Source: an uncultured Sphingomonas sp. (GTDB lineage: Bacteria; Pseudomonadota; Alphaproteobacteria; Sphingomonadales; Sphingomonadaceae). Taken from it: a stretch of DNA of 64,000 bases. The position numbers were made by a program, and so were the translations under genes. The stretch lies in NCBI RefSeq assembly GCF_946477935.1, contig NZ_CAMLAC010000002.1, positions 378-64,377 on the forward strand. The letters are read 5' to 3'. Numbering within the stretch: the first letter of the stretch is position 1; each line of letters begins with the position of its first letter. This document shows, piece after piece, positions 1 to 64,000 of this stretch. The notes below the pieces were generated by a model. It saw only the letters and a list, made by a program, of their open reading frames with translations, made no database searches and had not been told where the DNA came from.

Positions 1-2
1 AT

Positions 3-173
3 CATGGTCACGAGAGCCTCGTGCTGCTGTCGCATGCCGAATATCAGCGGCTCAAGAGCCGGGATCGTCAGGTCTACACGCTTGATGACGTACCTGGCGA
101 TATCGTGGAGGGCGTGCGCGCCGCGCGGGCGCCGGCCGAGGCCGCCGCCTTCGATAACGAGGTCGGGTCCTGA
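3..173 (+). CDS. Phd/YefM-family antitoxin, C-terminal part (5' truncated by window edge)
   Basis: Frame 3 from base 3 reads HGHESLVLLSHAEYQRLKSRDRQVYTLDD...VGS*, matching the Phd pattern (HG..VLLS..EY.RL). It ends 3 bp before the toxin start. Not in the supplied ORF track. Confidence 0.7.
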   Translation, partial: HGHESLVLLSHAEYQRLKSRDRQVYTLDDVPGDIVEGVRAARAPAEAAAFDNEVGS

Positions 174-176
174 CGC

Positions 177-614
177 GTGGCAATTCCTGAACCGGTTCCA
201 GGTCTCGTTATCCGCTACGCCTATCTCTGGAGTCACGAAGCCAAGGCCGGCCACGAAGAGGGCAGCAAGGATCGTCCCTGCGCCATCCTGCTGACGGCAA
301 TTACCAAGGCGGGCGCCAAAATGGTTACCGTCCTGCCGGTGACGCACAGTCCTCCGGCTGACCCGAAACTCGCGGTGGAGATTCCGGCGGCGACGAAGGC
401 ACGCCTTGGGCTCGATGATGAGCGATCATGGGTGATCCTGACCGAGCTCAATCACTTCCAGTGGCCCGGCCCCGACCTGCGACCAACGCCCGGGGATCCG
501 GAGGGCGACATCGCCTACGGTCTGCTGCCGGCGAGCCTGTACGAGACCATCCGCACGCGCTGGCTCGCCGCCTATGACGCCGGCAAGATCGCCCAGGTGA
601 AACGCACGTCCTGA
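177..614 (+). CDS. PemK/MazF-like type II toxin
   Basis: 145 aa; GLVIRYAYLW...EEGSKDRPCAILL...VTVLPVTHSPP fits the PemK/MazF K.RP.vv...v.v.PiT pattern; directly follows the antitoxin. Confidence 0.75.
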   Translation: MAIPEPVPGLVIRYAYLWSHEAKAGHEEGSKDRPCAILLTAITKAGAKMVTVLPVTHSPPADPKLAVEIPAATKARLGLDDERSWVILTELNHFQWPGPDLRPTPGDPEGDIAYGLLPASLYETIRTRWLAAYDAGKIAQVKRTS

Positions 615-743
615 ACTGCCGCGCCGCGAGGCGCAGCGCCTTCTCCAACGAGCGCCGCAGGCTCGGTCGGTCGCCCAACCGGCCAGCATCGCCGTTGCGG
701 ATAGCGTTCATCCCTCGGATTAGCGCCTTTCGTCGCCGGTTCC

Positions 744-895
744 TGACACCTGCGGCAAGACGGACGCCCCCCACAACCCCATCCGCTCACCCGTGTTGCC
801 GCTACGCGGCTGCCCGCACCAGCTCCCTCCAGGGGTTCCCCGGCACGCTGTGCGCGCCGGTGTGGAGCGCCTCCGCACGCCGCTTTTCGGTGTCA
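744..895 (+). promoter_or_regulatory. Nested inverted-repeat element upstream of ssb (candidate ssDNA promoter/ssi)
   Basis: TGACACC (744-750) pairs with GGTGTCA (889-895); internal GCGGCAA (752-758) pairs with TTGCCGC (796-802); loosely resembles the elements at 2965 and 6548. Confidence 0.4.
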
Positions 896-934
896 CCGGC
901 GGAAAGGCTGCTGGTCCCAGAGAGGAGTATCCCC

Positions 935-1255
935 ATGAACAACGTCAACATCGCCGGCCGCGTCGCCAAAGACCCCGAGACACGCGGCACCGTCACCACC
1001 CTCATCGTCGCGACGGATCGCTTGAAGCTCAAGGACGGCAAGACCTATGTCGACGAGGTGACCGGCTATACCGCCAAGGATACCGAGTTCCACAGGGTGA
1101 CCTGCTTTAACGGGCTCGCGCGATCGGGTGCATCACGCAAGAAGGGCGACGTCGTCGCGATCACCGGAAGCCTCCATTATTCGAGCTGGGACGACCGCGA
1201 TGGTGTCACTCGCTACGGATGCGAGATCTGGGCCGACAAGATCGACTTCTTCTGA
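935..1255 (+). CDS. ssb: Single-stranded DNA-binding protein, OB-fold only
   Basis: MNNVNIAGRVAKDPE...TEFHRVTCFN...KKGDVVAITGSL...YGCEIWADKIDFF; AGAGGAG RBS before ATG 935; 106 aa with no acidic tail. Confidence 0.9.
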   Translation: MNNVNIAGRVAKDPETRGTVTTLIVATDRLKLKDGKTYVDEVTGYTAKDTEFHRVTCFNGLARSGASRKKGDVVAITGSLHYSSWDDRDGVTRYGCEIWADKIDFF

Positions 1256-1264
1256 GACGCGGCG

Positions 1265-1284
1265 GGCGGCGCCTTGGCGCCGCC
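1265..1284 (+). terminator. GC hairpin after ssb
   Basis: GGCGGCGCC-TT-GGCGCCGCC perfect 9-bp stem; no clear U-tract. Confidence 0.35.
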
Positions 1285-1316
1285 TCGTCACCACAGCGGA
1301 CCCGAGCTAGAGACCT

Positions 1317-1490
1317 TCAGCCGTGACGCGGCGGAACGACGAGCAGATCCGCTACGCTCTGTGCAAATCCCTGCGCCAGCAGCGCCTCTTCTCGCGTCAA
1401 TATGATCTCGTTCGCCATGCTCGCGTCGAGCAAATTCTTGAGCCGGGCCGCTAGTGCCAAGGCGGCTTCCTTGATCAATGCTTCATCCAT
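1317..1490 (-). CDS. Small hypothetical protein (57 aa)
   Basis: MDEALIKEAALALAARLKNLLDASMANEIILTREEALLAQGFAQSVADLLVVPPRHG*; protein-like composition; below the ORF-track cutoff. Confidence 0.35.
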   Translation of the reverse strand: MDEALIKEAALALAARLKNLLDASMANEIILTREEALLAQGFAQSVADLLVVPPRHG

Positions 1491-1604
1491 CTCGCGCCCC
1501 GCGTCGTTGATGCCGGTGCTTTACGGGCAGGCGCGGGACTCATGTCGCACTGCTACCCGTCGTCGTCAGGCCATAGCATGGTTCACGGCACGAGCAGACC
1601 CGCC

Positions 1605-2732
1605 CTATTCTCCTTCTGCGGGGAGCGGCGCTGCGAGCGGGGTCACCGCGGTCGCATAAACCCAGGCTCGTGCAAGCTGGCCGGAGAGCGGGTCTCGGAA
1701 CAGGACCTTGTGCCAACGGCCCTTTCTCTCTTCCACCGCAATCTCGGTATCCTGCGGCGCCTTCCACACGACGGCTCCGCTGCGCGACGGCGCATCTCGC
1801 AATGTCGCAGCCCGCGCCAGATAGCCGCGCTGATGCTTCGCCAGGAGGGCCGCTTCGGACTGGGCTGCGGCTTCGTGGTACCTGTGATGCTCTGCCTGCG
1901 CCCGATCGATCTTCTCGTGCAACGAGCTGAAGGCGGCCTTCTCATCAGGGCTCATCGTCTGCTGCTGCGGTATCAGCGCATAGGCGCCCAAAATAGTCAG
2001 AATGAAGCTGATGAAACCGACCAGGCCCATGCGTTGCAACTCCGGCAACGTGTTGGGACCAAGACCCTGGAAGAAGCTCTGGACGAGATCGAACAACGAG
2101 CCCTGCAGCCGGGCTGTCTCTTCATCCGTTTCCGCAGTGACGATCGCCGCAGCCACCTGCTGCATCTCGATCACGGTGCGCGCCGCGAACGCGGTCGCGG
2201 TTTCCCGCTCCTCGTCGCTGGCGCGCAGGGTTAGCGTATCGATCACGAGCATTCGCTCGGCGATCGCGCTGAAGGTCGTGAACCGCGGTAGCGCCTCGGC
2301 GATCACACGCCTGTAGGTCTCGCCAACACTGGCGGAAGCGATCGCCGATGCAACCAGCGACTGGCTCGCTCCGAACGCACGCACCGTATCGAGCACCGAC
2401 GAGGCCAGATGCCGCTGCTGGTCAAGCAACGACCTGTCCTGTCCGGCGAGCCGGCGCGCCGTTTCGGTCACCGACAGCGCCCAGGCATTGCTGGTCAGAT
2501 GCTTGAGGCTCTCGCGTTGTTTGCGATCCCGCTCAAGCGTGTCGAGGATTCCGCGATAAGGCGCGTCGAAATCAAATCCGCGCAGCATCTCGCTGGCGGT
2601 CTTCGCGTGTTTCATCGCGTCGGCGACTGCGCTGCCGCCGAGCGCATTGCGGTACAGGGCAGCGCGTTCGCGTTCCTCGCGAAGGAATCGGTCGGTGGCG
2701 CTCTCGGGCAGGCCAAAAGGGTTGGTCCTCAT
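1605..2732 (-). CDS. Hypothetical membrane-anchored protein with C-terminal bacterial SH3-like domain
   Basis: 375 aa; one hydrophobic segment (GLVGFISFILTILGAYALI), then a coiled coil and ATLRDAPSRSGAVV...EIAVEERKGRWHKV...RAWVY, typical of SH3b. Confidence 0.6.
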   Translation of the reverse strand: MRTNPFGLPESATDRFLREERERAALYRNALGGSAVADAMKHAKTASEMLRGFDFDAPYRGILDTLERDRKQRESLKHLTSNAWALSVTETARRLAGQDRSLLDQQRHLASSVLDTVRAFGASQSLVASAIASASVGETYRRVIAEALPRFTTFSAIAERMLVIDTLTLRASDEERETATAFAARTVIEMQQVAAAIVTAETDEETARLQGSLFDLVQSFFQGLGPNTLPELQRMGLVGFISFILTILGAYALIPQQQTMSPDEKAAFSSLHEKIDRAQAEHHRYHEAAAQSEAALLAKHQRGYLARAATLRDAPSRSGAVVWKAPQDTEIAVEERKGRWHKVLFRDPLSGQLARAWVYATAVTPLAAPLPAEGE

Positions 2733-2964
2733 GAAGGCAATCCTGTCAGATCGACACGCCCGGTGCGACCAACATTTCGAGAACCGACATTCACCATCAC
2801 CAGGGCTCGACGCATCCCACCCTGCGGGCGGGACCGGCGCTCTACTCGCCTGCGGCTCCCGGAGCCCCGTCTCCGTCGGGTCTCCGCCCTCCGGGTGACG
2901 ATCACCTTGCGGGTGCGTGGGGAGAGGTCAAGGAAAAAATCTCTCTCTCTGAATTCCTAGTTGT

Positions 2965-3144
2965 GACGTGCGGGGATCCGAGCCCGTCAAGGATGAGCGG
3001 TCCCCCCAATTTTCACGAACCCTCCGCTTCGCTCCGGGCACGAGAAAATCGGCTCCCCCGCTCCCCGCTTCGCGGCGTTAACCGGGGTCCGGCTGGCGCC
3101 GGCTTCCCGGTTAACGTCCCTGACCGGCACGACCACCGCACGTC
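2965..3144 (+). promoter_or_regulatory. Large nested stem-loop A upstream of the DUF2493 gene (Frpo/ssi-like candidate)
   Basis: GACGTGCGG(2965)/CCGCACGTC(3136-3144); GTCAAGGA(2986)/GTCCCTGAC(3116-3124); ATTTTC(3009)/GAAAAT(3044); CGTTAACCGGG(3076)/CCCGGTTAACG(3106-3116). Confidence 0.6.
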
Positions 3145-3189
3145 GATTGAAAAGCCTCATCGAATGGATGAGTTTCCAAGGAGGCTATC

Positions 3190-4167
3190 ATGCAGACCAG
3201 TTTCACCAACTTCGCCGACCTCGCCAGCCACATTGCCGCCGCACGCGAAAACGAGGACCTGACGCAGACCTACGAAGGCGCCTTCATCGAGCATAACGAA
3301 ATGGCGAAGCTCAGCATTGTCGAGGCGCCGGAAGCGCTGGACATGCCCGATCCCGAGCAGGTCCGAGCCGCCGTCGAGATGATGATGCAGACGATGTTCG
3401 ATGTGCTGCGCGACACGCGCATGGAGGCCTTCGCGACCGATCTCGCCTGGGGTTTCGCGAACAGCTTCCACGTGGTGGCGAAGCGGATCGAAGGCCGGGA
3501 GGATGACGCGGCCAAGAAGCTCGGCGACCTCGCCCGCGCCTACGACCCCTCCGAGATCTACGCGACCGAACTGGAGGACACGCAGCTCCTCTGCCAGACG
3601 CTGCAGGGGTGCCGGGAGGCGATGGAGTGCATGCGCGACCATGCCGCCGAAGTCTATCGCGTCGAGACCGGCAAGCCCTTCTCGCCGGTCCGGGGAAGCC
3701 GGGTGTCGAGCGCGCTCAACGCCTCGATGATCGATGCCCGCGACTATCTCGCCTCACGCGCCCGGGAACGCCGCGAACAGTTCGCGCCTGAGGGACCCGT
3801 GGTGGCCTTCTCCGGCGGTCAGGTTTGGGAAGACGGCGACCTGCTCTGGAAGGGCCTCGACAGCATCAAGGCGCGCATCCCCGAGATGATCCTCGCGACG
3901 ACCGCACAGGCCAAGGGGTGCGATGCCGCGGCGCACGCATGGGCCGCCTCGCGCGGCGTGAAGGTGATCCAGTTCCGGCTCGATCGCAGCCAGGGCAACC
4001 GGGCGGCGTTCGTGCGCAACGACCGCATCCTCAACCTCAAGCCGGTCGAAGCGGTCATCTGCGAGGGCTCGGGCATTCAGCAGAACCTCGCCCAGAAGCT
4101 GCGGCAGGCAGGTGTCCCGCTGCACATCGTCCGCCTCGCCCAGCAGCGCAGCCAGCGCGCCGCGTGA
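3190..4167 (+). CDS. DUF2493 (YspA-related SLOG) domain protein
   Basis: 325 aa; C-terminal VVAFSGG...ILATTAQAKGCDAAAHAWAASRGV...AAFVRNDRIL...EGSGIQQNL is the DUF2493/SLOG pattern; GGAGG RBS. Confidence 0.8.
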   Translation: MQTSFTNFADLASHIAAARENEDLTQTYEGAFIEHNEMAKLSIVEAPEALDMPDPEQVRAAVEMMMQTMFDVLRDTRMEAFATDLAWGFANSFHVVAKRIEGREDDAAKKLGDLARAYDPSEIYATELEDTQLLCQTLQGCREAMECMRDHAAEVYRVETGKPFSPVRGSRVSSALNASMIDARDYLASRARERREQFAPEGPVVAFSGGQVWEDGDLLWKGLDSIKARIPEMILATTAQAKGCDAAAHAWAASRGVKVIQFRLDRSQGNRAAFVRNDRILNLKPVEAVICEGSGIQQNLAQKLRQAGVPLHIVRLAQQRSQRAA

Positions 4168-4178
4168 TGCGCTTGTCC

Positions 4179-4218
4179 GAGAGGCTCCGGCGACCGCTGG
4201 GGCCTCTCTTCCTTTCTT
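4179..4218 (+). terminator. Probable intrinsic terminator
   Basis: GAGAGGCTCC...GGGGCCTCTC stem followed by TTCCTTTCTT. Confidence 0.5.
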
Positions 4219-4355
4219 GCGTCGTCGGGCGGCGCTCAGGGGCGTCGAGCCCCTTCGCGCTGCGCGATTGAGCGCGCGCGCGCACGCTCTGAAGCCCCGC
4301 CGGGGGCGGCAGAGGGGAGGGGGAGGGGCGGTTGCAGATCAGCAGGGAGGTCAAG

Positions 4356-4934
4356 ATGTCCGTCACGTTCCGCATCGCCACTGCCGCCGACGATCGCGAC
4401 GGCCCGACCGCCGCCATTACCACCTGTCAACTCGCCGCGTTTCGCACGTTTCTTCGCGAACAGGGCGAACGCTATGGCATCGTCCTCGCTGACCCCGATC
4501 CGGACGAACGCGGCTTCCTCCCCAATCATCTCGAAGCGAGGGTCTGCCCGGTGGCGCTGGCCACGATCGCCAGGCTGTTCGACTATGACGAGGCGGTCAT
4601 CACCGTGGTCGAGGAAGCCCAGTTCCGGCGCCGCCGCATCAGCGTCTATCCTGTCGACCAGGCCAGCACGCTAGCCATGGGCATCGCACTCACATCCGAC
4701 CTCGGTCACGAACTCGATCTCGCATCGAACAACGCTTTCGCGCTGCTCGAAAGCCTCGGCCTCCGACCGGACAGCGTCGGCGAAATTCCGGTGCATGCAG
4801 TGCTCGCCCGCCTCTCACATCCGGCCGTTCGCCGCCGCGCCATGGCGGAAGGCACCAGTACCTATCTCGATCGACTTGATCGGCTTCTGGCCACCGCCGA
4901 TCCCGATGATGCGCCGCGGTTGGAATGGGCATAG
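4356..4934 (+). CDS. Hypothetical leading-region protein (192 aa)
   Basis: GGGAGG RBS before ATG 4356; high-GC3 codon use; followed by a terminator. No family recognised. Confidence 0.75.
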   Translation: MSVTFRIATAADDRDGPTAAITTCQLAAFRTFLREQGERYGIVLADPDPDERGFLPNHLEARVCPVALATIARLFDYDEAVITVVEEAQFRRRRISVYPVDQASTLAMGIALTSDLGHELDLASNNAFALLESLGLRPDSVGEIPVHAVLARLSHPAVRRRAMAEGTSTYLDRLDRLLATADPDDAPRLEWA

Positions 4935-4961
4935 CCTCCGTCCAATCTACGCCACAGCGCA

Positions 4962-4995
4962 GGGCGCGTCGCTCCGGCGGCGCGCCCATTTTTTT
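4962..4995 (+). terminator. Intrinsic terminator
   Basis: GGGCGCGTCGC-TCCG-GCGGCGCGCCC followed by ATTTTTTT. Confidence 0.7.
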
Positions 4996-5547
4996 GCTTG
5001 CCGGACCCGAGATCCCGGTCGCAGCCGGCCCTCAATTGTGCGGCGGTGCTCGGTCGCTCTCGCTCACCGGCTGGCGAAGCAAAGCGTCGATCGCCCGCTG
5101 CGTATGGCTGGCAGCCGCGACCTCTCCCGCGGTCCCGAGATAGACCAGCGTCTGACGTAGCAGCGCCAGCGCCAGCGCGCGCGCGACGACCTGCTCTGAT
5201 GGGTTCGCATCCATGTCCCGATCCCGAGCGCGAAGGTGATCCCAGCGGCAGTCGGCGGAGCGCCCAGCCAACAACTCCCGCGCGCTAGGCGCGGGAGCCG
5301 GGGCTGGTAACACGTCGAGACATGCGCCTACGCTTTTAGTGCCGAGGCACCTGGACATATGCGCAGGCACCCCGGCGTGATCACTCACCCCGAGTTGCCG
5401 TTCTCGACGGGATTACCAGTCCCGGCGCCGCCCGTTTCGCAGCGCCCGAGCGGACTAACATGTGGCTGGACATCGAACCATAAATTTGTGGATCGAAGGC
5501 TCAGGCGACGGCCTGCCGAGGCCACCGGCCACGGCGACCTCGGAGAA

Positions 5548-6417
5548 CTAGTTCTCGCTCTTTGACGTAGTCTGGTTAAGCTTTTCCCGCAGTGCGAATG
5601 CGCGCAGCATCTCGTCGAAACCCATCATTATCGCCCGCCGCTGGGTACCTGGCCCACCTGCCGGGTCGTCTCCCTCCCAGATCACGGGAACCGCGCCCTC
5701 TGGGATCTCGAACCGCTGAAAAACAGCGGCGGCATAGTGGGCCATTTGTTTAAGCGCTGGAGTGTAGAATCCGAGCACTAGGGCCATTAGCCCGTCATGA
5801 GCTTTCCGGTAGTCAACAGCCAGTGCGGTTAGGTCGAGCGGGCCGGAGCCGAGGGTCAGCAGTTCGGTGCGGACCTTCTTGTTGACCCTGCTGCTGGCCG
5901 CAAGGGTCGCAGGGTAAAGCTGAAGGCCAATGCGGGCCGCCATTACCCCATCCGCCATGCGATCCGCATTGATCGGCACGAAGGAAATCGGCAGTTCGTG
6001 GTGCTGCGCGAAATTGCGCAGCTGACACAGGCAGCGATACGCGAAGCTCGTGTCGAACCAGTGGTTTGTCGCTGCCTCAAACGCCGCAGGCTCGACGCCC
6101 TGCTTGCCGAACTGGCCCAGCAGCCTGGTCTTCGACCGATCACGAAATGCGCTGGCTGCGCCCAGAAAATTGCCGATCCGGCGCTGCGCCTCGGCATTGG
6201 CATCCACACCTGCGGGGATCGTGATCATCGCGGTCGCCAATTGTCGCGACAAAGCCTCACCGATCTCGACCTCCGTGCGTTCGAAAGCCGCGTAATCTTC
6301 CGACAATGCAAGATAGTCGACCATGTACGGTCGCAGCAGTTCCACGACGCGCGTGTACTGCCGGAATTCGGACCAGATTGTCGCGTCGATCGGCCGGGCA
6401 TCGATCTTGAGGTCCAT
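5548..6417 (-). CDS. Hypothetical protein with HEPN-like R-x4-H motif
   Basis: ~289 aa from MDLKIDARP (start could be 6486); contains FAYRCLCQLRNFAQHHELPI (LRNFAQH encoded at 6001-6021). Confidence 0.6.
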   Translation of the reverse strand: MDLKIDARPIDATIWSEFRQYTRVVELLRPYMVDYLALSEDYAAFERTEVEIGEALSRQLATAMITIPAGVDANAEAQRRIGNFLGAASAFRDRSKTRLLGQFGKQGVEPAAFEAATNHWFDTSFAYRCLCQLRNFAQHHELPISFVPINADRMADGVMAARIGLQLYPATLAASSRVNKKVRTELLTLGSGPLDLTALAVDYRKAHDGLMALVLGFYTPALKQMAHYAAAVFQRFEIPEGAVPVIWEGDDPAGGPGTQRRAIMMGFDEMLRAFALREKLNQTTSKSEN

Positions 6418-6547
6418 CGCCCCGCCGGGCTTCGGGACATACCATCCAAACCGGCGGCGCCCGGGCAGATGGCCAACGTCCTTCATCCATCCACCCCCGC
6501 GGTCGCCCCCAATAAGAGGGTAAAATCTCTCACAGACTTCCAAGGAT

Positions 6548-6722
6548 GTCGTTGAGGGAGCCGCCGCGTCAAGGACGGCGGGGCCCCACCATTTTCTTCG
6601 GCGGATCGAGGCCGGTTCCCAGCCTTCGGCGACAGTGGCCGCCGAAGAAAATCGTGACCCCCACCGCCGCTGCGCGGCGCCGGCGTTGCCGGCGTCCCTG
6701 ACCCGGCGGCTCCCTCAACGAC
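6548..6722 (+). promoter_or_regulatory. Large nested stem-loop B upstream of the 74-aa gene (Frpo/ssi-like candidate)
   Basis: Perfect 19-bp IR GTCGTTGAGGGAGCCGCCG (6548-6566/6704-6722); GTCAAGGACG/CGTCCCTGAC (1 mismatch); perfect 14-bp IR ATTTTCTTCGGCGG (6591-6604/6639-6652). Confidence 0.65.
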
Positions 6723-6760
6723 GGCCATTCCCCTGTCATTCAAGACGACAGGAGGCTTCC

Positions 6761-6985
6761 ATGCAGACCATCTCGACCGCCGCCCACGCCGACGCCGCAA
6801 ACTACCTCGCCGCCCTCGCATTCGCAGAGCGCCGAGCACTTCACAGCTTCTTCGACCAGCACGTCATTGAGGAGGGGGACGGACGCTACGTCGCCATCGA
6901 CGAGGGCGACTATGATGCGCTGCCGATGACGCTCATCGACCGGGTCGTCCACACGGTTCCGGGACGCATGTCCGACGAATTCTGA
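6761..6985 (+). CDS. Small acidic hypothetical protein (74 aa)
   Basis: AGGAGG RBS, MQTISTAAHAD...RMSDEF*, 13 D/E vs 5 R and 0 K; followed by a terminator. Confidence 0.8.
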   Translation: MQTISTAAHADAANYLAALAFAERRALHSFFDQHVIEEGDGRYVAIDEGDYDALPMTLIDRVVHTVPGRMSDEF

Positions 6986-6991
6986 GGGTCG

Positions 6992-7020
6992 GGGAGGGGC
7001 TGCGGCCTCTCCCTTTTTTT
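6992..7020 (+). terminator. Intrinsic terminator
   Basis: GGGAGGGGC-TGCG-GCCTCTCCC followed by TTTTTTT. Confidence 0.75.
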
Positions 7021-7096
7021 GCCTGGAGATGAGCAGTCATGGGGGGCATCGAACCCCCCATGACCGCGCCGCGGCGATGCCGCGGCAGGTGCGGAT

Positions 7097-7315
7097 TCAG
7101 GCCGCCAATCGCTTCTCGACTTCCTCGATACCAAGTCGCTTGATGCGATCGGCGAGGTCCGCCAGTCGCTTGGCCTCGAGCTTGAGCAGGCCCGACTTCT
7201 CGACCGTCGCGATCGCCTGCTCGCGTTCGCGTTCCTCCAGCCTTCGTCGCCGCTCATCCAGCCGGCGCTCATCTTCCTCGAGCGCCAAACGCTCCTGTTC
7301 CAAGGTCTTTGCCAT
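7097..7315 (-). CDS. Small coiled-coil protein next to oriT (72 aa)
   Basis: MAKTLEQERLALEEDERRLDERRRRLEERE...GIEEVEKRLAA; heptad-like charged helix; position resembles oriT-flanking mobilisation/stability genes. Confidence 0.65.
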   Translation of the reverse strand: MAKTLEQERLALEEDERRLDERRRRLEEREREQAIATVEKSGLLKLEAKRLADLADRIKRLGIEEVEKRLAA

Positions 7316-7754
7316 AGTTGCCTCTTGTGAAGGCTAATCGGGCTATGAACCGGTCCGCTATATCGAGGACGGTCGCGGCTCGAAAGGCGTTTCAGGAAGC
7401 TTGGGCGGGTCGGGCTGCCGCCCGAACACGGCTCTATTCGCTAAGGTCCCCTGCCGACCCTGCAGGCCGGCAAGCGACCTAACCTCACGGAGCCAAGGCC
7501 GACGCCTTGTCTCCGCCCGTGCGGGTCACGATCCTCGCCTGCTCAATGGCGCCTTCGGCCGCCATTGTACCTGCGACGCCCGGAAACGGGGCCGTAGTCT
7601 TCGCCGACCCGCATGATTGGCAGGTCTTCCCGAGGTGCCATGCTGCCCCACCAGCACTTCCGCCTGGCGGCGGACCCATGCCCCGCCGGAACCGGTAGCG
7701 GGCACTTCCCGACCTCACTGGATCGAGACCGGGACCAAGGATCGGCCCCATAGG

Positions 7755-7787
7755 ATATGCACACCCTACGCACCTGAAGGTGCAGGG
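7755..7787 (-). other. oriT: oriT core with predicted nic site (nick on minus strand between 7761 and 7760)
   Basis: Minus strand reads CCCTGCACC-TTCA-GGTGCGTAGGGTGT^GCATAT, combining an R388-like GCACC-N4-GGTGC hairpin (R388 GCACCGAAAGGTGCGTATTGTCT^ATAG) with an F-like TGCGT.GGGTGT^G nick context; upstream of the RHH-T4CP-relaxase operon. Confidence 0.8.
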
Positions 7788-8006
7788 TTTTCGTTGCTGC
7801 ACAACGGCTTAGCGCGGAAGAGAAGGGGAGTACGCCGTAGTACGTTAACGGTGGAGCGTGAAAGGCGCAGATTTCCGCCATTCTCTGGTACTACGCCAGA
7901 CTACGGCGCAGGCGTATAATAAGACCAGCTTGTCGCTTCCCTGCCGCCGAGGTATAAGCGTCGCCATTCTTCAGTCCCCACCAGCCTCCCTGCTAGGAGG
8001 TTGGTC

Positions 8007-8297
8007 TTGGCTACCAATTACCGGCACTACAATATTCGCCTGGAGCGCTCCCAATGGGATCGCCTCAGCGCGATCGCGGCCGATCAGAAGCTGACCGTCG
8101 CCGACATCATCCGGTCGGCGCTCGACGTCTTCCTTTCCTCCTCCGATTTGCTGACCGCCAGCCAGCGGCGCCTGGCCCGCATCAGCGAGTTTCAGCAGCT
8201 CGCACTCGATGTCATCATCCGCGAGCAATACCCCGAATTGCGCGACCGTCTGGTGGCCGAAACCGACAAGCGCCTGGTGCAATATCATGGCGCGTGA
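8007..8297 (+). CDS. Ribbon-helix-helix relaxosome accessory protein (TrwA/TraY-like position)
   Basis: HYNIRLERSQWDRLSAIAADQKLTVADIIRSALD is an RHH pattern; AGGAGG RBS then TTG; overlaps the coupling-protein start. Confidence 0.75.
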   Translation: MATNYRHYNIRLERSQWDRLSAIAADQKLTVADIIRSALDVFLSSSDLLTASQRRLARISEFQQLALDVIIREQYPELRDRLVAETDKRLVQYHGA

Positions 8298-10590
8298 GGA
8301 CATCCGCTCGAACGGGCAGAACATCCCGCTCACCCACCACTCCGCGCGTGGTCGCGTGCAGCGCAACTCCGGCAATTTCACCCGCGGCTCCCAGCTCCTG
8401 ACCCACGAAATGCTCATGTGGTTTTCGGGTGCGCGGCTGCCCGTCATCGCATGGTTCTTTGCCTTCCTCCTCGCCTGGTTCGCGATCCTGTCATTCCGCC
8501 TCGACGAGCATGGTTTCCAGCTCGTCTGCATGAAGCTCTACGCGACGCTCTGGAACTGGATCGAGCTCAACCCGAACAAGCGCGTCAACGTCACGCTGCC
8601 CAACGGCGAGATCATGCGCACGATCATGCCGGCAGTGCCGTTCATTCCCGAGGTTCAGCAGGCTTGGGCGACGACGATGCGGGCCCTGGTCGGATCTCTG
8701 CTGGTCTCGCTTTTCGTGGTGGTGCCGTTAGCGATCTGGTTCATCGATCTCTCGCGCCGGCGTGGCAAGACGATCCTTCAGGAGCGACACGAACGTGGCG
8801 CCATGCTCGTCGAAAACGCCGTGCTTCAGTCCGAAATCGCCCGGCACAACCTCGCCAGCTTCGAAGACGATGCGCGCAAATTCTTTCCCGCGCTCTCGCC
8901 GAAGGCCGTGCTGAGGCTGACGTTCCAGGAGCGGAAGGCGGGCGGCATCCACCACCCCTATTCGCTCGCCGGCGTGCCTTACCCGCACCGCATGGAGCAA
9001 TCCCACACGATGCTGATCGGGACGACGGGATCGGGCAAAACCACGGAGCTTCGCAGCCTCGTCGCCCAAATGCGCGAGCGCCGGGACAATGCCGTCATCT
9101 TCGACCTGACCGGGGCCTATGTCGAAGCCTTTTTCGACCCTGCCCGCGACACGATCCTGAACCCGATGGACCAGCGCTGCCCGGCCTGGTCGATCTTCAA
9201 CGACTGCCTTACGCACAGCGAATTCACCGCCGCCGCGGCCGCGTTGATTCCCTCCGACGGCGGGTCCTCCGAACCCTTCTGGGCGCTGGCCGCCCGCACA
9301 CTGTTCATCGAGATGTGCATCCGGCTTCAGGAACGGGGTCAGACCACCAATCTGGCGCTGTCCGAGAACCTGATGACCGCGGATCTCAAGCGGGTCCACC
9401 GCTTCCTCGCCAACACGATCGCGGATCCACTGACCGCCCCGGAAGCCGCCCGCATGGCGGAGTCGATCCGCGCCGTGTTCAATACCAATGCGCAGGTCCT
9501 GCGCTTCCTCCCCGACGAGGGCGAGCAGTTCTCGATCCGCGACTGGATCACGGGCGAAAAGCAGCCCGGCGCGATCCTCTTCATCACCTCCAATTACGTC
9601 GATCTGCCGATGAACCGGGCGCTGCTGACGCTCTGGATGGACCTGTGCATCAATCGCCTGATGACCATGCCGCGCACCCGCTCGCTGCGCATGTGGTTCA
9701 TGTTCGACGAGCTCGGCGCGCTCCACAAACTACCCGCCATCGAGAACGGCCTGCAGACCGCCCGCGCGTTCGGCGGCGCTATGATCCTGGGCATTCACAG
9801 CTTCGAGAAGCTGGTCGAGGTCTATGGCGAGCAGGGCGCCCGCAATCTCGCGTCGCTGGCGCGCTCGAAGCTCATTCTCGCGACCGCTGACCTCGACACC
9901 GCCGAGCAGTGCGCGCGCTACATCGGCAACCGCGAAGTCCGCCAGATGGATGAGGCCTATAGCTACGGCTACAACAACAATCGCGACGCCTCGACGCTGA
10001 CACCCAGGAAACAGGTCGAGCCGCTCGTCATCGCCGACGACATCACCAACCTCCCTTCGATGCATGGCTTCGTGAAGTTCCCGGACGGCTTCCCGGCCGC
10101 GCGCATCCTGCTCGAGTGGAAGGACTATCCCCAGGTCGCCCCGGGGTTCGTCGCCAGACCCTCGATGCAGCCTGTCCGCTCTCGCCGCGGCGAGGAGGCA
10201 TTCGCGGACGAGGGGGGTGAGGCGGGCGGTCGCGACGGCGCCGTCCAGATCGTCGACGAGGTGGTCGATACAACAAATCTCGCCAAGGAGATGGCGGCGA
10301 GGATCCTGCAGATGCCTGCCGCGGAGCATGTCATAGAAGCCGACCGGGCGGCGCAGCGTGCCGACGACAAGAACGAACAATCGACTCCCGCCAGCCACGC
10401 TGCCCACAAGGCCCAGGCGGCACGCGAGAAGTCCGAGGGACATCAGCCTGCGAACCGCTCGTCGGACGAGCGCCGCGACGGCCGCGCCGCGCCGCCACAG
10501 AATAGCCAGGTCGAGAACCAGACGCTCGTTGAATTGCGCCACGGTATCGCTGTCGGCCGCGACGACAGCGATCTCGACATGGGCATTTGA
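8287..10590 (+). CDS. Type IV coupling protein (TrwB/TraD family)
   Basis: Two N-terminal TM segments, Walker A GTTGSGKT, Walker B WFMFDELGAL, acidic low-complexity C-tail; 767 aa. Confidence 0.93.
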   Translation: MAREDIRSNGQNIPLTHHSARGRVQRNSGNFTRGSQLLTHEMLMWFSGARLPVIAWFFAFLLAWFAILSFRLDEHGFQLVCMKLYATLWNWIELNPNKRVNVTLPNGEIMRTIMPAVPFIPEVQQAWATTMRALVGSLLVSLFVVVPLAIWFIDLSRRRGKTILQERHERGAMLVENAVLQSEIARHNLASFEDDARKFFPALSPKAVLRLTFQERKAGGIHHPYSLAGVPYPHRMEQSHTMLIGTTGSGKTTELRSLVAQMRERRDNAVIFDLTGAYVEAFFDPARDTILNPMDQRCPAWSIFNDCLTHSEFTAAAAALIPSDGGSSEPFWALAARTLFIEMCIRLQERGQTTNLALSENLMTADLKRVHRFLANTIADPLTAPEAARMAESIRAVFNTNAQVLRFLPDEGEQFSIRDWITGEKQPGAILFITSNYVDLPMNRALLTLWMDLCINRLMTMPRTRSLRMWFMFDELGALHKLPAIENGLQTARAFGGAMILGIHSFEKLVEVYGEQGARNLASLARSKLILATADLDTAEQCARYIGNREVRQMDEAYSYGYNNNRDASTLTPRKQVEPLVIADDITNLPSMHGFVKFPDGFPAARILLEWKDYPQVAPGFVARPSMQPVRSRRGEEAFADEGGEAGGRDGAVQIVDEVVDTTNLAKEMAARILQMPAAEHVIEADRAAQRADDKNEQSTPASHAAHKAQAAREKSEGHQPANRSSDERRDGRAAPPQNSQVENQTLVELRHGIAVGRDDSDLDMGI

Positions 10591-10593
10591 TCG

Positions 10594-13500
10594 ATGCACT
10601 CGATCGCCTCGGTCCGCTCCGCATCGGGTGCCGCGAGCTATTTCGCGAAGGACGACTTCCAGGACGATTACTACACCGCTGACGGAGCCTCGGAGGTCAA
10701 TAGCTGGGGCGGGAAAGGGGCCGAGACGCTCGGCCTGGAAGGCGAGGTCTCGCGGGAATCATTCGAGGCGGTCCTGAGCGGGATACTGCCGAGCGGCGAG
10801 GGCGTGGCGCAGGTCGAGAATCGCCGTCACGGGCTTGATCTCACCTTCTCGGCGCCGAAGTCCGTTTCGGTCATGGCCTATGTCGCCGGCGACAAGCGCG
10901 TGCTCGCCGCCAACATGGCGGCCGTCCAGAAAACCATGGCGTGGGTCGAGAGGAATCTCGCCGAGGGGCGCAAGGATGTCGAAGGGCGCAAGGTGCCGGT
11001 CCAGACCGGCAATCTTGTCTATGCGCTCTTCCAGCACGACACCAGCCGCGCGCTCGATCCGCAGGCCCACGTCCATGCCGTGGTCGCCAACCTGACGCAG
11101 ATGCCGGACGGCAAATGGCAGGCACTTCATGCCGACAAGATCTGGAGCCACAACGCGACGATCGGCGCCATCTACCACGCCTATCTGCGGGCCGGGCTTG
11201 AGAAGCTGGGTTATCAGGTCGAGTTGAAGGGCAAGCACGGCACCTTCGAGATATCGGGCGTGCCGAAAGCGGTGATCGATGCCTTCAGCCAGCGGCGCGA
11301 GGCGATCCTTGAAAAGGCTGCCGCGCTCGGGATCGTCTCAGCCAAGGGTCGCGACGGCGTCACTACCACGACCCGCGATCCCAAGCTTAACGTCGAGGAC
11401 CGCGACGGGCTCGTTAAAGGCTGGATCGACAAGGCGTCGGGGCTCGGCTTCGACGGCAATAGCCTAATCGCCGCAGCCACAGCCCGCGCCGGTCAGCGTC
11501 TCGGGGCGGGGCCGATCGAGCGCGGATATCGCGCGGTAAGCGATGCGATCGCGAGCGCTCGCACGTCGCTCGGCGGGTTCCTGCGCCCACGCGATCCTCT
11601 CGTCGACAGCGGGCTCGCTCGCGCTACCCAGTCACCGGCGATTGCGCGCTCGCAGCTCGCGGTCGCGTCGGCAGTCCGGATCCTGGCGGAGCGCGAGGCG
11701 GCGTTCAACGTCCATCTGCTCGCAAGGACCGCGTTGGACCTCGGCTTGCAAGGCGTCACGATCGACACGGTCGAGCACCGGATCGGCCAGCTCCTCGAGA
11801 CCCGCCAGCTCCTCCCCGGGGTCGCGAGAGCCGGCGACAGGGGCGTCCAGATGGTAACCACGCAGGAAGCGCTGCGCACCGAAGAAGCGATCCTGAAAAG
11901 CGTTGAGGCAGGGGCCGGCACGGCAGATCCGGTCGTAGCGGCGAGTGCGGCGCCCGAGCGCCTGCAGAGTGTCGCCGATCGGCCGCTCAACGCCGGCCAG
12001 CTTGCTGCCGCGACCCTGATCCTGTCGTCGCCCGACCGCACCGTCACCATTCAGGGTGTCGCCGGTGCCGGCAAGTCGACGATGCTGCAGGCCGTGGCCC
12101 GGATCGCAGAAGCCGAGGGCCGCACAGTGCTCGGCCTCGCCTTTCAGAACAAGATGGTCGCGGACTTGGCCGAGGGTGCCGGCATCAAGAGCCAGACGAT
12201 CGCGTCCTTCGTCCTCGCGAACGAACGGTTTGTCACCGAGCGCGATACGAACCGATTCGAGGAAGCGCAGGCCCGGCTGGCAGGCGCCTTGCTGGTGGTC
12301 GACGAGACCTCGATGGTCTCGAGCAGCGACCTGCTGATGCTGCACCGGATCACCGGGGCGCTCGGCGTCGACAAGCTGGTGCTGGTCGGCGATCGCCAGC
12401 AGCTCTCCTCGATCGACGCCGGCAAATCGTTTGCGATGATCCAGGCGGCCGGAGGGACGATGGCGCGGATGGACGAGAACATCCGTCAGCGCACCGACAC
12501 GCTGCGGACGGTCGCCGCGCTCGCCAATGTCGGCCGGGCGGGCGAGGCGATGAAGGTGCTGGGCGACAATGTCCATGAGAGCGCGAGTCCACCCGAGACG
12601 GCGGCGGGCATGTGGCTCGCACTATCGGCCGAGGACCGCGATGCCACAGCCGTGTTCGCGTCGGGCCGCGCATCGCGCGCGATCATCAATCAACGTATCC
12701 AGGACGGCCTTGCGGCCGAAGGAACGGTGCGAGGGCAGGGTATCCATCTCACGGTCTTCGAGCGCGTCAACCTCACGCGCGAGGAGCTGCGCTACGCCTC
12801 GACCTATCAGGTCGGCCAGACGCTCGACGTCGGCCGCGGGGGCGCGCAGGACATCGGTCTCAAGCAGGGGCGCTACGATGTCACGCGCGTGCTGCCGAGC
12901 GGCAAGATCGAGCTCAGCGATGGGCGGCGGCATATCCGCTTCGATCCCCAAAGCCTGTCGCCCACCGAAAAGCGGGATCGGCTCGAACTTACCCAGAAAA
13001 AGGACCTCCACGTCCACGAGGGCGACCGCATCCGCTGGACCGCCAACGACAAGCCCCGCGACCTCCATAACGCCGCGCTCGCGCGTGTGGTGTCGGTGGA
13101 CAGCGCGGGGGTGACGGTCGAAACCGCGGGCAAGCAGACGCTCACGCTCGATCTCGGCGATCCGATGCTGTCGCGGCTCGATCTCGCCTACGCGCTCAAC
13201 ATGCACATGGCGCAAGGCATCACGACCGACAAAGCTATCACGGTGATGGACAGCCACGAGCGCAACCTGTCCAACCAGCGGCTCTTCAATGTCGGTGTCA
13301 CCCGCGTGCGCGACGAGCTCGTCATGGTGGTGGATGACAAGGGGAAGCTGGAGCGCCAGCTCGACCTCAATCCGGGCAACAAGACCTCGGCGCTCGAGAC
13401 GCTCGGGCGCATCGACATCGACGGAAGGAAGGGGCCCGCCGCGCCGGTGAAGTTCGATCCCGGCCCGATCGACGGCATCAATCTGGCCGGCGAGCCCGAC

Positions 13501-13665
13501 CTCCTCGCCGACTTGCCGCCCCTCCCGGACGGACCCCTCACGCCGGCCGCTGCGCCCGCAGCCGCATCGAAGAGCGGCGAACTCAAGGCCCCTGCAGACC
13601 TTAAAGCCGACAAGGGCGACCTGCTGCCGCCGCTGCCGGAGCGCAGCCTCGGGCTCGATTTGTGA
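10594..13665 (+). CDS. MOBF relaxase-helicase (TrwC/TraI family)
   Basis: N-terminal YF..DD..DDYY tyrosines, HUH motif FQHDTSRALDPQAHVHAVVAN, helicase Walker A GVAGAGKST, VVDETSM, AYALNMHMAQG; 1023 aa. Confidence 0.96.
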   Translation: MHSIASVRSASGAASYFAKDDFQDDYYTADGASEVNSWGGKGAETLGLEGEVSRESFEAVLSGILPSGEGVAQVENRRHGLDLTFSAPKSVSVMAYVAGDKRVLAANMAAVQKTMAWVERNLAEGRKDVEGRKVPVQTGNLVYALFQHDTSRALDPQAHVHAVVANLTQMPDGKWQALHADKIWSHNATIGAIYHAYLRAGLEKLGYQVELKGKHGTFEISGVPKAVIDAFSQRREAILEKAAALGIVSAKGRDGVTTTTRDPKLNVEDRDGLVKGWIDKASGLGFDGNSLIAAATARAGQRLGAGPIERGYRAVSDAIASARTSLGGFLRPRDPLVDSGLARATQSPAIARSQLAVASAVRILAEREAAFNVHLLARTALDLGLQGVTIDTVEHRIGQLLETRQLLPGVARAGDRGVQMVTTQEALRTEEAILKSVEAGAGTADPVVAASAAPERLQSVADRPLNAGQLAAATLILSSPDRTVTIQGVAGAGKSTMLQAVARIAEAEGRTVLGLAFQNKMVADLAEGAGIKSQTIASFVLANERFVTERDTNRFEEAQARLAGALLVVDETSMVSSSDLLMLHRITGALGVDKLVLVGDRQQLSSIDAGKSFAMIQAAGGTMARMDENIRQRTDTLRTVAALANVGRAGEAMKVLGDNVHESASPPETAAGMWLALSAEDRDATAVFASGRASRAIINQRIQDGLAAEGTVRGQGIHLTVFERVNLTREELRYASTYQVGQTLDVGRGGAQDIGLKQGRYDVTRVLPSGKIELSDGRRHIRFDPQSLSPTEKRDRLELTQKKDLHVHEGDRIRWTANDKPRDLHNAALARVVSVDSAGVTVETAGKQTLTLDLGDPMLSRLDLAYALNMHMAQGITTDKAITVMDSHERNLSNQRLFNVGVTRVRDELVMVVDDKGKLERQLDLNPGNKTSALETLGRIDIDGRKGPAAPVKFDPGPIDGINLAGEPDLLADLPPLPDGPLTPAAAPAAASKSGELKAPADLKADKGDLLPPLPERSLGLDL

Positions 13666-13708
13666 AGCGAACAGCCGGCGCGGTGTCGGCAGATGAAGGA
13701 GACGACCG

Positions 13709-13909
13709 ATGGGATGGGAGTTCGATGAAGGCGGCAAGTTCGGCAGTGAGAAGGCAGCCGAGGATTATGCCCGGCGCAACGGGTTGAGCAATGCCGACTT
13801 TCGGACCCGGCGGAAGGGTGACGGCGTCGAACTCGAGATCCGCCGCTCCGCCGTGGATGGCCGAAGCCTGCGCGACAGCAACGAGGGGCGCAAAGACGGA
13901 TGGTTCTGA
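13709..13909 (+). CDS. Small hypothetical protein (66 aa)
   Basis: GAAGGAG RBS; co-directional with the relaxase; no family recognised. Confidence 0.6.
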   Translation: MGWEFDEGGKFGSEKAAEDYARRNGLSNADFRTRRKGDGVELEIRRSAVDGRSLRDSNEGRKDGWF

Positions 13910-13937
13910 GGCGCGCCTGCGGAAAGGAGATAAAGCT

Positions 13938-14474
13938 ATGCCTGAATTGATCGATCAGCTCGGTCGCGCGCCGTTCGCCGCCGTCATCCTCCTGGCCTGC
14001 ATCGTCATGCTCTTCGCGCTTATCAAGGGCGCCGATGGATCGCTGGCCCCGATAGCGAAACGGTTCCTCACCGCCCGTGAGCAGGCGATGCTTGTGGCGC
14101 TCGAGCATGTTCTACCCATGTATCGCATCCATGCTCAGGTCTCGATGGGCGCACTGCTGGCAGCTCCTCGTCGGCCGGGGAGCCGATTCAATCCCGCAGA
14201 TCGCAACGCATTCTCACAGAAGATCGTCGACTTTGTCGTCGTCGATCCGACCGTTTGGAATGTCGTCGCTTTGGTCGAACTGGATGATCGATCGCATAAT
14301 GCCGTCAAGGATCGGGTACGAGACGCGACGACGGCGGGCGCAGGGTACAAAACGATCCGGATCCCCAGCTCCGCTCGTCCGACGGTCGCGACGGCGATCG
14401 CAGCAGTCGGCCATCTTCGTGATATGGCTCATTCCGACGAGAGCCAGATCACAGAGCCGCGGGCGGCGACCTAA
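13938..14474 (+). CDS. DUF2726-like protein (N-terminal TM plus restriction-endonuclease-like domain)
   Basis: FLTAREQAML...IHAQVSMGALL...KIVDFVVVD...LVELDDRSH...KDRVRD matches the DUF2726 pattern; AAAGGAGA RBS. Confidence 0.75.
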   Translation: MPELIDQLGRAPFAAVILLACIVMLFALIKGADGSLAPIAKRFLTAREQAMLVALEHVLPMYRIHAQVSMGALLAAPRRPGSRFNPADRNAFSQKIVDFVVVDPTVWNVVALVELDDRSHNAVKDRVRDATTAGAGYKTIRIPSSARPTVATAIAAVGHLRDMAHSDESQITEPRAAT

Positions 14475-14566
14475 ATGACAAAGATCGGTTCAGTCATGAG
14501 ACGCGGCAGCTAACCCCGCCCGCAGTAACCGAACATGGTGGCGCACTTGCCAGGACGCTGTCGCGG

Positions 14567-15991
14567 TCAGCCCTCAGGCTCGGTTGCTGGCGGCTGGTGC
14601 TCGATCCAACGACATATGTCGGTTTTCGGTCGCGGCTCATACGCTCGCGCCTGATACGGCCCCTTCGGAAACGGTACCGCATCGTCACCCGAATATAGCA
14701 TCAGCCCGGCTTTGCCGAGCGGCAGCCCCGAGCCCTTGATTAACGAGCGGCTGCGGTTGAGCCACTCGGCGAAGTTGCGGGCCTGCTCATAGCTGAGGAA
14801 GTCGAGCGGCAAATTCTGGCCGAACACGTCGAGCAGCGTCAGCTCGTTGTTGCTTGGAGCGTAGAGGCGCCAACTCGGACGGCGAACACTTGTCGCCGGA
14901 ACCAGTTCGACCCGCTTCTTGCTGTAAACGCCGCGTTGATAATCTGCCTTCTGCTTGCCCTCGATATAGGTGCCCGCGTTCGCCGTGACCTTGCGCAGCT
15001 CGTAATATAGATAGACGTCGGCGATCAGCGGACACGATGGCGGCGACTTCTGCAGCGTCACTTCGAGCGTGATCTCGCCGGGCGCCTGCAGCGCGCCCGC
15101 CTCGTTGGCGAGCCTCAACTTGGTGACCCGCTGTGTCCGCTCCTCAAGCGGATCGCTCGCTGCCCCAAGGTCGCGGCGCCAGCGGCGTGGATCAATGCGC
15201 ATGGTGAGGGCGATCAGCGTGTTCCCGGATATGTCCAGATTGCGCTCGCTTTCGCGCAGAATGCGCAGCTCAGTCGGCAGGATGTCGGCACCGAGCTTCA
15301 AATACTGCTGATTGATCGTCGCGTTGGCGACCCGCGTGTTGCTCAAGTTGCCGCTGACGCCCGCGCTGGTTCCTAGCACATCGGTCAGAACATCGGTCAC
15401 AGGGGGCGCGGCCGTGGTGGATGCGTTCGTATCGGACGTTGTGCGGCCGAGCTGGGCCTGAAGGCTCGCGCTCGCAGTGTCAGTGATCTGCGCGATGTTG
15501 AGGAGCTGGTTGTCAGTCGCGATGACCGTGTAACCATCGAACACGAAATTGCGCGGCATGACCTCGATCCACGTGCGGACGAGCCGATCGGCCGGTCCTG
15601 CATCCCAGCCGCGGCTCACGGTCGCGACTAAAGTTTGTTTGTAACTGCCTTCGACTGCCGCTGTCCCTTCCGGCTGCGCGGCCTTCTGCGCGAGCGGGCG
15701 AGCCAATGCGTCGCGAATTTCATCTGTCTTTGCGCCGGAGGCGGTCATTGCCGCGATGAGCGCGGCCTGACCATGATCGGACAAGTCCTTCAGCGAAGCC
15801 GGTGAGCTTGGCGGCGTCGCTGTCGGAAAGCTATAGAGCGCCACCGAGGGCTTGTTCCACTCAAACTCAGAGCCAGCAGGCCGGGCAGGCAACGGATCAA
15901 GCACTGGGGTGTGGCCCTTCGCCCAGCGACGTTCTTCCGGACTCGCACACGCGGCGAGCACGAGCGGAGCGATCAGGAATATCGCTTTCAT
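14567..15991 (-). CDS. Lipoprotein of unknown function (474 aa)
   Basis: MKAIFLIAPLVLAAC lipobox signal; start overlaps the stop of the upstream gene (ATGA); the N-terminal extension in the ORF track looks spurious. Confidence 0.8.
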   Translation of the reverse strand: MKAIFLIAPLVLAACASPEERRWAKGHTPVLDPLPARPAGSEFEWNKPSVALYSFPTATPPSSPASLKDLSDHGQAALIAAMTASGAKTDEIRDALARPLAQKAAQPEGTAAVEGSYKQTLVATVSRGWDAGPADRLVRTWIEVMPRNFVFDGYTVIATDNQLLNIAQITDTASASLQAQLGRTTSDTNASTTAAPPVTDVLTDVLGTSAGVSGNLSNTRVANATINQQYLKLGADILPTELRILRESERNLDISGNTLIALTMRIDPRRWRRDLGAASDPLEERTQRVTKLRLANEAGALQAPGEITLEVTLQKSPPSCPLIADVYLYYELRKVTANAGTYIEGKQKADYQRGVYSKKRVELVPATSVRRPSWRLYAPSNNELTLLDVFGQNLPLDFLSYEQARNFAEWLNRSRSLIKGSGLPLGKAGLMLYSGDDAVPFPKGPYQARAYEPRPKTDICRWIEHQPPATEPEG

Positions 15992-16287
15992 GAGATATCT
16001 CCGCGCCACAGCCGCTGATCCTGCCCGTGGACCTCGCAACGGACGACATCGTAGCCCATGCCGTATTCGCAGTCCGGCAGTACTAGCTCCTCCACGGCGA
16101 CGAGGAGCACGCGGGGTTTGGCGCGACGATTGTTGAAGTCGAGACATTGGCCCGGCGGTGCGCCGTAGTAGGGTACTGGGTCCTTCGGACTGTTCCAGTC
16201 CGACATCAAAACGAAGACTTGATCCACGAGCACCCCCTCTCGATGAAACTTGCCATAGTTCGTCGCGGTCGTTTCAACCGCCGTCAT
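15988..16287 (-). CDS. Small hypothetical protein (99 aa)
   Basis: Starts 8 bp after the nuclease C-terminal stop and overlaps the lipoprotein start by 4 bp, indicating translational coupling. Confidence 0.65.
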   Translation of the reverse strand: MTAVETTATNYGKFHREGVLVDQVFVLMSDWNSPKDPVPYYGAPPGQCLDFNNRRAKPRVLLVAVEELVLPDCEYGMGYDVVRCEVHGQDQRLWRGDIS

Positions 16288-16295
16288 TCAGACAA

Positions 16296-17309
16296 TCAGT
16301 CGACTGGCTTCGTGTAGGCGGGATCGAGCGCATCGTTTACAAGATGCGCAAGCCGGATACCCGCACGGCGCACGCGTTCCCCCGCCACGTCCTTGAACGC
16401 GTTTAGATAGGCGGCATCGACACGCACCTTCTTCGGCTGTCCGCCGTCTGGCAGGGCTGCGAACTCAGCAGAATATCGGCACGATCCGGCAGCCATCACG
16501 CAATATTGCACAGCTGGTCGCCTTGCTATCTCGTAAGACTCGGCGGCCCATTGCCATGGCGCGGTCGCGACGAACTGTTGCTTCTCGGCGATGCTCGTGT
16601 TCGCGTCGAGCGTGTCGACAGCGCGATAGGTGATCGTGCGCCGGCTCCAATTGGGCCGGTAATCTGTGCGTTCGCGCACGCGCTGAAAAATGCCGTTCTC
16701 GAGCAGGCAATTATCTCAGACAGCGTGAAAGCTGCCAGGTCTATAGGGATTGCCGGTCGAGCCGACACCGCATTTGCCAGAGAACGAAACGCTTATCGAG
16801 TTGCCGCCGACATCGTCCTCATAGGAAATATGCAGCGGCTGATGGATGTCTCCGACCCAATGGCCCAGCGCAAGCAGCGCTACGACTCGGTCTTGCTTCG
16901 ATCGTGATGCGTCCCCGAGAATGGCGATGTCGCGCCTGATCCCAGATAGGATGCATTTGAGCGGTTGCCCGGTCGTTTCGCTCAAAGGGCAAATGTCGTT
17001 GGCGATCGCAGGCAGCGAGCGCGCAACATTTATAAAATGGTCTTTCGGATTTCTACGCGGCCGCTCGTCTTCCTCCAGGCAGCCGACATTGAGCGAGGTG
17101 TAGGTCCGCGTTTCGCCGTGCGCTGTGATAGTCACGCCACCGGCGAACAGGTCCTTGACTGCCTGTCGGGTTGCCGGCGTGAAATTGCGATACGCGAGAT
17201 CACAGACGGTCAAATGACCGAATTCGCCCCATGCCTTGCTTTCCTGCGGCATCACGACGCCGCTTGCGGCCAATGCTGTCGTGAGCAACGCTAATGAAAA
17301 ACGCGCCAT
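16296..17309 (-). pseudogene. Secreted S1/P1-family nuclease with an in-frame TGA at the conserved Trp of HAVWD
   Basis: Signal peptide then WGEFGH; GHWVGDIHQPLH; SFHAV-TGA(16716-16718)-DNCLLE continues in the same frame to RRAGIRLAHLVNDAL; GGAGG RBS before ATG 17309. Confidence 0.85.
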
Positions 17310-17673
17310 GACCAGCCTCCTGGGTCTTGCCGACTCCTTTACCTCATCGTGCAATAAAGAACGTCTGATCGGACTTTGGCAAGTAGTCGAGTCCTGTGAC
17401 TGCTCCGCATTGCAGCTTTCGAGTTTCCGGTTCGCTCAGCGACAGACTAGAATCGCGGGCCCGATCAAATGCGCGGCCCAAGGGGAGCGGCATCACGGAT
17501 CACGGTTGCATGGAAGCGGCGAGCGCGTGAGGCTTCGCACATTGCAACGCCACACCCAAGTCGCTTGCCGCGCATGGGCCAGTCGTGGGTACGAGAACAT
17601 CTGGATCGACGGCGCCTCACGCGATCGGCTCATTCGTGAGGCACAGATCGCCGCGCGAATAAGAACTGGGCGA

Positions 17674-17727
17674 TGTCATCCATGACACTTTACCCGGAGG
17701 GTGGATGGTAAAGTGTCATTGATGACA
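17674..17727. repeat. 21-bp inverted repeat (1 mismatch, 12-bp spacer), each arm containing a TGTCAT-N2-ATGACA palindrome
   Basis: TGTCATCCATGACACTTTACC-CGGAGGGTGGAT-GGTAAAGTGTCATTGATGACA. Confidence 0.8.
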
Positions 17728-17770
17728 GCCTTGTGGACGCTGATAGCCTCGCGTGCGGGATTTGGCAGGG

Positions 17771-20700
17771 TCAGTGAAAATCATGGCTGCGGATGCGCAG
17801 CAACTCTTCTTCGTCGGGAACGGCGTTGAAGGGCGGATAGGCCAGCGTTCGCCCACGCGGTGGCCAGGTCGGGTCACGCGGATCGGGACCGGCGCCGTTC
17901 TTCGCACCATCACCGCGTCCCGGCGCAACAGTGAAATCCATCTTCCCGATCGATCGCAGCATGTCGTCATGGTCCGTGACGCGGTCGCAGATGATGTGGA
18001 TGACCTCACCCTCCTTCTGGACCCTGCCGCGCATGGCTATCATCGAGGCGGACATGACCTGGCGGCGATAAATCTCGAACCGGTCGGGCCACAGGATGCC
18101 GTTGGCGATGCCGGTCTCGTCTTCGATCGTGATGAACAGCACTCCTTTGGCGGAGCCTGGACGCTGGCGGACGAGGATCACGCCGGCGACCTCCACGTTG
18201 GGGCCGTCGCGTACCGAGGCGAGATCGGCGCATCGGGTAATACGCATCATATCGAGCTGGCCGCGAAGAAAGCTCATCGGGTGGCCGCGCAGCGATAGCT
18301 GGAGCGAGCGATAGTCCTCGACCACCTCGCGCCCATCGGTCATCGTGCGGAGCGGAACCGACGGCTCCAAGCCCTCGGGCGAGAACTTCTCCTCGCGCGC
18401 GTCGGCGGCAGCGAACAGCGGCAGCGGCGCTTCGCCGAGCCCTTTCACTTTCCACAGGCCCTGGCGGCGGTTTTCAGCGAGGCAGTGGAAGGCGTCGGCT
18501 TCAGCCAACCGCTCGATCGCGGCGCGCGGCACACCGGCGCGGCGCCACACCTCCTCAATGCTCTCGTAGGGCGCTGGCCCGCGTGCCGCTGCGATCGCGG
18601 CGCCATGGACGTTCGCGAGCCCGCGAACTTGCCGGAACCCGAGCCGTACCGCCATGTAGCGGCCGCCGGTTGGTTCCAGCGTACAGTCCCAATGGCTGCG
18701 ATTGATCGACACCGACCGTACTTCGACATCATGCTTGCGCGCGTCGTCGACGATCTGGGCGGGGGCATAGAAGCCCATTGGTTGCGCGTTGAGCAGCGCT
18801 GCGCAGAACACGTCGGGATGATGGTGCTTCATCCAGCACGACGCATAGGCGATCTTGGCGAAGCTGGCGGCATGGCTCTCGGGAAACCCGTACGAGCCGA
18901 ATCCCTCGATTTGCTTGAACGTCCTCTCAGCAAAGTCCTTCGGATAGCCGCGCGCCACCATCCCGCTGACCAACTTGTCATAGAAGTGGCTGACCCCGCC
19001 CGTGAGCTTGAAGGTGGCCATTGCGCGACGGAGCTGATCGGCCTCTTGGGGAGTGAACCCGGCGCCGACGATGGCGACCTTCATGGCCTGCTCTTGAAAG
19101 AGCGGCACGCCGAGAGTCTTCTCGAGGACGGCGCGCAGCTCGGGTTTAGGATATTCGGGCTTCTCTTTGCCCTCCCGGCGCCGGAGATAGGGGTGGACCA
19201 TGTCACCCTGGATCGGTCCCGGCCGCACGATCGCGACCTCGATGGTGAGATCGTAGAATTCCTTGGGCTTCATGCGTGGCAGCATGTTCATCTGCGCGCG
19301 GGACTCGATCTGGAAGACGCCGAGCGTGTCGGCCTTCTGGATCATCGCGTAGACATCAGGGTCATCGTCCTGCAGGTCGGCCATGCCGACCCTGATGCCC
19401 TTGTCCTGCTCCAAGAGGTTGAACGCGCGGTTAAGGCAACCGAGCATGCCCAAGCCCAGCACGTCGACTTTCATGAATTTGAGGGCGTCGATATCGTCCT
19501 TGTCCCACTCAATGATCTGGCGATCCTCCATCCGTGCAGGCTCGATCGGCACGAGATCGTCGAGCCGGTCCTGGGTCAGCACGAAACCGCCGGGGTGCTG
19601 CGACAGGTGTCGCGGGTGCCCGATCAGCTGGCGGGCGAGCTGAAGCGTCAGCTTCAGCCGGTGATCCCCGGCATTGAGGTTGAGGCTTTCGATCTGCTCG
19701 TCGCTGATCCCGTCGACCGACCAGCCCCACACGAGCCCGGTCAGCATTTTCGTTAGGTCGCGTGGCAGGCCCAGCGCCTTGCCGACCTCAGCGACTGCGC
19801 CGCGAGTGCGGTAGCGGGTTACCACGGCGGTGAGGGCGGAGCGGTGACGTCCGTAGGTCTCGTAAATCCATTGGATGATCTCTTCGCGTCGCTCATGTTC
19901 AAAATCGACGTCGATATCGGGCGGCTCCTTTCGCTCGCCGCTTACGAAGCGTTCGAACAGCAATTCGTGCTTGATGGGGTCGATCGACGTGATGCCGAGC
20001 AGAAAGCAGACGCAGCTGTTGGCCGCGCTTCCGCGACCCTGACACAAGATGCCGCGGCGGCGGCTCTCGCCGACGATCGAATGCACCGTCAGGAAGTAGG
20101 GCGCATAACCTAGCTGGTCGATCAACCTGAGCTCGTGGTCGATTTGGGAACGATATGCCTGCGGTACGCCCCCGGGGAACATGCGCGCTGCCGCCTCCTC
20201 GGTCAGCGCCGCCAGCGCCTCCTGCGCCGTCCGCCCAGCGATGACCTGCTCGTATGGATACTGATACTGGATCTCGCCAAGGTCGAATCGGCACTGCGCC
20301 GCAATGTCGGCGCTGGCCCGGACGGCATCCGGGAAGTCAGCGAACCGCCGCTCCATCTCGGCCGGAGACTTCAGGTTCCGGTCCATGTAGCGCTCGCGCC
20401 GGAACCCGAGCGCATCGATCGTCGTCCCTTCGCGGATGGCCGTCATCACGTCCTGCAAGGGCCGCGCCTCGCCGGTGTGATAGAGCACATCTCCGGTAGC
20501 GACGCTCCGCACGCCCGCGGCACGCGCCATCGCATCCAGCCCGTAGAGGCGTTCGGCATCATCGGGGCGGCGGCGCAGCGACAGCGCCAGATAGCCGCGA
20601 GATCCGAACACGGCACGCAGCTCATCGAGGCGAGCGGCTGTGGTCTCGTCCGGCATATCCGGCACGAGGATCGCCACCAGCCCGTCGGCATGCGCCGCGA

Positions 20701-21049
20701 CGTCGCTCCAGTCGAGGATGCAGAGGCCCTTGCCGCCACGCGCCTTGCCGACCGACAGGAGGCGCGTCAGTCGCGACCAGGCGGTGCGGTCGGTTGGATA
20801 AAGCAGCACCGCTCGGCCGTCGGTCAGATCAACCCGGGCGCCGGGCATCATGCGCACGCCGGTAGCCTTTTGCCCATCCCAGCCGCGGACCACGCCAGCG
20901 ACGCTACCCCGATCGGCCAGACCCAGCGTATGATGACCGAGCAGAGCGGCTGCAGAAAACAGTTCCTCGGGCGAGCTGCTGCCACGCAGGAACGAGAAGT
21001 GGCTCGTCACCTGGAGCTCGACGTAGATCGTTGCGGGCGCGTCCGTCAT
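17771..21049 (-). CDS. dnaE2: Error-prone DNA polymerase DnaE2 (ImuC)
   Basis: [18 protein letters not shown] start, [37 protein letters not shown]-terminal IRSHDFH; ATGA overlap with imuB; 1092 aa. Confidence 0.97.
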
Positions 21050-22905
21050 CCGAACAGCCCGTGCATGTACCAGCTGAGGTCGCCGGTCGGCGCCTCGACG
21101 CCGTCCCCGCGGCGAAACAGCCAGAAGCGCTCGCCACCCTCGGCCTCCACCCGGAAATAGTCCCGCACCGCCCACATCTCGCGCTCGTTGCGCCACCACT
21201 CGCCATGGATGCGTTCCGGGCCATCGCCGGCGACGACGCGATAGATGCGGCCGCGCCACGCGAACCGCCGCGGCGGGTGATCCGGCAACAGCGCCACGAC
21301 GTTGCTGAGCGCCTCGGGCCGACGCAGCAACCGCACCGGCCGCTTCCACGTCGGCCAGCCAGCCGGTGCCGCGAGCACGTCTGTCCGTCGGATAGCACGC
21401 TCAGGCACGTCGCTCTCTTCCGCGCCAACCCGGAACAACGCGGCCTCGCCGACGCGTCCGGCAAGCTGGTCGACCAGCGGCGAGAGGTCGGCGGGGAGAT
21501 CGTCGCCGACCAGCACCGCACCGAGCGACACCGGTGCAAGATCCTCGATCCTCGGGGCGGCAAGCGCCACCGCCTCGATACCCAGCCCCGGATCGATCCG
21601 TTCGACCCGCATCGCCAGCATACGCGTGAGATGCTTCGCGTCGCGCGTCGCCCGCGCGGTTCCAAGACCGATACGCTGCTCGTCGCCGTCGACGCGCAAG
21701 CAGGTCAGCACCGCGGCGCGAACACCGAGCCCCCGCGCTTGCAGCACCGCCACCATGTCGTCGACGAGATCGCCAATCACCTGGGTGATCGCCTCGGCTG
21801 TACCGATCGGTTCCAGCAGCCGGCGCATCACGCGCGGCTCTTCGAAGGGCACCACCGGAATGATCGGCTCGGCGACCATCCCGCGGGCCTGGTCGAGGCG
21901 AGTGACCGTCGCCATGCCGAGCCGGCGCGCGAGCGGACCGCGCGGCATCGAATAGAGGTCGGAAACCCGCTCCAGCCCGAATCTGGCGGCCGCATGCAAC
22001 GCCTCTGGCGTCAGCCGCAGCGAGGCAAGCGGCAGATCGGCGAGAATCTCCGTTTCTGAGCCAGGTGGCACGATAGTGGCCGGCTTGCCGCCGTAGCGCG
22101 CCAGCGCATGCGCTGCGCCCGGTGTGCCGGCGATCGCAATGCTGGCGGTGAAGCCGACACGCTGGAGGAAGCGCAGTAAGCGGCGGCAGAAGTGCGGCTC
22201 GCCACCGAACAGATGGGTGGTGCCGGTTAGATCGAGCCACAAGCCATCCGGTCCGGCGACACTGGCGGAAGGCGTCCAATGGCCGACCGCATGGAGCGCC
22301 AGCCGGTCGAGCCAAGCGCGATCCTTGTCGTGCTCAGCGTCGCGTACGTCGAGACCGGCGACGAGGGCGCGGGCATAGGCCGCAGCCATGCCGGGGCGCA
22401 GGCCTAGCTCGAGCGCAGCCGGGCAAGCAGCGGTCAACACGTCCTTCTGGCCGACCCGTTCGATCAATACGGTCGGGCGACCCCATATCCGATCAAGCGG
22501 GGCTGGCACAGCACGTCCGCGCCCCGGCGTACCTTCGTCTGGCGGCATCGCCTTGAACGGATGATCGGCTGGTTCGCTGCGGCGGCCAAGCATACGCCTG
22601 GGCGGTTGCTGATGCGCCGGCAGCGTTGCGATCGCTTGCTCGACCGAAGCGTGCGGCGATGCGCCATCGCGTGGCCATGCCGCGGAGCCATGATCGGCGA
22701 GCGCCCAGCGCGCGCCCGGCCGCCAGCCGCCGCCGCGTGGCACCGAGCAGGCGCCAGGATCGTCGTCGATCGGCGGTGCGAACCTCAAGCGTGTGGGGGC
22801 CGGCAGCGCCTCAGGCAGCTTGGCTGGCCGCTCCAACCGCCGCAGCCGCTCGATGGCGAGCTGGGGCAGGTAGAGCGAGGCGACCCTGGTCATCACACGC
22901 ATCAA
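21046..22905 (-). CDS. imuB: ImuB, Y-family polymerase-like protein
   Basis: [34 protein letters not shown]-terminal [10 protein letters not shown]...RDYFRVE...FWLFR; located between imuA and dnaE2. Confidence 0.93.
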
Positions 22906-23605
22906 GTTCGAGGGAGAAAGGATTGCCGTTGCGCTGTCTGACCAACTCGACCGACCAGCGTGGACGGCCGACGCCAGGATAAGGTAGCCTGGCTGACGAC
23001 ACGCAGCCGATCCGCCAGCGGGTCATCGCCGACGAGGGCTGACCGAGCGGACAACGGTCGCACGAGCGATGCCGGCGGTAGAGCAGCATCGGCGTCCCGC
23101 CATCCGATGCGGCAAGCTGGAGGCGGCGGGTCGCGGTCTGATCGGCCAACTTCACCTCGGCGACCACGCAGGCGAGCGAGCCGAATCGCAACGCATCCTC
23201 GGCCAGCGCCAGCACCTCGGCATCCTTGCCCGCTTCGGCGTGGAAAATGCGCTCTGGACCGAGCCCGACCTGATCGAGCCCCGGCGCATAAAGGTCGTAG
23301 CGGCTCAGTGCCCACAGCACCGTAAATCCTGGTTGTGAGGCGAACCTGGCGGCGATGCCGGCTGCAAATAGCGTGGCGGCCGCGTCGTCGTTCAGCGAGG
23401 CGGTGGCGGCAGCGATCTCATGGAGCCCGGCGCCGTCGAGCCCGCCGCCGGCAACCTTGCTATCGACCGCCTCCAGTCCAAACGCCAGTACCGGCCCGCG
23501 CTGGCTCTGGGCTTGCGCAAGCTGCGCGCGAAGCGCGGCTAGTTGATCGGCATCGGGCCGATCGGGGGACGACGAAGGTAGGAGCATCGGGCAACATCGA
23601 CTCAC
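22811..23605 (-). CDS. imuA: ImuA (RecA/SulA-like)
   Basis: GGGLDGAGLHEI, ALAEDALRFG, RRLQLAASDGG, RPRWSVELVRQRNG; alternative start at 23587. Confidence 0.92.
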   Translation of the reverse strand: MSRCCPMLLPSSSPDRPDADQLAALRAQLAQAQSQRGPVLAFGLEAVDSKVAGGGLDGAGLHEIAAATASLNDDAAATLFAAGIAARFASQPGFTVLWALSRYDLYAPGLDQVGLGPERIFHAEAGKDAEVLALAEDALRFGSLACVVAEVKLADQTATRRLQLAASDGGTPMLLYRRHRSCDRCPLGQPSSAMTRWRIGCVSSARLPYPGVGRPRWSVELVRQRNGNPFSLELDACDDQGRLALPAPARHRAAAAVGAASQAA

Positions 23606-23607
23606 TT

Positions 23608-23622
23608 GTTCCTTCTATGTTC
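23608..23622. promoter_or_regulatory. Alphaproteobacterial LexA (SOS) box upstream of imuA
   Basis: GTTC-CTTCTAT-GTTC, a perfect GTTC-N7-GTTC. Confidence 0.9.
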
Positions 23623-23691
23623 CGCCTACTCGTGGGGTTCGTCAAGCCGGATGATGAGTTATCCGTTTCTCGGACGTGAAGATGCAGTGGC

Positions 23692-24129
23692 TCACCCCGC
23701 CGGCGCCGCATCTCCGATGAGGCGTAGCGTCATCGGGTCGCGCTTGCCGCCAAACCAGCGGTCAAGCGCCGCGGCGATGAGCGCATTGGGACGAACTGCC
23801 TCGAACAGGGTCAGCGACGAGCGCAGCTTCGTGGCATCGATGTCGCCGAATACAGCCTCGGCATTGCTCGTCGCGAGATCCTGCAGGGCGGCGACGCATT
23901 CGAGATAGCGTGGACCCAATACGGCGTGGTCGAGATAGGCGCGTGCCTCTTCGAGCGACCGGACGGCGAAATGCTGCGCGGTCGAACTGCGCCCGAGCCC
24001 GGTGAACTGTGGGAAGACATACCACATCCAGTGCGAGCGCTTGGCCCCACGCCGGATTTCCGCGAGCGCGGTCTTGTAGTTGAGGGTCTGAGCCTCGACG
24101 AAACGATCGAGCGAGTTAACGTCCGGCAT
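23692..24129 (-). CDS. DUF1810-family protein
   Basis: LDRFVEAQ...ALAEIRRGAKRSHWMWYVFPQ..GLGRS...EARAYLDHAVLGPR...KLRSSLTLF. Confidence 0.9.
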   Translation of the reverse strand: MPDVNSLDRFVEAQTLNYKTALAEIRRGAKRSHWMWYVFPQFTGLGRSSTAQHFAVRSLEEARAYLDHAVLGPRYLECVAALQDLATSNAEAVFGDIDATKLRSSLTLFEAVRPNALIAAALDRWFGGKRDPMTLRLIGDAAPAG

Positions 24130-24130
24130 G

Positions 24131-24739
24131 TCAGAGCAGCGCCGGTTCTGCGGCCGGGAACACGCGCGTGACCGGCAAACTGCCTTTCGGTAACGCCCGC
24201 AGCACATCCTTCGGCGGCACCGACGGATCAAGCCAGTCAGCCCATTGATCGCGGGTCAGCGGGATGATCTGACGATGATGATAGGGCGCGACATCTTCAC
24301 CCGGCTCCATGGTCAGCATGGTCCAAGCTTCGCCGGATGGCACCGCCCGCCAGATGCCCGCGATGCAGAACCAGTCGTGTCCCTTCAGCGTGAACAGCCA
24401 CTTTGTCTTGCGCTTCTGACCTGGCTGCGGTTCGGTAAACTCATAGAAGCCATCGGCCAGGATCAAGCAACGCCCGGAGGCAAATTCGCGACCTTCGCTG
24501 CGGTAGTTGTAGACGGGCCTGCCGCCTTGCCCTGGCCAGCTCCATCTACGACTGACCAGCTCGCCCACGCCACGTTCGCCCTCGACACCGCGTACTATCG
24601 GGGCTGAATCGCTTATCTTGATATCCTCTCGAGCTGCCACGTTGGGCGTGCCTTCGGGGGTCTTGATCTTGATCTTGAGGTCTTCAAAGTCTTCCATGAT
24701 CGAGGCGATGTCCACCTCCAGCCGATAGTCATTGCACAC
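24131..24739 (-). CDS. SOS response-associated peptidase (SRAP/YedK/HMCES family), catalytic
   Basis: GTG start giving MCNDY (Cys2), RCLILADGFYEF (Glu), PYHHRQ (His). Confidence 0.9.
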   Translation of the reverse strand: MCNDYRLEVDIASIMEDFEDLKIKIKTPEGTPNVAAREDIKISDSAPIVRGVEGERGVGELVSRRWSWPGQGGRPVYNYRSEGREFASGRCLILADGFYEFTEPQPGQKRKTKWLFTLKGHDWFCIAGIWRAVPSGEAWTMLTMEPGEDVAPYHHRQIIPLTRDQWADWLDPSVPPKDVLRALPKGSLPVTRVFPAAEPALL

Positions 24740-24769
24740 ACGCCCCAGCCTTTCTTGCGACCTGCCGTC

Positions 24770-24784
24770 GTTCCCACTATGTTC
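24770..24784. promoter_or_regulatory. LexA box between the divergent SRAP genes
   Basis: GTTC-CCACTAT-GTTC, a perfect GTTC-N7-GTTC. Confidence 0.9.
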
Positions 24785-24791
24785 CTGCGGG

Positions 24792-25313
24792 ATGGAGTCG
24801 CCTATACCATTTGATACCGACGCCCCGCCGGGGGGCAGACGTGCCATCATCAGGCGAAATCCGGATGATGCCAGCGAAATCGAGATGGTCGAGGCGGCCT
24901 GGGGGTCCAACCCGCGGTTCAGTGATGGCGCCTCGTTGCGGTTCGTTCGCTCGGAAGGCCGCCCATTCCCGAACAACCGTTGCCTGATTCCAGCCAGCGA
25001 ATTCCACATGCGCGTGGGAGACAACCGCTACCGCGCGACTCTCGACAGCGGCAACTTCTTCTATCTTGCCGCCATCTGGGAGCCGGCAATTGGCGGGTGG
25101 CCGCTCAGCTTCCGTGTCATCACAGTCGCGGCGAACGCTGAGGTTGCCCGCTACCAGGACCGGCATGGCGCGATCATCGAACGACGGCACCGGATGCAGT
25201 GGCTCGACGCTACCGTTCCGGAGATCGACCTGCTGCAGACGCCGCCAGAGCGGACCTTTCTCGTCGAGCGGCTCGTAGGGGGCGGGACCAGCCAAGCGGT
25301 GCTCGCCCTGTGA
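24792..25313 (+). CDS. SRAP-family paralog lacking the catalytic triad
   Basis: RSEGRPFPNNRCLIPASEFHMR and VARYQDRH align with the neighbouring SRAP but lack Cys2, Glu and His. Confidence 0.75.
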   Translation: MESPIPFDTDAPPGGRRAIIRRNPDDASEIEMVEAAWGSNPRFSDGASLRFVRSEGRPFPNNRCLIPASEFHMRVGDNRYRATLDSGNFFYLAAIWEPAIGGWPLSFRVITVAANAEVARYQDRHGAIIERRHRMQWLDATVPEIDLLQTPPERTFLVERLVGGGTSQAVLAL

Positions 25314-25338
25314 CCACCGAGAAACAAGGAGCAGCAGC

Positions 25339-25599
25339 ATGGACGTGCTAGCGGACGCAGCAAGTTGGCTGACCCAAGAGGCCGACGAGATCCTACTCGA
25401 ATATCCTCGAACATCGCCTGCGGACCTCGCCACGTCGTTCGAGCGGACGATAGCCAGCTATGACGGCGATCGGGACATGGCTGTGGCCATCATTGCCGAG
25501 CTGAGGCACCGCGCCGGCGCGGGCGTACGCTTTTGGCCTGGCCAGCCCTCCGAGCCGGAGGCGGCCGATGCAATTACGGGCGACGACATACCGTGGTGA
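25339..25599 (+). CDS. Small acidic protein ending GDDIPW (86 aa)
   Basis: AAGGAG RBS; stop overlaps the next start (GTGA). Confidence 0.7.
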   Translation: MDVLADAASWLTQEADEILLEYPRTSPADLATSFERTIASYDGDRDMAVAIIAELRHRAGAGVRFWPGQPSEPEAADAITGDDIPW

Positions 25600-26030
25600 C
25601 GGCTCCGAGACGGTTCGAACTGGCCTCCGCGAATCCGCGTCCATATTTGGTGCTTGGCGCAGTCGTCACATCGTTTTCTTGGGCGACACCCGCATCGGCA
25701 GATCCTTGCGAGGGAGTTCTGCCCGCTCGCGGTGCCGTCTTCTCGGGTGTCGTTCGCTATGTCGGCGATGGCGACGGCCTCTGCATCGGACCTGCGAGAC
25801 GGCCGGACCGGTGGATCGAGGTGCGCCTCGCCGACTTCGACGCCCCGGAGCTAAGTGAGCCAGGTGGCCAGCGTGCGAAGCGATTGCTCGCAAGCATCGT
25901 CATGGGCCGCTCTCTCACCTGCCGCGCTGGCCGACGTAGCTATGACCGGATTGTGGCGCATTGCAGGTTAGATGAGCGTCCGCTCGGCAATCTATTACGC
26001 GACCGCGGCGGTCGCGAAGGCGGCCGCTAA
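25596..26030 (+). CDS. Thermonuclease (SNase-like) family protein, probably exported
   Basis: Hydrophobic N-terminus ending ATPASA, then VRYVGDGDGLC, VRLADFDAPE, SYDRIVA. Confidence 0.8.
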   Translation: MTAPRRFELASANPRPYLVLGAVVTSFSWATPASADPCEGVLPARGAVFSGVVRYVGDGDGLCIGPARRPDRWIEVRLADFDAPELSEPGGQRAKRLLASIVMGRSLTCRAGRRSYDRIVAHCRLDERPLGNLLRDRGGREGGR

Positions 26031-26237
26031 CTCGCAAGCCAATGCAGCCTGACCTGATCAACTCGCGCCTCTTGTCGTGCTCGATCTGCCATCTGATTGG
26101 TGAGGCCGGTCATATGTGAGAACACAGCATCGTCGCGCTTGAAGAAAGGCGTTGGTCGATCGGGTCTTGTGCTCTGTTGGAGCCAGCTTGAAGCCATCCG
26201 ACAGTGTCAGTCGTTAAGAGAGCAGCACTAGCGGAGC

Positions 26238-26705
26238 ATGGCTTTGACCCCGTTCGACTTCTGGACCGGCATGTGGCGTACGGGGCAGGCGATGGCCAAC
26301 GCTGGTATGAAGATGGCGGAGGTGACCGATGCGTCGCGCACCGTTATCGAAAGCCGATCACTAGCGATGCTAGCGGCGTCTCGCGATCCATTGAATGGCG
26401 ACTATGCTGAGCTCAATCGGATGGTGCCGGAGAAAGTCGCAGCATTCGCAAGGGCAGGGGCTTCCGCGTTCGACGATCTTCAGGCTGTCCAAGCGCAGGC
26501 GATTGCAAACTGGCAGATGATGGTGGGCATAGCGCTGAAAGGCCGTGCTGCTACGCCGGCCGAGATCGGGATCATGACGTCTCGCACCGCGACGATGATC
26601 GAACGGAGCGCGACGGCGGCGGGGAGGGCGCTTGCCCCCGTCCACCGCAGCGCCACCGGCAACGCTCGCCGGCTCACTCGTACGAAGGCGCGCAAGAAAG
26701 TCTGA
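26238..26705 (+). CDS. Ala/Met-rich helical hypothetical protein (phasin-like, uncertain)
   Basis: 155 aa, GGAG RBS; ELNRMVPEKVAAF and PVHRSATGNARRL segments; function not established. Confidence 0.55.
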   Translation: MALTPFDFWTGMWRTGQAMANAGMKMAEVTDASRTVIESRSLAMLAASRDPLNGDYAELNRMVPEKVAAFARAGASAFDDLQAVQAQAIANWQMMVGIALKGRAATPAEIGIMTSRTATMIERSATAAGRALAPVHRSATGNARRLTRTKARKKV

Positions 26706-26749
26706 GCAAGGCGACAAAGGGGATTCACACGCGACTCGGCGTCGCGTAG

Positions 26750-26764
26750 ATTCCTGCTATGTTC
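26750..26764. promoter_or_regulatory. Near-consensus LexA box overlapping the start codon at 26759
   Basis: ATTC-CTGCTAT-GTTC; shares the C-NN-CTAT-GTTC core with the two perfect boxes. Confidence 0.6.
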
Positions 26765-27289
26765 CATCAGGCAGACCTGTTTGACCAGCCGCGCACTTCA
26801 AGACGCGCCATGGATACGCCGACGCTTTTGGCGACGATCGCCGGCGCCTCGCAGAGACCCAAGTTCGCCTACATGCTCCTTCAACTGATCGCCGAGATTG
26901 CCGATGAAAAGGGGCGGGCAGGCCCGAGCGTTGCCGTCGACGGCGCGGCGATGCCGGTGCGGGATTGGCTTTGCGACGGCCTAGTCCCCATGGCGCAGCG
27001 AGACGCACGCCGACGCTCCACGGTCCAAGCGGTGCGCGAGGACCTCGAGAAGTCGAACGCGCTCCCTGTTGACGCTACCAAAGCCGATCTTCTCATCGAG
27101 CAGAAGGTGCGTGAGCGCGTCCGCCGCTCTGGCCGTTGCAACGTCAGCCGTGCAGTCTCGGACCTTGTTCGGGCTGGGCTGTTGCGGCGCCATTATCAAG
27201 GCTATCGCGTCGATCATGAAAACCGTGGAGCACAGCGTGAGGCCGTCTATACGATCGTACCTGACGCACTCGCGGCCCTACGCAGATAA
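26759..27289 (+). CDS. Hypothetical protein with possible C-terminal winged helix
   Basis: 176 aa; NVSRAVSDLVRAGLLRRHYQG...AVYTI resembles a wHTH recognition helix plus wing. Confidence 0.65.
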   Translation: MFHQADLFDQPRTSRRAMDTPTLLATIAGASQRPKFAYMLLQLIAEIADEKGRAGPSVAVDGAAMPVRDWLCDGLVPMAQRDARRRSTVQAVREDLEKSNALPVDATKADLLIEQKVRERVRRSGRCNVSRAVSDLVRAGLLRRHYQGYRVDHENRGAQREAVYTIVPDALAALRR

Positions 27290-27367
27290 TCGACCCGCCA
27301 TTTAGCATAGATTGCCTGCGGCCGCGGCGCCCTTCGATGCGCGGGCGTAGCCAGCGCGAGCGCAGTC

Positions 27368-27652
27368 TCAAGAGGAAGGCAACTCCCGCTGACTTTCGAG
27401 AAGCGCGAGCTGGGTCTGAATGGTGTGCAGCGCGGGTCGAACGACGTCCAGCAGTGCCGCCCCGGCAGGAGTGAGAGATAGCCGTCGGGTGGTCCGCTCA
27501 AGCAGCATAACCTTGTGCCGGCCTTCCAATTGCTGAACGGCCCGCGTCAGCGCCGATTGCGAAACGCCAAGCCGCGATGCGGCTTTCGTGAAGCTGCCCA
27601 TTTCAGCCACTGCGGCGAAGGCCACCAGATCGGCTAGGTCGTCTCTGGACAT
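27368..27652 (-). pseudogene. Truncated LysR-family regulator (HTH only, 94 aa)
   Basis: AFAAVAEMGSFTKAASRLGVSQSALTRAVQQLE...LLERTTRRLSLTPAG, then a stop where the effector domain should begin. Confidence 0.75.
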
Positions 27653-27904
27653 ACGCTAGAACCCGCCGACGGGAGAGGAGCGCGCCAAGCTGTCCACTGT
27701 CCTCTGCCTTCCTGTGCTGAGCAGCCAGTCGCTGCTCATAGGCAGAAGCGAGCGCGTCTCCTGCGTCGCGACGGTCCATCTTCTTAAGGCCTGACATCCA
27801 GCACGCTCACTCGCGAGCAGGTTGGCAGAGGCGCGCCGCCTTCGTTCACCGGGACAGGTGAATGCCCCGCACTGACAAATAGCCATGTCGCGGATCTCAA
27901 TCTA

Positions 27905-27955
27905 TATGCGTCACGCATACAGTTCGGGAACGCGGATGTCTATGCGTCACGCATA
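27905..27955. promoter_or_regulatory. Two copies of palindrome TATGCG-N3-CGCATA (27905-27919, 27941-27955)
   Basis: Both TATGCG-TCA-CGCATA, 36 bp apart, upstream of the YeeE/YedE gene. Confidence 0.8.
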
Positions 27956-28075
27956 TAATAGCAGAACTGATGCGCGTCGTTGCAACGGCCCTGCGCGCAA
28001 CGGGTGTGTCCGCGCCTCAGGCAATCACGCTTACCGGCTTCCCACGGTGCAAAATGCGCCGCCTGAACTGCGGGG

Positions 28076-29050
28076 TTGAGCACGATGCTGTCGTGGCTCG
28101 ATGTCGTTCTGAGTATGCTATCCTTCGGCTTCGGTTTCTCCGCTAATCAGGGGGGCACCTGTCTGGTCGCGGTCGCTGACGAGCTAGTCAGACGACGCCC
28201 TCCCAAAACTCTCATCGGACTTGTCGCAGCATCTGCGGCTGCCGGCCTTATAGCCGTGCCGCTCGCTTGGGCTGCGGTGATCGACGGACTATCGATCACC
28301 GCAGCCAGCATCCATGTTCCGCTCATGGTAGGTGCCGTTGCGTTCGGTATCGGAGCCCTCGTCAACGACACGTGCCTGTTGGGGTCGCTGGCTCGTTTAG
28401 GGGACGGCGAAATGCGGCTCTTGGCACTGCCCTTCGGATTAGCGGCCGGCATGCTGCTCATTGACCACGCGCGACTTGCTTCTGTCGCTACGTGGCCGAG
28501 CCCGCTTTCGACGCCAAGCCTGCTGGGTGCGGTTTGCCTGTTGAGCTTTTTGATCGTCCTGACGCTGGCATCCATCAAGCTAACGGCCACCGAGCCTCCG
28601 CTACCTAGGGGAAGATGGCCACTGGTATTGTCAATGCTGATCCTTGGAGCGACCGGCGGCGCGCTTTTTGCGCTGTCACCAACCTGGACACTCGCGCACC
28701 TGTTGCAGCACAGCCTTCTAGCCGGAGATATGCGCACCGGAATTGTCGCACTCCCGGCCGTTGCAGCATCGGTTGTCGGCGCATTCGCTGCGTCGATGTG
28801 GCAAGGCAATATGCGCCTTCAAACCCCTTCCACCCGTGACCTCTTTCGGACCTTTGGCGGCGGCCTCCTCATGGGGGTCGGGATCGCACTCATCCCCGGC
28901 GGAAACGACGGTTTGATCCTGTCGGCGATACCCGCGCTGTCGCCAGCCGGCTTCGCGGCTGTCCTTACGATGATCGCTACTATTCTGCTTGGTCTGATCG
29001 GACGCCGCCGACTGACCCGCGGCGGGCGCATCGATCCTCACCGAACATAG
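28076..29050 (+). CDS. YeeE/YedE-family (sulfur-compound transport) membrane protein
   Basis: Multi-TM; NQGGTCLV, FGIGALVNDTCLLGSL and GGLLMGVGIALIPGGNDG motifs. Confidence 0.75.
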   Translation: MSTMLSWLDVVLSMLSFGFGFSANQGGTCLVAVADELVRRRPPKTLIGLVAASAAAGLIAVPLAWAAVIDGLSITAASIHVPLMVGAVAFGIGALVNDTCLLGSLARLGDGEMRLLALPFGLAAGMLLIDHARLASVATWPSPLSTPSLLGAVCLLSFLIVLTLASIKLTATEPPLPRGRWPLVLSMLILGATGGALFALSPTWTLAHLLQHSLLAGDMRTGIVALPAVAASVVGAFAASMWQGNMRLQTPSTRDLFRTFGGGLLMGVGIALIPGGNDGLILSAIPALSPAGFAAVLTMIATILLGLIGRRRLTRGGRIDPHRT

Positions 29051-29478
29051 CTGCTGATCAAACTATAGGCCTTGGCCGGACCCGTCACGTCGATGATGAT
29101 CTCGAATGCGCCCGGCAGCGCAAGAGCGTAACGAACCTCGTACAGGTCGTCACCACAGTGGTGGACGTCGTCAGCTACCAGGCGTTCGCCGTCGGAGGCA
29201 TCGAACGTCAGGCGCACGAAGTCATTGCCTATCGTCGGCCCATCCGCAAACGCGACCGTGAAGCCTCTTTCGGAGGGCCGATAGGTGTAGCGCCGGTGAG
29301 ACGACAACTCGCGGCCGTCTCGCAATCTAAGCGTACCGCATTCCCGGTATGCGAAAATGCCGCCGAGTCCAGGCTCGAAGGTCGCCTTGCCGTGGAGCTG
29401 AGCGCCGGCACCTCTAATCTCTCGATCAAGCTGCCAGGCGCCGCTCAGGCTTCGAAGGAGGTTAGCCCCTTCAAGCAC
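29038..29478 (-). CDS. DUF6314-like protein
   Basis: GAWQLDREI...YRECGTL...YTY...F.DG...HHCGDDLYEVRY...GPAKAYSLISSY. Confidence 0.65.
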   Translation of the reverse strand: MLEGANLLRSLSGAWQLDREIRGAGAQLHGKATFEPGLGGIFAYRECGTLRLRDGRELSSHRRYTYRPSERGFTVAFADGPTIGNDFVRLTFDASDGERLVADDVHHCGDDLYEVRYALALPGAFEIIIDVTGPAKAYSLISSYVR

Positions 29479-29555
29479 GGCGAACCGTCATCCTGCGTGC
29501 TGTACACGCGCTGACGCGCCGCAGGAATATCTCCTGAAGCGCGAGCACGCGTCCG

Positions 29556-30041
29556 TTACGCCAGATGCGCCGGTCGCCGCTCGACCGAATTGAAGAACAG
29601 AACGAGCGACGCTGCGAGGAGGACGGCGTCCTTCAGCAGGAACTGACCCGGCGCCGCCGAAATCGCGGGGAATCCTCCCGCGCTGGCTTCCGCGACGCCC
29701 GGTGTGGTCACGAAGAATGTCAGCGTGATCAGGTAGGTGGCAACTGACATCAGCGCACCCAGCGCCGAGAAGACCGGCCGAAACGCGCCGATGGCGAGAG
29801 CCGCAGCCGTCGAGAGCTCGATGACCCCGATGAAGTAGCTCTGCCCTTGCGTTCCGAACATGCCGAGCCAGCTCATCAGCGGGCTATGCCCGATAAACGG
29901 AGCGATCCCGTCAGCTTCGTACATCGTGAACTTCATGGCACCGAACCATAGAAAGACCAAGACGAGCGCCCATCTCAGCAGCGCCAAGTCCTTTCTGTCT
30001 TGCTCGGCGACATGAAAGCGGTAGCGGTTCAGAAACGGCAT
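29556..30041 (-). CDS. DUF417/YkgB (RclC-like) inner-membrane protein
   Basis: LRWALVLVFLWFGAMKFTMYEADGIAPFIGHSPLMSWL...IGVIE...TLTFFVTTPG...GQFLLKD, the RclC/YkgB signature. Confidence 0.85.
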   Translation of the reverse strand: MPFLNRYRFHVAEQDRKDLALLRWALVLVFLWFGAMKFTMYEADGIAPFIGHSPLMSWLGMFGTQGQSYFIGVIELSTAAALAIGAFRPVFSALGALMSVATYLITLTFFVTTPGVAEASAGGFPAISAAPGQFLLKDAVLLAASLVLFFNSVERRPAHLA

Positions 30042-30089
30042 CTGGAACTCCTCAATGAAGATGATGTCGGTTGAGTAGGGTCGAGTGGC

Positions 30090-30599
30090 TCAATGGCGCC
30101 GCGCGCCCATCGGGCAGCCAAGACATTTTGCCTGATCGCAGAAGCGGCACGTTGGCAGCGCGCTCTGCGGATCATCGAGCAGCGAAGTGAGAATGGTGTC
30201 GGCGATCCGCTCCAAGACTGCGCGGTCGTTGTCAGGAACCCGAACCAACAAACCGGAGACCGCAGCATTTCTCAGACCGAGAAGTTTGGTTCGCTCGGCC
30301 TGACCCCGCCGTGTGAGCGTGATATGGGCGACGCGGCGGTCGGACGGCGACTGTGACTTTCCCACAAGGCCTTGATCATCCAGCCGCTCGACCACACGCA
30401 CCGTTCCGGCGTGCGAGAGGCGAAGGATTCGGCTGATCTGATCGATCGACATCCCCGGCTCGTGACCAATTGCGATCAGCGCGGCCGCAGTTTCCCCGCC
30501 CGCAGTGAACGCTTCGGCGATAGCAATCCGTACCCGATCGGACACGGCCTGAGAAAGCGCGCCGAAAACGTTGATCAGTCGATCTGAGGGCTCGTCCAT
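30090..30599 (-). CDS. MarR-family regulator with C-terminal C-x2-C-x4-C-x2-C motif (MarR1)
   Basis: LSHAGTVRVVERLDDQGLV...DRRVAHITLT wHTH; tail CRFCDQAKCLGCP; start uncertain (30599-30632). Confidence 0.85.
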   Translation of the reverse strand: MDEPSDRLINVFGALSQAVSDRVRIAIAEAFTAGGETAAALIAIGHEPGMSIDQISRILRLSHAGTVRVVERLDDQGLVGKSQSPSDRRVAHITLTRRGQAERTKLLGLRNAAVSGLLVRVPDNDRAVLERIADTILTSLLDDPQSALPTCRFCDQAKCLGCPMGARRH

Positions 30600-30622
30600 C
30601 ATCAGCATGACTCGATGGAATA

Positions 30623-30637
30623 TATGCGTCACGCATA
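30623..30637. promoter_or_regulatory. TATGCG-TCA-CGCATA palindrome upstream of MarR1
   Basis: Exact copy, 23 bp from the predicted start. Confidence 0.8.
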
Positions 30638-30790
30638 CACCTTCAATCGGCTTATGTCGAGTTAGAACCGGGAATTGTTGCGCCGGTCGTCCGGATCACC
30701 TCTTGTCGATGAGACTTTGACGATCGTGAGCCCGGCGCAGACAAGCCGCTCGGACGGATATATTCCGAGCGCCGGCGTCTCGCCGTATAG

Positions 30791-31807
30791 TCAGCTGTCC
30801 AATTTGCCCATCTCGAGTGCTGTATCGGCCATGCGGGTCGCAAAGCTCCACTCGTTGTCATACCAAGCAAGCACGCGAACCATTCGCCGGTCGACAACAT
30901 CGGTCTGAGGGAGTGCGACGATCGACGACTCGGTCCGATGGCTCAAATCGATCGATACCAGCGGTTCGGCGGTGACTGCCAGCACGCCCTGCATTGATCC
31001 ATCGGCAGCTTGCCGGATGGCTTCGTTCACTTCGTCAACGGTGACGTCGCGCATGGCGGACACAGCCAGGTCGATGACCGACACGTTGGGAGTGGGAACC
31101 CGGATCGACGATCCGTGCAGCTTGCCCTTCAACTCCGGCAATACGCGGCCAATGGCGTTCGCCGCGCCCGTCGACGTCGGGATCATCGAGAGGGCAGCCG
31201 CGCGGCCGCGATATGGGTCCGAGTGGACGGCATCGAGCGTCGGTTGGTCCCCGGTGTAGGCGTGAACAGTCGTCATGTAACCGCGCTCGATACCGAACAG
31301 ATCGTTCAGCACCTTCGCCACGGGTGCGAGCACGTTTGTCGTGCAGGAGCCGTTCGAAACGATCACATCTTCGCTCGTCAGCGTATCGTGATTGACCTTG
31401 AAGACGATCGTCTTGTCGGCGCCCTCGCTGGGCGCGGAGACGAGGACGCGCTTTGCGCCGGCGCGAAGGTGCGCGCTCGCCTTGTCCTTCGAGGTGAAGA
31501 ATCCAGAGCACTCCAGCGCTATGTCGACCCCGCACCGCTGATGAGGCAAGTCCGCAGGGTCGCGCTCCGTAGTGACTTCGATTTTTCCGGAGCCGACGTC
31601 GATCCAGTCGGTACCGATATCGATTTCACCCGGGAAGGGACCGTGAATCGAATCGTATTTGAGAAGGTGGGCCAGGGTAGCGACTGACGCGAGGTCGTTG
31701 ATCGCCACCACCTGGATATCCCGACGGCCGAGCTCGACCATCGAGCGCAACGTCAGACGACCGATGCGCCCGAAACCGTTGATCGCGACCCTGACCGTCA
31801 TGCGCAT
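30791..31807 (-). CDS. gap: Type I glyceraldehyde-3-phosphate dehydrogenase
   Basis: VAINGFGRIGR, SNGSCTTNVLAP, TVHAYTGDQ, AWYDNEW. Confidence 0.95.
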   Translation of the reverse strand: MRMTVRVAINGFGRIGRLTLRSMVELGRRDIQVVAINDLASVATLAHLLKYDSIHGPFPGEIDIGTDWIDVGSGKIEVTTERDPADLPHQRCGVDIALECSGFFTSKDKASAHLRAGAKRVLVSAPSEGADKTIVFKVNHDTLTSEDVIVSNGSCTTNVLAPVAKVLNDLFGIERGYMTTVHAYTGDQPTLDAVHSDPYRGRAAALSMIPTSTGAANAIGRVLPELKGKLHGSSIRVPTPNVSVIDLAVSAMRDVTVDEVNEAIRQAADGSMQGVLAVTAEPLVSIDLSHRTESSIVALPQTDVVDRRMVRVLAWYDNEWSFATRMADTALEMGKLDS

Positions 31808-31897
31808 TTCCTTCAGTTGCTGAGAAATGGTCGCTGGCAGCGGGCACCTGCTCGCTACCGTCTGGAAGAGGTTTGAGACTCAAGCCGACGCAATATA

Positions 31898-31912
31898 TAT
31901 GCGCGGCGCATA
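31898..31912. promoter_or_regulatory. TATGCG-CGG-CGCATA palindrome between divergent gap and rpiA
   Basis: Exact arms. Confidence 0.75.
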
Positions 31913-32053
31913 GACCTAATCGTCGGTTCCTGGCAGGTCAACATGGTGAGGCGATCGAGCGCAGCAGGCGGGTGCCCGTCAGCTCATTCGCTACCGTCGA
32001 GGATAGCAGGTACCCCGCTGAGTGAGGACCCGAGGGCAAGACGGGAGACGTGA

Positions 32054-32743
32054 GTGGTGTCTGACCTTGAAGCAGAAAAGGTTCTCGCGGCCAGACGAGC
32101 GGTCGATGAAGTCCAGGATGGCATGCTTGTTGGATTAGGGACTGGCAGCACGGCTAACTACGCAGTTAGATGCCTGGCCGAGCGGATTGCCAGCGGTCTC
32201 CGCATCACAGCGGTGGCAACGTCGCGAATGACCGAAGTCTTGGCCCGCGAACTGGCCATACCGCTGACATCCATGGAAGGTGTCAGCTCAATCGACCTCA
32301 CGATCGACGGCGCTGACGAGATCGATCACCGCTTGCAGGCGATCAAGGGCGGTGGGGGGGCCTTGCTGCGGGAAAAGGTCATTGCTGCCGCGTCAGCTCG
32401 CGTCATAGCCGTGGTCGATTCCAGCAAGTTCGTGACGCAGCTGGGCCGCTTCCCGTTACCGATCGAGGCCTTTCCATTCGCCACCGCTTTCGTCGGGGCG
32501 CGCCTCGCTGATCTTGGAGGCCCGGTGTCTCTGCGAATGGAGGACGGCCGTCCGTTCGTGACCGATCAGGGCAACCACATTCTGGACGTTGCGCTTGGAT
32601 CTATTGCGGATAGCCAGCAGACCGCGCTCGCGATTTCAGGCATTCCGGGCGTCGCCGGGCACGGCCTCTTCCTCTCTGAGATCGACACCGTCGTTATTGC
32701 CCACGGCGGCACGGTCGAGCTCCGGCACGCGGAGCGGTCGTGA
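32054..32743 (+). CDS. rpiA: Ribose-5-phosphate isomerase A
   Basis: VGLGTGST, DLTIDGADE, IKGGGGALLREK. Confidence 0.95.
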   Translation: MVSDLEAEKVLAARRAVDEVQDGMLVGLGTGSTANYAVRCLAERIASGLRITAVATSRMTEVLARELAIPLTSMEGVSSIDLTIDGADEIDHRLQAIKGGGGALLREKVIAAASARVIAVVDSSKFVTQLGRFPLPIEAFPFATAFVGARLADLGGPVSLRMEDGRPFVTDQGNHILDVALGSIADSQQTALAISGIPGVAGHGLFLSEIDTVVIAHGGTVELRHAERS

Positions 32744-32981
32744 TGTCCATCCAGTCGCTTGCGTCGATCGATTGCACCGTCACGTCGGCGATGAGATGGA
32801 GGGAAACCACACGAGATCTAGCGTTCACCTAGCTGTCATAGCCGCCGCGTATCATGCTATTCGACAGCACGTCGCAAATTCTGATGAGTCAGACGGTTGC
32901 CCACAGGGCGTAAGAGGCTGATAATACAGCACTTACTCGCATTCGAGCCGTCCGTGTCAAACCACGCCGAAGCTTGCTGTC

Positions 32982-32996
32982 TATGCGCCACGCACA
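32982..32996. promoter_or_regulatory. TATGCG-CCA-CGCACA (1 mismatch) upstream of MarR2
   Basis: 13 bp before the predicted start at 33010. Confidence 0.65.
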
Positions 32997-33009
32997 TATA
33001 ACGGCGCGA

Positions 33010-33534
33010 ATGGATGGACCTCGAGACCGTAACGTGTTCGGGGCGTTCGCACTCATGATCGGCGAGGACATCGTTCGCGCTAGTTCATCGCGGGCGCCTG
33101 AAGAAGGACCTGCCGCTTCGGCGTTGGCGCTGATTGCGCACAAGCCCGGGCTTTCGGTGAGAATGCTCGCGATTGGCGTAGGCTTGTCGCACGCGGCGGC
33201 GGTTCGCCTTGCAGATCGCCTTACTATTCAAGGGCTGATCGAGAGCCGGGCGAGTTCGTCCGACGGGCGGGTCCGCTCCCTGTATCTGACATCGGCCGGT
33301 CAGACGGCCAGCGCCGCGGTCCTAGCCGCTAGAGATGAGGTAATCGCGGAAGGGTTGTCGATCCTCAACAAGGGCGAAATGAAGTTCCTGGCCGACATTG
33401 CCGAGCGCGTATTACGCGACCGTTTGGAGAACCTCGAGCATTCTTACCGCATCTGCCGCCTGTGCTGCTACGAAGGCTGTACCGATTGTCCTATCGACGC
33501 CGAGCTGCACGAGCGGGGGCGGGACCGCGAGTGA
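33010..33534 (+). CDS. MarR-family regulator with C-terminal C-x2-C-x4-C-x2-C motif (MarR2)
   Basis: NVFGAF, LSHAAAVRLADRL, DGRVRSLYLT; tail CRLCCYEGCTDCP; paralog of MarR1; start uncertain (32974-33010). Confidence 0.85.
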   Translation: MDGPRDRNVFGAFALMIGEDIVRASSSRAPEEGPAASALALIAHKPGLSVRMLAIGVGLSHAAAVRLADRLTIQGLIESRASSSDGRVRSLYLTSAGQTASAAVLAARDEVIAEGLSILNKGEMKFLADIAERVLRDRLENLEHSYRICRLCCYEGCTDCPIDAELHERGRDRE

Positions 33535-33563
33535 GGGCCACATCCATCCGGGTATGAGCCGGA

Positions 33564-34349
33564 TTAGTGTTGCGCGATCAGGTAAGCGGCGAGGAAGCCA
33601 AGAACCGTGATCAGGCCTATGAAGGGAGGCGCATTCTCGAATGCTTCTGGGATCATGGCCTCCGCCAGCATGGCTAGTACGGCCCCCGCCGCGAACAGGA
33701 GGATCGCCGGCTCCTGCGCCGATGCTGAACCGAGCAGAAAATTCCCGGCGGCGGCAGCGATCCCTATGAGCAGCGGTATCCCGATCCAAATCGTGTAGAC
33801 GTACCGACGCGACCGGCCGGCCTGCTTCATCCCCGAGGTGCTCGACAGTCCCTGAGGCACGTTAGCTAGAAAGAAGCCCGCGATCACCGCCAAGCTGATC
33901 GCGCCGCCGCCGGCGACTGACATCCCGATCACCAGGGCCTCCGGTATTCCGTCAAGCACACTGCCGACCGCGATCGCAGACCCACTCCCGTGATGCTCTG
34001 CCTCGTTCGGTTGCTCGACGCATTCGCCGCAGCGCTTCCGGTTCTTCGCGCCGCGGCGGGCCAGATACCAGTTTATGCTGCTGAAAACCGCCGCCCCTGC
34101 TGGCAAGGCGACGGTTGGCCATATATCCGCCCCCGCCGCGTCCGGTCGGACGACGAGTTCGGTGGCTATCACGGCAAACAGGACGCCGCCGCCAAAGCCC
34201 ATGACGGCTGCAATCATCCGGTGGCTGAGCTTGCCGAAGAAAGCGTCCGCAACGATCGCGCCCAGAAGCAACCCGCTACCGGATACCAGACCCCACAGAC
34301 CGGCAACAAGGAACTCAGGGATCGGGGAAGCAGGAGAGCCCATAGCCAC
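33564..34349 (-). CDS. ZIP-family metal transporter
   Basis: LDGIPEALVIG, NVPQGLSS, GAVLAMLAEAMIPEAF; loop motif RKRCGEC. Confidence 0.8.
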   Translation of the reverse strand: MAMGSPASPIPEFLVAGLWGLVSGSGLLLGAIVADAFFGKLSHRMIAAVMGFGGGVLFAVIATELVVRPDAAGADIWPTVALPAGAAVFSSINWYLARRGAKNRKRCGECVEQPNEAEHHGSGSAIAVGSVLDGIPEALVIGMSVAGGGAISLAVIAGFFLANVPQGLSSTSGMKQAGRSRRYVYTIWIGIPLLIGIAAAAGNFLLGSASAQEPAILLFAAGAVLAMLAEAMIPEAFENAPPFIGLITVLGFLAAYLIAQH

Positions 34350-34444
34350 TCAGCCTCTTTCAGATGATGTCGACACGCAGGATCGCTCGGTTGCGCATTC
34401 ACAAACGACCGGACGCGCGGGCGACTGGCGGCATCGCCACATCC

Positions 34445-35023
34445 TCACCGCTGTCGATCCAGGCGCCAATTGGGGCGCGCGAAGTGGCAGCTATAACCCC
34501 GTGGGTGGCGAACGAGGTACTTCTGATGCTCCGGCTCCGCTTCCCAGAAAGGCTCTTCGGGATTGATTTCGGATAAGACTGGCCCTGGCCATAGACCTGA
34601 CGCTTCGATCTCCTCGATCGTCGCCAAGGCAACTTCCATCTGACGCTTGTCGGTATAGAAAATAGCGGAGCGGTAGCTCGGACCGACGTCGCTACCTTGT
34701 TGCTCGTAGGTTGTGGGATCGTGGATCTGAAAGAAGAGCTCCAGCAAAGTTCGATAGCTCAGAAGGGCCGGGTCGAAGACCACTTCTACCGCCTCCGCGT
34801 GCCCATGATGATCATCGTAGGTCGGCGCCGCCATCTCACCGCCGATATATCCGACGCGCGTCGAGATGACCCCCCGCTTGCGACGCAGCAGATCCTCCAA
34901 ACCCCAGAAGCAGCCGCCGGCGAGTATCGCTCGCTCCGTACGGCTCGCCCCATCTCCGGCAACCCTGTCGCTTTCGGATCGCTCACTTACTGATCGATCC
35001 TGATTGTCGCCACCGGATGCCAT
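34445..35023 (-). CDS. msrA: Peptide-methionine (S)-S-oxide reductase, copy 1
   Basis: [45 protein letters not shown]. Confidence 0.93.
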
Positions 35024-35025
35024 GC

Positions 35026-36273
35026 TTACGCGGCCGACCGGGGGTCGGCTTCGCGGCTGGGCGAACCAACGAGATCGGTCTGAACATCGGATCCGCGAAT
35101 GAGCGTCAGATCGACGGGACAGCGATCGGCGATCTCAAGAATCCGTGCGCGCTGTTCCTCATCGAGAGGCCCCTCAAGGACGATCGTGCGCGTGAACCTA
35201 TCTGGCGGAACCATGTCCGCCACCTTCTTGTGCTCGACCCTCGTGCTCGCTCGTTCGAGCGGAAAGCCCTTCCGGTTAGCATAGAGGCGCATCGTCATTA
35301 CCGTGCAGGCAGCAAGGCCCGCCGAGACCAGTTCATATGGCGACAGACCGCTCCCTAACCCGCCGACTGAGGCCGGTTCGTCCGAGAAGATCGTGTGCTT
35401 GCCGCTGCGGACCCTAAGCTGAAACTTGCCTGCCAGCGTCTCGATGGCCTCGACCCCATCCGCTGCCTCAACCTGGGGAAGATCGGCTACAAGGGGCGGC
35501 AGGTAGCGATTTGCCCAGGTTGCCACCATTGCTGAAACGAAGTTTGCGTTGGCGGCATCGGCGATGAGATGATCTGCCATGTCGAGCGAAACAAAGCTCT
35601 TGGGGTGGCGAGCAGCGACGAAGATGCGCGACGCATGCTCAATCCCGACCACCTGATCGATAGGGGAGTGCAGGACGAGCAAGGGACGACGCAGCGTCGC
35701 CACCGCCTTCTCCACATCCACCTCCGCAACGGCGTCGATGAAGCTGCGACGAATGAGAAAGGGCCGCCCGGCGATTTCGACCGATGCTTCTCCGTCGCGC
35801 CTGACCGTGTCGAGATCGCTGGCATTGAAGACCTTCAGGATATGCTGGAGCTCCGCCGGAGCGCCGATAGTCGCCACGGCGACGATATCCGGGAGATCGG
35901 CGGCAGCCACCAAAGCGGCGGTTCCACCAAGGCTGTGCCCAATAAGGAGGGAAGGGGTCATTCCCGCGGCCGTCATCGCGTTCGCCGCTGATTTGAGATC
36001 CGTAACGTCCGAGGCGAAACTGACTGCCTCGCCTTGGGCGCTGCCTATCCCAGTTCCAGCAAAGTCGAATCGCAGCACGCCGATGCCCGCCCGCGAAAGC
36101 GCACGGGAAATATGGACAGCCGCTCGGCTGTCTTTCCCGCACGTGAAGCAATGGGCGAAGATCGCCCATCCTCGGGGGGTGCCTTCCGGCGGCTCCAGGA
36201 GGGCGGAAAGAGGCCGGCCCTCCTCGTTTTGGAACGTGAACGATGTGCCCGGCACGCCGATACCTCCCAGCAT
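35026..36273 (-). CDS. Bifunctional alpha/beta hydrolase-OsmC protein
   Basis: [14 protein letters not shown] nucleophile elbow, OsmC part LAACTVMT...IADRCPV. Confidence 0.9.
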
Positions 36274-36392
36274 CTATGGGCACCGATCGACGATCTCTGC
36301 CAGCCCGCGAGAGGGGTGATCGTCACCACCTCGCGTCTCACTGGGCCGCACAGCATCGGCATCGGCACCTGTCTCCACAGGCATCCTTTTTA

Positions 36393-36447
36393 TATGCGTC
36401 ACGCATATAGACAAGCCCCTACCGCCAAACTATATGCGTCGCGCATA
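36393..36447. promoter_or_regulatory. Two TATGCG-N3-CGCATA palindromes (36393-36407, 36433-36447) between divergent osmC-hydrolase and lysR
   Basis: Exact arms, 40 bp apart. Confidence 0.8.
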
Positions 36448-36517
36448 CTTCTCCGTAACGCTCGATCGACGCCTGATCCGTGGGGAAGTGCGTGACAGAC
36501 ACATGGGCCGAAGGGTG

Positions 36518-37393
36518 ATGGAACTCAATCAGGTCAGCTATTTCATAAACTTGGCTGCGACGCTGAACTTTACCGAGGCAGCTCGGCTGAGTGGCGTATC
36601 GCAGCCAAGCCTGACCCGCGCTATCCGCCGACTAGAAGAGGAACTAGGCGGTGCGCTGATCTATCGGGACGGAAAGAACAGCCGCCTCACCGGACTGGGC
36701 CAGGATGTCGAAGCGGAGTTCCGGCGAATGCTCTTCGCCCTGAAAAGCGTGCGCGATCATTCCGAGAACTGGACGATGGGGCGGCACCGGGTGCTGGACA
36801 TCGCCGTGGCGCCAACCGTCAGTCCCAAAGCGTTTGGGACCTTCTTCGAAGGTGCCCTGGATAAGGTGCCCTCAATCGAGATCAGGCTGCACTCGCTCCA
36901 GTCGAGCGAGGACACGTCGGAAGTGTTATCAGGCAAATATCACGCTTGTATCCTGCCGCGGGAAATCCGCCCGGACCGTAAGCTCGATATCCGTCCTCTC
37001 TTTCGAGAGCGCTTTGTACTCGCCTGCGCGGTCGAGCACCCATTGGCGAACGCAGATATTGTGCGCGGTGAGGACTTGTCGAGATATCCGGTCGTCGATC
37101 GACTCAAATGCGAGTTTCGTGACCAGATAGTGGAACACTTTGCGCGGCGCGACGTGGTCATGCGCCCACGCTTCCGTTCCGAGCGAGAAGACTGGGTTCA
37201 TCGAATCGTCGCCGAAGGTCGCGCGATATGCATCTTGCCGGAGCGATCGGCGGCAGACACTGGTCTCGTAACTCGACCGATCGAAGGTTTCACCTTGGAA
37301 CGAGAAGTGGTGATCGCGACTGTTTCCGGTTCGACGGCTCCGGTCGAGATCCGGAAGGTAGCGCAACTCGCGGCCCGACACGAATGGCAGTGA
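36518..37393 (+). CDS. LysR-family regulator, OxyR-like Cys198
   Basis: MELNQVSYF...NFTEAA...SQPSLTRAIRRLEEELG; effector domain DRLKCEFRDQ with Cys at residue 198. Confidence 0.9.
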   Translation: MELNQVSYFINLAATLNFTEAARLSGVSQPSLTRAIRRLEEELGGALIYRDGKNSRLTGLGQDVEAEFRRMLFALKSVRDHSENWTMGRHRVLDIAVAPTVSPKAFGTFFEGALDKVPSIEIRLHSLQSSEDTSEVLSGKYHACILPREIRPDRKLDIRPLFRERFVLACAVEHPLANADIVRGEDLSRYPVVDRLKCEFRDQIVEHFARRDVVMRPRFRSEREDWVHRIVAEGRAICILPERSAADTGLVTRPIEGFTLEREVVIATVSGSTAPVEIRKVAQLAARHEWQ

Positions 37394-37411
37394 GTCAGAC
37401 AAAGCGTCAGA

Positions 37412-37441
37412 GCTATGGAAACTATGCTCACAGCGTATTGG
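37412..37441 (+). promoter_or_regulatory. 30-bp LysR/OxyR-like box upstream of msrB-msrA-gst
   Basis: GCTATGGAAACTATGCTCACAGCGTATTGG. Confidence 0.7.
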
Positions 37442-37540
37442 ATAAGTGACGTCGCCACTGCGATAGTCGATGTGACGACAGATCAGTCAAGCTGAACTCA
37501 GTGCGCCCGGCCCTCTAAACTTAGTATTGGAGATCGAATC

Positions 37541-37984
37541 ATGAAGTTCGAGAAGACACAGGCGGCTATTGACCGCCTCACCCCAGAGCAACGTCGCATT
37601 ACCCAGGAACACGGCACCGAGCGGGCGTTCACGGGTGAATATAACGACAACAAGGAGCCGGGCATTTACGTCGATGTCGTCTCGGGCGAGCCGCTTTTCG
37701 CGTCGACCGATAAGTTCGAATCTCGCTCCGGCTGGCCGAGTTTCACCAAGCCAATCGTCCCGGCGCATATCAACGAGGTGCGAGACAGCTCGCACGGGAT
37801 GGTCCGGACGGAAGTTCGGTCGGTGCACGGTGACAGCCATCTCGGCCACGTGTTTCCGGACGGTCCGTCCGACCGCGGCGGCCTGCGCTACTGCATCAAC
37901 TCGGCAGCGCTCCGCTTCATCCCGCGCGATGAGATGGAGGCGGAAGGCTACGGCGAATATCTCGACCAGGTAGAGGAGGCTTAA
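37541..37984 (+). CDS. msrB: Peptide-methionine (R)-S-oxide reductase
   Basis: GTERAF, GWPSF, HLGHVF.DGP, RYCINS; single Cys. Confidence 0.95.
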
Positions 37985-37985
37985 C

Positions 37986-38525
37986 ATGCAACAGCGCGCT
38001 GTTCTCGCTGGCGGCTGCTTTTGGGGCATGCAGGATCTGATCCGCAAGAAACCCGGCATCATCTCGACCCGCGTGGGCTATACCGGCGGCGACGTCCCCA
38101 ATGCCACCTATCGCAATCATGGCACCCACGCCGAGGGCATCGAAATCATCTTCGACCCCGAGGTGACGAGCTATCGAAACATCCTGGAATACTTTTTCCA
38201 GATCCACGATCCGACCACGAAGGACCGTCAGGGCAACGATCGCGGTCTCTCCTACCGGTCAGGCATCTACTACGTCGACGAGGAGCAGAAGCGCATCGCC
38301 GAAGATACGATCGCCGACGTGGATGCATCGGGGTTGTGGAACGGCAAGGTCGTCACCGAGGTCAAGCCCGTGGGCGATTTCTGGGAGGCCGAGCCGGAGC
38401 ATCAGGACTATCTCGAGAAGCGTCCGGGTGGCTACACCTGTCACTTCGAGCGAAAGGACTGGGTGCTTCCGAAGCGCCAGGATGCCGGCGGTTCGCAAGC
38501 TGCGGTCGCTGCACGAGCTGAATAG
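37986..38525 (+). CDS. msrA: Peptide-methionine (S)-S-oxide reductase, copy 2
   Basis: [39 protein letters not shown]. Confidence 0.95.
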
Positions 38526-38657
38526 GACGACACTCTTACGCGCCGCCGCCGACTGTGGTCGCTCACTTCGTGACCGCATCGCCATGCGATGCGGTCCTCG
38601 AGTTGGAGACTGACCAGGCACCCATTCGGACCAAGCCTGCCCGAGGATCGCAGCCGT

Positions 38658-39362
38658 ATGCCAGACTTCTCCTCGTTCCCGATCGCGCAACGATGGCCAG
38701 CGGCACATCCGGAGCGGGTGCAGCTTTACGCCGCACCGACGCCGAACGGCGTGAAGGTGTCGATCATGCTCGAAGAGACCGGGCTCGCCTACGAGCCGCA
38801 TTTCGTTGATATCTCGAAGAACGAGTCGAAGGACCCGGCCTTCGTATCGCTTAATCCGAACGGGCGCATACCTGCGATCATCGACCCCCTTGGTCCGGGC
38901 GGCACGCCGATCGGCGTCTGGGAATCCGGGGCTATTCTGGTCTATCTGGCGGATAAGACCGGCCAGTTCATGCCGATCGCTCCGGCTGCGCGCTACGAGA
39001 CGCTGAGTTGGGTATTCTTTCAGATGTCGGCGATCGGGCCCATGTTCGGTCAGTTGGGCTTCTTCCTGCGATGGGGCGGCAAGGACTTCGAGGATAAACG
39101 CCCCCAGCATCGCTTCGCCGATGAATCCAAGCGACTGCTTGGGATCGTCGATCGTCAGCTCGATGGACGCGACTGGATCACCGGCGAATATTCGATCGCC
39201 GACATCGCTACGCTCGGCTGGGTGAACGCGCTCGTTACCTCATATGACGCCGGCGACCTTCTCGGACTGAAGGATTTCTCGAACATAGCCGCCTGGCTCG
39301 AACGCGGTCTCGCGCGACCGGCAGTAAGGCGCGGGCTGCTCGTTCCGGCCAGAACTATATGA
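38658..39362 (+). CDS. Glutathione S-transferase family, YfcG/YghU-like disulfide oxidoreductase
   Basis: TPNGVKVSIMLEE, NPNGRIPAI, ESGAILVYL, YSIADIA. Confidence 0.9.
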   Translation: MPDFSSFPIAQRWPAAHPERVQLYAAPTPNGVKVSIMLEETGLAYEPHFVDISKNESKDPAFVSLNPNGRIPAIIDPLGPGGTPIGVWESGAILVYLADKTGQFMPIAPAARYETLSWVFFQMSAIGPMFGQLGFFLRWGGKDFEDKRPQHRFADESKRLLGIVDRQLDGRDWITGEYSIADIATLGWVNALVTSYDAGDLLGLKDFSNIAAWLERGLARPAVRRGLLVPARTI

Positions 39363-40327
39363 GCGTCATTGCCAGTTATTATTACAACGAGGGGAAGCGC
39401 GTTCGAGAGGTCGCGATCGACGAGAGTGTCGCGCCCGACAAAAGCCGATCAGGCTTCTGCTGGATCGGTTTGAGTGAGCCGACCACGGAGGAGCTGCGCT
39501 CGCTCCAGGAAACCTACGGCCTACATCCTTTGGCCATCGACAACGCGATGCACCCGCAATGTCCTCCGAAGCTCGAGGTCTACAACGACGAGCTTTACGT
39601 GGTCGCCAAAACAGCCGAGCTGGACGGAGACCGTATCCGTTACGGCAAGACGGCCATCTTCATGGGCCACAATCATCTTATCACTGTGCGACACGGGACG
39701 CCGGGCGCCTTGGGGAATCTCCGGGAGCAGCTTGAGGCATCACCGACGCTGTTCGGCAAGGGCGTCGACTACGTCCTCCATGCGATCCTGCACCGCATCG
39801 TCGACCAGTACCTCCCGATCTTCGAGATGATCGAGGACGATGTTCTGGCGATGGAGCGCCGTTCACTCGACGACTTCCTCGGCCGCAAGGAGGTCGCTCG
39901 CATTTTTGGCCTGAGGTGCGAGTTGACGAGGTTTCAGCGGACACTGGGAGCGATGGCCGAGCTGGTGCGCAAGCTCGTCCGGGGGCACTTCCCTTGCATC
40001 AGCACAGAGGTCCGGCCGTACTTCAACGACGTCGCGGATCATGTCTCGCGCGTGCAGGCAATGGTCGACGGCCTCCTGCAGGTCCTGTCGTCCGTTTTCG
40101 AGTTCAGCAGCCTGCTGGAAGCGCAGCGGACCGGCGTCATCACCCGGCAACTCGCCGCCTGGGCCGCGATCCTCGCCGTGCCCACCGCGATCGCCGGGAT
40201 ATACGGCATGAACTTCAGGCACATGCCCGAGCTGGACACCGCCTACGGCTATTTCGTCGTGCTCGGGGTGATGACGTTGTTCTGCCTCTTCCTGTTTTTG
40301 CGCTTCAAAAAGGCGAAATGGCTGTGA
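39359..40327 (+). CDS. CorA-family Mg2+/Co2+ transporter
   Basis: GLHPLAIDNA, C-terminal PTAIAGIYGMNF (GMN motif). Confidence 0.93.
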   Translation: MSVIASYYYNEGKRVREVAIDESVAPDKSRSGFCWIGLSEPTTEELRSLQETYGLHPLAIDNAMHPQCPPKLEVYNDELYVVAKTAELDGDRIRYGKTAIFMGHNHLITVRHGTPGALGNLREQLEASPTLFGKGVDYVLHAILHRIVDQYLPIFEMIEDDVLAMERRSLDDFLGRKEVARIFGLRCELTRFQRTLGAMAELVRKLVRGHFPCISTEVRPYFNDVADHVSRVQAMVDGLLQVLSSVFEFSSLLEAQRTGVITRQLAAWAAILAVPTAIAGIYGMNFRHMPELDTAYGYFVVLGVMTLFCLFLFLRFKKAKWL

Positions 40328-40421
40328 ACGCCGCTCCTCGCTCTTTGTTTATCTGCGCGGCCATTCACAGTGCTGCCTCAACCGGAACGGCCCTGATCGT
40401 ACAACAGGCAAAGGAGTACAC

Positions 40422-40994
40422 ATGACTAACCAGGTGTCCGACGTTCTAGAGGCCGTGCAGTCCTTCGTCTCAAAGGGCTATGATCGCGAGTACCGCGTCA
40501 AAGAAGGGCGCCTGGTCGATCTAGAGCTTGGATCCACGCTGGACGCCTGCGCAATCCAAGTTGATGCTGCCCTGCGCCTGGAAAGCGGCGACGACGCCGA
40601 AGACGCCTCGAACATCTACGCGATCACCGATCCCACAACCCAGCACAAGGGGCTGCTGATCGATGCCTTCGATGTCTTCGATGAGATCTGCCACCGTGAC
40701 CTGGCCGAACGTCTCTCAGAGCAGCGAGAAACGATGCCGGCCGGTGATGAAGACGTCCCTAGCAAGCACGGCCTGCGCAAGGTTTACAAAGCCGATTTCG
40801 ACAGTGATCCCGAGCGCTACGTCCTGCGCGAAGGCTTTCCGGATTTTCCAGCCTGTCCGTTTGGCGGCGCCTTCAACATCCTTGGTTTCGACACCGCCGA
40901 GCAAACGTACGTTTGGCTGGTCACGAGCATCATTCGCGACCCGCGGCTGATCCGCATCCCATACCAGGGCGAGGGTGTCATCTCAGACGAATAG
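40422..40994 (+). CDS. Acidic hypothetical protein (190 aa)
   Basis: AAGGAG RBS; overlaps the next gene region; no family recognised. Confidence 0.7.
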   Translation: MTNQVSDVLEAVQSFVSKGYDREYRVKEGRLVDLELGSTLDACAIQVDAALRLESGDDAEDASNIYAITDPTTQHKGLLIDAFDVFDEICHRDLAERLSEQRETMPAGDEDVPSKHGLRKVYKADFDSDPERYVLREGFPDFPACPFGGAFNILGFDTAEQTYVWLVTSIIRDPRLIRIPYQGEGVISDE

Positions 40995-41070
40995 CGCGGT
41001 CCGGCGAGCAGCAGCCGTTGTTTGGTCGCTGCGCTCACAATTCATGCTAGCGGAATCCAAAGAGGGTGAG

Positions 41071-41520
41071 ATGGATTGGAATAAGGATCACGTGCGGGAA
41101 ACGATGCTCTCGCTTGAAGCGGCTGCCCTGCAGAGCGCCCGCGAGAAATATCTGGATTATGTTTCCACCGCTCGGCTCGATCGAAGCGAGCCGATCGAGA
41201 ACGACGAACAGGCCCAGGCCGAGGTCGCGAGCGACTTCGCGGAAGCGCTCGACGACACGCTCGATGATTACGCCGACAAGCTCGACAAGCTCAGGATGAT
41301 CGACTTCGGACCGAAAACCGCAGTCGCGGAAGGCGCGCTCGTAAAGCTGTCGGGCCGCTACTTCGTGATCGCTGTCTCGACCAGCAAGTTCATGTGCCAC
41401 GGGCAAGAGCTCATGGGGATCTCAACGATGGCGCCGATTTATGAAGCCATCGAGGGCGCGCAACCTGGAGAGACTGTGCAATTCAACGGCCGCGATCTTC
41501 GGGTGGAAGAGATCGCGTAG
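41071..41520 (+). CDS. GreA/GreB-like protein
   Basis: N-terminal acidic-tipped coiled coil (DRSEPIENDEQ) and C-terminal GISTMAPIYEAIEGAQPGETVQFNG...VEEI resembling the Gre C-terminal domain. Confidence 0.55.
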   Translation: MDWNKDHVRETMLSLEAAALQSAREKYLDYVSTARLDRSEPIENDEQAQAEVASDFAEALDDTLDDYADKLDKLRMIDFGPKTAVAEGALVKLSGRYFVIAVSTSKFMCHGQELMGISTMAPIYEAIEGAQPGETVQFNGRDLRVEEIA

Positions 41521-41539
41521 ACCCCGACGAGATCGGCCC

Positions 41540-42820
41540 CTAACGTGTGGCGTGTCGACGCCGGTCTTGCTTTTGTATCATCGCGTCGAGTGCGCCCGTG
41601 ATCATCGGCGCGCTCGGGCAACGGGTGGCCCTCACCGCCAGAGAGTGCTCCGGACACCGATAGACGATGGCGAGCGCTGAAAGGACTGTCAGCAGCGCCG
41701 CGGCGTACAGGAAAAGGCCGCCGGGACCAGCGAGGCTCATTGCCACCCCGGCGACCAGCGGTCCTACGGCCGTCCCAATGCCGTTGAGCAGCAAAAGACC
41801 GCGCGCGGTTCCCAGAAGACGAGCGGCTGGGAGATCGTCGTTCGCGACCGCGACGCACAGCGAGTATATCGGAATACCGAACCCGCCGAAAAGGGCTCCC
41901 ACGGCGAGTAGCAGGGGCAGGGGTGCTTCGGTCGTTAGCGCGACCCCTACGGCGGCCGCCGCAGATGCGAGGGCGGCACCGGCGATGATCAGATTGCGGG
42001 GCACCCGGTCAGACAGCCAGCCAAGCGGCCATTGCAACGCCAGCGTGCCTCCAAGGACCGCGGCCATGAAGGCAGAGATCCCGGCTACATCGAGACCAAT
42101 TTTTTGGGCGAAGCTCGGACCCATTCCCCAGAATCCGCCGATGGCCAGGCCCGTCAGGAAGGCCCCGATCGTCGCGAGAGGCGAGATCGATAGAAGGTCC
42201 CGAAACGCGACCGGCTCCTGTTCAACTTCGGCCGGAGGATGACTGGGCAACAGGGTGATCGGCACCACCGCCGCCGATATGAGCACCGATACGATAAGGA
42301 ACAGCGTCACACCGGCGGGCGGCGCGATGTTGAGGAGCGCTTGCCCGACGGCCCAGGACCCCATCGAAACGACGCCGAAAATCGACAGGAGCTGCCCGCG
42401 GGTCGAAGGCAATGCGTGCGCGTTGAGCCAGCTTTCGGTCGCGAGGATCATGCCGGCGTAAGCAAGACCGGTGACCATGCGAAGCGGCATCCACGCCAAC
42501 GGCTCCACCAGCGCGGCATGAAGAATGGCCGTGATCGATGCGATGGCTGCGAAGCCGGCGAACGTCCTCACATGACCGACGGATACAATGACGCGCGGCA
42601 GCAATAGGGCGCCGATGGTAAACCCCGAGAAGTAGGCCGACATCATCGCGCCGATACTGCCACTCGAGAACTCTTCCTGTCCGGCCCGGACGATCAGCAG
42701 GGTGCCCAGCAATCCATTGCCAAGCAACAGGAAGGCGACACTCAGCAACAGCGCGGCCACAGGCGCGAGTGCGAGACCGCGCGTGGCAGCCACTTTGATC
42801 GACTCCATCGGAGGGGTCAT
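41540..42820 (-). CDS. MFS transporter (YcaD-like)
   Basis: About 12 TM; LLLGNGLLGTL, ESWLN, LGWLSDRVPR, YSLCVAVAND. Confidence 0.88.
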   Translation of the reverse strand: MTPPMESIKVAATRGLALAPVAALLLSVAFLLLGNGLLGTLLIVRAGQEEFSSGSIGAMMSAYFSGFTIGALLLPRVIVSVGHVRTFAGFAAIASITAILHAALVEPLAWMPLRMVTGLAYAGMILATESWLNAHALPSTRGQLLSIFGVVSMGSWAVGQALLNIAPPAGVTLFLIVSVLISAAVVPITLLPSHPPAEVEQEPVAFRDLLSISPLATIGAFLTGLAIGGFWGMGPSFAQKIGLDVAGISAFMAAVLGGTLALQWPLGWLSDRVPRNLIIAGAALASAAAAVGVALTTEAPLPLLLAVGALFGGFGIPIYSLCVAVANDDLPAARLLGTARGLLLLNGIGTAVGPLVAGVAMSLAGPGGLFLYAAALLTVLSALAIVYRCPEHSLAVRATRCPSAPMITGALDAMIQKQDRRRHATR

Positions 42821-42905
42821 CTTCGGTTCCGCCGGACTAACCAGCTCCCGCGTGATCGGTTTGCGATCGGCCAACGCGACTTTTCGTTGCGGAAGCGGGT
42901 CACGA

Positions 42906-43886
42906 TCACTGCGGCATCTCGACATGTCCGCCGAAGCCGAAGCGCATCGCCGAAAGCAGTTTATCACCGAAGGTATGTTCGACGCGGCTCCTGTAACGCG
43001 CATACAACGCGGCCGAGAGGACGTTGACCGGCACCGCTTCCTCCATCGCCGCCTCGATCGTCCATCGGCCCTCGCCTGAGTCGGAGACATGGCCCGAGAA
43101 CTGCTCGAGCATCTGATCCCGCGCGAGCGCAGCGGCCGACAGGTCTAGCAGCCAGGACGAGATCACGCTGCCGCGACGCCACACCTCGGCGACATCGGTG
43201 AGGTTGATGTCGAACCGCTCGTCTTCGGGCAGTTTCGCCGACGACCGACCCTTGAGTATGTCGAAGCCTTCAGCATAGGCCTGCATGAGCCCGTACTCGA
43301 TGCCGTTATGGACCATCTTCACGAAATGGCCCGCCCCGGCCGACCCTGCGTGGATGTAGCCCTTCTCCGCGCGCGGGTCGTGGCCGTCGCGGCGATCGAC
43401 TGTGCGCGGTATCGTTCCCAGACCCGGCGCGAGAGCAGAGAAAATGGGATCGAGATGATCGATCACCGGCTTTTCACCGCCGATCATCATGCAGTAGCCG
43501 CGATCAAGCCCCCACACCCCGCCCGACGTCCCGACATCGACAAAGTGGACGCCGCGCTCCGCGAGATCCTTGGCGCGATGGATATCGTCCTTGTAGAAGG
43601 CGTTGCCGCCATCAATGATGATATCGCCCGGCGCAGCGAGGTCGGCGATCGCGGCGATCATCGCCTCGGTCGGCTTGCCGGCCGGCAGCATCACCCAGTA
43701 GATCGCCGGCTTGTCGAGCTTGCTGCGCATGTCGGCCAGCCCCGAGGCACCTACCGCTCCTTCTCGCACGAGCTCGGCAACAGGCTCGGGCGAGCGGTTG
43801 TAGACTATGGTGTCATGGCCGTGCCGGATCAGCCGCCGGGCTATGTTTGCACCCATGCGGCCGAGCCCAATGATGCCGATCTTCAT
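42906..43886 (-). CDS. gnd: Decarboxylating 6-phosphogluconate dehydrogenase (short type)
   Basis: [49 protein letters not shown]. Confidence 0.95.
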
Positions 43887-43962
43887 TTTCTTCTCCGCCT
43901 TGCAACACATTGTGGTGAAGTTGGCCGCATCGATTTTGCGATATCGGCGCGCCCTTCCGGTT

Positions 43963-44451
43963 TCATGATGCTCGAGAAGGGTGTCGATACTCGGCCGCGC
44001 TGATGAAGCGGTCGAACGCCTCGCACCAGATCACCACCGTGTTAAATGCGGCAACGTCGACGTCGGCCGGGACGGCGATGATGAAGCCATTGAAGGTCTT
44101 CACATCGCCAATGCGGCGCGAATTGTTCTTGATTGCAAGGAAGGCGTCTTTCGTGCCCGCAAATCGCGGAGCGAGGTAAAGCTTGTAATCCGGACCGGGG
44201 GAGAGGCGGCCGATGTGCGCTATCCGTTCGCGCGACACTTTCACGTCTCCTTCGCCCCAGTGGACGAAATCGCTGCCCTCAAGACGGCGCTCGAATCGCC
44301 CGGTGTAGAGCGCTTCCGCTTCGGTCGAAGCAAACGCCGCCGCATCGGGCAGAGGCGGCGCCGTAAGGATCGGCAGGGCGTAGATGCCGGCGGCAAACCC
44401 CAGTGACAGTGTCGCGACATGAGTCGTGGCAAGGATAAGCCAACGGCGCAT
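43963..44451 (-). CDS. DM13 domain protein, exported
   Basis: N-terminal anchor; G.F...[21 protein letters not shown]. Confidence 0.85.
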
Positions 44452-44454
44452 CGA

Positions 44455-44928
44455 TCAAGCCCGTTCCAGGTGCGCCACCAGCTTGTCCGCATCGAGGTGG
44501 AAGTCCGAGAATATGACCGCCCCGCTGGAGTTTATGACGCTGAACCAAGGCGTGCCCCGTGTCCGGTAATCCTCCATGAATGTGGGAAGGCGCGCGCCAT
44601 GCGGAGCAGGATCATGGCCGAAGACGACTGGCAGCTCGTACTTTAACTGGTTCGTCCGCAGCTTCTCGAAGGTGTTTTCGTGCTCGCCCTCGAACACCGT
44701 CTGGATCACCGCAAAGCCGACACCCTTGGTTGCTAGGGCGGCGTGGAGCCGCTGCAACGTGGGGAAGCCGTGCAGGTGGCAACCGCGACACCAGTGCTGA
44801 AACGCAAAGAGGATCTTCGGTCCTGATCCCAGCTGAGAGAGCGTAACTGGAACGTCCAGCTCCTTGCCGTCCCCGCCGATCCATTGCATCACCCGAAGCT
44901 CAGGGGCTGATTGCTCGGGAGCGGCCAC
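44455..44928 (-). CDS. Thioredoxin-fold redoxin (AhpC/TlpA-like)
   Basis: AFQHWCRGCHLHGFP (CxxC), GTPW cis-Pro motif. Confidence 0.8.
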   Translation of the reverse strand: MAAPEQSAPELRVMQWIGGDGKELDVPVTLSQLGSGPKILFAFQHWCRGCHLHGFPTLQRLHAALATKGVGFAVIQTVFEGEHENTFEKLRTNQLKYELPVVFGHDPAPHGARLPTFMEDYRTRGTPWFSVINSSGAVIFSDFHLDADKLVAHLERA

Positions 44929-45109
44929 TGTGTCTCTCCTCCTCAGTTATGCCGTTCGACATCCAGGATCACTTTTTCCAGACCACAGCGGGCGAGCCTG
45001 CCGGGCCTTCGCTGATGTTCTGCCTGCTCTCCGGGATCATGACCGCACCTTAAGCAGCCTTCGATGCCGATCCGGGCGTCGACACTATGAAGTTTGCGCT
45101 TTCTGTTTT

Positions 45110-45139
45110 CCAATAGCGGTAGGCTATAGTTTCAATAGC
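45110..45139 (-). promoter_or_regulatory. 30-bp LysR/OxyR-like box in the divergent redoxin / thioredoxin-fusion intergenic region
   Basis: Minus strand GCTATTGAAACTATAGCCTACCGCTATTGG; plus strand shows ATAG-N7-CTAT-N7-ATAG. Confidence 0.75.
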
Positions 45140-45244
45140 TGCGCTGTAAGTTCACAAGCTCGCGGCACTTTACGTGAGCTCAAATATGCGATGTTGCAGA
45201 AATCGATCAGGTGAATTCCTGTAGCGCTTCACTAAATAGATAGC

Positions 45245-46168
45245 ATGACAAACACTCGAGTTTCACATCGCGAGCATCGTGAGCTCGGCGACGTCGCATG
45301 GCTGCGCGACTACGATCACGCGACGGCGCTCGCGGCCGCTCAGGGCAAGCCCGTGTTGCTGCTATTTCAGGAAGTTCCGGGGTGCGCGACCTGCGTGCAC
45401 TTCGGGCAGGACGTTTTGACGCATCCTTTGATGGTGGAGCTGATCGCCGAGCGGTTCGTGCCGGTGGCGATCTTCAACAATCATCCCGGTGCTGATGCCA
45501 GGATAATGCGGCTCTATGGCGAGCGCTCCTGGAACAACCCGGTCATGCGCTTCCTTCGGTCGGACGGAACCGAGCTTTTGCCCCGTCTGGCGGATCGCTA
45601 CGATCCGCTCGCCCTTCATGAGAAGCTCAGCGCCGCTCTGGAAGCGCTCGGTGGCGACGTGCCGGCCTATTTCCGCCTATTGGGGCGTGATCTGCTCATC
45701 GAGCATGGCTTGAGCGAGGGGGGCGTCTACACGACGCCGTGCTTCTGGTCGGGGGAGACGAGCCTCGCTCAACATCCCGCCGTTATCACAACCGATGCGG
45801 GTTGGGTGGATGGCGAAGAAGCTGTGCAGGTACAGTTTGACCCGCGCGCCGTCAGCCGGGCTGACCTGAACACCTACGCCCATGCAGAGGGCTTCGCATC
45901 GGTGGCGCATGGCATCTTCCGCCTAGACCGCGAACCGCAATTCTACCTGCGCAAGAACGCCGTCCGCCATCTGCCGCTGTCGGCGGCGCAGCGAACTCGG
46001 ATCAACTTGGCCGTACCGTATCGCAATCCGATCCCTGACTTGCTCAGCCCGCAGCAGTCCGCTTGGCTTGCAGATCCGCTACTGCAGCGCGTGAGCGACG
46101 GAGAGACCTACCGCCAAGACATTCGCGATAGCTGGCCGGTGCTAAAGACGCAGCTCGGTTCCGCATGA
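45245..46168 (+). CDS. Thioredoxin-like (VPGCxxC) domain fused to an MsrA-like domain
   Basis: VLLLFQEVPGCATC...SWNNPV (VPGUxxT-type thioredoxin family, Cys form), then PCFWSGE...VITTDAGW..GEEAVQVQFDP resembling MsrA GCFWG.E...V.ST.VGY...EAVEV.FDP. Confidence 0.75.
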   Translation: MTNTRVSHREHRELGDVAWLRDYDHATALAAAQGKPVLLLFQEVPGCATCVHFGQDVLTHPLMVELIAERFVPVAIFNNHPGADARIMRLYGERSWNNPVMRFLRSDGTELLPRLADRYDPLALHEKLSAALEALGGDVPAYFRLLGRDLLIEHGLSEGGVYTTPCFWSGETSLAQHPAVITTDAGWVDGEEAVQVQFDPRAVSRADLNTYAHAEGFASVAHGIFRLDREPQFYLRKNAVRHLPLSAAQRTRINLAVPYRNPIPDLLSPQQSAWLADPLLQRVSDGETYRQDIRDSWPVLKTQLGSA

Positions 46169-46334
46169 AGTGGAGTGATCATTTCGGGACTCGATTGGAT
46201 CAGACGGCGGTCGATTGCGCTCCGATGCGATGATCGGGGTGTCGCCGCTCGCGACTGCGGACCACTTCCCAGGCTTTTCGTGTGCTCGCTCGTGCCTTTG
46301 TACTGGCGATCGCGCCGCATCCGATGCCCTAACG

Positions 46335-46364
46335 GCTATTGAAACTATAGTCACAGGGCATTGG
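46335..46364 (+). promoter_or_regulatory. 30-bp LysR/OxyR-like box upstream of the Mo-oxidoreductase operon
   Basis: GCTATTGAAACTATAGTCACAGGGCATTGG. Confidence 0.75.
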
Positions 46365-46569
46365 GAAAGGGCGCTCTTCCGAAGTTATAGTCAACACGTT
46401 GTCGCCACGAATCGTGACGAACGAAGTCATGTCTATACCGACAGAGCTTCAGGCACCTAGGTTTCAGAAAGTTTATCTTCGTTTCGATCCGCATGCGTAA
46501 GTCTTGTGACGCAGGGGAGTAAGCTGAAGACTAGGCCGGGGCTGTCGCGACGAACAAGGGGAGTCCGGC

Positions 46570-47175
46570 ATGGTCACCAGAGGTTTTACCGGTCGCGGAT
46601 CGGGCAGCGACCAGTCCGGCCGGATCCCGCCTGGCCAGCATCTCGTTGAGAATTTTCCGGTTCTGACCGCCGGACCGACCCCGGACCTCGATACCGCGAA
46701 ATGGAATTTCACGGTCAAGATCGGGCCGAAGCCCGTCAAGGTCTGGAACTGGAGCCAGTTCAACGCTCTGCCTCAAACCAGGGTGAAGAAGGACATTCAC
46801 TGCGTCACGTCCTGGTCCAAGCTGGATACGGCATGGGACGGCGTACTCATCGAGGACATCCTCGCAGACGCCGGGCTCGAGCACCCCACCGATTTCGTCC
46901 TCGTGCATTCGTACGACGGTTACTCGACGAACGTGCCGCTGGCGGATTTGCTTTCGGACAAGGCGATGGTCGCGCTCAAATATGCCGGGCAGCCGCTTCC
47001 GCGCGATCATGGCGGCCCAGCGCGCCTGCTCGTGCCGCACCTGTACTTCTGGAAGTCGGCCAAGTGGGTGAAAGCGCTGCAGTTCACGACGCGCGACGAA
47101 GCCGGCTTCTGGGAACTTCGCGGCTATCACATCTACGGCGATCCGTGGCGCGAGCAGCGATACACTCATGACTGA
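46570..47175 (+). CDS. Sulfite-oxidase-like molybdopterin oxidoreductase, no export signal
   Basis: RIPPGQ, DIHCVTSWS (Mo-ligand Cys), DGYSTNVPL, HGGPARLLVPHLYFWKSAKW. Confidence 0.88.
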   Translation: MVTRGFTGRGSGSDQSGRIPPGQHLVENFPVLTAGPTPDLDTAKWNFTVKIGPKPVKVWNWSQFNALPQTRVKKDIHCVTSWSKLDTAWDGVLIEDILADAGLEHPTDFVLVHSYDGYSTNVPLADLLSDKAMVALKYAGQPLPRDHGGPARLLVPHLYFWKSAKWVKALQFTTRDEAGFWELRGYHIYGDPWREQRYTHD

Positions 47176-47914
47176 AGGCGCCGTGCAGGCAGCGCCGTGG
47201 CAGAAGGCCGTGATTGACCAGGTCGTCCAACAGACCCCGGCCATCAAAAGCTTCTTCTTCCGGCTGCGCACGCCTTTCACCCATGTGGCGGGTCAGCACG
47301 TCGATGTGCGCCTGACGGCGCCTAACGGCTACACGGCGATGCGCAGCTATTCGATTGCCTCACCGACCAGCGATGCAGGGGTCCTTGAGCTCGCCATCGA
47401 ACGCTTGCCCGACGGGGAGGTATCCCCCTTCTTTCACGACGTCGCAGCGGTCGGTGACGAGATCGAACTTCGCGGCCCACTCGGCGGGCACTTCCTCTGG
47501 CCGGGGCAGGGAGCCGAGCCGATCCTTCTGATCGGAGCAGGCTCTGGTCTGGTCCCGCTGATGGCCATGATCCGGCAGCGCCGTGAGATGGCACAGACTG
47601 TTCCGACAGCGCTGCTCCTGTCAGCCCGCACGGCGCGCGACGTCCTGTTCTCGGACGAGCTGCTGGCCATCGAACTGGATGATCCCGCCTTCGTGCTGAC
47701 GCTGGCGATCACGCGTGAAGCTCCGAAGCGTGCGACAGACTTCGCGCGGCGGATCGATAGCACGGTCGTCCAGGAGGTGGTCAGTCGGCTTCCCCGCACG
47801 CCTGCCCACGTCTTCGTCTGCGGGTCGAACGGCTTCGTGAACATAGCGGCCGATGGCGCACTGCTCGCCGGTCTGGACGCCGCGGCAATCAAGACCGAGC
47901 GATACGGTGGATAA
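47168..47914 (+). CDS. FNR-like FAD/NAD(P)H oxidoreductase
   Basis: RSYSIAS, GEVS, GPLG.F, IGAGSGLVP, FVCGSNGFV; overlaps the Mo-enzyme stop. Confidence 0.9.
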   Translation: MTEGAVQAAPWQKAVIDQVVQQTPAIKSFFFRLRTPFTHVAGQHVDVRLTAPNGYTAMRSYSIASPTSDAGVLELAIERLPDGEVSPFFHDVAAVGDEIELRGPLGGHFLWPGQGAEPILLIGAGSGLVPLMAMIRQRREMAQTVPTALLLSARTARDVLFSDELLAIELDDPAFVLTLAITREAPKRATDFARRIDSTVVQEVVSRLPRTPAHVFVCGSNGFVNIAADGALLAGLDAAAIKTERYGG

Positions 47915-47986
47915 CGGCGCAGATCCCGCCGCGTCCTCCCGAGCGCGGACGCGAAACCGCGGCGATCGGCGGGGAGGGCTGAGGCA

Positions 47987-49006
47987 ATGACGGTCGTCGC
48001 GCGCCAGTTTCATCTCAGGGCCCGTCCGGAAGGGCTACCCGCGTCTGACAACTTCGAGCTCGTCGAACGATCGCTTCCGGCTCCGCACAGCGGGCAGGTT
48101 CTCGTCCGCAATCTGTGGCTCTCAGTCGACCCCTACATGCGCGGAAGGATGACCGGCCGCGAAAGCTACATCCCGCCGTTTGAGATAGGCGAGCCCCTGG
48201 ATGGGGCCGCGATCGGCGTCGTTGTCGAAAGCGACGACACCGGCCTAAGGCCGGGCGATGTCGTCAGCCACTTCGCCGGGTGGCGTGACTATGCGGTCGT
48301 CGACGCTACTTCTGCCACCAAGATCGATCCTGCGATCCCGGAGCAAGCCTATCTCGGGCCGCTCGGGTTCCCCGGCTTCGCCGCTTATATCGGCCTCCTG
48401 CGGATCGGAAAGCCGCAATCAGGCGAAACCGTCTTCGTCTCCGCCGCAGCCGGCTCGGTCGGTTCGCTCGCCGTCCAGATCGCAAAGATCAAGGGATGCC
48501 GGGTCGTGGCCTCCGCCGGCTCAGAGGAAAAGCTTCGCTGGCTACGCGATGAGGCGGGCGTCGATGCCACGATCAATTACAAGGAGGCGGGGGACATGTC
48601 GGCGGCGCTCGACACGGCAGCACCAGAAGGCATCGACATCTATTTCGACAATGTCGGCGGGACCCATCTCGAGGCAGCGCTGAGCGCCGCGAACGACTTC
48701 GCCCGCTTCGCACTGTGCGGAATGATCGACCAATATAACAGCGAGCCGTCCGGCCCCCGCAACATCTACGCCGCGATCGAGAAAAGCATCCTGCTGCAGG
48801 GCTTCATCACGATCCACAACATGTCCGTGTGGGAGGACTTCCAGCGCGACGTCGCGCGATGGATTCTGGACGGCGAGATCAAATGGCAGGAGACCGTGCT
48901 GCACGGCCTCGAGAGCACGCCAGCGGCTTTCCTCGACCTCTTTGCGGGAAAGAACATCGGCAAGATGGTGGTCGACCTGCGCGACGATCCACAGGGAGGA
49001 TCGTGA
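47987..49006 (+). CDS. NADP-dependent alkenal/prostaglandin reductase-like oxidoreductase (CurA-like MDR)
   Basis: WLSVDPYMRGRM, VSAAAGSVGS, YFDNVGG, LCGMIDQYN, GKNIGKMVV. Confidence 0.9.
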   Translation: MTVVARQFHLRARPEGLPASDNFELVERSLPAPHSGQVLVRNLWLSVDPYMRGRMTGRESYIPPFEIGEPLDGAAIGVVVESDDTGLRPGDVVSHFAGWRDYAVVDATSATKIDPAIPEQAYLGPLGFPGFAAYIGLLRIGKPQSGETVFVSAAAGSVGSLAVQIAKIKGCRVVASAGSEEKLRWLRDEAGVDATINYKEAGDMSAALDTAAPEGIDIYFDNVGGTHLEAALSAANDFARFALCGMIDQYNSEPSGPRNIYAAIEKSILLQGFITIHNMSVWEDFQRDVARWILDGEIKWQETVLHGLESTPAAFLDLFAGKNIGKMVVDLRDDPQGGS

Positions 49007-49085
49007 TGCGACGACCACGCCGCACGACCGCGACAGCGTCCCGCTGCCTCATTCCAGCGCAATTCCAGCATACCGGGAGATCAGC

Positions 49086-50351
49086 ATGAGCCGCTTCGCC
49101 GAACCCGTCTTTGTGGCCGCCGGCCTTCGGACACCATTTGGCCGCGGAGGCGGAGCGCTGGCGGCATACGACACGGTTTCGTTATCCGTACCAGTGGTGC
49201 AGGCGATGGCCGAGCATGCGAAGCCCGACCTGGTCGTCTGGGGAACCGTGATCCCGAACCTTGGCTGGAGCAATATTGCCCGCGAGGTCTGGCTCGATGC
49301 CAAGCTTAATCCGAATGTGCCGGCATTCTCCGTCGTTCTGGCGTGCTCGACCAGCATGACAGCAACCTTCGCAGCGGCGGGCATGCTCGGCGGCGGGACT
49401 GACCTGACGCTCGTCGGCGGCGGCGAGGTCATGAGCCGGCCATCGCTGGCCTTGACCCCAGAATCATCGAAGCGGCTCACGGATCTTTTCGCGAAAGATC
49501 CCGCCGCCGCGCTGGCTGCGCTGCAGGCGCTTACGCCGCGCGACTATGTCCTACCGACCAAGGGGTGGGCCAACCGCATCACCGGCAGAACCATGGGCGA
49601 TCATATGGAGGAGACGGCCAAGGCCTGGTCCATCTCCCGCGAAGCCCAGGACGATTGGGCGCTCAAAAGCCACCAGCGCGCAGTCGCCGGCTGGAATGCC
49701 GGCTTTTTCGATGATCTCGTGATCCCGCTGACCGAGCTGAAGCGCGACGCTAACCCGCGCTCAGACACGTCCGCCGAGCGGCTCGCCGCCCTGAAGCCTG
49801 CCTTCGATCGAGACAGCGGCTTCGGAACCCTGACGGCCGGCAACAGCTCGCCGATCACCGATGGCGCGGCCGCCTGCTGGGTCGCCAATGCGGTTGGCGT
49901 GGCAAAGCTACCGTCCGATACGCCATATGTCCGGTTGGTCGACTACGAGGTGTCAGCGGTCGACCTTCACAACGAGGGTCTGCTGATGGCCCCGTCCTAT
50001 GGCATCCCGCGCCTGCTTGCACGGCATGGACTCAGCTACCCGGACATTGCTCTTTGGGAAATCCACGAAGCTTTCGCCGCCCAGGTGCTGGCGAACGTCG
50101 CGGCTATCACCGACCGTGACTGGGTCCGCACGAAGGCGGGTGTCGACCAAGACATGGGCCAGTTCGACTGGGACCGCGTCAACCCAAATGGCGGCTCGGT
50201 GGCGATCGGGCATCCGTTCGGCGCCACCGGCGCCCGCGACCTCAGCCAGGCGGTGAAGGAGCTGTGGGCGCAGCCGGTGGGATCACGCGCGATCGTCAGC
50301 ATCTGCGCCGATGGCGGGCAGGGGACCGTCGCGCTTCTCGAGCGCGTGTGA
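49086..50351 (+). CDS. Thiolase (acetyl-CoA C-acyltransferase)
   Basis: RTPFG, LACSTS (Cys), HEAFAAQ, GHPFGATG, SICADGG. Confidence 0.92.
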   Translation: MSRFAEPVFVAAGLRTPFGRGGGALAAYDTVSLSVPVVQAMAEHAKPDLVVWGTVIPNLGWSNIAREVWLDAKLNPNVPAFSVVLACSTSMTATFAAAGMLGGGTDLTLVGGGEVMSRPSLALTPESSKRLTDLFAKDPAAALAALQALTPRDYVLPTKGWANRITGRTMGDHMEETAKAWSISREAQDDWALKSHQRAVAGWNAGFFDDLVIPLTELKRDANPRSDTSAERLAALKPAFDRDSGFGTLTAGNSSPITDGAAACWVANAVGVAKLPSDTPYVRLVDYEVSAVDLHNEGLLMAPSYGIPRLLARHGLSYPDIALWEIHEAFAAQVLANVAAITDRDWVRTKAGVDQDMGQFDWDRVNPNGGSVAIGHPFGATGARDLSQAVKELWAQPVGSRAIVSICADGGQGTVALLERV

Positions 50352-50361
50352 AGGGGGCAGC

Positions 50362-51435
50362 ATGATGAAGGCAATCCGCTTCCATGAATTCGGTGCCCCG
50401 GACGTGCTCCGATACGAAGACGCTCCAAAGCCAGACATCAAGCACGGAGAAGTGCTGATCCGCGTGATCGCCGCCGGCATCAACCCGCCCGACTGGTATC
50501 TGCGGGAAGGGTATAAGGCATTGCCGCCGGAATGGCGGCCGGAGGTCGCGTTCCCGGTCATTCCCGGATCGGACGTGTCCGGTGTCGTCGTTGCCGTCGC
50601 AGACGATGTGCAGGGCTTCGTGCCCGGCGACGAAGCGTTCGGCATGATCCGTTTCCCGAGTTACGGCGACAGCCTGGGATATGCCGAATATGTATCCGCG
50701 CCGGCATCAGACCTCGCCATCAAGCCGCGGTCGATCGATCACGTGCACGCCGCGGCAGTCCCGATGTCGGGCCTCACCGCTTGGCAATTCCTGATCAGTC
50801 TAGGTCACGACGAGCCCAATCCGCTGCAGCCGGATCGGCACCAGCCGGTCCCGCTTGCCGGCAAATGGGTCCTCGTCAATGGCGCGGCCGGCGGGGTCGG
50901 CCATCTCGCGGTCCAGTTGGCGAAACAGCAGGGCGCACGCGTCATCGCCGTCGCCTCGGGCCGGCACGAGAATTTCCTGGACGATCTCGGTGCGGACGAT
51001 TTCATCGACTATACCAAGACTGCGGCAGAAGATGTCGTGCGCGACGTCGATCTGGTGGTCGACGCGGTCGGCGGTCCTACGGCAGACCGCTTCCTGCGCA
51101 CGATCCGACGCGGCGGCGCGCTATTCCCGATCTTTCCGCTTGGTTTCACCGGCCAGGACGACGCCGCTCGGCTCGGTGTAACCGTCTCGGCGACGCAGGT
51201 CAGATCGAATGGTGCGCAGCTCGCGGAGCTTGGGCAGTTGCTCGAAAGCGGGGCCGTCCGTGTCGCTATCGACGGCACCTACCCGCTATCGCAGGCTTCC
51301 GCCGCGCACGAGCGCGCTGCGGACGGGCACATCCAAGGGAAGATCGTACTCACCGTCGGTGACGCAGATCCGCGCCCTGTAAGTACATCTGCCGTGTCGC
51401 CGACGACATGGCCGCCGCGCACGATCGGCCACTGA
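50362..51435 (+). CDS. NADP-dependent quinone-oxidoreductase-like MDR
   Basis: MKAIRFHEFGAPDVL, GINPPDW, PGSDVSG, NGAAGGVGH, GHIQGKIVL. Confidence 0.9.
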   Translation: MMKAIRFHEFGAPDVLRYEDAPKPDIKHGEVLIRVIAAGINPPDWYLREGYKALPPEWRPEVAFPVIPGSDVSGVVVAVADDVQGFVPGDEAFGMIRFPSYGDSLGYAEYVSAPASDLAIKPRSIDHVHAAAVPMSGLTAWQFLISLGHDEPNPLQPDRHQPVPLAGKWVLVNGAAGGVGHLAVQLAKQQGARVIAVASGRHENFLDDLGADDFIDYTKTAAEDVVRDVDLVVDAVGGPTADRFLRTIRRGGALFPIFPLGFTGQDDAARLGVTVSATQVRSNGAQLAELGQLLESGAVRVAIDGTYPLSQASAAHERAADGHIQGKIVLTVGDADPRPVSTSAVSPTTWPPRTIGH

Positions 51436-51539
51436 GGTGCGAGCGTTTGCCCCGCCTTTCGCGTGCTCCCGTCAGCGATTCGGAGCTGTTCATTGCGAGA
51501 CCGGACTAGCGGGCACGCGCAGGCGCTGGGAGGGGATCA

Positions 51540-53144
51540 GTGGCTCTGAACGCTAACACAGCGGATGTAGGTGCGATCCATCGCGCCAAGGCTCTTGCGG
51601 ACCTGATGGTCCTCGACACGCCTGACGAGCAAACCTTCGACGATCTCGTCTTTATCGCGGCAAAGGCCTGCGATGTCCCGATCGCACTGATCACGCTCCT
51701 CGATGTCGATCGACAATGGTTCAAGGCCAAGTACGGGCTCGACGTCCAGGAAACGGAGATCGAGCACTCCGTATGCCGGATAGAAATAGATCGCGGCGAC
51801 ATGCTCGAGATTACGGATCTGACCGCCGATCGTCGCACAAACTGCAACCCGCTCGTCACAGGTGCCCAGCACTTCCGCGCTTATGCCGGCGCACCGCTGG
51901 TCCTGCGCTCCGGTGTCGTGGTCGGCCGGCTGTGCGTCATCGACACCGAGCCACGCCCGGAAGGGTTGAGTGAGTTGGAAAGGGCGATGCTGCGTGCTCT
52001 CGCTCGCCTCGCCAGCGAGAACCTCGAGCTTCGTCGGACCGCCATGGCCAGCAATCGTCTGACGGAGTTGCAGGCCGCCTTGGTCGAGGTCGGCGAGGCC
52101 ATTCGCGGTAGCGGAGACGCTGGGCAGATGGCGTCAGCGACCGCAGCAATCGTCGGGCGGGTGCTGACTGCAGATCGCGCAGGCCTGGGGTCAGTCGACG
52201 ACGCAATCGAGACGATCGACATCAAGACCGACTGGACTGCGCCCGGAATTCTCAGCCTCGCCGGCCGTCATCGCCTCGATGAGTATGTGAGTTTGCGGGA
52301 GCCGCTCGTGTATGGCGACCCGCTGGTGGTCGCTGACGCCCTCACCGACGAACGCGCAGTCTCGAACCTTGCGATCGCAATGCGCATCGGGGTTCGCGCG
52401 CTTGTCGATATGCCGGTCCGGGAACATGGCAGGACGATCGCCTTGTTCTTCGTTCATTCGGCGCAGCCTAGACCTTGGCTGGCAGAAGAGATCGCGTTTC
52501 TCCGTAGCGCGACCGACCGTCTCGAAGCCGGTGTTGCGCGACATCGATCGGACGAGCAACAGCGCATCGTAAACGGTGAGATTGCGCACCGGCTGAAGAA
52601 CATGCTGACGATGGTTCAAGCGATCGCGAGCCAGACACTGCGATCAGCGAGCGACCGTGAATCAGTCTATGCCTTCGAACGCCGCCTGATGGCGCTGAGC
52701 GCCGCGCATGACGCCCTGCTTCAAAATAGCTGGGCGCAGGCCGACCTCAAATCAATAGCGACGACCGTGGTCGAGGCGATCGGGTTCATGGATCGCGTCA
52801 AGATGGACGGCCCACCAGTGGCGTTGGGGGCGCGGGCAGCGCTCTCCTTCTCGCTGATCGTGCACGAGCTTCTGACAAACGCCTGCAAATACGGGTCTCT
52901 CACGGGCGACTCCGGAGAAGTCTCGCTCACCTGGGAGATCGAGACCAACGATGGTGACGATCGCCTCATGATAAAATGGCGAGAGCGGGGGGGACCTCCA
53001 GTCACTCCACCTACGCGCCGGGGCTTCGGCTCGAAGCTTATCAGCATAGGCTTGGCCGGCACCGGCGGAGTGGACCTTCGCTACGATCCGGACGGATTCG
53101 CGGCCGACTTGCAAGCCCCCATGCGCCACCTGGCCAAGGGCTGA
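51540..53144 (+). CDS. HWE-family sensor histidine kinase with two GAF domains, cytoplasmic
   Basis: GAF (YAGAPL...GRLCVID), EIAHRLKNML H-box, HELLTNACKYG, WRERGGP; no TM segments. Confidence 0.92.
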   Translation: MALNANTADVGAIHRAKALADLMVLDTPDEQTFDDLVFIAAKACDVPIALITLLDVDRQWFKAKYGLDVQETEIEHSVCRIEIDRGDMLEITDLTADRRTNCNPLVTGAQHFRAYAGAPLVLRSGVVVGRLCVIDTEPRPEGLSELERAMLRALARLASENLELRRTAMASNRLTELQAALVEVGEAIRGSGDAGQMASATAAIVGRVLTADRAGLGSVDDAIETIDIKTDWTAPGILSLAGRHRLDEYVSLREPLVYGDPLVVADALTDERAVSNLAIAMRIGVRALVDMPVREHGRTIALFFVHSAQPRPWLAEEIAFLRSATDRLEAGVARHRSDEQQRIVNGEIAHRLKNMLTMVQAIASQTLRSASDRESVYAFERRLMALSAAHDALLQNSWAQADLKSIATTVVEAIGFMDRVKMDGPPVALGARAALSFSLIVHELLTNACKYGSLTGDSGEVSLTWEIETNDGDDRLMIKWRERGGPPVTPPTRRGFGSKLISIGLAGTGGVDLRYDPDGFAADLQAPMRHLAKG

Positions 53145-53151
53145 CGGAGGA

Positions 53152-53520
53152 ATGCGTATAATGATGAGGCCCGTGGTTCTCGTCGTAGAAGACGAACCAC
53201 TTGTTCGGCTTTTCGCATCGGACATGATCGAGGAAGCCGGTTTCGAGGTGCTGCAAGCGGCCGATGCCACGGACGCGATCGTCACGCTGGAAGGTCGGCT
53301 CGATGTCCGTGTCGTCTTCACCGATGTGGACATGCCTGGCGGGATCGACGGCATCATGCTGGCGATCTGCATTCGGGAGCGCTGGCCCGCCATTCAGATC
53401 ATCATCACTTCCGGCAGACCCTGGCCGGAGGGGACGGACATCCCTGACGACATGGTCTTTTTCTCGAAGCCATATCGTCAGGACCGGGTGCTGGAGACTG
53501 TTCGGAGGATGGCGGCATGA
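53152..53520 (+). CDS. Single-domain response regulator
   Basis: VLVVEDE, VFTDVDMPG, ITSG, FSKPY; no output domain. Confidence 0.92.
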   Translation: MRIMMRPVVLVVEDEPLVRLFASDMIEEAGFEVLQAADATDAIVTLEGRLDVRVVFTDVDMPGGIDGIMLAICIRERWPAIQIIITSGRPWPEGTDIPDDMVFFSKPYRQDRVLETVRRMAA

Positions 53521-53630
53521 CGCAGCACACCTGGGCGCCGCGGATAAGTGCTGGCGCAAGCCTCACCCCCCCGGCCGGGACAAGCCGCTGATCCCCGGCG
53601 ACCCCGGCTACGCCACTTCTCGCTGAAAGA

Positions 53631-55373
53631 ATGCTCGTGATGCTTCTGCTGCTGCTCTCCTACCTCGCCGGCGTGCTGACGATCATCAGCCCATGCATCC
53701 TGCCGGTGCTGCCCTTCGTCTTCGCGCGAGCAGGCCAGCCGTTCATGCGCAGTGGCCTGCCGCTACTGCTGGGGATGGCGGTGACCTTTGCCGGGGTAGC
53801 GACACTGGCCGCCGTCGGAGGCGGCTGGGCCGTCCAGGCGAATAGCTTCGGGAGAGCAGTGGCGCTGCTAATATTGGGATTGTTCGGCCTGCTGCTGCTC
53901 TTTCCCGCGCTTGCGGATCGAGCCACCCGACCGCTCGTCAAGCTGGGCGCCCGTCTCACAGAAGCGACCGGCCCGGAACGTTCCGGCGGCAGCTTCTGGG
54001 CGTCCCTGCTGCTTGGGTTCGCCACCGGTCTTCTATGGGCTCCCTGCGCGGGACCGATACTGGGGCTGATCCTGACCGGAGCCGCCTTGCAGGGCGCCAA
54101 TGTCGGCACGTCGCTGCTGCTGCTCGCCTACGCCGCCGGTGCCGCTACGTCGCTAGCACTGGCGCTGCTCCTCGGCGGACGCGTTTTCGCCGCGATGAAG
54201 CGGTCGATCCGTGTCGGCGACTGGTTCCGCCGTTCGCTCGGCGCGCTGGTGCTCGTCGCCGTGGCCGCCATCGCGCTGGGGCTCGACACGGGCCTGCTGA
54301 CCAGGCTCTCGCTTGCCGGCACGTCGGCCGTCGAACAGAGGCTCCTAGACAAGTTCCGGCTGGACGATCGCTCGGCGCAGACCAGCATGCCGGGAGACGG
54401 CCCACTCGGCATCGAAGGGGCGTTGCCTCCGCTCACCGGTGCAACGAGTTGGCTGAACTCTCCGTCGCTCACGCGCGAGGCGTTGCGCGGAAAGGTCGTC
54501 CTGGTCGATTTCTGGACTTACAGCTGCATCAACTGCCTGCGGACGCTGCCGTACGTCAAAGCCTGGGAGCAGAAGTATCGGGCCGCCGGGTTCGTCGTGA
54601 TCGGGGTTCACGCCCCCGAGTTCGCCTTCGAGAAGGATCCCAGTAACGTCGCGAAGGCCGTGCGTGACCTGGGCATCACCTATCCCGTCGCGCTCGACAA
54701 CAATCACGCAATCTGGCGCGCCTTCGACAACCGCTATTGGCCAGCGCATTACTTCATCGATGGCCGCGGCCGCATTCGATACCATCATTTCGGCGAAGGC
54801 AATTACGCCGAATCCGAGAAGGTCATCCAGCGGCTCCTCGCCGAGAATGGCCAGGCGGTCGGCGACATGCGAACCGTATCGGTGCGCACGGCGGGATCCT
54901 CCGCGGCGGCGAGCTGGAACGATGTACGCTCACCCGAGACCTACCTGGGCTATGTGCGTGGCGAGCGTTTCACGTCACCGGGCGGCCTCGCGCGCGAAAC
55001 CGTGCATGACTATGTCGCGCCGCCTCGGCTGCCTCTGAACGCCTGGGCGCTTTCCGGCCGCTGGATCGCGGGGTCGGAACATGCCTCGGCCCAATCCGCC
55101 GGTGCCCGCCTCGTCTACCGTTTTCATGCCCGCGACGTGCACCTTGTGCTCGGCCCTTCCACCATGGGACGGCGGGTTCGATTCCGCGTCACGATCGACG
55201 GCAAGCCGCCCGCTGGCGATCACGGCACGGACATCGATGACGCTGGGAACGGCACGATCGAGGGACAACGTCTCTATCAGCTCGTTCGGCAGAAGGGCGC
55301 CGTGCGCGAGCGTACCTTCTCGATCGAGTTCCTAGATGCCGGCGCTCAGGCTTTCGCCTTCACCTTCGGCTGA
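53631..55373 (+). CDS. dipZ: DipZ-like protein (CcdA/DsbD membrane domain plus thioredoxin domain)
   Basis: SPCILPVLP, WAPCAGPILG, VDFWTYSCINC, HAPEFAFEK, ETYLGY. Confidence 0.9.
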   Translation: MLVMLLLLLSYLAGVLTIISPCILPVLPFVFARAGQPFMRSGLPLLLGMAVTFAGVATLAAVGGGWAVQANSFGRAVALLILGLFGLLLLFPALADRATRPLVKLGARLTEATGPERSGGSFWASLLLGFATGLLWAPCAGPILGLILTGAALQGANVGTSLLLLAYAAGAATSLALALLLGGRVFAAMKRSIRVGDWFRRSLGALVLVAVAAIALGLDTGLLTRLSLAGTSAVEQRLLDKFRLDDRSAQTSMPGDGPLGIEGALPPLTGATSWLNSPSLTREALRGKVVLVDFWTYSCINCLRTLPYVKAWEQKYRAAGFVVIGVHAPEFAFEKDPSNVAKAVRDLGITYPVALDNNHAIWRAFDNRYWPAHYFIDGRGRIRYHHFGEGNYAESEKVIQRLLAENGQAVGDMRTVSVRTAGSSAAASWNDVRSPETYLGYVRGERFTSPGGLARETVHDYVAPPRLPLNAWALSGRWIAGSEHASAQSAGARLVYRFHARDVHLVLGPSTMGRRVRFRVTIDGKPPAGDHGTDIDDAGNGTIEGQRLYQLVRQKGAVRERTFSIEFLDAGAQAFAFTFG

Positions 55374-55433
55374 GAACGAAATGCCTGTGGAATCGCAATC
55401 GACCTCAACAACGAACGATCGGAGAGAGTAGCC

Positions 55434-55706
55434 ATGACGCCCGAAATTATCCTCTACACGACCAATTGGTGCCCTTTTTGCCGCCGCGCGAGGGCGCTTC
55501 TCACCCAGAAGGGCGTGAAATGGACTGAACACGACATCGAGGAGGATCCTGCTCAGCGCCAGGCAATGATCGAGGCCTCAGGCCGGGACACGGTTCCACA
55601 GATATTCATCAACGGCACGCACGTCGGAGGGTCTGATGACCTCTTTGATCTCGATGCCAAAGGCGGCCTCGACAAGCTGCTCGCAGGTGAGGCGTCCGCG
55701 ACCTGA
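55434..55706 (+). CDS. grxC: Glutaredoxin 3
   Basis: WCPFC, TVPQIFI, GGSDDL. Confidence 0.93.
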   Translation: MTPEIILYTTNWCPFCRRARALLTQKGVKWTEHDIEEDPAQRQAMIEASGRDTVPQIFINGTHVGGSDDLFDLDAKGGLDKLLAGEASAT

Positions 55707-55754
55707 TGCGACTGGCAAAGGCGCGCCCAGACATCGATGGAATGAAGGAACAGA

Positions 55755-56036
55755 ATGGTTTCGGCAGTTTGGAACGGCGCCACTATCGCCGCGAGCGAAG
55801 TGACCGTGATCGTCGACGGAAATCACTATTTTCCGCCAGAGGCGGTTGACCAAAGCAGGCTCGAGGCGAGCGATCACTCGTCCGTCTGTCCAGTCAAGGG
55901 CTCAGCGCGCTATTTTCATGTGCGGGCGGGCGGCGAGCGCAATCCGGATGCGGCCTGGACGTACCCCGACCCGACCGCAGAAGCCGAAGCGATCAGGGGT
56001 TATTTCGCATTCTGGAAGGGCGTGGAGGTTGCGTAG
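55755..56036 (+). CDS. DUF427-family protein
   Basis: GNHYFPPE, SVCPVKGSARY, AAWTYPDP, AFWKGV. Confidence 0.9.
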   Translation: MVSAVWNGATIAASEVTVIVDGNHYFPPEAVDQSRLEASDHSSVCPVKGSARYFHVRAGGERNPDAAWTYPDPTAEAEAIRGYFAFWKGVEVA

Positions 56037-56060
56037 GCCCCGCCTCGGAGGCGGCCGCTG

Positions 56061-57806
56061 ATGCCGGCAGCGCTTCATGCTCGCGTTTCCGCACATCTTG
56101 AGCAGGCGCTCGACGTGCTGGAGGCGTCTGGCGACCTGCCGGCCGGTCTCGCACGAAGTGGCGTGACCGTGGAAACGCCGCATGACGCTGCGCACGGCGA
56201 CCTGTCGACCAACGCCGCAATGGTGATGGGGAGACGTGCCGGCGTGCCGCCGCGGCAGCTCGCCGAGGCGCTGGCCAGCCGGCTGGCGGCGCTCGAGGAA
56301 GTGACGAGTGTCGAGGTCGCCGGGCCGGGCTTCGTCAATCTGCGGCTGACCGATCACGCGTGGCGGGACGAGCTGGCGACGATCGCACATTCTGGCGAGC
56401 GATATGGCAGCTCGGGGTTTGGTGCCGGCAAAACGGTGAATATCGAATATGTCTCGGCCAACCCGACCGGCCCGATGCACATGGGACATTGCCGCGGAGC
56501 GGTCGTGGGGGACGCGCTGGCGAACCTGCTCGCGTTCACCGGGCACCGCGTGATCCGCGAATACTACGTCAACGACGCCGGCGGACAGGTGGACGTCCTC
56601 GCCAGATCCGCGCACATCCGCTACCTCGAGGCGCTGGGCGACAGCGTTGGTGATATCCCGGAAGGCCTCTATCCGGGCGACTATCTCAAGCCCGTCGGCC
56701 AGGCCTTGGCCTCGGACTACGGCGACCGCTACCGACAAGCCCCGCCTACCGCATGGCTTCCGATATTCCGCTCGCGCGCCGTCGCAGCGATGATGGAAAC
56801 GATCCGTGCGGACCTCGCGCTGCTGGGCGTTCGTCACGACCGCTTCGCATCGGAAGCCGAACTGCTCGAGACGGGAAGGCCGGCCGCCGCCGAGGCTTGG
56901 CTGCGCGAGCGCGATCTCATCTATAATGGGGTGCTTGACCCTCCGAAGGGGTCGAAGCCGGAGGACTGGCAACCGATCGAACTTCCGCTGTTTCGCTCGA
57001 CACTTTTTGGCGATGATCAGGATCGGCCGATCCGCAAGGCAGATGGAAGCTGGTCCTACTTCGGCATCGACCTAGCCTACCACTTCGAGAAGGCACGCGA
57101 CGCCGATCAGATGATCGACGTCTGGGGCGCGGACCATGCCGGCACGGTGAAGCGGATCATCGCGGCTACCGAAGCCCTCACCGAAGGGCGCAAGCGCTTC
57201 GACATCAAACTGGTGCAGCTCGTTCGCCTGCTCCGCGCGGGCGAGCAGGTGAAGATGTCGAAGCGCGCCGGCAACTTCGTGACGCTTTCCGACGTCGTTC
57301 GGGAAGTCGGCAAGGACGTCGTCCGCTTCACCATGCTGACCCGTAAGGCCGAAGCGCCGATGGACTTCGACTTCGCGAAGGTCGTCGAGGCATCCAAAGA
57401 TAACCCGGTCTTCTACGTGCACTATGCCCATGCGCGCATCCACTCGCTCGCGAATCGCGCGGCCGAAGCCGCCTTCGAGCAGGGGGCGACACCCGACCTG
57501 ACCCGACTGGACGACCGTGACCTCGCTCTCGTGAAACAAGCGGCACAATTTCCGCGCATCGTGGAGGCATCTGCCGCCGCCCGCGAACCGCATCGGATCG
57601 CCTTCTACCTCGCTGACCTCGCGGCCGCATTTCACGCCATGTGGAACGCCGGCATCGATGATCCGCAGCGCCGCTTCATCCTGAAAGACGACGCCCCGCT
57701 CAGTCACGCCCGCCTCTCGCTGGCGAACGCCGTCGGACAGGTGATCCGCAACGGCATGGCGCTAATGGGGGTCGAACCGATGCAGCAGATGCCTCGCGCG
57801 CCGTGA
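56061..57806 (+). CDS. argS: Arginine-tRNA ligase
   Basis: HGDLSTN, EYVSANPTGPMHMGH (HIGH), EYYVNDAG, VWGADHAG, KMSKRAG, VHYAHAR; full length, 581 aa. Confidence 0.96.
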   Translation: MPAALHARVSAHLEQALDVLEASGDLPAGLARSGVTVETPHDAAHGDLSTNAAMVMGRRAGVPPRQLAEALASRLAALEEVTSVEVAGPGFVNLRLTDHAWRDELATIAHSGERYGSSGFGAGKTVNIEYVSANPTGPMHMGHCRGAVVGDALANLLAFTGHRVIREYYVNDAGGQVDVLARSAHIRYLEALGDSVGDIPEGLYPGDYLKPVGQALASDYGDRYRQAPPTAWLPIFRSRAVAAMMETIRADLALLGVRHDRFASEAELLETGRPAAAEAWLRERDLIYNGVLDPPKGSKPEDWQPIELPLFRSTLFGDDQDRPIRKADGSWSYFGIDLAYHFEKARDADQMIDVWGADHAGTVKRIIAATEALTEGRKRFDIKLVQLVRLLRAGEQVKMSKRAGNFVTLSDVVREVGKDVVRFTMLTRKAEAPMDFDFAKVVEASKDNPVFYVHYAHARIHSLANRAAEAAFEQGATPDLTRLDDRDLALVKQAAQFPRIVEASAAAREPHRIAFYLADLAAAFHAMWNAGIDDPQRRFILKDDAPLSHARLSLANAVGQVIRNGMALMGVEPMQQMPRAP

Positions 57807-57896
57807 ACCTTCGAGCCGCGGCTATACTGCCTACTTGTCGGCGCCCCTGCTTTCGACCGGCGCTCGCACATCAAATCCTCAACAGGAGAAGCTCGA

Positions 57897-58652
57897 ATGT
57901 CGAAAGTTCTACAAGGGAAGGTCGCGTTGATCACCGGCGGCTCTCGGGGTCTCGGTGCCGTGCTGGCAGAGACGCTCGCCGACCAGGGAGCAGATATCGC
58001 GATCACCTACGCCGCATCTGCCGCCAAGGCTGAAGCCGTGGTCGAGAAGGTGAGGGCCAAAGGGGTGCGGGCGATCGCCATTCAGTGCGATCAGGCGGAT
58101 AGCGCGGCTGCGCAGCCGATGGTCGAGCAGGTGGTCTCTGAGTTCGGCAAGCTCGACATCCTCATCAACAACGCAGCGATCGCGGTCCAGGGCAAGCTGG
58201 TCGATGATCCCACGCTTGATGGCCCTGCCTTTGACAAGCAGTGGATCGTCAACGTGCTCGGGACCGTGGCGGTAACGCGGGCGGCGGCGCAAAAGATTTC
58301 GGACGGCGGCCGGATCGTCTTCATCGGGTCCGGACTTGGCACGCGCGCGATCGTTCCGGGGGTTGCCGATTACGCCGGCACTAAGGCGGCCATCGCCGGA
58401 TATGCCCGCGGCGTGCAGCGCGATCTGGGGCCGCGCAATATCACGGTGAACGTGGTGCAGCCGGGCATCATGCCGACCGACATGGCGGCAGGAGCTGCGG
58501 AAAATTTCCCTGAAGCCGTCCTGGACCTACACCCGATACGTCGCATCGCTACCATCGAGGAAGTCGCGTCCGCGGTGAGCTACCTCGTTGGTCCGACCGC
58601 CAGCTACACAGCCGGGGCCGTGATCGACGTGTCCGGCGGTGTCCTGGTCTAG
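57897..58652 (+). CDS. Short-chain dehydrogenase/reductase
   Basis: TGGSRGLG, NNAAI, YAGTK, QPG. Confidence 0.92.
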   Translation: MSKVLQGKVALITGGSRGLGAVLAETLADQGADIAITYAASAAKAEAVVEKVRAKGVRAIAIQCDQADSAAAQPMVEQVVSEFGKLDILINNAAIAVQGKLVDDPTLDGPAFDKQWIVNVLGTVAVTRAAAQKISDGGRIVFIGSGLGTRAIVPGVADYAGTKAAIAGYARGVQRDLGPRNITVNVVQPGIMPTDMAAGAAENFPEAVLDLHPIRRIATIEEVASAVSYLVGPTASYTAGAVIDVSGGVLV

Positions 58653-58794
58653 AGGCGCTGTCTTGATGGCAAGTGCATCGGCGCCGGACCGCCGTATCGC
58701 GGCGCCCCCCACGGCAGGCGGGCGGGTCCGCCCGCCCGCCGCGCAGAGGTGCCTGCCGAGCACGTCCCGTCCCCATACCGCATCGGCAGCCTGA

Positions 58795-59061
58795 ATGGAA
58801 AACCCCGATTTCGAAGCTACGCTCGAAGGTCTGCCGCGCGGCTATAGCGAAGGGTTTTTCGATGGCCGCCGCTATGGCGTGTCGGTGCAGCGATCTGACG
58901 ACGGTCGGCGAAATAGCCTGTTTGCGAGAGATCTCGCCGGCACCGACATCGTGAGCTTCAATCTGTACCGAGTGGCGAACGGCGAGACGTTGCTCAGGCC
59001 TTGCGAGATGTCCTCGGAGAAAGTGGTCCGCTTTGTGCTTGGGTTCACGCCCGTCAACTAA
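58795..59061 (+). CDS. Small hypothetical protein with C-terminal PCEM motif (88 aa)
   Basis: SFNLY...LRPCEM; protein-like composition; single Cys. Confidence 0.65.
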   Translation: MENPDFEATLEGLPRGYSEGFFDGRRYGVSVQRSDDGRRNSLFARDLAGTDIVSFNLYRVANGETLLRPCEMSSEKVVRFVLGFTPVN

Positions 59062-59126
59062 CTTCTCTCTCGCACGCCGTGCAAGGGTTGGAAACACAAA
59101 CGCTACTCGCGCCTTAGCCGCTGAAG

Positions 59127-59156
59127 GCTATCGAAACTATAGCTGCCGGTTATTGG
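59127..59156 (+). promoter_or_regulatory. 30-bp LysR/OxyR-like box upstream of dps
   Basis: GCTATCGAAACTATAGCTGCCGGTTATTGG. Confidence 0.75.
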
Positions 59157-59251
59157 ACATCGATCCAAGCCAAACTCATTCTGTCGGCCTCAGCGGCCGA
59201 AGGGGAATCGATGCCGGCTCCTGTGAAAGCCACCATTCAGGGAGTCTATCG

Positions 59252-59752
59252 ATGACCAACGCCAGTACTGCGCCAGTTGCAACTCCCACCGACCTCGACG
59301 AGTCTGCTACGATGACCGTAGCCGATGCGCTCAAGATCATTCTGGCGAACAGCTATGCGGTATATCTCAAGACCAAGAATTTTCACTGGCACGTCTCCGG
59401 GCCATATTTCCGTGACTATCACCTCCTGCTCGATGAACAGGCGGCCGAGATCCTCGCGGTCACGGATGCTATCGCCGAGCGTGCCAGGAAGACTGGCAAT
59501 CGCACGCTAACATCGATCGGTGACATCGCACGCCACCAGACCATCAAGGACAACGACGCCGAATTTGTAACTCCGCAGGAGATGCTGGGCGAGTTAAGGG
59601 CCGACAATTTGCACATGGTGGAAGCGTTCCGGCGCGCGAAGGAGGTCGCGGACGAGGCGAAGGATAACGCCACCTCTGGCCTCATCGATGCATGGACTGA
59701 TGAAGCCGAACGCCGCGCATGGTTCCTTTTCGAAGCCAGCCGGCCCGGCTGA
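59252..59752 (+). CDS. dps: Dps-family ferritin-like DNA protection protein
   Basis: KTKNFHWHVSGPYFRDYHLLLDEQ...DAIAER ferroxidase signature. Confidence 0.93.
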   Translation: MTNASTAPVATPTDLDESATMTVADALKIILANSYAVYLKTKNFHWHVSGPYFRDYHLLLDEQAAEILAVTDAIAERARKTGNRTLTSIGDIARHQTIKDNDAEFVTPQEMLGELRADNLHMVEAFRRAKEVADEAKDNATSGLIDAWTDEAERRAWFLFEASRPG

Positions 59753-59893
59753 CGGCCGCCAACTAGGCATCGCTGCGCGGCCGAACCGATTGCGCCCGCC
59801 AGACAATAGCAAACCGCCGGGGCGCCGGTCGACGTGAAGCAGGCTCGAGGCCGATCCACGCGGCTTGTCGATCTGATATTATGAGGAAGCTGT

Positions 59894-60760
59894 ATGACCG
59901 CTGGCCACTTGCCCACGCAATTCGTGCAACATGAGGGCGGGGCCGTGGCATTCGACGACACGGGAGGCGCAGGTCCGATCGTTCTCGGCATACCCGGGAT
60001 GGGCGACCTGCGATCCGAGTATCGCCGCTTGAAGCCCATCCTGCAGCAGGCGGGAATGCGGTTTGTCACGATGGACGTCCGCGGCTTCGGAGAAACGTCG
60101 GCACAATGGGACGATTATTCAGCCCGCGCCGTCGGCCGCGACGCTGTGGCCATCATCCGACACCTGGACGCTGGACCGGCGTTCATCTTGGGCAACTCAT
60201 TTGCTGCAGGGTCCGCGCTATGGGCGGCGAAAGAAGCGCCCAGCATGGTCCAGGGAGTTGTCCTGCTGGGCCCGATCGTACGCGATCTTCCACTATCCGC
60301 GGCGCAGAAGCTCGCTCTTACGATCGGGTTCGCCGGCCCTTGGCGCACATGGTTCTGGACCACATATTGGACCAGCCTTTTCACTTCACAACGAGCGCCA
60401 GACCATGCCGAGGTGAAGCGGACGATCGCCCGCAACCTGAACGAGCCCGGTCGAATGGACGCACTGCTCAAGATGCTATCGCTATCGAAAGCAGACACTG
60501 CGGCCATCTTGGACGACAGCGTTGTTCGGGCACTTATAGTGATGGGTACGCGCGACCCGGACTTCTCCGATCCCGGCGCCGAAGCTGAAATGCTCGCTGC
60601 ACAGCTCAATGCGGAGACGATGATGCTAGAGGGCGCCGGTCACTATCCCCACGTCGAGATGGCCGATGTGGTCGGGCATCGGATTACGGCATTCATTAGC
60701 GGTGCTCGCTCCCGGAGGAGAACGAACGGCGCTGCACCTGCCTTCCCGAGGAGACTATAA
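59894..60760 (+). CDS. Alpha/beta hydrolase
   Basis: GIPGMGD, DVRGFGET, GNSFAA, GAGHYPH. Confidence 0.85.
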   Translation: MTAGHLPTQFVQHEGGAVAFDDTGGAGPIVLGIPGMGDLRSEYRRLKPILQQAGMRFVTMDVRGFGETSAQWDDYSARAVGRDAVAIIRHLDAGPAFILGNSFAAGSALWAAKEAPSMVQGVVLLGPIVRDLPLSAAQKLALTIGFAGPWRTWFWTTYWTSLFTSQRAPDHAEVKRTIARNLNEPGRMDALLKMLSLSKADTAAILDDSVVRALIVMGTRDPDFSDPGAEAEMLAAQLNAETMMLEGAGHYPHVEMADVVGHRITAFISGARSRRRTNGAAPAFPRRL

Positions 60761-61245
60761 TGAAAATCGGGTTTGGTGGCGGCTGCCATTGGTGCACGGA
60801 GGGCGTCTTTCAGGCGCTCAAAGGTGTCACCCAGGTGGACCAGGGCTTCCTTCAATCTGAGCCTCCCGCGGACACTTGGGCCGAAGGCGTCATCGTGACT
60901 TTCGATCCGTCCGTTATCAGTCTGGAGACGCTGGCCGAAGTGCATCTTCGAACGCACTCTTCGACCAGAGCACGTTCACCCCGCGGGAAGTATCGCAGCG
61001 CGATCTACACTTTCGAATCTCCACAACGTCCGGGAGCTGAGCGGGCAGTGCGCCGATTCGCGGACGAGGCTTCGAAAGAAATTCACACGCAGGTGATACC
61101 CTTCGTCGGCTTCTTACCGTCGGACGAGCGCTACCAGAACTACTATCGTACCGATCCTACCCGCCCGTTCTGTCGTCGGTACATTGATCCGAAGCTCGAT
61201 TTTATCCGACGCGAGTATGCGGACATTGCGCTGCCCTCGGAGTGA
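60760..61245 (+). CDS. msrA: MsrA-family protein, copy 3, variant active site GCHWC
   Basis: GGGCHWCTEGVF, EGVIVTFDP, YRSAIY, RYQNYY, PFCRRYI; TAATG overlap with the hydrolase. Confidence 0.8.
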   Translation: MKIGFGGGCHWCTEGVFQALKGVTQVDQGFLQSEPPADTWAEGVIVTFDPSVISLETLAEVHLRTHSSTRARSPRGKYRSAIYTFESPQRPGAERAVRRFADEASKEIHTQVIPFVGFLPSDERYQNYYRTDPTRPFCRRYIDPKLDFIRREYADIALPSE

Positions 61246-61351
61246 GCTCTTCGAGAAAATGCTCGTCGAGTAGTCGGGCCAGTCTCACGCAGACCTTCCG
61301 ATCGCAAAGCTGCGTGAGTCCCCGGAAACATCAGGCCGCGAGTTTAGATGC

Positions 61352-62032
61352 ATGACCCATCAGCTTTCGGACACTGATCCGTTCAACGACGCCTTCGGAC
61401 GCTGCCCGCTTGTAGCGATCTTACGCGGCGTCCGTCCTGGGGAGGTGCGGGCGATCGGCGAAGCGCTCGTTGAAGTGGGCATTGTCCTGATAGAGATACC
61501 GCTTAATTCCCCGCAGCCGCTGCTCAGCATCGAGCTTCTAGCAAAGCATCTTGCGAACCGGGCGGTCGTGGGAGCAGGCACCGTTATCCGAGCCGAGGAT
61601 GTCTCAAGGATCGACGATGCCGGCGGTCGGCTTGTCATCGCGCCAAATACGGACGTCCGCGTCATCGCCGCCGCATCCGAGCGAGGCATGGTGGCGCTGC
61701 CGGGCTTCGCGACACCCACAGAGGCAGTCGCGGCGATAGCGGCGGGTGCGACGGCGCTTAAACTCTTTCCGGCCGAGGGTTTCACCCCGGCGTTCGTAAA
61801 GGCGTCACTGGCGGTGTTGCCTCAACGCACCCGAGTCCTCCCGACAGGCGGAATCCTCCCTGAAACGATGGGGCGCTGGCGATCGGCAGGCGCTGCCGGC
61901 TTCGGGCTAGGTTCAGCACTCTACTCGGCCGGCATGACCCATGTCGAGGTGCGCGCCCGAGGTCAGGCTTTCGTCACTGCTCACCAAGCGCTTTCGTCGG
62001 GATCCGGTAGCGAGACGGCGCTCGCCCATTGA
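61352..62032 (+). CDS. 2-dehydro-3-deoxy-6-phosphogalactonate aldolase (DgoA/Eda family)
   Basis: LVAILRG, IEIPLNSP, VGAGTV, ALKLFPA, LPTGG. Confidence 0.88.
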   Translation: MTHQLSDTDPFNDAFGRCPLVAILRGVRPGEVRAIGEALVEVGIVLIEIPLNSPQPLLSIELLAKHLANRAVVGAGTVIRAEDVSRIDDAGGRLVIAPNTDVRVIAAASERGMVALPGFATPTEAVAAIAAGATALKLFPAEGFTPAFVKASLAVLPQRTRVLPTGGILPETMGRWRSAGAAGFGLGSALYSAGMTHVEVRARGQAFVTAHQALSSGSGSETALAH

Positions 62033-62093
62033 ACTAGGTTAGCTCGAACGGTCCGGGATTCTGAACACCCTGCCGCTGCCAAACTGTTGCTTC

Positions 62094-62125
62094 CTATGTC
62101 CGATAAGATGCCTTATCGGACATAG
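62094..62125. other. Palindromic Xer/dif-like recombination site candidate
   Basis: CTATGTCCGATAA-GATGCC-TTATCGGACATAG: perfect 13-bp arms (14 including flanking G/C) with ATAA-N6-TTAT core, 58 bp upstream of a tyrosine recombinase. Confidence 0.7.
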
Positions 62126-62183
62126 TTGGACAGAGCGCGGAAGGGGAGCCAATCCCGTCCAGTTCGAAGCGGAAGCAGTCGTA

Positions 62184-63233
62184 ATGGACGAGACAGCCAA
62201 CAGTGAAGCTGACACGGCGGACGGTGGCGGGCTGCCGGTCCTGGCGGCTGGAGGCGACATGCTCGCCGTTCTGCGCGATGACCTCGAGCAGGCCGCAGCG
62301 TTCAAGAAGGCGGCGCGTGCGGCTGCCACCCACCGCGCCTACGGGTCAGACTGGGCGATCTACAGCGAGTGGTGCGGCTCGCGTGGGCTCGCGTCCATGC
62401 CCGCGCATCCGGAGCAGGTCGCCGCGTTCGTGGCCAACCAAGCCACGGCCGGGTTCAAGGCGTCGACTATCGAGCGGCGCGTCGCCGCGATCGGGCACCA
62501 TCACCGGGCGAGCAACTACCCTGCGCCGACCGCGCACCCGGCCGCTGGCGGCCTCCGCGAGGCGCTCGCCGGCATTCGCCATACCAAGACCATCCGGAAA
62601 ACGCGCAAGAGCGCGGCCGATGCTGCCGCGCTTCTGGGCATGCTAGCCGAAATCAAAGGTTCCGGGTTGCGGGCAAAGCGCGACCGTGCAGTCCTTGCGA
62701 TGGGAATGGCCGCGGCATTGCGCCGATCCGAGCTTGTCGGTCTGACGATGGGGAGCGTCGGCTTGCATGAGAAAGGGCTCGAGCTGTATCTCGGACCGAC
62801 TAAGACCGATCAGGCAGGTGAAGGCGCAACGATCGCCATCCCGGAAGGTGCGCAGATCAAGCCGAAGGCGCTGCTGCTCGAATGGATCGACGCGGTGCGG
62901 ATCCTCGAAGCCGGCTTGGAACGGACTGAGGCCGAAGCAGAGAAAGTGCCGTTGTTCCGCCGGCTGACCCGCGGAGACCAGCTCACCGCCTCGCCGATGT
63001 CCGACAGAGCGGTAGCGCGGCTCGTCAAGCGTTGCGCCTCAGATGCCGGCTTCGACGCGAGCACATTTTCAGGACACTCGTTACGCTCCGGGTTTCTGAC
63101 CGAAGCGGCAAGCCGAGGCGCGACGATCTTCAAGATGCAGGAGGTCAGCCGGCACAAAACCGTGCAAATTCTGTCTGACTATGTCCGTTCGGCCGAACGG
63201 TTCAAGAACCATGCGGGAGAGAGCTTCCTTTGA
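62184..63233 (+). CDS. Tyrosine recombinase (Cre/phage-integrase-like)
   Basis: SAM-like N-terminus, RDRAVL...LRRSEL (Arg), TKTDQ, GHSLRSG (HxxR), RHKTVQILSDY (His, Tyr). Confidence 0.93.
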   Translation: MDETANSEADTADGGGLPVLAAGGDMLAVLRDDLEQAAAFKKAARAAATHRAYGSDWAIYSEWCGSRGLASMPAHPEQVAAFVANQATAGFKASTIERRVAAIGHHHRASNYPAPTAHPAAGGLREALAGIRHTKTIRKTRKSAADAAALLGMLAEIKGSGLRAKRDRAVLAMGMAAALRRSELVGLTMGSVGLHEKGLELYLGPTKTDQAGEGATIAIPEGAQIKPKALLLEWIDAVRILEAGLERTEAEAEKVPLFRRLTRGDQLTASPMSDRAVARLVKRCASDAGFDASTFSGHSLRSGFLTEAASRGATIFKMQEVSRHKTVQILSDYVRSAERFKNHAGESFL

Positions 63234-63243
63234 GGAGAACTGC

Positions 63244-63702
63244 TTAGCCTGCACCCGGGGGCTGATACTCCGCCTGCCGTTCGGCTCGGGCCCGGTCGAG
63301 CACATATTGGTTCCAGCACACGGTCGCGTCGAGCTCAGGCTCACCGGCAGCAAGCCGAGCCCGGTTGCGAACGGCGAGGGCAGCTTTCCTTTGCTCCTCA
63401 GTATCGGCTTTCCAAGCCGCTTTGGTCGCGCGGGGAACGATCACGGCCGGCGCAATGATGAACCAAAGCAGCGTCACCATCGCTAGCCCCGCCCCACCGA
63501 GAAAGGTGTAACCAAATGCCGCAACCGCCGCGAATGTCCCGATCAGCCAAGGAGCGTAGGCTCGCGGTCGTTGCCCGGTCTGGAACACGACTGACGGCCA
63601 CCAAGGGCGCTGAAGTAGCAGCAGCAGACCGCCGAGAATCGCCGCTAACGCGACGAGCATGCTCGCGACGATCACCGCACGGATAAACATTGCGCTGAGC
63701 AT
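63244..63702 (-). CDS. Hypothetical membrane protein (~152 aa)
   Basis: Three hydrophobic segments; start 1 bp after the upstream stop (TAAGATG). Confidence 0.65.
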   Translation of the reverse strand: MLSAMFIRAVIVASMLVALAAILGGLLLLLQRPWWPSVVFQTGQRPRAYAPWLIGTFAAVAAFGYTFLGGAGLAMVTLLWFIIAPAVIVPRATKAAWKADTEEQRKAALAVRNRARLAAGEPELDATVCWNQYVLDRARAERQAEYQPPGAG

Positions 63703-63703
63703 C

Positions 63704-64000
63704 TTAGCGACCCTCCAACGCCGACTCATCCGGCGTGGCCGGTATGCCGCCCGCATCGAGAAGCGACTTGAGTTCCTGCAACCGCTTCGCCTGAGGGTTG
63801 GAAATCACGATGTTCTGAATGACCTTGCCGTCGAGCGATACGACATCGCCGATGCCCTCGTCCTTGTGCCGCACGAAGCTAGGCTCGCTCGGCTCGCCGC
63901 CGTAGCCGCCACCTTCCCGCCCAGCCTTAAGTTCGAACAGGAAACGCTCTGGCTCGCTGAGACTGAGCGCCAGTGTCTCGCCACGCTCGCTTTGCCGGAT
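63704..64000 (-). CDS. Hypothetical protein, C-terminal part (5' truncated by window edge)
   Basis: Open frame from 64000: IRQSERGETLALSLSEPERFLFELKAG...ALEGR*; not in the ORF track. Confidence 0.55.
   Translation of the reverse strand: MRQSERGETLALSLSEPERFLFELKAGREGGGYGGEPSEPSFVRHKDEGIGDVVSLDGKVIQNIVISNPQAKRLQELKSLLDAGGIPATPDESALEGR

Follow-up and report, generated by a model that had tools for sequence, protein, structure and literature searches.

Branched hairpins in the leading regions of alphaproteobacterial plasmids as a probable new structural class of single-stranded DNA promoter

Single-stranded DNA (ssDNA) promoters account for the self-protection of a plasmid during its first minutes in a new cell. 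To our knowledge, the only demonstrated examples come from F and IncI1 plasmids in Escherichia coli, and such promoters are usually detected through similarity to five known sequences. At the ssoA-type origins of small Firmicutes rolling-circle plasmids, RNA polymerase recognizes a strand- and orientation-specific hairpin through -35/-10-like sequences, although it makes only a short primer there and is not coupled to a gene. The virion RNA polymerase of phage N4, a different polymerase, uses a hairpin on SSB-coated ssDNA as its promoter. In the fork-junction and pre-melted bubble templates constructed in the laboratory for sigma-70, duplex DNA extends as far as -12 and the nontemplate strand is unpaired from -11 onward, so that no melting step is needed. 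The ssDNA promoters of F and pESBL rebuild their promoter boxes and go silent upon conversion to double-stranded DNA (PMC9849209, PMC12672017, PMC11541004). The class 2 (klcA/ardA) and class 3 (M.EcoGIX) promoters of pESBL and F are unrelated hairpins that also rebuild boxes and show zygotic induction, and their definition rests on structure and position instead of homology (PMC12672017).

Here, we describe two elements in a 64,000-nucleotide stretch of DNA from an uncultured Sphingomonas sp. (the window). Their fold and sequence suggest that they are probably Frpo-like ssDNA promoters of a structural class not described before, one that resembles Frpo neither in sequence nor in covariance model. 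Because folding is confined to the strand that is predicted to enter first, and because a promoter is rebuilt in the stem, the hairpins most likely activate the genes behind them while the incoming DNA is still single-stranded. The initial annotation had also proposed an Frpo-like function, which is favored by the transferred-strand-specific fold, the covariation, the sigma-70-type -35/spacer/-10 arrangement joined by a hairpin, and the predicted placement of copies in leading regions.

When folded as ssDNA, the minus strand of 2965..3144 (element A) and of 6548..6722 (element B) adopts one common multibranched structure. The shared architecture had been claimed previously: the outer inverted repeats lie exactly at these positions, and the GTCAAGGA/TCCCTGAC stem, the ATTTTC/GAAAAT stem, and the CCGCT(T/G)CGCGG mini-hairpin were all found in the sequence. 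A repeat search recovered the outer arms of element B (6548-6581 and 6689-6722) as 34 nt with 91% complementarity. The minus-strand fold that had been suggested as a check gave the same branches for both elements, with energies of -61.9 kcal/mol for A (z = -5.3) and -81.7 kcal/mol for B (z = -10.6), and 0/200 shuffles were as good in either case. In element A, the outer stem P1 pairs 2965-2984 with 3125-3144 and P2 pairs 2986-2993 with 3117-3124; these are accompanied by a long hairpin, P3 (2994-3060), a GAA mini-hairpin, P4 (3065-3075), and the P5 hairpin (3077-3115). The corresponding parts of element B are P1 (6548-6566 with 6704-6722), P2 (6568-6575 with 6695-6702), P3 (6576-6664), P4 (6666-6678), and P5 (6679-6693). 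All of these features are on the minus strand, and elements A and B score 154 and 166 bits, respectively, with a covariance model that we built from the family (R1).

The search with R1, which the initial annotation had also called for, returned 189 copies from 83 sources. That annotation had spoken of a sphingomonad family, a range that proved too narrow: the elements are confined to Alphaproteobacteria (196 plasmids by BLAST), and the host plasmids are of the MOBF, MOBQ, and MOBP types, among them Agrobacterium and Rhizobium plasmids whose relaxases are MOBQ and MOBP. In the R1 alignment, 93.5% of cells are paired and double changes occur at 12 of 26 pairs. The observed values were matched by 0/500 shuffles, and sliding the partners reduced pairing to 30-57%. 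The sequence of P1 is free to vary yet stays complementary, with 60 distinct arms and 4-7 pair types at each of the seven proximal pairs. Only these proximal 7 pairs of P1 are in register in the MAFFT alignment of the mini-hairpins. Since spacer length varies, distal P1 is out of register, and we compared duplex energies there instead; cognate arms had a mean of -33.4 kcal/mol, versus -20.4 kcal/mol for noncognate arms. A gathering-score Rfam search of the whole window matched no family, and the MIR7510, BjrC68, and Mu-gpT-DE hits of a permissive E-value search were rejected as chance or generic hairpin matches.

The fold is specific to the minus strand, as indicated by conserved G·T wobbles, GNA/GNNA loops, and extra stability. 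On this strand, the P2 wobbles are GU in 76 cases and AU in 27, never GC, and the conserved P3 wobble is GU in 74; these wobbles would become A·C mismatches if the plus strand folded. The P4 loop is GNA or GNNA with a C-G closing pair in 86/104 copies. For A and B alike, the minus strand is favored over the plus strand by ~9 kcal/mol.

The 3' arm of the structure carries, in order, a conserved TTGAC(G/C), a covarying stem of 17-19 nt, and yAnnnT. In element A, the -35 hexamer TTGACG (2985..2990, minus strand) is in the 3' arm of P2, and a -10-like hexamer, CACAAC (2960..2965, minus strand), follows 19 nt past it. C(-12) at 2965 closes P1 and A(-11) is unpaired; a C replaces the usual T at -7. 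Element B has TTGACG at 6567..6572 and CATCCT 18 nt past it at 6543..6548 (both minus strand), with C(-12) at 6548 closing P1 and both A(-11) and T(-7) unpaired. Among 107 unique copies, 86 have TTGACG or TTGAGG, and 89 have the full promoter, including xAxxxT at a spacer of 16-19, on the folded strand; the spacer is 15 in six copies. The mirror strand has the full promoter in 11/107 copies, while shuffles have a mean of 15.5 and a maximum of 26. At the last pair of P1, 91% of copies have a C, and 80% have an unpaired A at the base that follows. Distant families keep this pattern with hexamers such as TACAAT, TACGAT, CATACT, and CAGAAT. Farther upstream, at about -54 to -59, P3 carries an invariant A/T-rich GAAAAT·ATTTTC helix. 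The -10 sequences are weak by E. coli criteria, and a simple TTGACA/TATAAT sigma-70 scan found no match in element A or B. We discounted this result because the same scan was blank on Frpo2 of F, an experimentally validated promoter. In duplex form, the -35/-10 pair is directed away from the gene behind the element; only the hairpin connects promoter and gene.

Past the -10 region is a conserved single-stranded 3' tail (GGAAG...GTGAGAGATTTT), which is TAGGAATTCAGAGAGAGAGATTTTTTCC in element A (2925..2959) and TGGAAGTCTGTGAGAGATTTTACCC in element B (6512..6542), both on the minus strand. The promoter model gives no part to this tail or to the G5/G5 internal loop of P3, and we count both against it. 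Pairing of the tail with the template flank, as a downstream duplex, was tested, and no pairing was found. We also rejected its A/T-rich part as a plus-strand -10; the hexamer is not conserved in the Rhizobiales copies and there is no -35.

The strand that folds is also the one predicted to be transferred. By alignment to the R388 IR2/nic sequence, the oriT core is at 7755..7784 on the minus strand, where an inverted repeat, GCACC-TTCA-GGTGC, is followed by GTAGGGTGT|GCAT. The predicted R388/F-like nick lies between 7761 and 7760. The minus strand would therefore be transferred, leaving 5' first toward lower coordinates, so that B lies 1.0 kb and A 4.6 kb into the leading region. This R388-like IR/nic agrees with the geometry proposed in the initial annotation, in which the genes are on the plus strand, point toward oriT, and have the transferred minus strand as template. 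In most of 25 related loci, the same oriT core is found ~1.0-1.1 kb away from the final element. Plus-strand positions 8001..13665 contain transfer genes that, from homologous plasmid annotations and the R388 layout, follow the trwA-trwB-trwC arrangement of R388 and enter last; they comprise a putative accessory protein of 98 aa (8001-8297), a coupling protein (~8287-10590), and a MobF relaxase (10594-13665). The window's own genome has only three copies of the element, each adjoining a coupling-protein/relaxase module. Four complete plasmids (1.26 Mb) have 10 copies in total; the eight that were placed against the annotation all adjoin oriT, and the other two are at 120-123 kb in pSWIT01. There are 2-3 copies per leading region, each ahead of a gene.

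Behind element A is a plus-strand gene (3190..4167) for a 325-aa protein with a C-terminal DUF2493/YspA-type SLOG domain (PF10686, E = 5e-22), the sole match when the downstream proteins were searched against PHROGs and Pfam. Behind element B is a plus-strand gene (6761..6985) for a 74-aa protein that starts MQTISTAAHADAANYLAA and has no family match; it is the first gene past the nick with the transferred strand as template. With the folded transferred strand as template, geometry predicts a plus-strand transcription start for the DUF2493 gene at 3154..3158 (~3156), which is 12-13 nt from the -12 pair counted along the 5' flank, and one for the 74-aa gene at 6733..6736 (~6734). Past the predicted start of element A come a small hairpin (3155-3173) and then a Shine-Dalgarno (SD) sequence, and past that of element B, a hairpin at 6731-6756 (CCTGTC...GACAGG) overlaps the SD. 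The initial annotation had noted a start context, GGAGGCTnnCATGCAGACCA, shared by the two genes; it is present in the window but is not family-wide, and relatives of the DUF2493 gene begin MTNF.. or MSK.. in other start contexts. Among the copies listed, an SD and start codon lie 30-75 nt beyond P1 on the opposite strand, and orientation relative to the DUF2493 gene is identical in all 189 copies. In Rhizobiales, the corresponding gene product belongs to a small protein family marked by an EQHIEELRAEL motif. In pSWIT01, the left neighbors of the element are co-directional, so that the promoter has no divergent gene to serve there.

The initial annotation had also placed a looser element ahead of the plasmid ssb gene (935..1255, plus strand; 106 aa; PF00436, E = 2e-16). 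A real covarying structure is present there, at about 717..912 on the minus strand, with a long outer stem and internal branches that include a CCGC-GNA-GCGG mini-hairpin; it has double changes at 17 pairs in 19 sequences and is biased to the minus strand. It is, however, separate from the A/B family, since R1 gives no match to it and it has no recognizable -35/-10 in a sensible register. The mini-hairpin is the sole feature common to both.

We infer that elements A and B direct transcription from ssDNA and propose that each constitutes a promoter solely during the plasmid's single-stranded phase. The nicked minus strand would enter the recipient 5' end first, bringing in B after ~1 kb and A after ~4.6 kb, and each element would fold on entry into a four-way junction. 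The 3' strand of this junction would run continuously through P3 (the A/T helix, possibly acting like an UP element), P2 (the -35 TTGAC), and P1 (the 17-19-bp spacer). The helix would stop exactly at C(-12), as in a pre-melted fork-junction promoter, so that A(-11) to T(-7) and the GGAAG segment would already be unpaired. A host sigma-70-type RNA polymerase may bind this promoter mimic and transcribe the 5' flank of the folded strand, starting ~12 nt past the stem, near 3156 and 6734; initiation by the sigma-70 holoenzyme with no downstream duplex is an assumption of the model. The transcript would consist of a short leader with a small hairpin, the SD sequence, and the gene. Complementary-strand synthesis would then remove the hairpin, leaving an intact -35/-10 that faces away from the gene, and expression from the promoter would end, making activity specific to ssDNA.

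Other explanations account for part of this evidence. The hairpins may mainly be ssi/sso-type signals at which RNA polymerase, or else a primase of the plasmid or the host, would synthesize a short primer for the complementary strand, with gene expression secondary or absent. As cited in PMC9849209 and PMC12672017, Masai and Arai (1997) originally reported Frpo to be a promoter and a primer site at once. The geometry for priming would equal that for transcription, strand specificity and leading-region position fit it equally well, GNA mini-hairpins are typical of DNA-level motifs, and a toprim-domain gene is found in related Rhizobiales leading regions. Priming, however, would not require the SD and start codon to follow at a short, fixed spacing, as they do in the listed copies, nor 2-3 copies per leading region that each precede a gene, and the -35/spacer/-10 register indicates RNA polymerase, not primase. 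We consider it unlikely that priming is the main function, but the two readings are compatible, and the elements may have some further role as a primer site or replication roadblock.

Two further readings take the structure out of ssDNA. On the minus strand, TTGAC-N17-19-yAnnnT has all the parts of a sigma-70-type promoter, there are minus-strand genes to the left of A (1605-2732) and B (5548-6489), and the conserved tail would begin a leftward transcript; an ordinary leftward duplex promoter, with the inverted repeats as operators or a regulatory cruciform, could therefore be envisaged. Yet the left neighbor is co-directional in pSWIT01, in the pAtCFBP6624 copy, and in the second pRLG203 copy, and protein operators keep sequence, not pairing. 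Such a promoter would leave unexplained why P1-P4 covary while their sequence changes freely, why there are G·T wobbles and GNA loops, why the stem ends exactly at -12, and why spacing to the rightward gene is constant, and we regard it as very unlikely. Strong covariation at an intergenic site upstream of genes, together with the SD-overlapping hairpin adjoining element B, would also suit a structure that acts as RNA, either as the long, structured 5' leader of a plus-strand mRNA, for which the A/T-rich stretch of the tail (TAAAAT/AAAAAT) offers a possible -10, or as a minus-strand antisense small RNA over the ribosome-binding site. In plus-strand RNA, however, the best-conserved wobbles become A·C mismatches and TNC loops replace GNA, while minus-strand RNA would require a promoter inside unrelated downstream coding regions and has no terminator. 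Neither form explains a conserved TTGAC with a variable partner and yAnnnT at the stem end, and no Rfam family matches; this is the least probable of the three alternatives.

For the ssDNA promoter reading, the balance of evidence tips slightly toward a structural class that has not been described before and would be the first beyond enterobacterial plasmids, in which a four-way junction carries an UP-like helix through to a pre-melted -10 fork on plasmids of the MOBF, MOBQ, and MOBP types across Alphaproteobacteria, among them Agrobacterium and Rhizobium megaplasmids. If this is true, zygotic induction from the incoming strand would be a general feature of conjugation and not a peculiarity of IncF/IncI, as a different fold, another bacterial class, and three relaxase families would indicate a general mechanism. 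The elements would also be a clean natural case of a fork-junction promoter. From sequence alone, the covariance model would identify which strand is transferred, where the leading region lies, and which genes (candidate antidefense genes) are expressed earliest; those it flags here as predicted to be expressed first encode the SLOG/DUF2493 protein and the 74-aa protein. Finally, in alphaproteobacteria such as Agrobacterium, the elements could serve as a compact part for making expression depend on strand state.

The closest described systems are the class 1 elements, Frpo1/Frpo2 of F and ssi1-3 of ColIb-P9/pESBL. Like these, elements A and B belong to a MOBF-type plasmid and sit in its leading region, several copies per region, ahead of genes that have the transferred strand as template; they have a stable transferred-strand fold that rebuilds a -35/-10, with an A/T-rich stretch upstream, and silencing by duplex conversion is expected. 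The relation to Frpo proposed in the initial annotation is thus predicted to hold for function but not for descent. The elements have no sequence homology to Frpo1/2 or ssi1-3, element BLAST matches only alphaproteobacterial plasmids, and R1 found nothing in the leading regions of F and R388 (≤11 bits). Frpo2 is one imperfect hairpin of ~310 nt whose -35/-10 we could not assign from fold and sequence alone, whereas the elements form a four-way junction of ~180 nt with two GNA mini-hairpins and place the -10 at an open stem end. Host range also differs, being Alphaproteobacteria for the elements and Enterobacteria for Frpo/ssi. The class 2 and class 3 promoters, which we compared by description, belong to enterobacterial plasmids and have been confirmed by transconjugant RNA-seq and 5' RACE. 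Of the broad features of ssDNA promoters (PMC12672017), position, hairpin, and boxes are present here, and the start site is predicted. In their proposed design, the elements resemble ssoA in having a folded-strand hairpin with -35/-10 boxes but differ in being coupled to a gene. Compared with fork-junction templates and the N4 promoter, they would be a design that occurs in nature, is conserved, and serves the host holoenzyme.

The window opens within a conjugative plasmid, on its leading side. Two overlapping small genes without a Pfam match (4 to 614, plus strand; 56 and 145 aa), which look like a toxin-antitoxin pair, are followed by ssb (935 to 1255, plus), two minus-strand genes (1317 to 1490 and 1605 to 2732), a DUF2493/SLOG gene (3190 to 4167, plus), a 192-aa gene (4356 to 4934, plus), a 313-aa gene (5548 to 6489, minus), a 74-aa gene (6761 to 6985, plus), and a 72-aa gene (7097 to 7315, minus). 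Beyond a noncoding stretch lie a 98-aa gene, a coupling protein, and a MobF relaxase, all on the plus strand. A terminator-like hairpin after the DUF2493 gene (4146 to 4215) scored 23 bits against BjrC68 in Rfam, below the gathering score of 39, and is most likely a plain intrinsic terminator.

The initial annotation had described repeated stem-loop elements of common architecture. Both are present at precisely the positions it gave, with outer inverted repeats at 2965 to 3144 (element A, ahead of the DUF2493 gene) and 6548 to 6722 (element B, ahead of the 74-aa gene), and as minus-strand single-stranded DNA (ssDNA) both adopt one branched fold (A, −61.9 kcal/mol, z = −5.3; B, −81.7 kcal/mol, z = −10.6). 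This fold is a four-way junction of ~180 nt composed of five helices: the outer stem P1; an inner helix, P2, pairing GTCAGGGA with TCCTTGAC; two small hairpins, P5 and P4, on the 5′ side; and a long hairpin, P3, that contains an ATTTTC/GAAAAT stem and an internal loop rich in G. After the hairpin, the minus strand carries a conserved single-stranded tail, GGAAG..GTGAGAGATTTT (2925 to 2959 and 6512 to 6542), whose counterpart in Rhizobiales copies is GGACGGACTGAGCAGAGATTT; we found no pairing between the tail and the template flank. The tail and the G-rich loop of P3 are unexplained by the promoter model proposed below.

Contrary to what the initial annotation had inferred, the elements are not specific to sphingomonads: by BLAST, sequences like element A occur on 196 plasmids, including 79 from Rhizobium and 22 from Agrobacterium as well as sphingomonad plasmids, and sequences like element B on 42 sphingomonad plasmids. 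A covariance model of the family (R1), built from four copies with P1 left outside the model, recovered 189 copies from 83 sources. Across 104 distinct sequences, 93.5% of cells were paired and 12 of 26 pairs showed double changes; none of 500 shuffles matched any of five pairing measures, and sliding the partner columns by one to three lowered the paired cells to 30 to 57%. The 60 distinct arms of P1 change freely in sequence and keep their complementarity (duplex energy of −33.4 kcal/mol for cognate arms versus −20.4 kcal/mol for mismatched partners), and the seven P1 pairs adjoining P2 each occur as four to seven pair types. On this comparative evidence, the element fold is under selection.

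That the minus strand, the template of the downstream genes, is the one that folds is indicated by three independent features. At the most conserved positions that depart from Watson-Crick pairing, the minus strand has G·T pairs where the plus strand would have A·C mismatches; the conserved wobble of P2 is GU in 76 copies, AU in 27, and never GC, and that of P3 is GU in 74. For both copies, the minus strand is more stable than the plus strand by ~9 kcal/mol. Finally, in 86 of 104 copies a C-G pair closes a P4 loop of the form GNA or GNNA (GAA in 45), and P5 loops are of the same type in many copies. C-GNA-G is an unusually stable DNA mini-hairpin motif, as in d(GCGAAGC), a property that its complement, TNC, is not known to have.

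The minus strand is also the predicted transferred strand (T-strand). R388 has the same trwA-trwB-trwC order as the window, and its nicked strand, GCGCACCGAAAGGTGCGTATTGTCT/ATAG (slash at the nick), is the complement of the trw coding strand and heads from trwA into the leading region. The minus strand of the window at 7784 to 7755 reads GCACC-TTCA-GGTGCGTAGGGTGT/GCAT. Because it shares the inverted repeat with R388, has an identical GGTGCGTA, and continues with an F-like GGGTGT, the nick is predicted between 7761 and 7760, with the minus strand exiting toward lower coordinates. The same 8-mer was found in the same orientation at 25 related loci, mostly ~1.0 to 1.1 kb past the last element, and the leading genes of F are all oriented as traM, traJ, and traY. 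Repeated GTACTACG and CGCCGTAGTAC motifs occupy the interval that separates the nic core from the 98-aa gene (7828 to 7910); they are plausible sites for binding of the relaxosome accessory protein.

The stem carries promoter-like boxes. TCCTTGA forms the 3′ arm of P2; its T's are invariant while their pairing partner alternates between G and A, so the sequence of the arm is constrained in its own right, in addition to its pairing. Of 107 unique copies, 86 have TTGACG or TTGAGG. The P1 spacer is 17 nt in 32 copies, 18 nt in 25, 19 nt in 44, and 15 nt in six. P1 terminates at a C, paired in 91% of copies; the next base is an unpaired A in 80%, and a T lies five positions beyond the C in 65%. 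Typical −10-like hexamers are CACACT, CATGCT, CAGAAT, CATCAT, and CATCCT, with TACAAT, TACGAT, CATACT, and GATACT in other alphaproteobacterial families; element A is without T(−7). An xAxxxT at a spacer of 16 to 19 occurs on the folded strand in 89 of 107 copies versus 11 of 107 in the mirror half of the palindrome (shuffle mean, 15.5), where the −35 is mostly degraded to CTGACC. Thus, the sole complete promoter is that of the T-strand 3′ arm. Under E. coli rules the −10 is weak, and a consensus scan for TTGACA/TATAAT picked up neither A nor B, although it also missed the validated Frpo2 of F.

We propose that the hairpin on the incoming T-strand acts as an ssDNA promoter for the gene behind the element. 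In the hairpin, the 3′ arm is the nontemplate partner of the 5′ arm, which runs straight into the gene; the duplex extends to −12, and the strand is unpaired from −11 onward. Such a fork junction is bound by the sigma-70 holoenzyme without melting DNA. Polymerase is assumed to fire outward from the stem onto a fully single-stranded template, with predicted starts near 3154 to 3158 (A) and 6733 to 6736 (B), counted along the template. In both elements the predicted start falls at the base of a small leader hairpin ahead of the Shine-Dalgarno (SD) sequence, a position that would make sense as the 5′ end of a stable mRNA. Because the 3′ strand is unbroken through P3, P2, and P1, with P3 and P2 separated by a single unpaired base, the GAAAAT·ATTTTC helix, which is invariant, would lie at about −54 to −59, which we infer to be an UP-element position. 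The hairpin CCTGTC-ATTCAAGAC-GACAGG (6731 to 6756), which relatives retain, overlaps the SD sequence ahead of the 74-aa gene; it has a weak Rfam score to Mu-gpT-DE (E = 1.4) and may serve as a 5′-end stabilizer or in translational control.

The elements are thus probably ssDNA promoters, as candidates for a new structural class. That the hairpins are a priming signal, a role compatible with this one, seems unlikely. In duplex form, the promoter of the 3′ arm points away from the gene behind the element, and the boxes could belong to an ordinary leftward promoter with an operator. This is less probable still: on pSWIT01 (CP000700.1), the left-hand neighbors of the elements are codirectional genes, leaving a leftward duplex promoter without a gene to serve. 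A structured RNA ranks slightly lower again; an Rfam search of the elements returned no family match.

The position of the copies bears on the ssDNA promoter model as well. Each of the copies listed is followed, 30 to 75 nt past P1 on the opposite strand, by an SD sequence and a start codon, and the orientation relative to DUF2493 is identical in all 189. On Agrobacterium pAtCFBP6624 (MOBQ) and Rhizobium pRLG203 (MOBP), a copy lies amid typical leading-region genes in one direction (methylase-helicase, toprim protein, DUF2493, toxin-antitoxin pair, and DUF736). The 3.9-Mb genome of the window has three copies: A, B, and a hairpin at 7087 to 7246 in a second transfer module (contig C10, locus L100, 2300 to 14000), followed on one strand by a small gene and open reading frames the size of a coupling protein (866 aa) and a relaxase (1009 aa). 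Four complete plasmids (1.26 Mb) hold ten copies, and the eight outside the second pSWIT01 cluster (120 to 123 kb), which were placed against annotation, all adjoin oriT. pSWIT01 has two MOBF relaxases and two hairpin clusters; its second hairpin pair (120426 to 122982), ~60 kb from the first cluster, is consistent with the second relaxase and a second leading region. Among evenly sampled genomes, a copy was present in 11 of 401 from the class and in 15 of 401 from the phylum; every carrier was alphaproteobacterial, and several families were represented. The gene behind the hairpin in Rhizobiales and other families encodes a small conserved protein starting M..(E/D)QHIEELRAEL (loci L001, 9169 to 9333; L002, 9168 to 9332; L087; L088; and L104 to L106), a candidate earliest-expressed establishment protein.

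A looser element had also been noted before ssb. A conserved structure does lie there (717 to 912), separate from the A/B family, with 17 pairs showing compensatory changes among 19 sequences. It is biased toward the minus strand, where its G·T wobbles lie, and contains a CCGC-GNA-GCGG mini-hairpin; no −35/−10 was recognizable within it. This structure may represent a further class of ssDNA signal, or a priming signal.

Known ssDNA promoters offer a close comparison. Frpo1 and Frpo2 of F fold on the T-strand, rebuild −35/−10 boxes, and are required for early expression, and duplex conversion switches both off (PMC9849209). In pESBL and F, three classes were confirmed by transconjugant RNA-seq and 5′ RACE (PMC12672017), and a recent preprint reports that a Frpo-type hairpin also stalls complementary-strand synthesis (10.64898/2026.01.09.698686). 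A large survey, which collected Frpo-like sequences through BLAST against five known elements combined with heuristics for the boxes, does not mention Alphaproteobacteria (PMC11541004); our full-text searches pairing Frpo or "ssDNA promoter" with the names of rhizobia or sphingomonads turned up nothing relevant. The Frpo-like reading of the initial annotation is supported by the T-strand fold and the stem boxes, but not by kinship: the F and R388 leading regions show no sequence or R1 similarity to the A/B family, and Frpo2 of F is a single hairpin of ~310 nt, whereas A and B are smaller four-way junctions. Because of these differences in sequence and shape, we place the family outside the Frpo family and, by analogy, regard it as Frpo-like in its working.

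Follow-up and report, generated by a model that had tools for sequence, protein, structure and literature searches.

The 64-kb stretch of DNA analysed here (the window) encodes a small acidic protein that ends with a peptide resembling the C-terminal tip of SSB (SSB-Ct). We propose, with moderate confidence, that this protein is an SOS-induced adaptor of a SRAP/translesion module and that it docks to a partner via its SSB-type tip. Its family is rare, undescribed and uncharacterised. According to the structure prediction, the protein is laid out as a folded helical bundle followed by a disordered tail.

The small acidic protein and its C-terminal tip

25339–25599, plus strand: acidic protein of 86 aa, founder of an uncharacterised, putatively LexA-regulated family (ribosome-binding site, homolog clusters)
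25345–25521, plus strand: predicted three-helix bundle, residues 3–61, with helices 3–21, 27–40 and 45–61 (AlphaFold2, alignment)
25522–25572, plus strand: Pro/Gly/Glu-rich linker, predicted to be disordered, residues 62–78 (AlphaFold2 pLDDT, alignment)
25573–25596, plus strand: C-terminal tip I-T-G-D-D-I-P-W, residues 79–86, candidate docking peptide (position counts, codon variation)
25596–26030, plus strand: downstream gene, 144 aa, whose GTG start overlaps the stop codon of the small gene (GTGGTGA)

An earlier note on this DNA had described an acidic 86-aa protein ending with GDDIPW, and the open reading frame at 25339–25599 indeed encodes one. It is preceded by a ribosome-binding site (AAGGAG) 8 nt upstream, has a pI of 4.07 with 17 acidic versus 6 basic residues, and ends with AITGDDIPW. 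Three homolog clusters are close; a remote-homology search among 1.8 billion representatives found 59, and in the genomes sampled the family is restricted to Sphingomonadaceae. Searches of Pfam, NCBIfam, PHROG, PADLOC, PDB sequences and Foldseek gave no convincing match; the sole nominal one was to PADLOC PycC (E = 0.006, 14 bits). AlphaFold2 gave a pLDDT of 88–96 across residues 11–60, and the three-helix core, with the motif ...ELRRRAxAGVRFWP in the alignment, is the best-conserved part of the family. In the tail, the pLDDT drops to 48–52 for residues 71–86 and is below 50 for residues 72–79.

The 21 members with an IPW tip are 30–95% identical and have linkers of 12 to 33 aa without a single conserved column, while their last six residues are near-invariant. 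The consensus is Φ-[T/I]-D-D-[D/E]-I-P-W-COOH, with D in 17/21, D in 20/21, E or D in 20/21, I in 19/21 and P in 20/21. The final residue is Trp in 20 members and Ser in one, never Phe, and a stop codon follows immediately after each of the 20 Trp codons. In member P0033 the motif is internal rather than C-terminal. The earlier note had asked whether homologs keep the terminal motif and would have given up its proposal if they did not; it is kept, even in distant homologs. All four Pro codons (CCG, CCA, CCT, CCC) and all three Ile codons (ATA, ATC, ATT) are used, which shows that selection acts on the peptide. The D and E codons likewise vary synonymously, the stop is TGA, TAA or TAG, and the tip is also kept at loci without an overlapping downstream gene. 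Such an ending is rare, more so than chance would give: among the 41,769 stop-to-stop frames (50 aa or longer) in the whole genome, only four end with [DE][DE][IVLM]P[FWY], namely the two canonical SSBs (…DDLDDDVPF), the 86-aa protein and a prophage protein (…NITDEEVPF).

Residues 79–86 thus have the hallmarks of an SSB-Ct-type tip, that is, a position at the extreme C terminus, an acidic run followed by Ile/Val-Pro-aromatic, and a disordered, poorly conserved linker ahead of it. As in the SSB-Ct itself (…MDFDDDIPF in E. coli, …DDLDDDVPF in this genome), a hydrophobic residue is followed by an acidic triplet, Ile or Val, Pro and, at the chain end with its free carboxylate, an aromatic residue, and the preceding linker is of low complexity and variable length. 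In architecture and chemistry the tail matches the linker plus tip of SSB (host tip DDDVPF). The carrier differs, being a three-helix protein and not an OB-fold, and so does the last residue: Trp in 20/21 members versus Phe in the host SSB tips and in the SSB-Ct peptides cited here, which suggests that the pocket may not be the canonical SSB-tip pocket. An SSB-like tip on an unrelated fold has a precedent in prophage DUF669 proteins ending with DDDIPF (PMC13687109). The DUF669 proteins act in phage or prophage replication and themselves bind single-stranded DNA, whereas the small protein apparently belongs to the LexA regulon, is encoded in a SRAP/translesion island and gives no sign of DNA binding.

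About two-thirds of the family clusters do not have the IPW tip; their members are short, have other tails or have a WWQR tip. A sister subfamily, whose genes stand alone, ends with WWQ(R/K)(M/L), so that two alternative C-terminal candidate docking motifs are defined on one small scaffold. Both tip types could be taken to imitate parts of the FtsZ C-terminal peptide (…MDIPRFLHRQ), in which case the protein would be an SOS cell-division inhibitor that blocks the anchoring of FtsZ. SOS-induced division inhibitors are usually small and lineage-specific. The host FtsZ ends with …EPMDIPRFLHRQNNQ, and it has D-I-P in common with the first tip type (…DDEIPW) and P-x-F-Φ in common with the second (…P-x-F-W-W-Q-R-M). 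However, the similarity extends over few residues and is out of register. Of D-I-P-x-F-L, the IPW tips have only D/E-I-P; Trp stands at the position of the Arg of FtsZ and the FL pair is missing, and several WWQ tips have no Pro. Tight linkage to SRAP and polymerase genes (see below) moreover points to DNA transactions, not to division, and we consider a role as FtsZ mimic very unlikely.

The SOS island and its counterparts in related genomes

17771–23605, minus strand: SOS mutagenesis cassette with dnaE2 (17771–21349), imuB (21046–22905) and imuA (22811–23605)
24131–24739, minus strand: canonical SRAP, 202 aa (Pfam SRAP, 2.1e-20, profile positions 1–196)
24770–24784, no strand: alphaproteobacterial LexA (SOS) box GTTCCCACTATGTTC, GTTC-N7-GTTC, in the promoter region between the divergently transcribed SRAP genes
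24792–25313, plus strand: SRAP paralog, predicted to be catalytically dead, 173 aa (Pfam SRAP, 1.3e-11, profile positions 54–189 only)

The small gene lies beside a pair of SRAP genes and an imuA-imuB-dnaE2 cassette. imuA is supported by an NCBIfam ImuA match, and the counterparts of the three cassette genes on plasmids are annotated as error-prone DNA polymerase, DUF6504 and ImuA. In the canonical SRAP, the GTG start at position 24739 gives M-C-N-D-Y, and the alignment revealed all catalytic residues of PF02586, i.e. Cys2, the Glu in GFYE and the His in YHHR. The paralog lacks the N-terminal segment that contains Cys2 and has Met in place of the Glu (EFHM) and Gln in place of the His (YQDR); judged by this alignment, it is a pseudo-enzyme with SRAP fold. 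It has 598 homolog clusters, those listed being 125–192 aa long and mostly 170–180, and its counterparts on plasmids are annotated as "SRAP family protein".

LexA operators were scored from the sequence as GTTC-N7-GTTC in a promoter. The window has three such boxes, two of them in the SOS island: one at 23608–23622 for the imuA-imuB-dnaE2 cassette and one at 24770–24784, just upstream of the SRAP-like gene 24792–25313 and in line with the earlier note, which had placed the small gene behind a LexA-boxed gene. An equivalent of the latter box was found in nine syntenic loci. Altogether, 17 of 20 distinct related loci scanned have a box (the exceptions are L032, L037 and L039); in L016 it is about 250 nt upstream, and stand-alone small genes have it 55–90 nt ahead of the start. 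The family is thus probably under LexA (SOS) control.

SRAP proteins (SRAP/YedK/HMCES, PF02586) are constant genomic partners of the IPW-tipped proteins. SRAP genes are found within about 2 kb in all ten informative loci, i.e. those with enough flanking sequence, usually as a Cys2 SRAP together with a catalytically dead paralog. Six of the ten adjoin imuA-imuB-dnaE2; the other four (L027, L028, L030 and L032) are deeply diverged. Among these, L027 has umuDC, a dead SRAP and a Cys2 SRAP, and in L032 the dead SRAP is overlapped by the small gene. The tie to an SOS cassette that the earlier note had seen in this one locus therefore extends, with LexA boxes in most loci and SRAP, imuABC or umuDC as neighbours, to the related ones. 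Around the WWQ-tipped genes, no SRAP was found within 5 kb in any of four informative loci. Apparently, the type of tip tracks the genomic context, IPW with and WWQ without SRAP, but some of the SRAP-linked loci share ancestry, so that the contrast of ten versus none rests on perhaps three to five independent lineages. The dead paralog, in turn, mostly occurs without the small protein: of 19 Sphingomonadaceae genomes with the paralog, 17 are without this partner. The 144-aa product of the downstream gene has a signal-peptide-like N terminus and a weak nuclease-like match (PHROG endonuclease, E = 0.007); in four related loci a gene for an AlkB-like 2OG-Fe(II) oxygenase takes its place.

If the tip acted without any tethering, it could be a decoy that titrates the SSB-interacting pockets of the host (ExoI, RecQ, PriA, chi, RecO and others) during the SOS response and thereby dampens nucleases and restart. 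Five of the six tip residues are the same as in E. coli DDDIPF, the family is small and acidic, and the protein is presumably SOS-controlled. There would be no need to conserve a folded domain in a pure decoy, but the three-helix core is what is best conserved, and universal targets in the host leave unexplained why IPW is restricted to SRAP-linked members. We regard a decoy as improbable.

Alternatively, the likeness to SSB could be convergent. IPW would then be a private ligand of SRAP or of its dead paralog, or it would fold back onto the core of the small protein, for instance to regulate SRAP cross-linking as an acidic pseudo-DNA plug, and pockets of the SSB type would have no part in this. 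The terminal Trp, in place of Phe, speaks for convergence, as do the co-variation of the tip with SRAP and a conserved pocket on SRAP that was noted as a possible protein-binding site by Aravind et al. (PMC3765255). On the other hand, every other position of the motif fits an SSB tip, the motif is strictly C-terminal behind a disordered linker, and elsewhere in the genome it mostly marks SSBs (two of the three other frames). Convergence is conceivable, although we think it rather doubtful.

A possible adaptor for SRAP and translesion synthesis

SRAP/HMCES proteins shield abasic sites in single-stranded DNA. In the adaptor model that we prefer, DNA damage would lead to synthesis of the small protein together with the SRAP that traps abasic sites covalently and the catalytically dead paralog. 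The tip would then plug into a pocket of the type that binds SSB tips, carried by SRAP itself or by one of the polymerases or repair factors in the module, and a lesion held by SRAP on single-stranded DNA would thereby be tethered to the partner of the tip. Both the use of such a pocket and the choice of the protein that carries it are inferred. From the SSB-Ct, the IPW-tipped protein would also differ in being SOS-induced (LexA boxes) and confined to SRAP islands. Portable SSB-type tips have been reported for non-SSB proteins, as in the prophage DUF669 proteins (PMC13687109), and so has recruitment of a translesion polymerase by the SSB-Ct (bioRxiv 10.1101/2020.03.03.975086).

The small protein is not a SRAP, so that a tail serving SRAP would come from a separate polypeptide, and one of its two partner SRAPs is without Cys2, Glu and His. 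A eukaryotic analogy for a docking tail in the service of SRAP may be seen in HMCES, whose disordered C-terminal tail docks to PCNA by way of a short motif, the PIP box. In one ortholog, the dead SRAP and the small protein are naturally fused by in-frame read-through. AlphaFold modelled this fusion with a pTM of 0.40 and a pLDDT of 40–70 for the SRAP half; the pLDDT of the tip rose to 68–79, but this was in a different ortholog and in a model judged by its scores alone.

It is tempting to go one step further and to speculate that the bacterial SRAP, the homologue of HMCES, is among the clients of SSB-type tips and that the family is a modular SOS adaptor whose common three-helix core binds a fixed target while the tip specifies the effector, IPW recruiting the SRAP/dead-SRAP pair and WWQ(R/K)(M/L) something else. 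This wider proposal is speculative and, as a whole, unlikely. If true, damage would induce a "surrogate SSB tail" in the form of the IPW tip, by which abasic-site shielding would be handed over to the translesion machinery. A putatively SOS-induced partner with an SSB-like peptide offers a concrete hypothesis for how SRAP is brought to SSB-coated DNA and how translesion polymerases are coordinated, and with it portable SSB tips would be found in a bacterial SOS regulon and not only on replication proteins of phages.

The tail-less SSB of the conjugative plasmid

935–1255, plus strand: tail-less SSB, 106 aa, OB-fold only (Pfam PF00436; MOBF/MPF_F conjugative-plasmid backbone)

The second protein highlighted by the earlier note, an SSB without acidic tail, is also as described. 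The gene is preceded by GAGGAG, the PF00436 match (E = 2e-16) covers residues 1–105 of 106 and profile positions 1–103 of 104, and the TIGR00621 score is 55.2 bits (cut-off 53.95). The protein ends with ...EIWADKIDFF, one residue past the OB-fold domain, and no tail is encoded in the same frame beyond the stop.

The earlier note had further suggested that the SSB may receive its missing tail in trans from the small protein, or that the latter may act in conjugative transfer. The two genes do share one 64-kb stretch, and both the missing tail of the SSB and the SSB-like tip of the small protein are real, but the distribution of the genes contradicts this idea. A relative of the SSB is carried by 154 PLSDB plasmids, yet tblastn with two family members as queries found no small-protein homolog on any plasmid in PLSDB. 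Three of the 154 plasmids have both an 82%-identical SSB and the same island of imuABC and two SRAPs; in the one inspected, from S. paucimobilis, there is no small gene after the dead SRAP. Conversely, in the four other sampled genomes that encode the small protein, the only SSBs are canonical ones of tailed length, with 32–37% identity. Moreover, 24 kb separate the two genes, which belong to different modules: the SSB gene to the transfer backbone, the small gene to the putatively LexA-controlled accessory island. A tail in trans or a role in transfer is thus hardly credible, and the tail-less SSB and the 86-aa protein are two unrelated features with no detectable connection.

The SSB tail is generally seen as the hub for protein interactions of SSB, and here a whole clade of conjugative-plasmid SSBs functions without it. 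Orthologs with 60–92% identity are 105–111 aa long and end with IDFF; at least 40 protein clusters share the tail-less state, having neither a disordered linker nor an acidic tip (…DDD[IV]PF). Plasmid p1 of Sphingomonas morindae is annotated with the same 321-nt SSB gene, and the backbone around the SSB matches MOBF plasmids. Loss of the tail, as read from these sequences, is a fixed and permanent trait of this clade of sphingomonad conjugative plasmids, and its SSB presumably merely coats the transferred single-stranded DNA. Like the tail-less SSB paralog SsbB of Bacillus subtilis and the SSBs of F-type leading regions, it is accessory; it is OB-fold only and encoded on a mobile element. F-plasmid SSBs retain the tail, whereas the sphingomonad plasmid clade is tail-less throughout. 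A sister clade of the tail-less SSBs has a different short tail, …DAP(D/P/E)ID(E/D).

The tail-less plasmid SSB and the small acidic protein

The window (contig C2:378-64377, GC content high at 63%) belongs to a 3.9-Mb sphingomonad assembly. Over its first 14 kb it matches conjugative plasmids of the MOBF/MPF_F type from Sphingomonas, Sphingobium and Novosphingobium, and the matching backbone carries a relaxase, a coupling protein, DUF2493 and a tail-less SSB. The features at issue are:

935-1255 (+): tail-less SSB, 106 aa; residues 1-105 match the Pfam SSB model; ends …KIDFF
24770-24784: perfect alphaproteobacterial SOS box, GTTCCCACTATGTTC
24792-25313 (+): dead SRAP, the gene behind this box, preceding the small gene
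25339-25599 (+): small protein, 86 aa, pI 4.07, good Shine-Dalgarno sequence, C-terminus AITGDDIPW

An earlier note had described an SSB without acidic tail and an acidic 86-aa protein with an SSB-like tip, encoded behind a LexA-boxed gene. All three observations were confirmed; in the frame read through the SSB stop codon no tail is found downstream. Since nearly all homologs of the SSB with 60-92% identity have a length of 105-111 aa and the ending IDFF, being tail-less is an old and stable trait of this plasmid clade. A DDDVPF tip occurs among the homologs only in the most distant match, and the host genome retains a normal tailed SSB. A sister clade with about 55% identity has a short, differing tail, …DAP(D/P/E)ID(E/D). 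There, …FL(S/T)(R/K)G…(D/E)AP(D/P/E)ID(E/D) is conserved in place of DDD[IV]PF (proteins P0111-P0174; contig C10 of the same genome, locus L004 ~1500-1880) and may be a different docking tip.

It had been speculated that the small protein supplies the missing tail in trans. A tblastn search of all 72,556 PLSDB plasmids with two divergent family members revealed no homolog of the small protein, despite 154 plasmids with the SSB clade of the window. Three plasmids, two from S. paucimobilis and one from S. cloacae, hold an SSB with 82% identity together with the same dnaE2-imuB-imuA-DUF1810-SRAP/SRAP island. In the one S. paucimobilis plasmid inspected the homology ends inside the dead SRAP gene, and a profile search gave no remnant of the small gene at this locus. 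The four other sampled genomes with the small protein have only canonical SSBs, at 32-37% identity. Because of this absence of co-occurrence on plasmids and in the four other genomes, a tail in trans is not supported and a link of the small protein to the tail-less SSB is rejected. Thus, tip conservation and the tie to SOS remain from the earlier interpretation, but the connection to the SSB does not.

Family, fold and C-terminal tip of the small protein

A word-indexed search gave only three close relatives, the nearest named homolog being from a Novosphingobium MAG; a full scan with HMMER, across 1.8 billion representatives, expanded the family to 59 clusters. Related loci were gathered with the MSRLWDTPEFW subfamily as query. 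The conserved part is the N-terminal domain (…EADE.L.E.P…LA..ER….YDG.PE.A..I.AELRRRAxAGVRFWP), for which AlphaFold2 predicts a three-helix bundle (pLDDT 88-96), followed by disordered residues 62-86. No meaningful match was found in Pfam, NCBIfam, PHROGs, PADLOC, PDB-sequence profiles or Foldseek/PDB; the hit to PADLOC PycC (E=0.006, 14 bits) was judged spurious and the best Foldseek match had an E value of 3. The family is rare: six of 401 Sphingomonadaceae genomes have it, and none of 400 genomes of other Alphaproteobacteria gave a match in a profile search that scored only the best candidates from a permissive initial filter and could miss weak members.

The SSB-like tip is not a chance match. 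Genome-wide, 41,769 stop-to-stop frames are 50 aa or longer, and only four of them end in [DE][DE][IVLM]P[FWY]: the two canonical SSBs (…DDLDDDVPF), the small protein and one prophage protein. Conservation of the terminal motif in homologs was borne out: in 21 family members with 30-95% mutual identity the C-terminus is Φ-[T/I]-D-D-[D/E]-I-P-W (Trp in 20, Pro in 20 and Ile in 19 of the 21), and the linkers in front of it, 12-33 residues long, have no common sequence. An overlap with the start of the downstream gene (GTGGTGA or ATGGTGA) was considered as the cause of a conserved P-W-stop, but was rejected: the tip is equally conserved at loci without an overlapping gene, all four Pro and all three Ile codons are used, and the stop codons are TGA, TAA and TAG. 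Since the codons vary synonymously and conservation persists without overlap, selection acts on the tip peptide itself. In the eroded operons of three loci (L020, L022, L025) the tail is either degenerate or frameshifted. A second subfamily, which shares the core, has the tip …[F/L/Y]WWQ[R/K][M/L/I/W], and further members are short and tip-less.

WWQ-tipped members of the small-protein family (locus, position)
L014, 9811-10287 (-)
L015, 9689-10033 (-)
L033, 5001-5345
L038, 5001-5345

The prophage-region protein mentioned lies outside the window (contig C101, 10098-11024 (-); 224 aa, end …SAFDNITDEEVPF) and is the sole other non-SSB frame of the genome with an SSB-type tip. It shares the pattern IT-acidic-acidic-acidic-Φ-P-aromatic with the small family and has no match in Pfam or PHROG; an integrase and a DNA methyltransferase are encoded nearby. 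At another locus, L029 (4236-4674), an apparent second, tandem family paralog follows 17 nt after an IPW-tipped gene at the contig end, adjoining conjugation-type genes (Toprim, SLT, Peptidase_S26).

Gene neighbourhood and probable SOS control

The proposed tie of the small gene to SOS was corroborated: most of the loci examined have a GTTC-N7-GTTC (LexA) box in front of the small gene or of the operon that contains it, and in stand-alone genes the box is 55-90 nt before the start codon. Each of the ten IPW-tipped loci whose flanks could be used has SRAP genes. Six of these adjoin imuA-imuB-dnaE2 and have the order Cys2 SRAP (in the window 24131-24739 (-)), divergently a LexA box, dead SRAP, small gene, and an AlkB-like oxygenase or other gene; the four deeply diverged loci have the same cast in other orders. 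The alignment shows that the dead paralogs are devoid of the N-terminal segment with Cys2, and that in them Met or Leu takes the place of Glu, and Gln that of His. The dependence is one-way, as the small gene is found in only 2 of 19 Sphingomonadaceae genomes with a dead SRAP. The four WWQ-tipped genes stand alone behind a LexA box of their own, with no SRAP within 5 kb (0 of 4 informative loci).

Gene content of diverged IPW-tipped loci and of the position downstream of the small gene
L027: umuDC, divergently Zn-ribbon protein, small gene, 128-aa gene, dead SRAP, Cys2 SRAP
L032: small gene overlapping dead SRAP
L028: Cys2 SRAP
L030: Cys2 SRAP and dead-SRAP remnant
L013 10224-10814, L019 7306-7914, L021 7312-7926, L023 7318-7920: AlkB-like 2OG-Fe(II) oxygenase (PF13532), translationally coupled to the small gene
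Window 25596-26030: 144-aa protein in place of the AlkB-like gene; signal-peptide-like N-terminus, weak nuclease-like match

No Rosetta-stone fusion of SRAP with the small domain occurs in the top 120 homologs of the dead SRAP, whose lengths are 125-192 aa (mostly 170-180). P0043 is only a deletion fusion joining the N-terminus of dead SRAP to the small protein. In a natural in-frame read-through of both (L021, TAA read as Gln), the SRAP half was poorly folded by AlphaFold with a block-diagonal alignment.

A putative adaptor of the SRAP/translesion module

The small protein has the layout of an SSB tail, with a folded domain, a disordered linker and an acidic tip that closes with an aromatic residue; the tip agrees with E. 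coli DDDIPF at five of six positions, and the neighbouring genes (SRAP, AlkB-like, ImuABC, UmuDC) function in ssDNA-lesion processing. On these grounds we read it as a probable adaptor, SOS-induced and part of the SRAP/translesion module, which would dock through a putative SSB-type tip. Since the tip type co-varies with the presence of SRAP, while the core is common to SRAP-free members, the comparison, from a handful of lineages, leans towards SRAP or another module protein as tip partner rather than the general SSB interactome of the host. The Trp is invariant and never Phe, which argues for a putative pocket that differs, at the least in its tuning, from the classical pockets for SSB tips.

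Prophage DUF669 proteins are a documented case of SSB-type tips on an unrelated fold (PMC13687109), and a preprint reports SSB-Ct-dependent recruitment of a translesion polymerase (bioRxiv 10.1101/2020.03.03.975086). A literature search on 'DDIPW' gave nothing relevant, no literature linking YedK/SRAP with SSB was found, and the passages searched of the SRAP neighbourhood survey by Aravind et al. (PMC3765255) do not mention the family. Hence short-motif mimicry is of a known kind; new are the family itself, the Trp tip and the bacterial SOS/SRAP context. The family is rare, but the adaptor hypothesis is sharp, testable and placed in a topical repair pathway.

Some further genes of these islands should be mentioned. 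Two LexA-boxed operons with an IPW gene and SRAPs open with a conserved four-Cys, Zn-ribbon-like protein of about 105 aa (L027 4683-5000; L030 4471-4794), recalling the Zn-ribbon proteins in SRAP-Ku neighbourhoods described by Aravind et al. (PMC3765255). A protein of about 150 aa without family match, encoded immediately after a LexA box and ahead of a WWQRI-tipped member, ends …ILAEMPF (L008 1770-2279 (-), identical to L014 10134-10643 (-)). Just downstream of the SOS island the window encodes a phasin-like protein (26238-26705; NCBIfam PhaP6, E=2e-17, below the cut-off), a homolog of which is found in the same island at L013.

Follow-up and report, generated by a model that had tools for sequence, protein, structure and literature searches.

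A shortened relative of the SRAP proteins, predicted to have lost its catalytic site and encoded by the gene designated R here, is divergently paired with a canonical Cys2 SRAP gene (L) in the 64,000-nucleotide stretch of DNA analysed (the window). On the basis of its sequence features, R is interpreted, with a rough probability of 0.55, as an SOS-induced, clamp-tethered, non-covalent binder of single-stranded DNA (ssDNA) or abasic sites that acts as a partner of L, and the two genes would together constitute a mobile, SOS-controlled two-gene module. The sequence-only reading of this locus had described the pair as an active SRAP and a catalytically dead paralogue with a common LexA box, and its individual claims are taken up below with the results that bear on them.

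The L gene (24131-24739, minus strand, GTG start, with 24131 as the last base of the stop codon) encodes a protein of 202 amino acids which begins with MCNDYRL and contains the segments NYRSEG, GFYEF and YHHRQ. It matches the Pfam SRAP family (PF02586) over its full length (E-value 2e-20; profile positions 1-196 of 214), and its Asn78, Glu100 and His154 are aligned to N75, E105 and H160 of YedK. The presence of Cys2, the Asn, Glu and His residues and a full-length domain points to an SRAP of the abasic-site crosslinking type; the Pfam match and the residue alignment bear out the previous description of the left gene as an active-type SRAP with Cys2, FYE and YHHR. Following removal of the initiator Met, Cys2 of L would be expected to form a thiazolidine crosslink with abasic sites in ssDNA.

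The R gene (24792-25313, plus strand, ATG start, with 25313 as the last base of the stop codon) encodes an N-terminally shortened SRAP-fold protein of 173 amino acids, which scores 45.4 bits against the Pfam SRAP profile (cut-off 27.1) and covers its positions 79-189 only. BLASTP alignment of L and R shows 30% identity over 116 residues (E-value 4e-14), pairing RSEGREFASGRCLILADGFYEF with RSEGRPFPNNRCLIPASEFHMR and YHHRQ with YQDRH. The first ~30 residues including Cys2 are missing from R, the whole N-terminal beta1/alpha1 unit being deleted, and the profile of the R family aligns to residues 42-188 of YedK only. R starts with MESPIPFD, and the 119 close homologues aligned (165-200 amino acids) share a conserved N-terminus, M-[DE]-S-P-T-P-F-D. 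The reading frame is open upstream only as far as a TTG at 24732, and an alternative start that would supply Cys2 was rejected, as the upstream frame has three Cys codons, none of them preceded by a start codon; the possibility raised earlier, that the real start of R might restore the cysteine, is hence not borne out. An ATG within the LexA box, at which some database entries begin (MF...), is out of frame in the window, so that R is taken to start at the conserved ATG of M-[DE]-S-P.

The AlphaFold2 model of R built with a deeper alignment has a pLDDT of 87.2 and a pTM of 0.82 and was used in place of a model from a shallow alignment (pLDDT 58.7), which was discarded. The best 20 PDB matches to this model in Foldseek are all SRAP structures (probability 1.00), with TMq values of 0.70 to YedK and 0.66 to HMCES. 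A PDB search with the single R sequence matched nothing relevant, and the family profile was needed. With a Pfam score above the gathering cut-off and a predicted SRAP fold, R can be placed in the SRAP superfamily (PF02586).

The catalytic residues have not been retained along with the fold. In R, F51, M73 and Q122 occupy the positions of Asn75, Glu105 and His160 (YedK numbering), and the L/R alignment and the start analysis confirm the earlier observation that R has no N-terminal Cys and carries Glu to Met and His to Gln changes. At the Asn75 position, Phe is invariant in R's own sphingomonad clade, and other residues, Val for instance, are found in subclades further away; Met or Leu stands at Glu105 across the R family, and the residue at His160 (Gln, Lys or His) varies with the subclade. 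Cys2, Asn75 and Glu105 are lost jointly across one whole clade, and this, together with the loss of Asn75 and the deletion of beta1/alpha1, strengthens the view of R as a pseudo-enzyme. Having no Cys2 and none of Asn75, Glu105 and His160, R does not appear from its sequence to be an SRAP crosslinking enzyme, and in the absence of Cys2, the N-terminal strand, Asn75 and Glu105 it would be unable to form the defining thiazolidine crosslink. It is conceivable that R still acts covalently through another nucleophile, either Cys64 exposed by self-cleavage or an amine forming a Schiff base, given that Cys64 of the RCL motif is invariant and that YedK C2A still forms a Schiff base with abasic DNA (PDB 8d2m). 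This is considered very improbable, since canonical SRAPs, L included, commonly have the RCL cysteine as a structural residue, cleavage ahead of Cys64 would split the fold, and the thiazolidine link requires an N-terminal Cys, which is gone along with the N-terminal strand, Asn75 and Glu105.

Invariance across a diverse alignment of the R family is limited to P41, R53, C64, W96, T111 and R124, among which R53, T111 and R124 align to Arg77, Thr149 and Arg162, the ssDNA phosphate anchor of YedK. Substitution of any one of these three YedK residues with Ala abolishes ssDNA binding, YedK E105A and H160A bind ssDNA more tightly, and R4A and C2A have reduced ssDNA affinity (PMC6821365). Retention of the three phosphate-anchor residues supports non-covalent binding of ssDNA by R as the favoured reading of its sequence, while deletion of beta1 may, by analogy with YedK R4A and C2A, weaken the binding.

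A total of 598 homologues of R were found, and the best 120 of the 598 are mostly of 170-180 amino acids, bar a few fragments; intact orthologues of ~172 amino acids number in the hundreds, and a relative is carried by 281 species genomes. The R family is patchily distributed in a class-wide genome profile search, which was used for patchiness only because L also matches the R family profile at 1e-36, making the search too unspecific for prevalence. The reading frames of R are intact in 77 of the 78 used (168-181 amino acids). Analysis of dN/dS, which the sequence-only reading had called for, shows purifying and not relaxed selection on the R homologues, the median over unsaturated pairs (dS < 0.6) being 0.096 for R and 0.077 for L, and over all pairs 0.25 and 0.19, respectively. 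The other analysis it had called for, a phylogeny of the triad-less clade, places 33 short Cys-less proteins on one side of a well-supported split (SH-aLRT 95) as a deep and diversified group. The proposal that R is a decaying gene fragment derived from duplication or inversion of L would account for its being shorter than any canonical SRAP and devoid of an active site, and the copy on plasmid pMSHV of S. herbicidovorans is split into two annotated coding sequences. It is nevertheless already refuted by the hundreds of intact orthologues with conserved start and length, the dN/dS of about 0.1, the conserved promoter, the depth and diversity of the group and the new invariant residues that have appeared in the R family alignment, and it retains a negligible probability. 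L and R are co-inherited, their pairwise distances being correlated with r = 0.71, a value reached in none of 999 permutations.

A feature missed by the sequence-only reading is a putative beta-clamp-binding-type motif at the C-terminus of R, the hexapeptide QAVLAL-COOH (codons at 25293-25310, plus strand). Q168 shows no variation and L171 is conserved to at least 90%, though the preceding linker varies, and the pattern Q-x-x-[LMFI]-x-[LFIVM]-COOH is found in 163 of 185 R-family proteins (88%) and in 76 of 80 loci. The tail is disordered in the AlphaFold2 model (pLDDT < 50). The motif is short and degenerate, with Leu rarely at its position 2, and a distant subclade ends in x-D-L-F, which is pentapeptide-like, instead of the hexapeptide. 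The DinB of Ancylobacter ends in QLALL. The hydrophobic ...LAL-COOH end of R could instead be a protease degron, through which ClpXP, Lon or Tsp would limit the lifetime of R once the SOS response is over; proteolysis is a means of control for several SOS proteins, and the free C-terminus of the tail is non-polar, being ...LAL or ...LAF. The probability of such a role is rated as small, since the invariant residue is a Gln six from the end, as in clamp motifs of the QLxLxL type, the Pol IV of the same genome ends in QPQLPL, and the D-L-F endings of the distant subclade are typical of the published C-terminal clamp motif QL(S/D)LF (PMC9690074). The tail of L in the window is EPALL rather than Q-x-x-L-L, which makes clamp docking by L itself uncertain in this genome, and in Rhizobiales and some sphingomonads L ends in ...VEQVG.

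The two genes are separated by a divergent control region of 52 bp (24740-24791) with the conserved blocks CTTGCG and GTTC-N4-TATGTTC, and in 78 of 80 loci this spacer measures 47-67 bp. It contains an alphaproteobacterial LexA-box-type direct repeat, GTTCCCACTATGTTC (24770-24784, plus strand), located at a fixed distance from the ATG of R in the orthologues. One such GTTC-N7-GTTC box is conserved within the ~55-bp spacer in 79 of the 80 orthologous loci and also occurs in the L-R spacers of Sinorhizobium meliloti and Ancylobacter; in the genome of the window, recA is preceded by the same motif and lexA by two overlapping copies of it. The three GTTC-N7-GTTC sites of the 64-kb window are not above chance by number alone, 22 of 100 shuffled sequences reaching three; the significance of the L-R box derives from its conservation in the spacers and from the same motif at lexA and recA, not from the site count. 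The proposal that L and R have one LexA box in common is well supported by these comparisons, and the spacer has the predicted features of a LexA-regulon member, with the putative operator overlapping a TATGTT -10 element.

This element belongs to a candidate sigma-70 promoter of R on the plus strand (TTGCGA at 24755-24760, a 17-nt spacer and TATGTT at 24778-24783, the -10 lying within the LexA box), which matches 8 of 12 consensus positions and is near-invariant over 68 non-identical spacers (1.7-2.0 bits per position). A generic promoter and terminator scan called no sites, this candidate included, and the proposal rests on conservation. The ATG of R lies 5-8 nt past the LexA box in nearly all loci (2 nt in one), from which it follows that the R mRNA is probably leaderless and transcribed from the LexA-overlapped promoter, a point going beyond the sequence-only reading. 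No -35 element of L could be identified in the spacer. Since the operator overlaps the -10 of R and a candidate -10 of L on the other strand, cleavage of LexA, by freeing the single operator in the 52-bp spacer, would be expected to switch on both genes together.

Adjacent to L lies a DUF1810 gene (23692-24129, minus strand; Pfam PF08837, E-value 3e-53), just downstream and probably on the same transcript, which separates L from imuA in most sphingomonad loci. It is followed by a mutasome cassette (17771-23605, minus strand) consisting of imuA (22811-23605), imuB (21046-22905) and dnaE2 (17771-21049), with a second GTTC-N7-GTTC box (23608-23622, plus strand) directly upstream of imuA, whose ORF starts at 23605. 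The imuA product matches the NCBIfam ImuA model with an E-value of 2e-14, which is under that model's cut-off, and imuB carries the Pfam IMS domain. On pSCLO_2 of S. cloacae the annotation gives the names protein ImuA and error-prone DNA polymerase to the corresponding genes and lists the imuB homologue as a DUF6504 family protein. Orthologues of imuA-imuB-dnaE2, 65-96% identical and in the same order, are present by L in ~55 of 80 loci. L, with orthologues 62-96% identical, adjoins R divergently in all 80 genome loci and in six further contexts, an obligate synteny. Outside the 80 loci the divergent pair is kept in Ancylobacter, on pSymA of S. meliloti and on the contigs with P0293 (a 7.2-Mb contig), P0276 and P0321, and it persists where imuABC is absent. 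The link to ImuABC drawn earlier is real as an adjacency but secondary to the association of R with L.

These arrangements bear on the proposal that R serves chiefly a translesion polymerase (Pol IV/DinB or ImuA-ImuB-DnaE2) as an accessory or regulatory subunit, recruiting or restraining it at abasic sites, and is not a partner of L. Such a role would be in keeping with the position of dinB directly after R in Ancylobacter and in Rhizobium plasmids, with R heading imuA-imuB-dnaE2 on pSymA of S. meliloti and with imuABC within 6 kb in ~55 of 80 sphingomonad loci, and other authors have proposed that Y-family polymerases can have small SRAP-like subunits (PMC12926913). It is nonetheless thought unlikely, as L is the sole invariant neighbour of R, no polymerase gene lies within 6 kb at about one locus in four, and the sphingomonad polymerases are on the side of L and not of R. 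Moreover, the published UmuC-associated SRAP-like family has Cys2, and its similarity to R is undetectable (hhalign probability 0.2%), for which reason the planctomycete 'SRAP-like' polymerase subunit was rejected as a relative of R.

The mechanism proposed for R as a partner of L is as follows. R would be an old duplicate of an SRAP gene turned pseudo-enzyme, which kept the fold and the Arg/Thr/Arg anchor and carries a flexible clamp-type tail. Once induced, it would dock on the beta clamp at stalled primer ends, bind template ssDNA or abasic sites reversibly and cooperate with L, for which it would most likely place or hold the template that bears the lesion; it may also occupy the clamp cleft contested by translesion polymerases such as ImuABC and Pol IV. 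A narrower version, put forward tentatively, is that of an SRAP system made up of two proteins, with R as the subunit that docks on the clamp but does not catalyse. In it, the hexapeptide would bind the clamp and the anchor the primer-junction template, and L, which in many lineages has no clamp motif of its own, would be recruited or positioned by R, the two paralogues spreading jointly on conjugative plasmids beside error-prone polymerases. Alternatively, R might be an antagonist of L (an 'anti-SRAP') that, without bonding covalently, competes for abasic sites in ssDNA or for the cleft of the clamp, limiting irreversible-looking DNA-protein crosslinks and favouring bypass. The retained DNA anchor and the clamp-type tail would fit equally with antagonism, co-expression off a single predicted operator suits a stoichiometric modulator, and the tighter ssDNA binding of YedK lacking Glu105 or His160 implies that R could out-compete the crosslinker. 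Against this, binding may be weakened and not strengthened by the loss of the N-terminal strand, and co-inheritance and similar constraint fit competition and cooperation alike, the two being indistinguishable by sequence; antagonism is given a low probability.

R as a tethered partner of L has likenesses among known systems. YedK and HMCES have been studied as single-chain suicide sensors of abasic sites. R resembles E. coli YedK and the SRAP domain of human HMCES (PF02586) in its predicted fold and ssDNA phosphate anchor but is ~50 residues shorter, lacks Cys2, the N-terminal strand, Asn75 and Glu105, is variable at His160, and has never been found without a canonical SRAP beside it. HMCES is reportedly tethered to PCNA by a C-terminal PIP box (Mohni et al. 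2019), and the likeness to R lies in an SRAP-fold protein with a short clamp-docking-type motif on a disordered C-terminal tail; in R, however, the motif is of the bacterial beta-clamp type and, in Rhizobiales and some sphingomonads, because of the ...VEQVG ending of L there, it is found on the non-catalytic paralogue and not on the crosslinker. By this analogy, the pair suggests that in bacteria, as with HMCES in humans, the protection of abasic sites is tethered to the replication clamp.

ImuB, the catalytically dead Y-family paralogue in the ImuA-ImuB-DnaE2 mutasome, has a clamp-binding motif and bridges its partners to the clamp, and ImuA and SulA are dead RecA paralogues. ImuB, described as an inactive UmuC paralogue (PMC3765255), is similar to R as an SOS-regulated inactive paralogue of a DNA-damage enzyme kept as an adaptor, a role that R would share, but the two differ in fold and in partner. 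The genomic association with SOS translesion cassettes, described by Aravind et al. 2013 (PMC3765255), is common to R and the YedK/HMCES type. The UmuC-SRAP-like-RecA modules of Planctomycetes (Timinskas et al. 2026; PMC12926913) likewise feature a small SRAP-related protein proposed as a non-standard damage-tolerance partner, but in contrast to R, members of that family (e.g. Gimesia QDU13703, MCTGITI...) have Cys2 and are linked to UmuC-like polymerases.

R is a concrete candidate for a layer that brings bacterial SRAPs to stalled forks and balances them against translesion synthesis. If R is indeed the clamp-docking subunit of such a system, abasic-site shielding in bacteria would be coupled to the replication clamp, as that of HMCES is to PCNA, with catalysis and tethering split between paralogues. 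The L/R module is mobile, borne on plasmids of sphingomonads and rhizobia, and is present in Rhizobiales too, an extension beyond the sequence-only reading; it is carried on conjugative megaplasmids with imuABC, dinB, ligD, xth and alkB, which is relevant to the part that plasmids play in endowing new hosts with damage tolerance and stress-induced mutagenesis. Annotation pipelines call R an 'SOS response-associated peptidase family protein' and assign it the GO term protein-DNA covalent crosslinking, which is almost certainly wrong for the R clade.

Two divergently oriented genes encoding SRAP proteins lie next to each other in the window. The left gene (hereafter L; 24739 to 24131, minus strand, GTG start) encodes a canonical SRAP of 202 aa that starts MCNDYRL and matches Pfam SRAP (PF02586) over its full length (E 2e-20). 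The right gene (R; 24792-25313, plus strand, ATG start) encodes an SRAP-fold protein of 173 aa that starts MESPIPFD, its match to the same Pfam family (45.4 bits, cut-off 27.1) being confined to profile positions 79-189. The two proteins align over 116 residues with 30% identity (E 4e-14), FYEF and YHHRQ of L corresponding to FHMR and YQDRH of R, and the Glu-to-Met and His-to-Gln substitutions proposed in the sequence-only reading are thereby seen to be real. The 52-bp spacer contains GTTCCCACTATGTTC (24770-24784), a GTTC-N7-GTTC box, which confirms the described arrangement of an active and a dead SRAP diverging from one such box. A second GTTC-N7-GTTC occurs ahead of imuA (23608-23622). Downstream of L lie a DUF1810 gene (23692-24129, minus strand; Pfam E 3e-53; 1 nt downstream of L), imuA, imuB and dnaE2, in that order, the imuA product matching the NCBIfam ImuA model under its cut-off. 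Most sphingomonad loci retain the DUF1810 gene at this place, flanked by L and imuA, and it may belong to the module as well. On the other side of the pair, an ORF at 25596-26030 (plus strand) appears to encode a signal peptide and matches Pfam staphylococcal nuclease weakly and below threshold (SNase, E 0.086); its homologues lie immediately 3' to R at 11 sphingomonad loci among the 80 (e.g. L034, L035, L036, L039, L041 and L048). A third SRAP gene of the same genome (contig C24, 27568-28161, minus strand), presumably the chromosomal housekeeping copy, starts MCNRARM, retains the Glu and His and is devoid of a clamp-type tail.

The absence of an N-terminal Cys from R depends on the position of its start. 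The reading frame is open upstream as far as a TTG at 24732 and no further, and none of the start codons between 24732 and 24792 is followed by Cys, so that the claimed lack of Cys2 (catalytic residues are in YedK numbering) holds. A set of 119 close homologues shows conservation of the N-terminal M-[DE]-S-P-T-P-F-D. Some database entries (P0013, P0014, P0019, P0033, P0040 and P0124) begin four codons earlier (MF...), at an ATG inside the LexA box, which adds four spurious residues; this ATG is out of frame in the window and was rejected as the start of R. The PGAP annotation assigns the GO term 'protein-DNA covalent cross-linking' to Cys-less proteins.

Catalytic positions were compared in an alignment of diverse short representatives with L and canonical SRAPs. 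Cys2 and the residues at the Asn75 and Glu105 positions are lost together in every short (~165-190 aa) member aligned; in sequences with Cys2 the His160 position is always His, and the Asn and Glu are retained in nearly all. The His160 position is occupied by Gln in the sphingomonad subclade of the window, His in the Rhizobiales-type and Lys in a third subclade (motif KDRH); R lacks all four features that define the crosslinking enzyme (Cys2, Asn75, Glu105 and His160). A maximum-likelihood tree, the phylogeny proposed along with the sequence-only reading, assigns the 33 short Cys-less sequences to the same side of a split supported by an SH-aLRT of 95, and in the sequences compared the pseudo-enzyme state is clade-wide rather than a one-off. 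The R family profile aligns to residues 42-188 of YedK (E 7e-7). Deleted from R are thus the roughly 30-40 N-terminal residues of canonical SRAPs, which form helix alpha1 and the Cys2-bearing strand beta1; R starts at about the conserved '...YN-x-AP' motif, present as PFD-x-DAP. The AlphaFold2 model of R from the deeper alignment (pLDDT 87.2, pTM 0.82) found SRAP structures in all of its top 20 PDB fold matches (TMq 0.70 for YedK and 0.66 for HMCES) and no significant PDB match of another fold. R is a member of the SRAP superfamily by both fold and sequence.

R might be a decaying pseudogene; the evidence rules this out. Among 5.8 billion proteins searched, 598 homologues were found, the best 120 of which, a few fragments aside, are mostly 170-180 aa long and 67-90% identical, and when one genome per species was scanned with a pattern, 281 genomes proved to have a relative. 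R is intact, at 168-181 aa, throughout the 80 best loci. Median dN/dS (Nei-Gojobori) over unsaturated pairs (dS 0.05-0.6) is 0.096 for R (67 pairs), a purifying level close to the 0.077 of L (34 pairs); over all pairs, with dS near saturation, the medians are 0.25 and 0.19, respectively. R is thus a real gene. In S. herbicidovorans pMSHV (locus L030, 6640-7159) it is split into two annotated coding sequences, an isolated decayed copy.

Invariant residues in the R alignment, which extends down to 27% identity, are limited to P41, R53, C64, W96, T111 and R124 (R numbering), and R53, T111 and R124 align to YedK R77, T149 and R162. These YedK residues form the phosphate 'anchor', substitution of any one of which by Ala abolishes ssDNA binding, and E105A and H160A bind ssDNA more tightly (Wang et al., PMC6821365). 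Retention of the anchor with loss of the catalytic residues fits a protein that would grip ssDNA non-covalently and be unable to crosslink to it.

The last six residues of R are Q-A-V-L-A-L-COOH. Among close relatives Q168 is invariant and L171 at least 90% conserved, the preceding linker being variable, and Q-x-x-[LMFI]-x-[LFIVM] stands at the free C-terminus of 163 of 185 family proteins and at 76 of the 80 genome loci. One of the two textbook forms of the bacterial beta-clamp-binding motif is a hexapeptide, QLxLxL, exemplified by the QLVLGL of E. coli Pol IV. Pol IV of the same genome ends QPQLPL-COOH, and the Ancylobacter DinB encoded next to R ends QLALL. Tails of the distant KDRH subclade have ...D-L-F endings instead (e.g. 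QTDLFR, ASDLFDF), in the manner of the other form, QL(S/D)LF at the C-terminus (PMC9690074). Residues 164-173 of R are disordered in the model (pLDDT < 50). The tail is a candidate motif of the clamp-binding type, predicting binding to DnaN; it may instead, less probably, be a C-terminal degron. Clamp-type ends also occur in many sphingomonad L proteins (QGALAL and Q-x-x-L-L, such as QASLL and QQVLL; loci L032-L111), and a looser [QE]-x-x-L pattern, counting EPALL-type ends, is found in 62 of 78. L of the window ends EPALL (24131-24160), and L of the Rhizobiales and of ~10 sphingomonad loci ends ...VEQVG. With L tails so variable, R is the member of the pair that consistently carries the motif, and the tail of the active enzyme seems to have been gained and lost with that of R constant.

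An MCNDYRL-type SRAP diverges from R in 80 of 80 genome loci, with a spacer of 47-67 bp in 78 and an insertion of ~0.8-1.3 kb between the genes in the other two. Pairwise protein distances of L and R are correlated (r = 0.71; 0 of 999 permutations as high) and their subtrees have the same shape. Such pairing would be as compatible with R being an antagonist of L as with its being a co-operator, antagonism being the less probable reading. The main partner of R could instead be a polymerase, given the neighbouring cassette; this too appears less probable, imuA-imuB-dnaE2 lying within 6 kb in only ~55 of the 80 loci as against L beside R in all. Other neighbours (dinB, ligD, xth, alkB, integrases) are also variable.

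The GTTC-N7-GTTC box is present in 79 of 80 spacers and nearly always ends 5-8 nt before the ATG of R (2 nt in one). It also occurs in the Sinorhizobium meliloti and Ancylobacter spacers, and two overlapping copies immediately precede lexA, and a single copy recA, in the genome of the window, which supports it as the LexA operator of this organism and suggests LexA control of both L and R. Two blocks are conserved across 68 non-identical spacers, CTTGCG at 1.7-1.9 and GTTC-N4-TATGTTC at 2.0 bits per position, and on this conservation we propose a promoter towards R (TTGCGA, 17-nt spacer, TATGTT), the box covering its -10. A generic promoter scan of the region called no site, since the candidate matches only 8 of 12 consensus positions. 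These elements leave no space ahead of the ATG for a Shine-Dalgarno sequence or leader, and the mRNA from which R is translated is therefore probably leaderless. L has Shine-Dalgarno-like sequences upstream, and the same base pairs give a candidate -10 of L on the opposite strand (CATAAT; in the window, CATAGT); a -35 element for L was not identifiable.

The sequence-only reading of the pair is supported by these results and can be extended. DNA damage would lead to cleavage of LexA and free the single operator, switching on both genes; L would crosslink to abasic sites in ssDNA, and R, tethered to the beta clamp by its tail, would make non-covalent contact with the template at the stalled primer end or close to it and act with L, most likely by positioning or holding its substrate. 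R may also fill the clamp cleft needed by ImuB/DnaE2 and Pol IV. In concept it resembles ImuB, a dead paralogue with a clamp motif serving as adaptor, and its clamp-type tail recalls the PIP-box that tethers HMCES to PCNA. SRAP genes beside imuABC, umuDC and dinB were described by Aravind et al. 2013 (PMC3765255), where a term search turned up no inactive SRAP paralogue. A 2026 report (PMC12926913) describes 'SRAP-like' partners of UmuC-like polymerases, but these have Cys2 and are unrelated to R, so that identity with them was rejected. In full-text literature searches no Cys-less SRAP was encountered. The pair offers a testable handle on the localisation of bacterial abasic-site shielding and its balance with mutagenic bypass.

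The conserved pair is also mobile. Twelve sphingomonad megaplasmids carry it, most of them conjugative and with a MobF relaxase, and it recurs on S. meliloti pSymA, an Ancylobacter plasmid and three more contigs, those with P0293, P0276 and P0321, one being 7.2 Mb long and the other two from MAGs under the labels Bradyrhizobium and Gemmataceae. It is distributed patchily: with one genome per genus sampled from the family, a Cys-less homologue occurs in only 2-4 of ~120, and another genome of the same genus is devoid of it. Most of ~29.5-48 kb of the window is 82% identical to a megaplasmid of S. paucimobilis on which the pair is likewise present, as is ~61% of 25300-50000 to S. paucimobilis plasmid NZ_CP065714, and the window is thus probably plasmid-borne. 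Within 29500-48000, a ferredoxin reductase/sulfite-oxidase-like gene pair is also present on Aeromonas and Klebsiella plasmids (77% identity). At locus L020 (genome G089, 8386-9345) the pair adjoins a gene with a HELGH motif, which we take to encode an ArdC-like anti-restriction protein or metalloprotease; conjugative elements are the usual carriers of ArdC-type genes. On pSymA of S. meliloti 2011 (L026, 8631-9583), dinB between R and imuA is apparently frameshifted (two overlapping ORFs, opposite strand), which, with the split R of pMSHV, looks like local decay within an otherwise conserved module. In loci L021 (G105, 9187-10695) and L022 (G101, 8063-10249) the 80-105 nt directly upstream of the short SRAP gene lack the GTTC-N7-GTTC box; this Cys-less gene, of a distant subclade (KDRH, D-L-F tail), lies upstream of a different canonical SRAP (MCNLYTV...) on the same strand, a second architecture of dead/active SRAP pairing.
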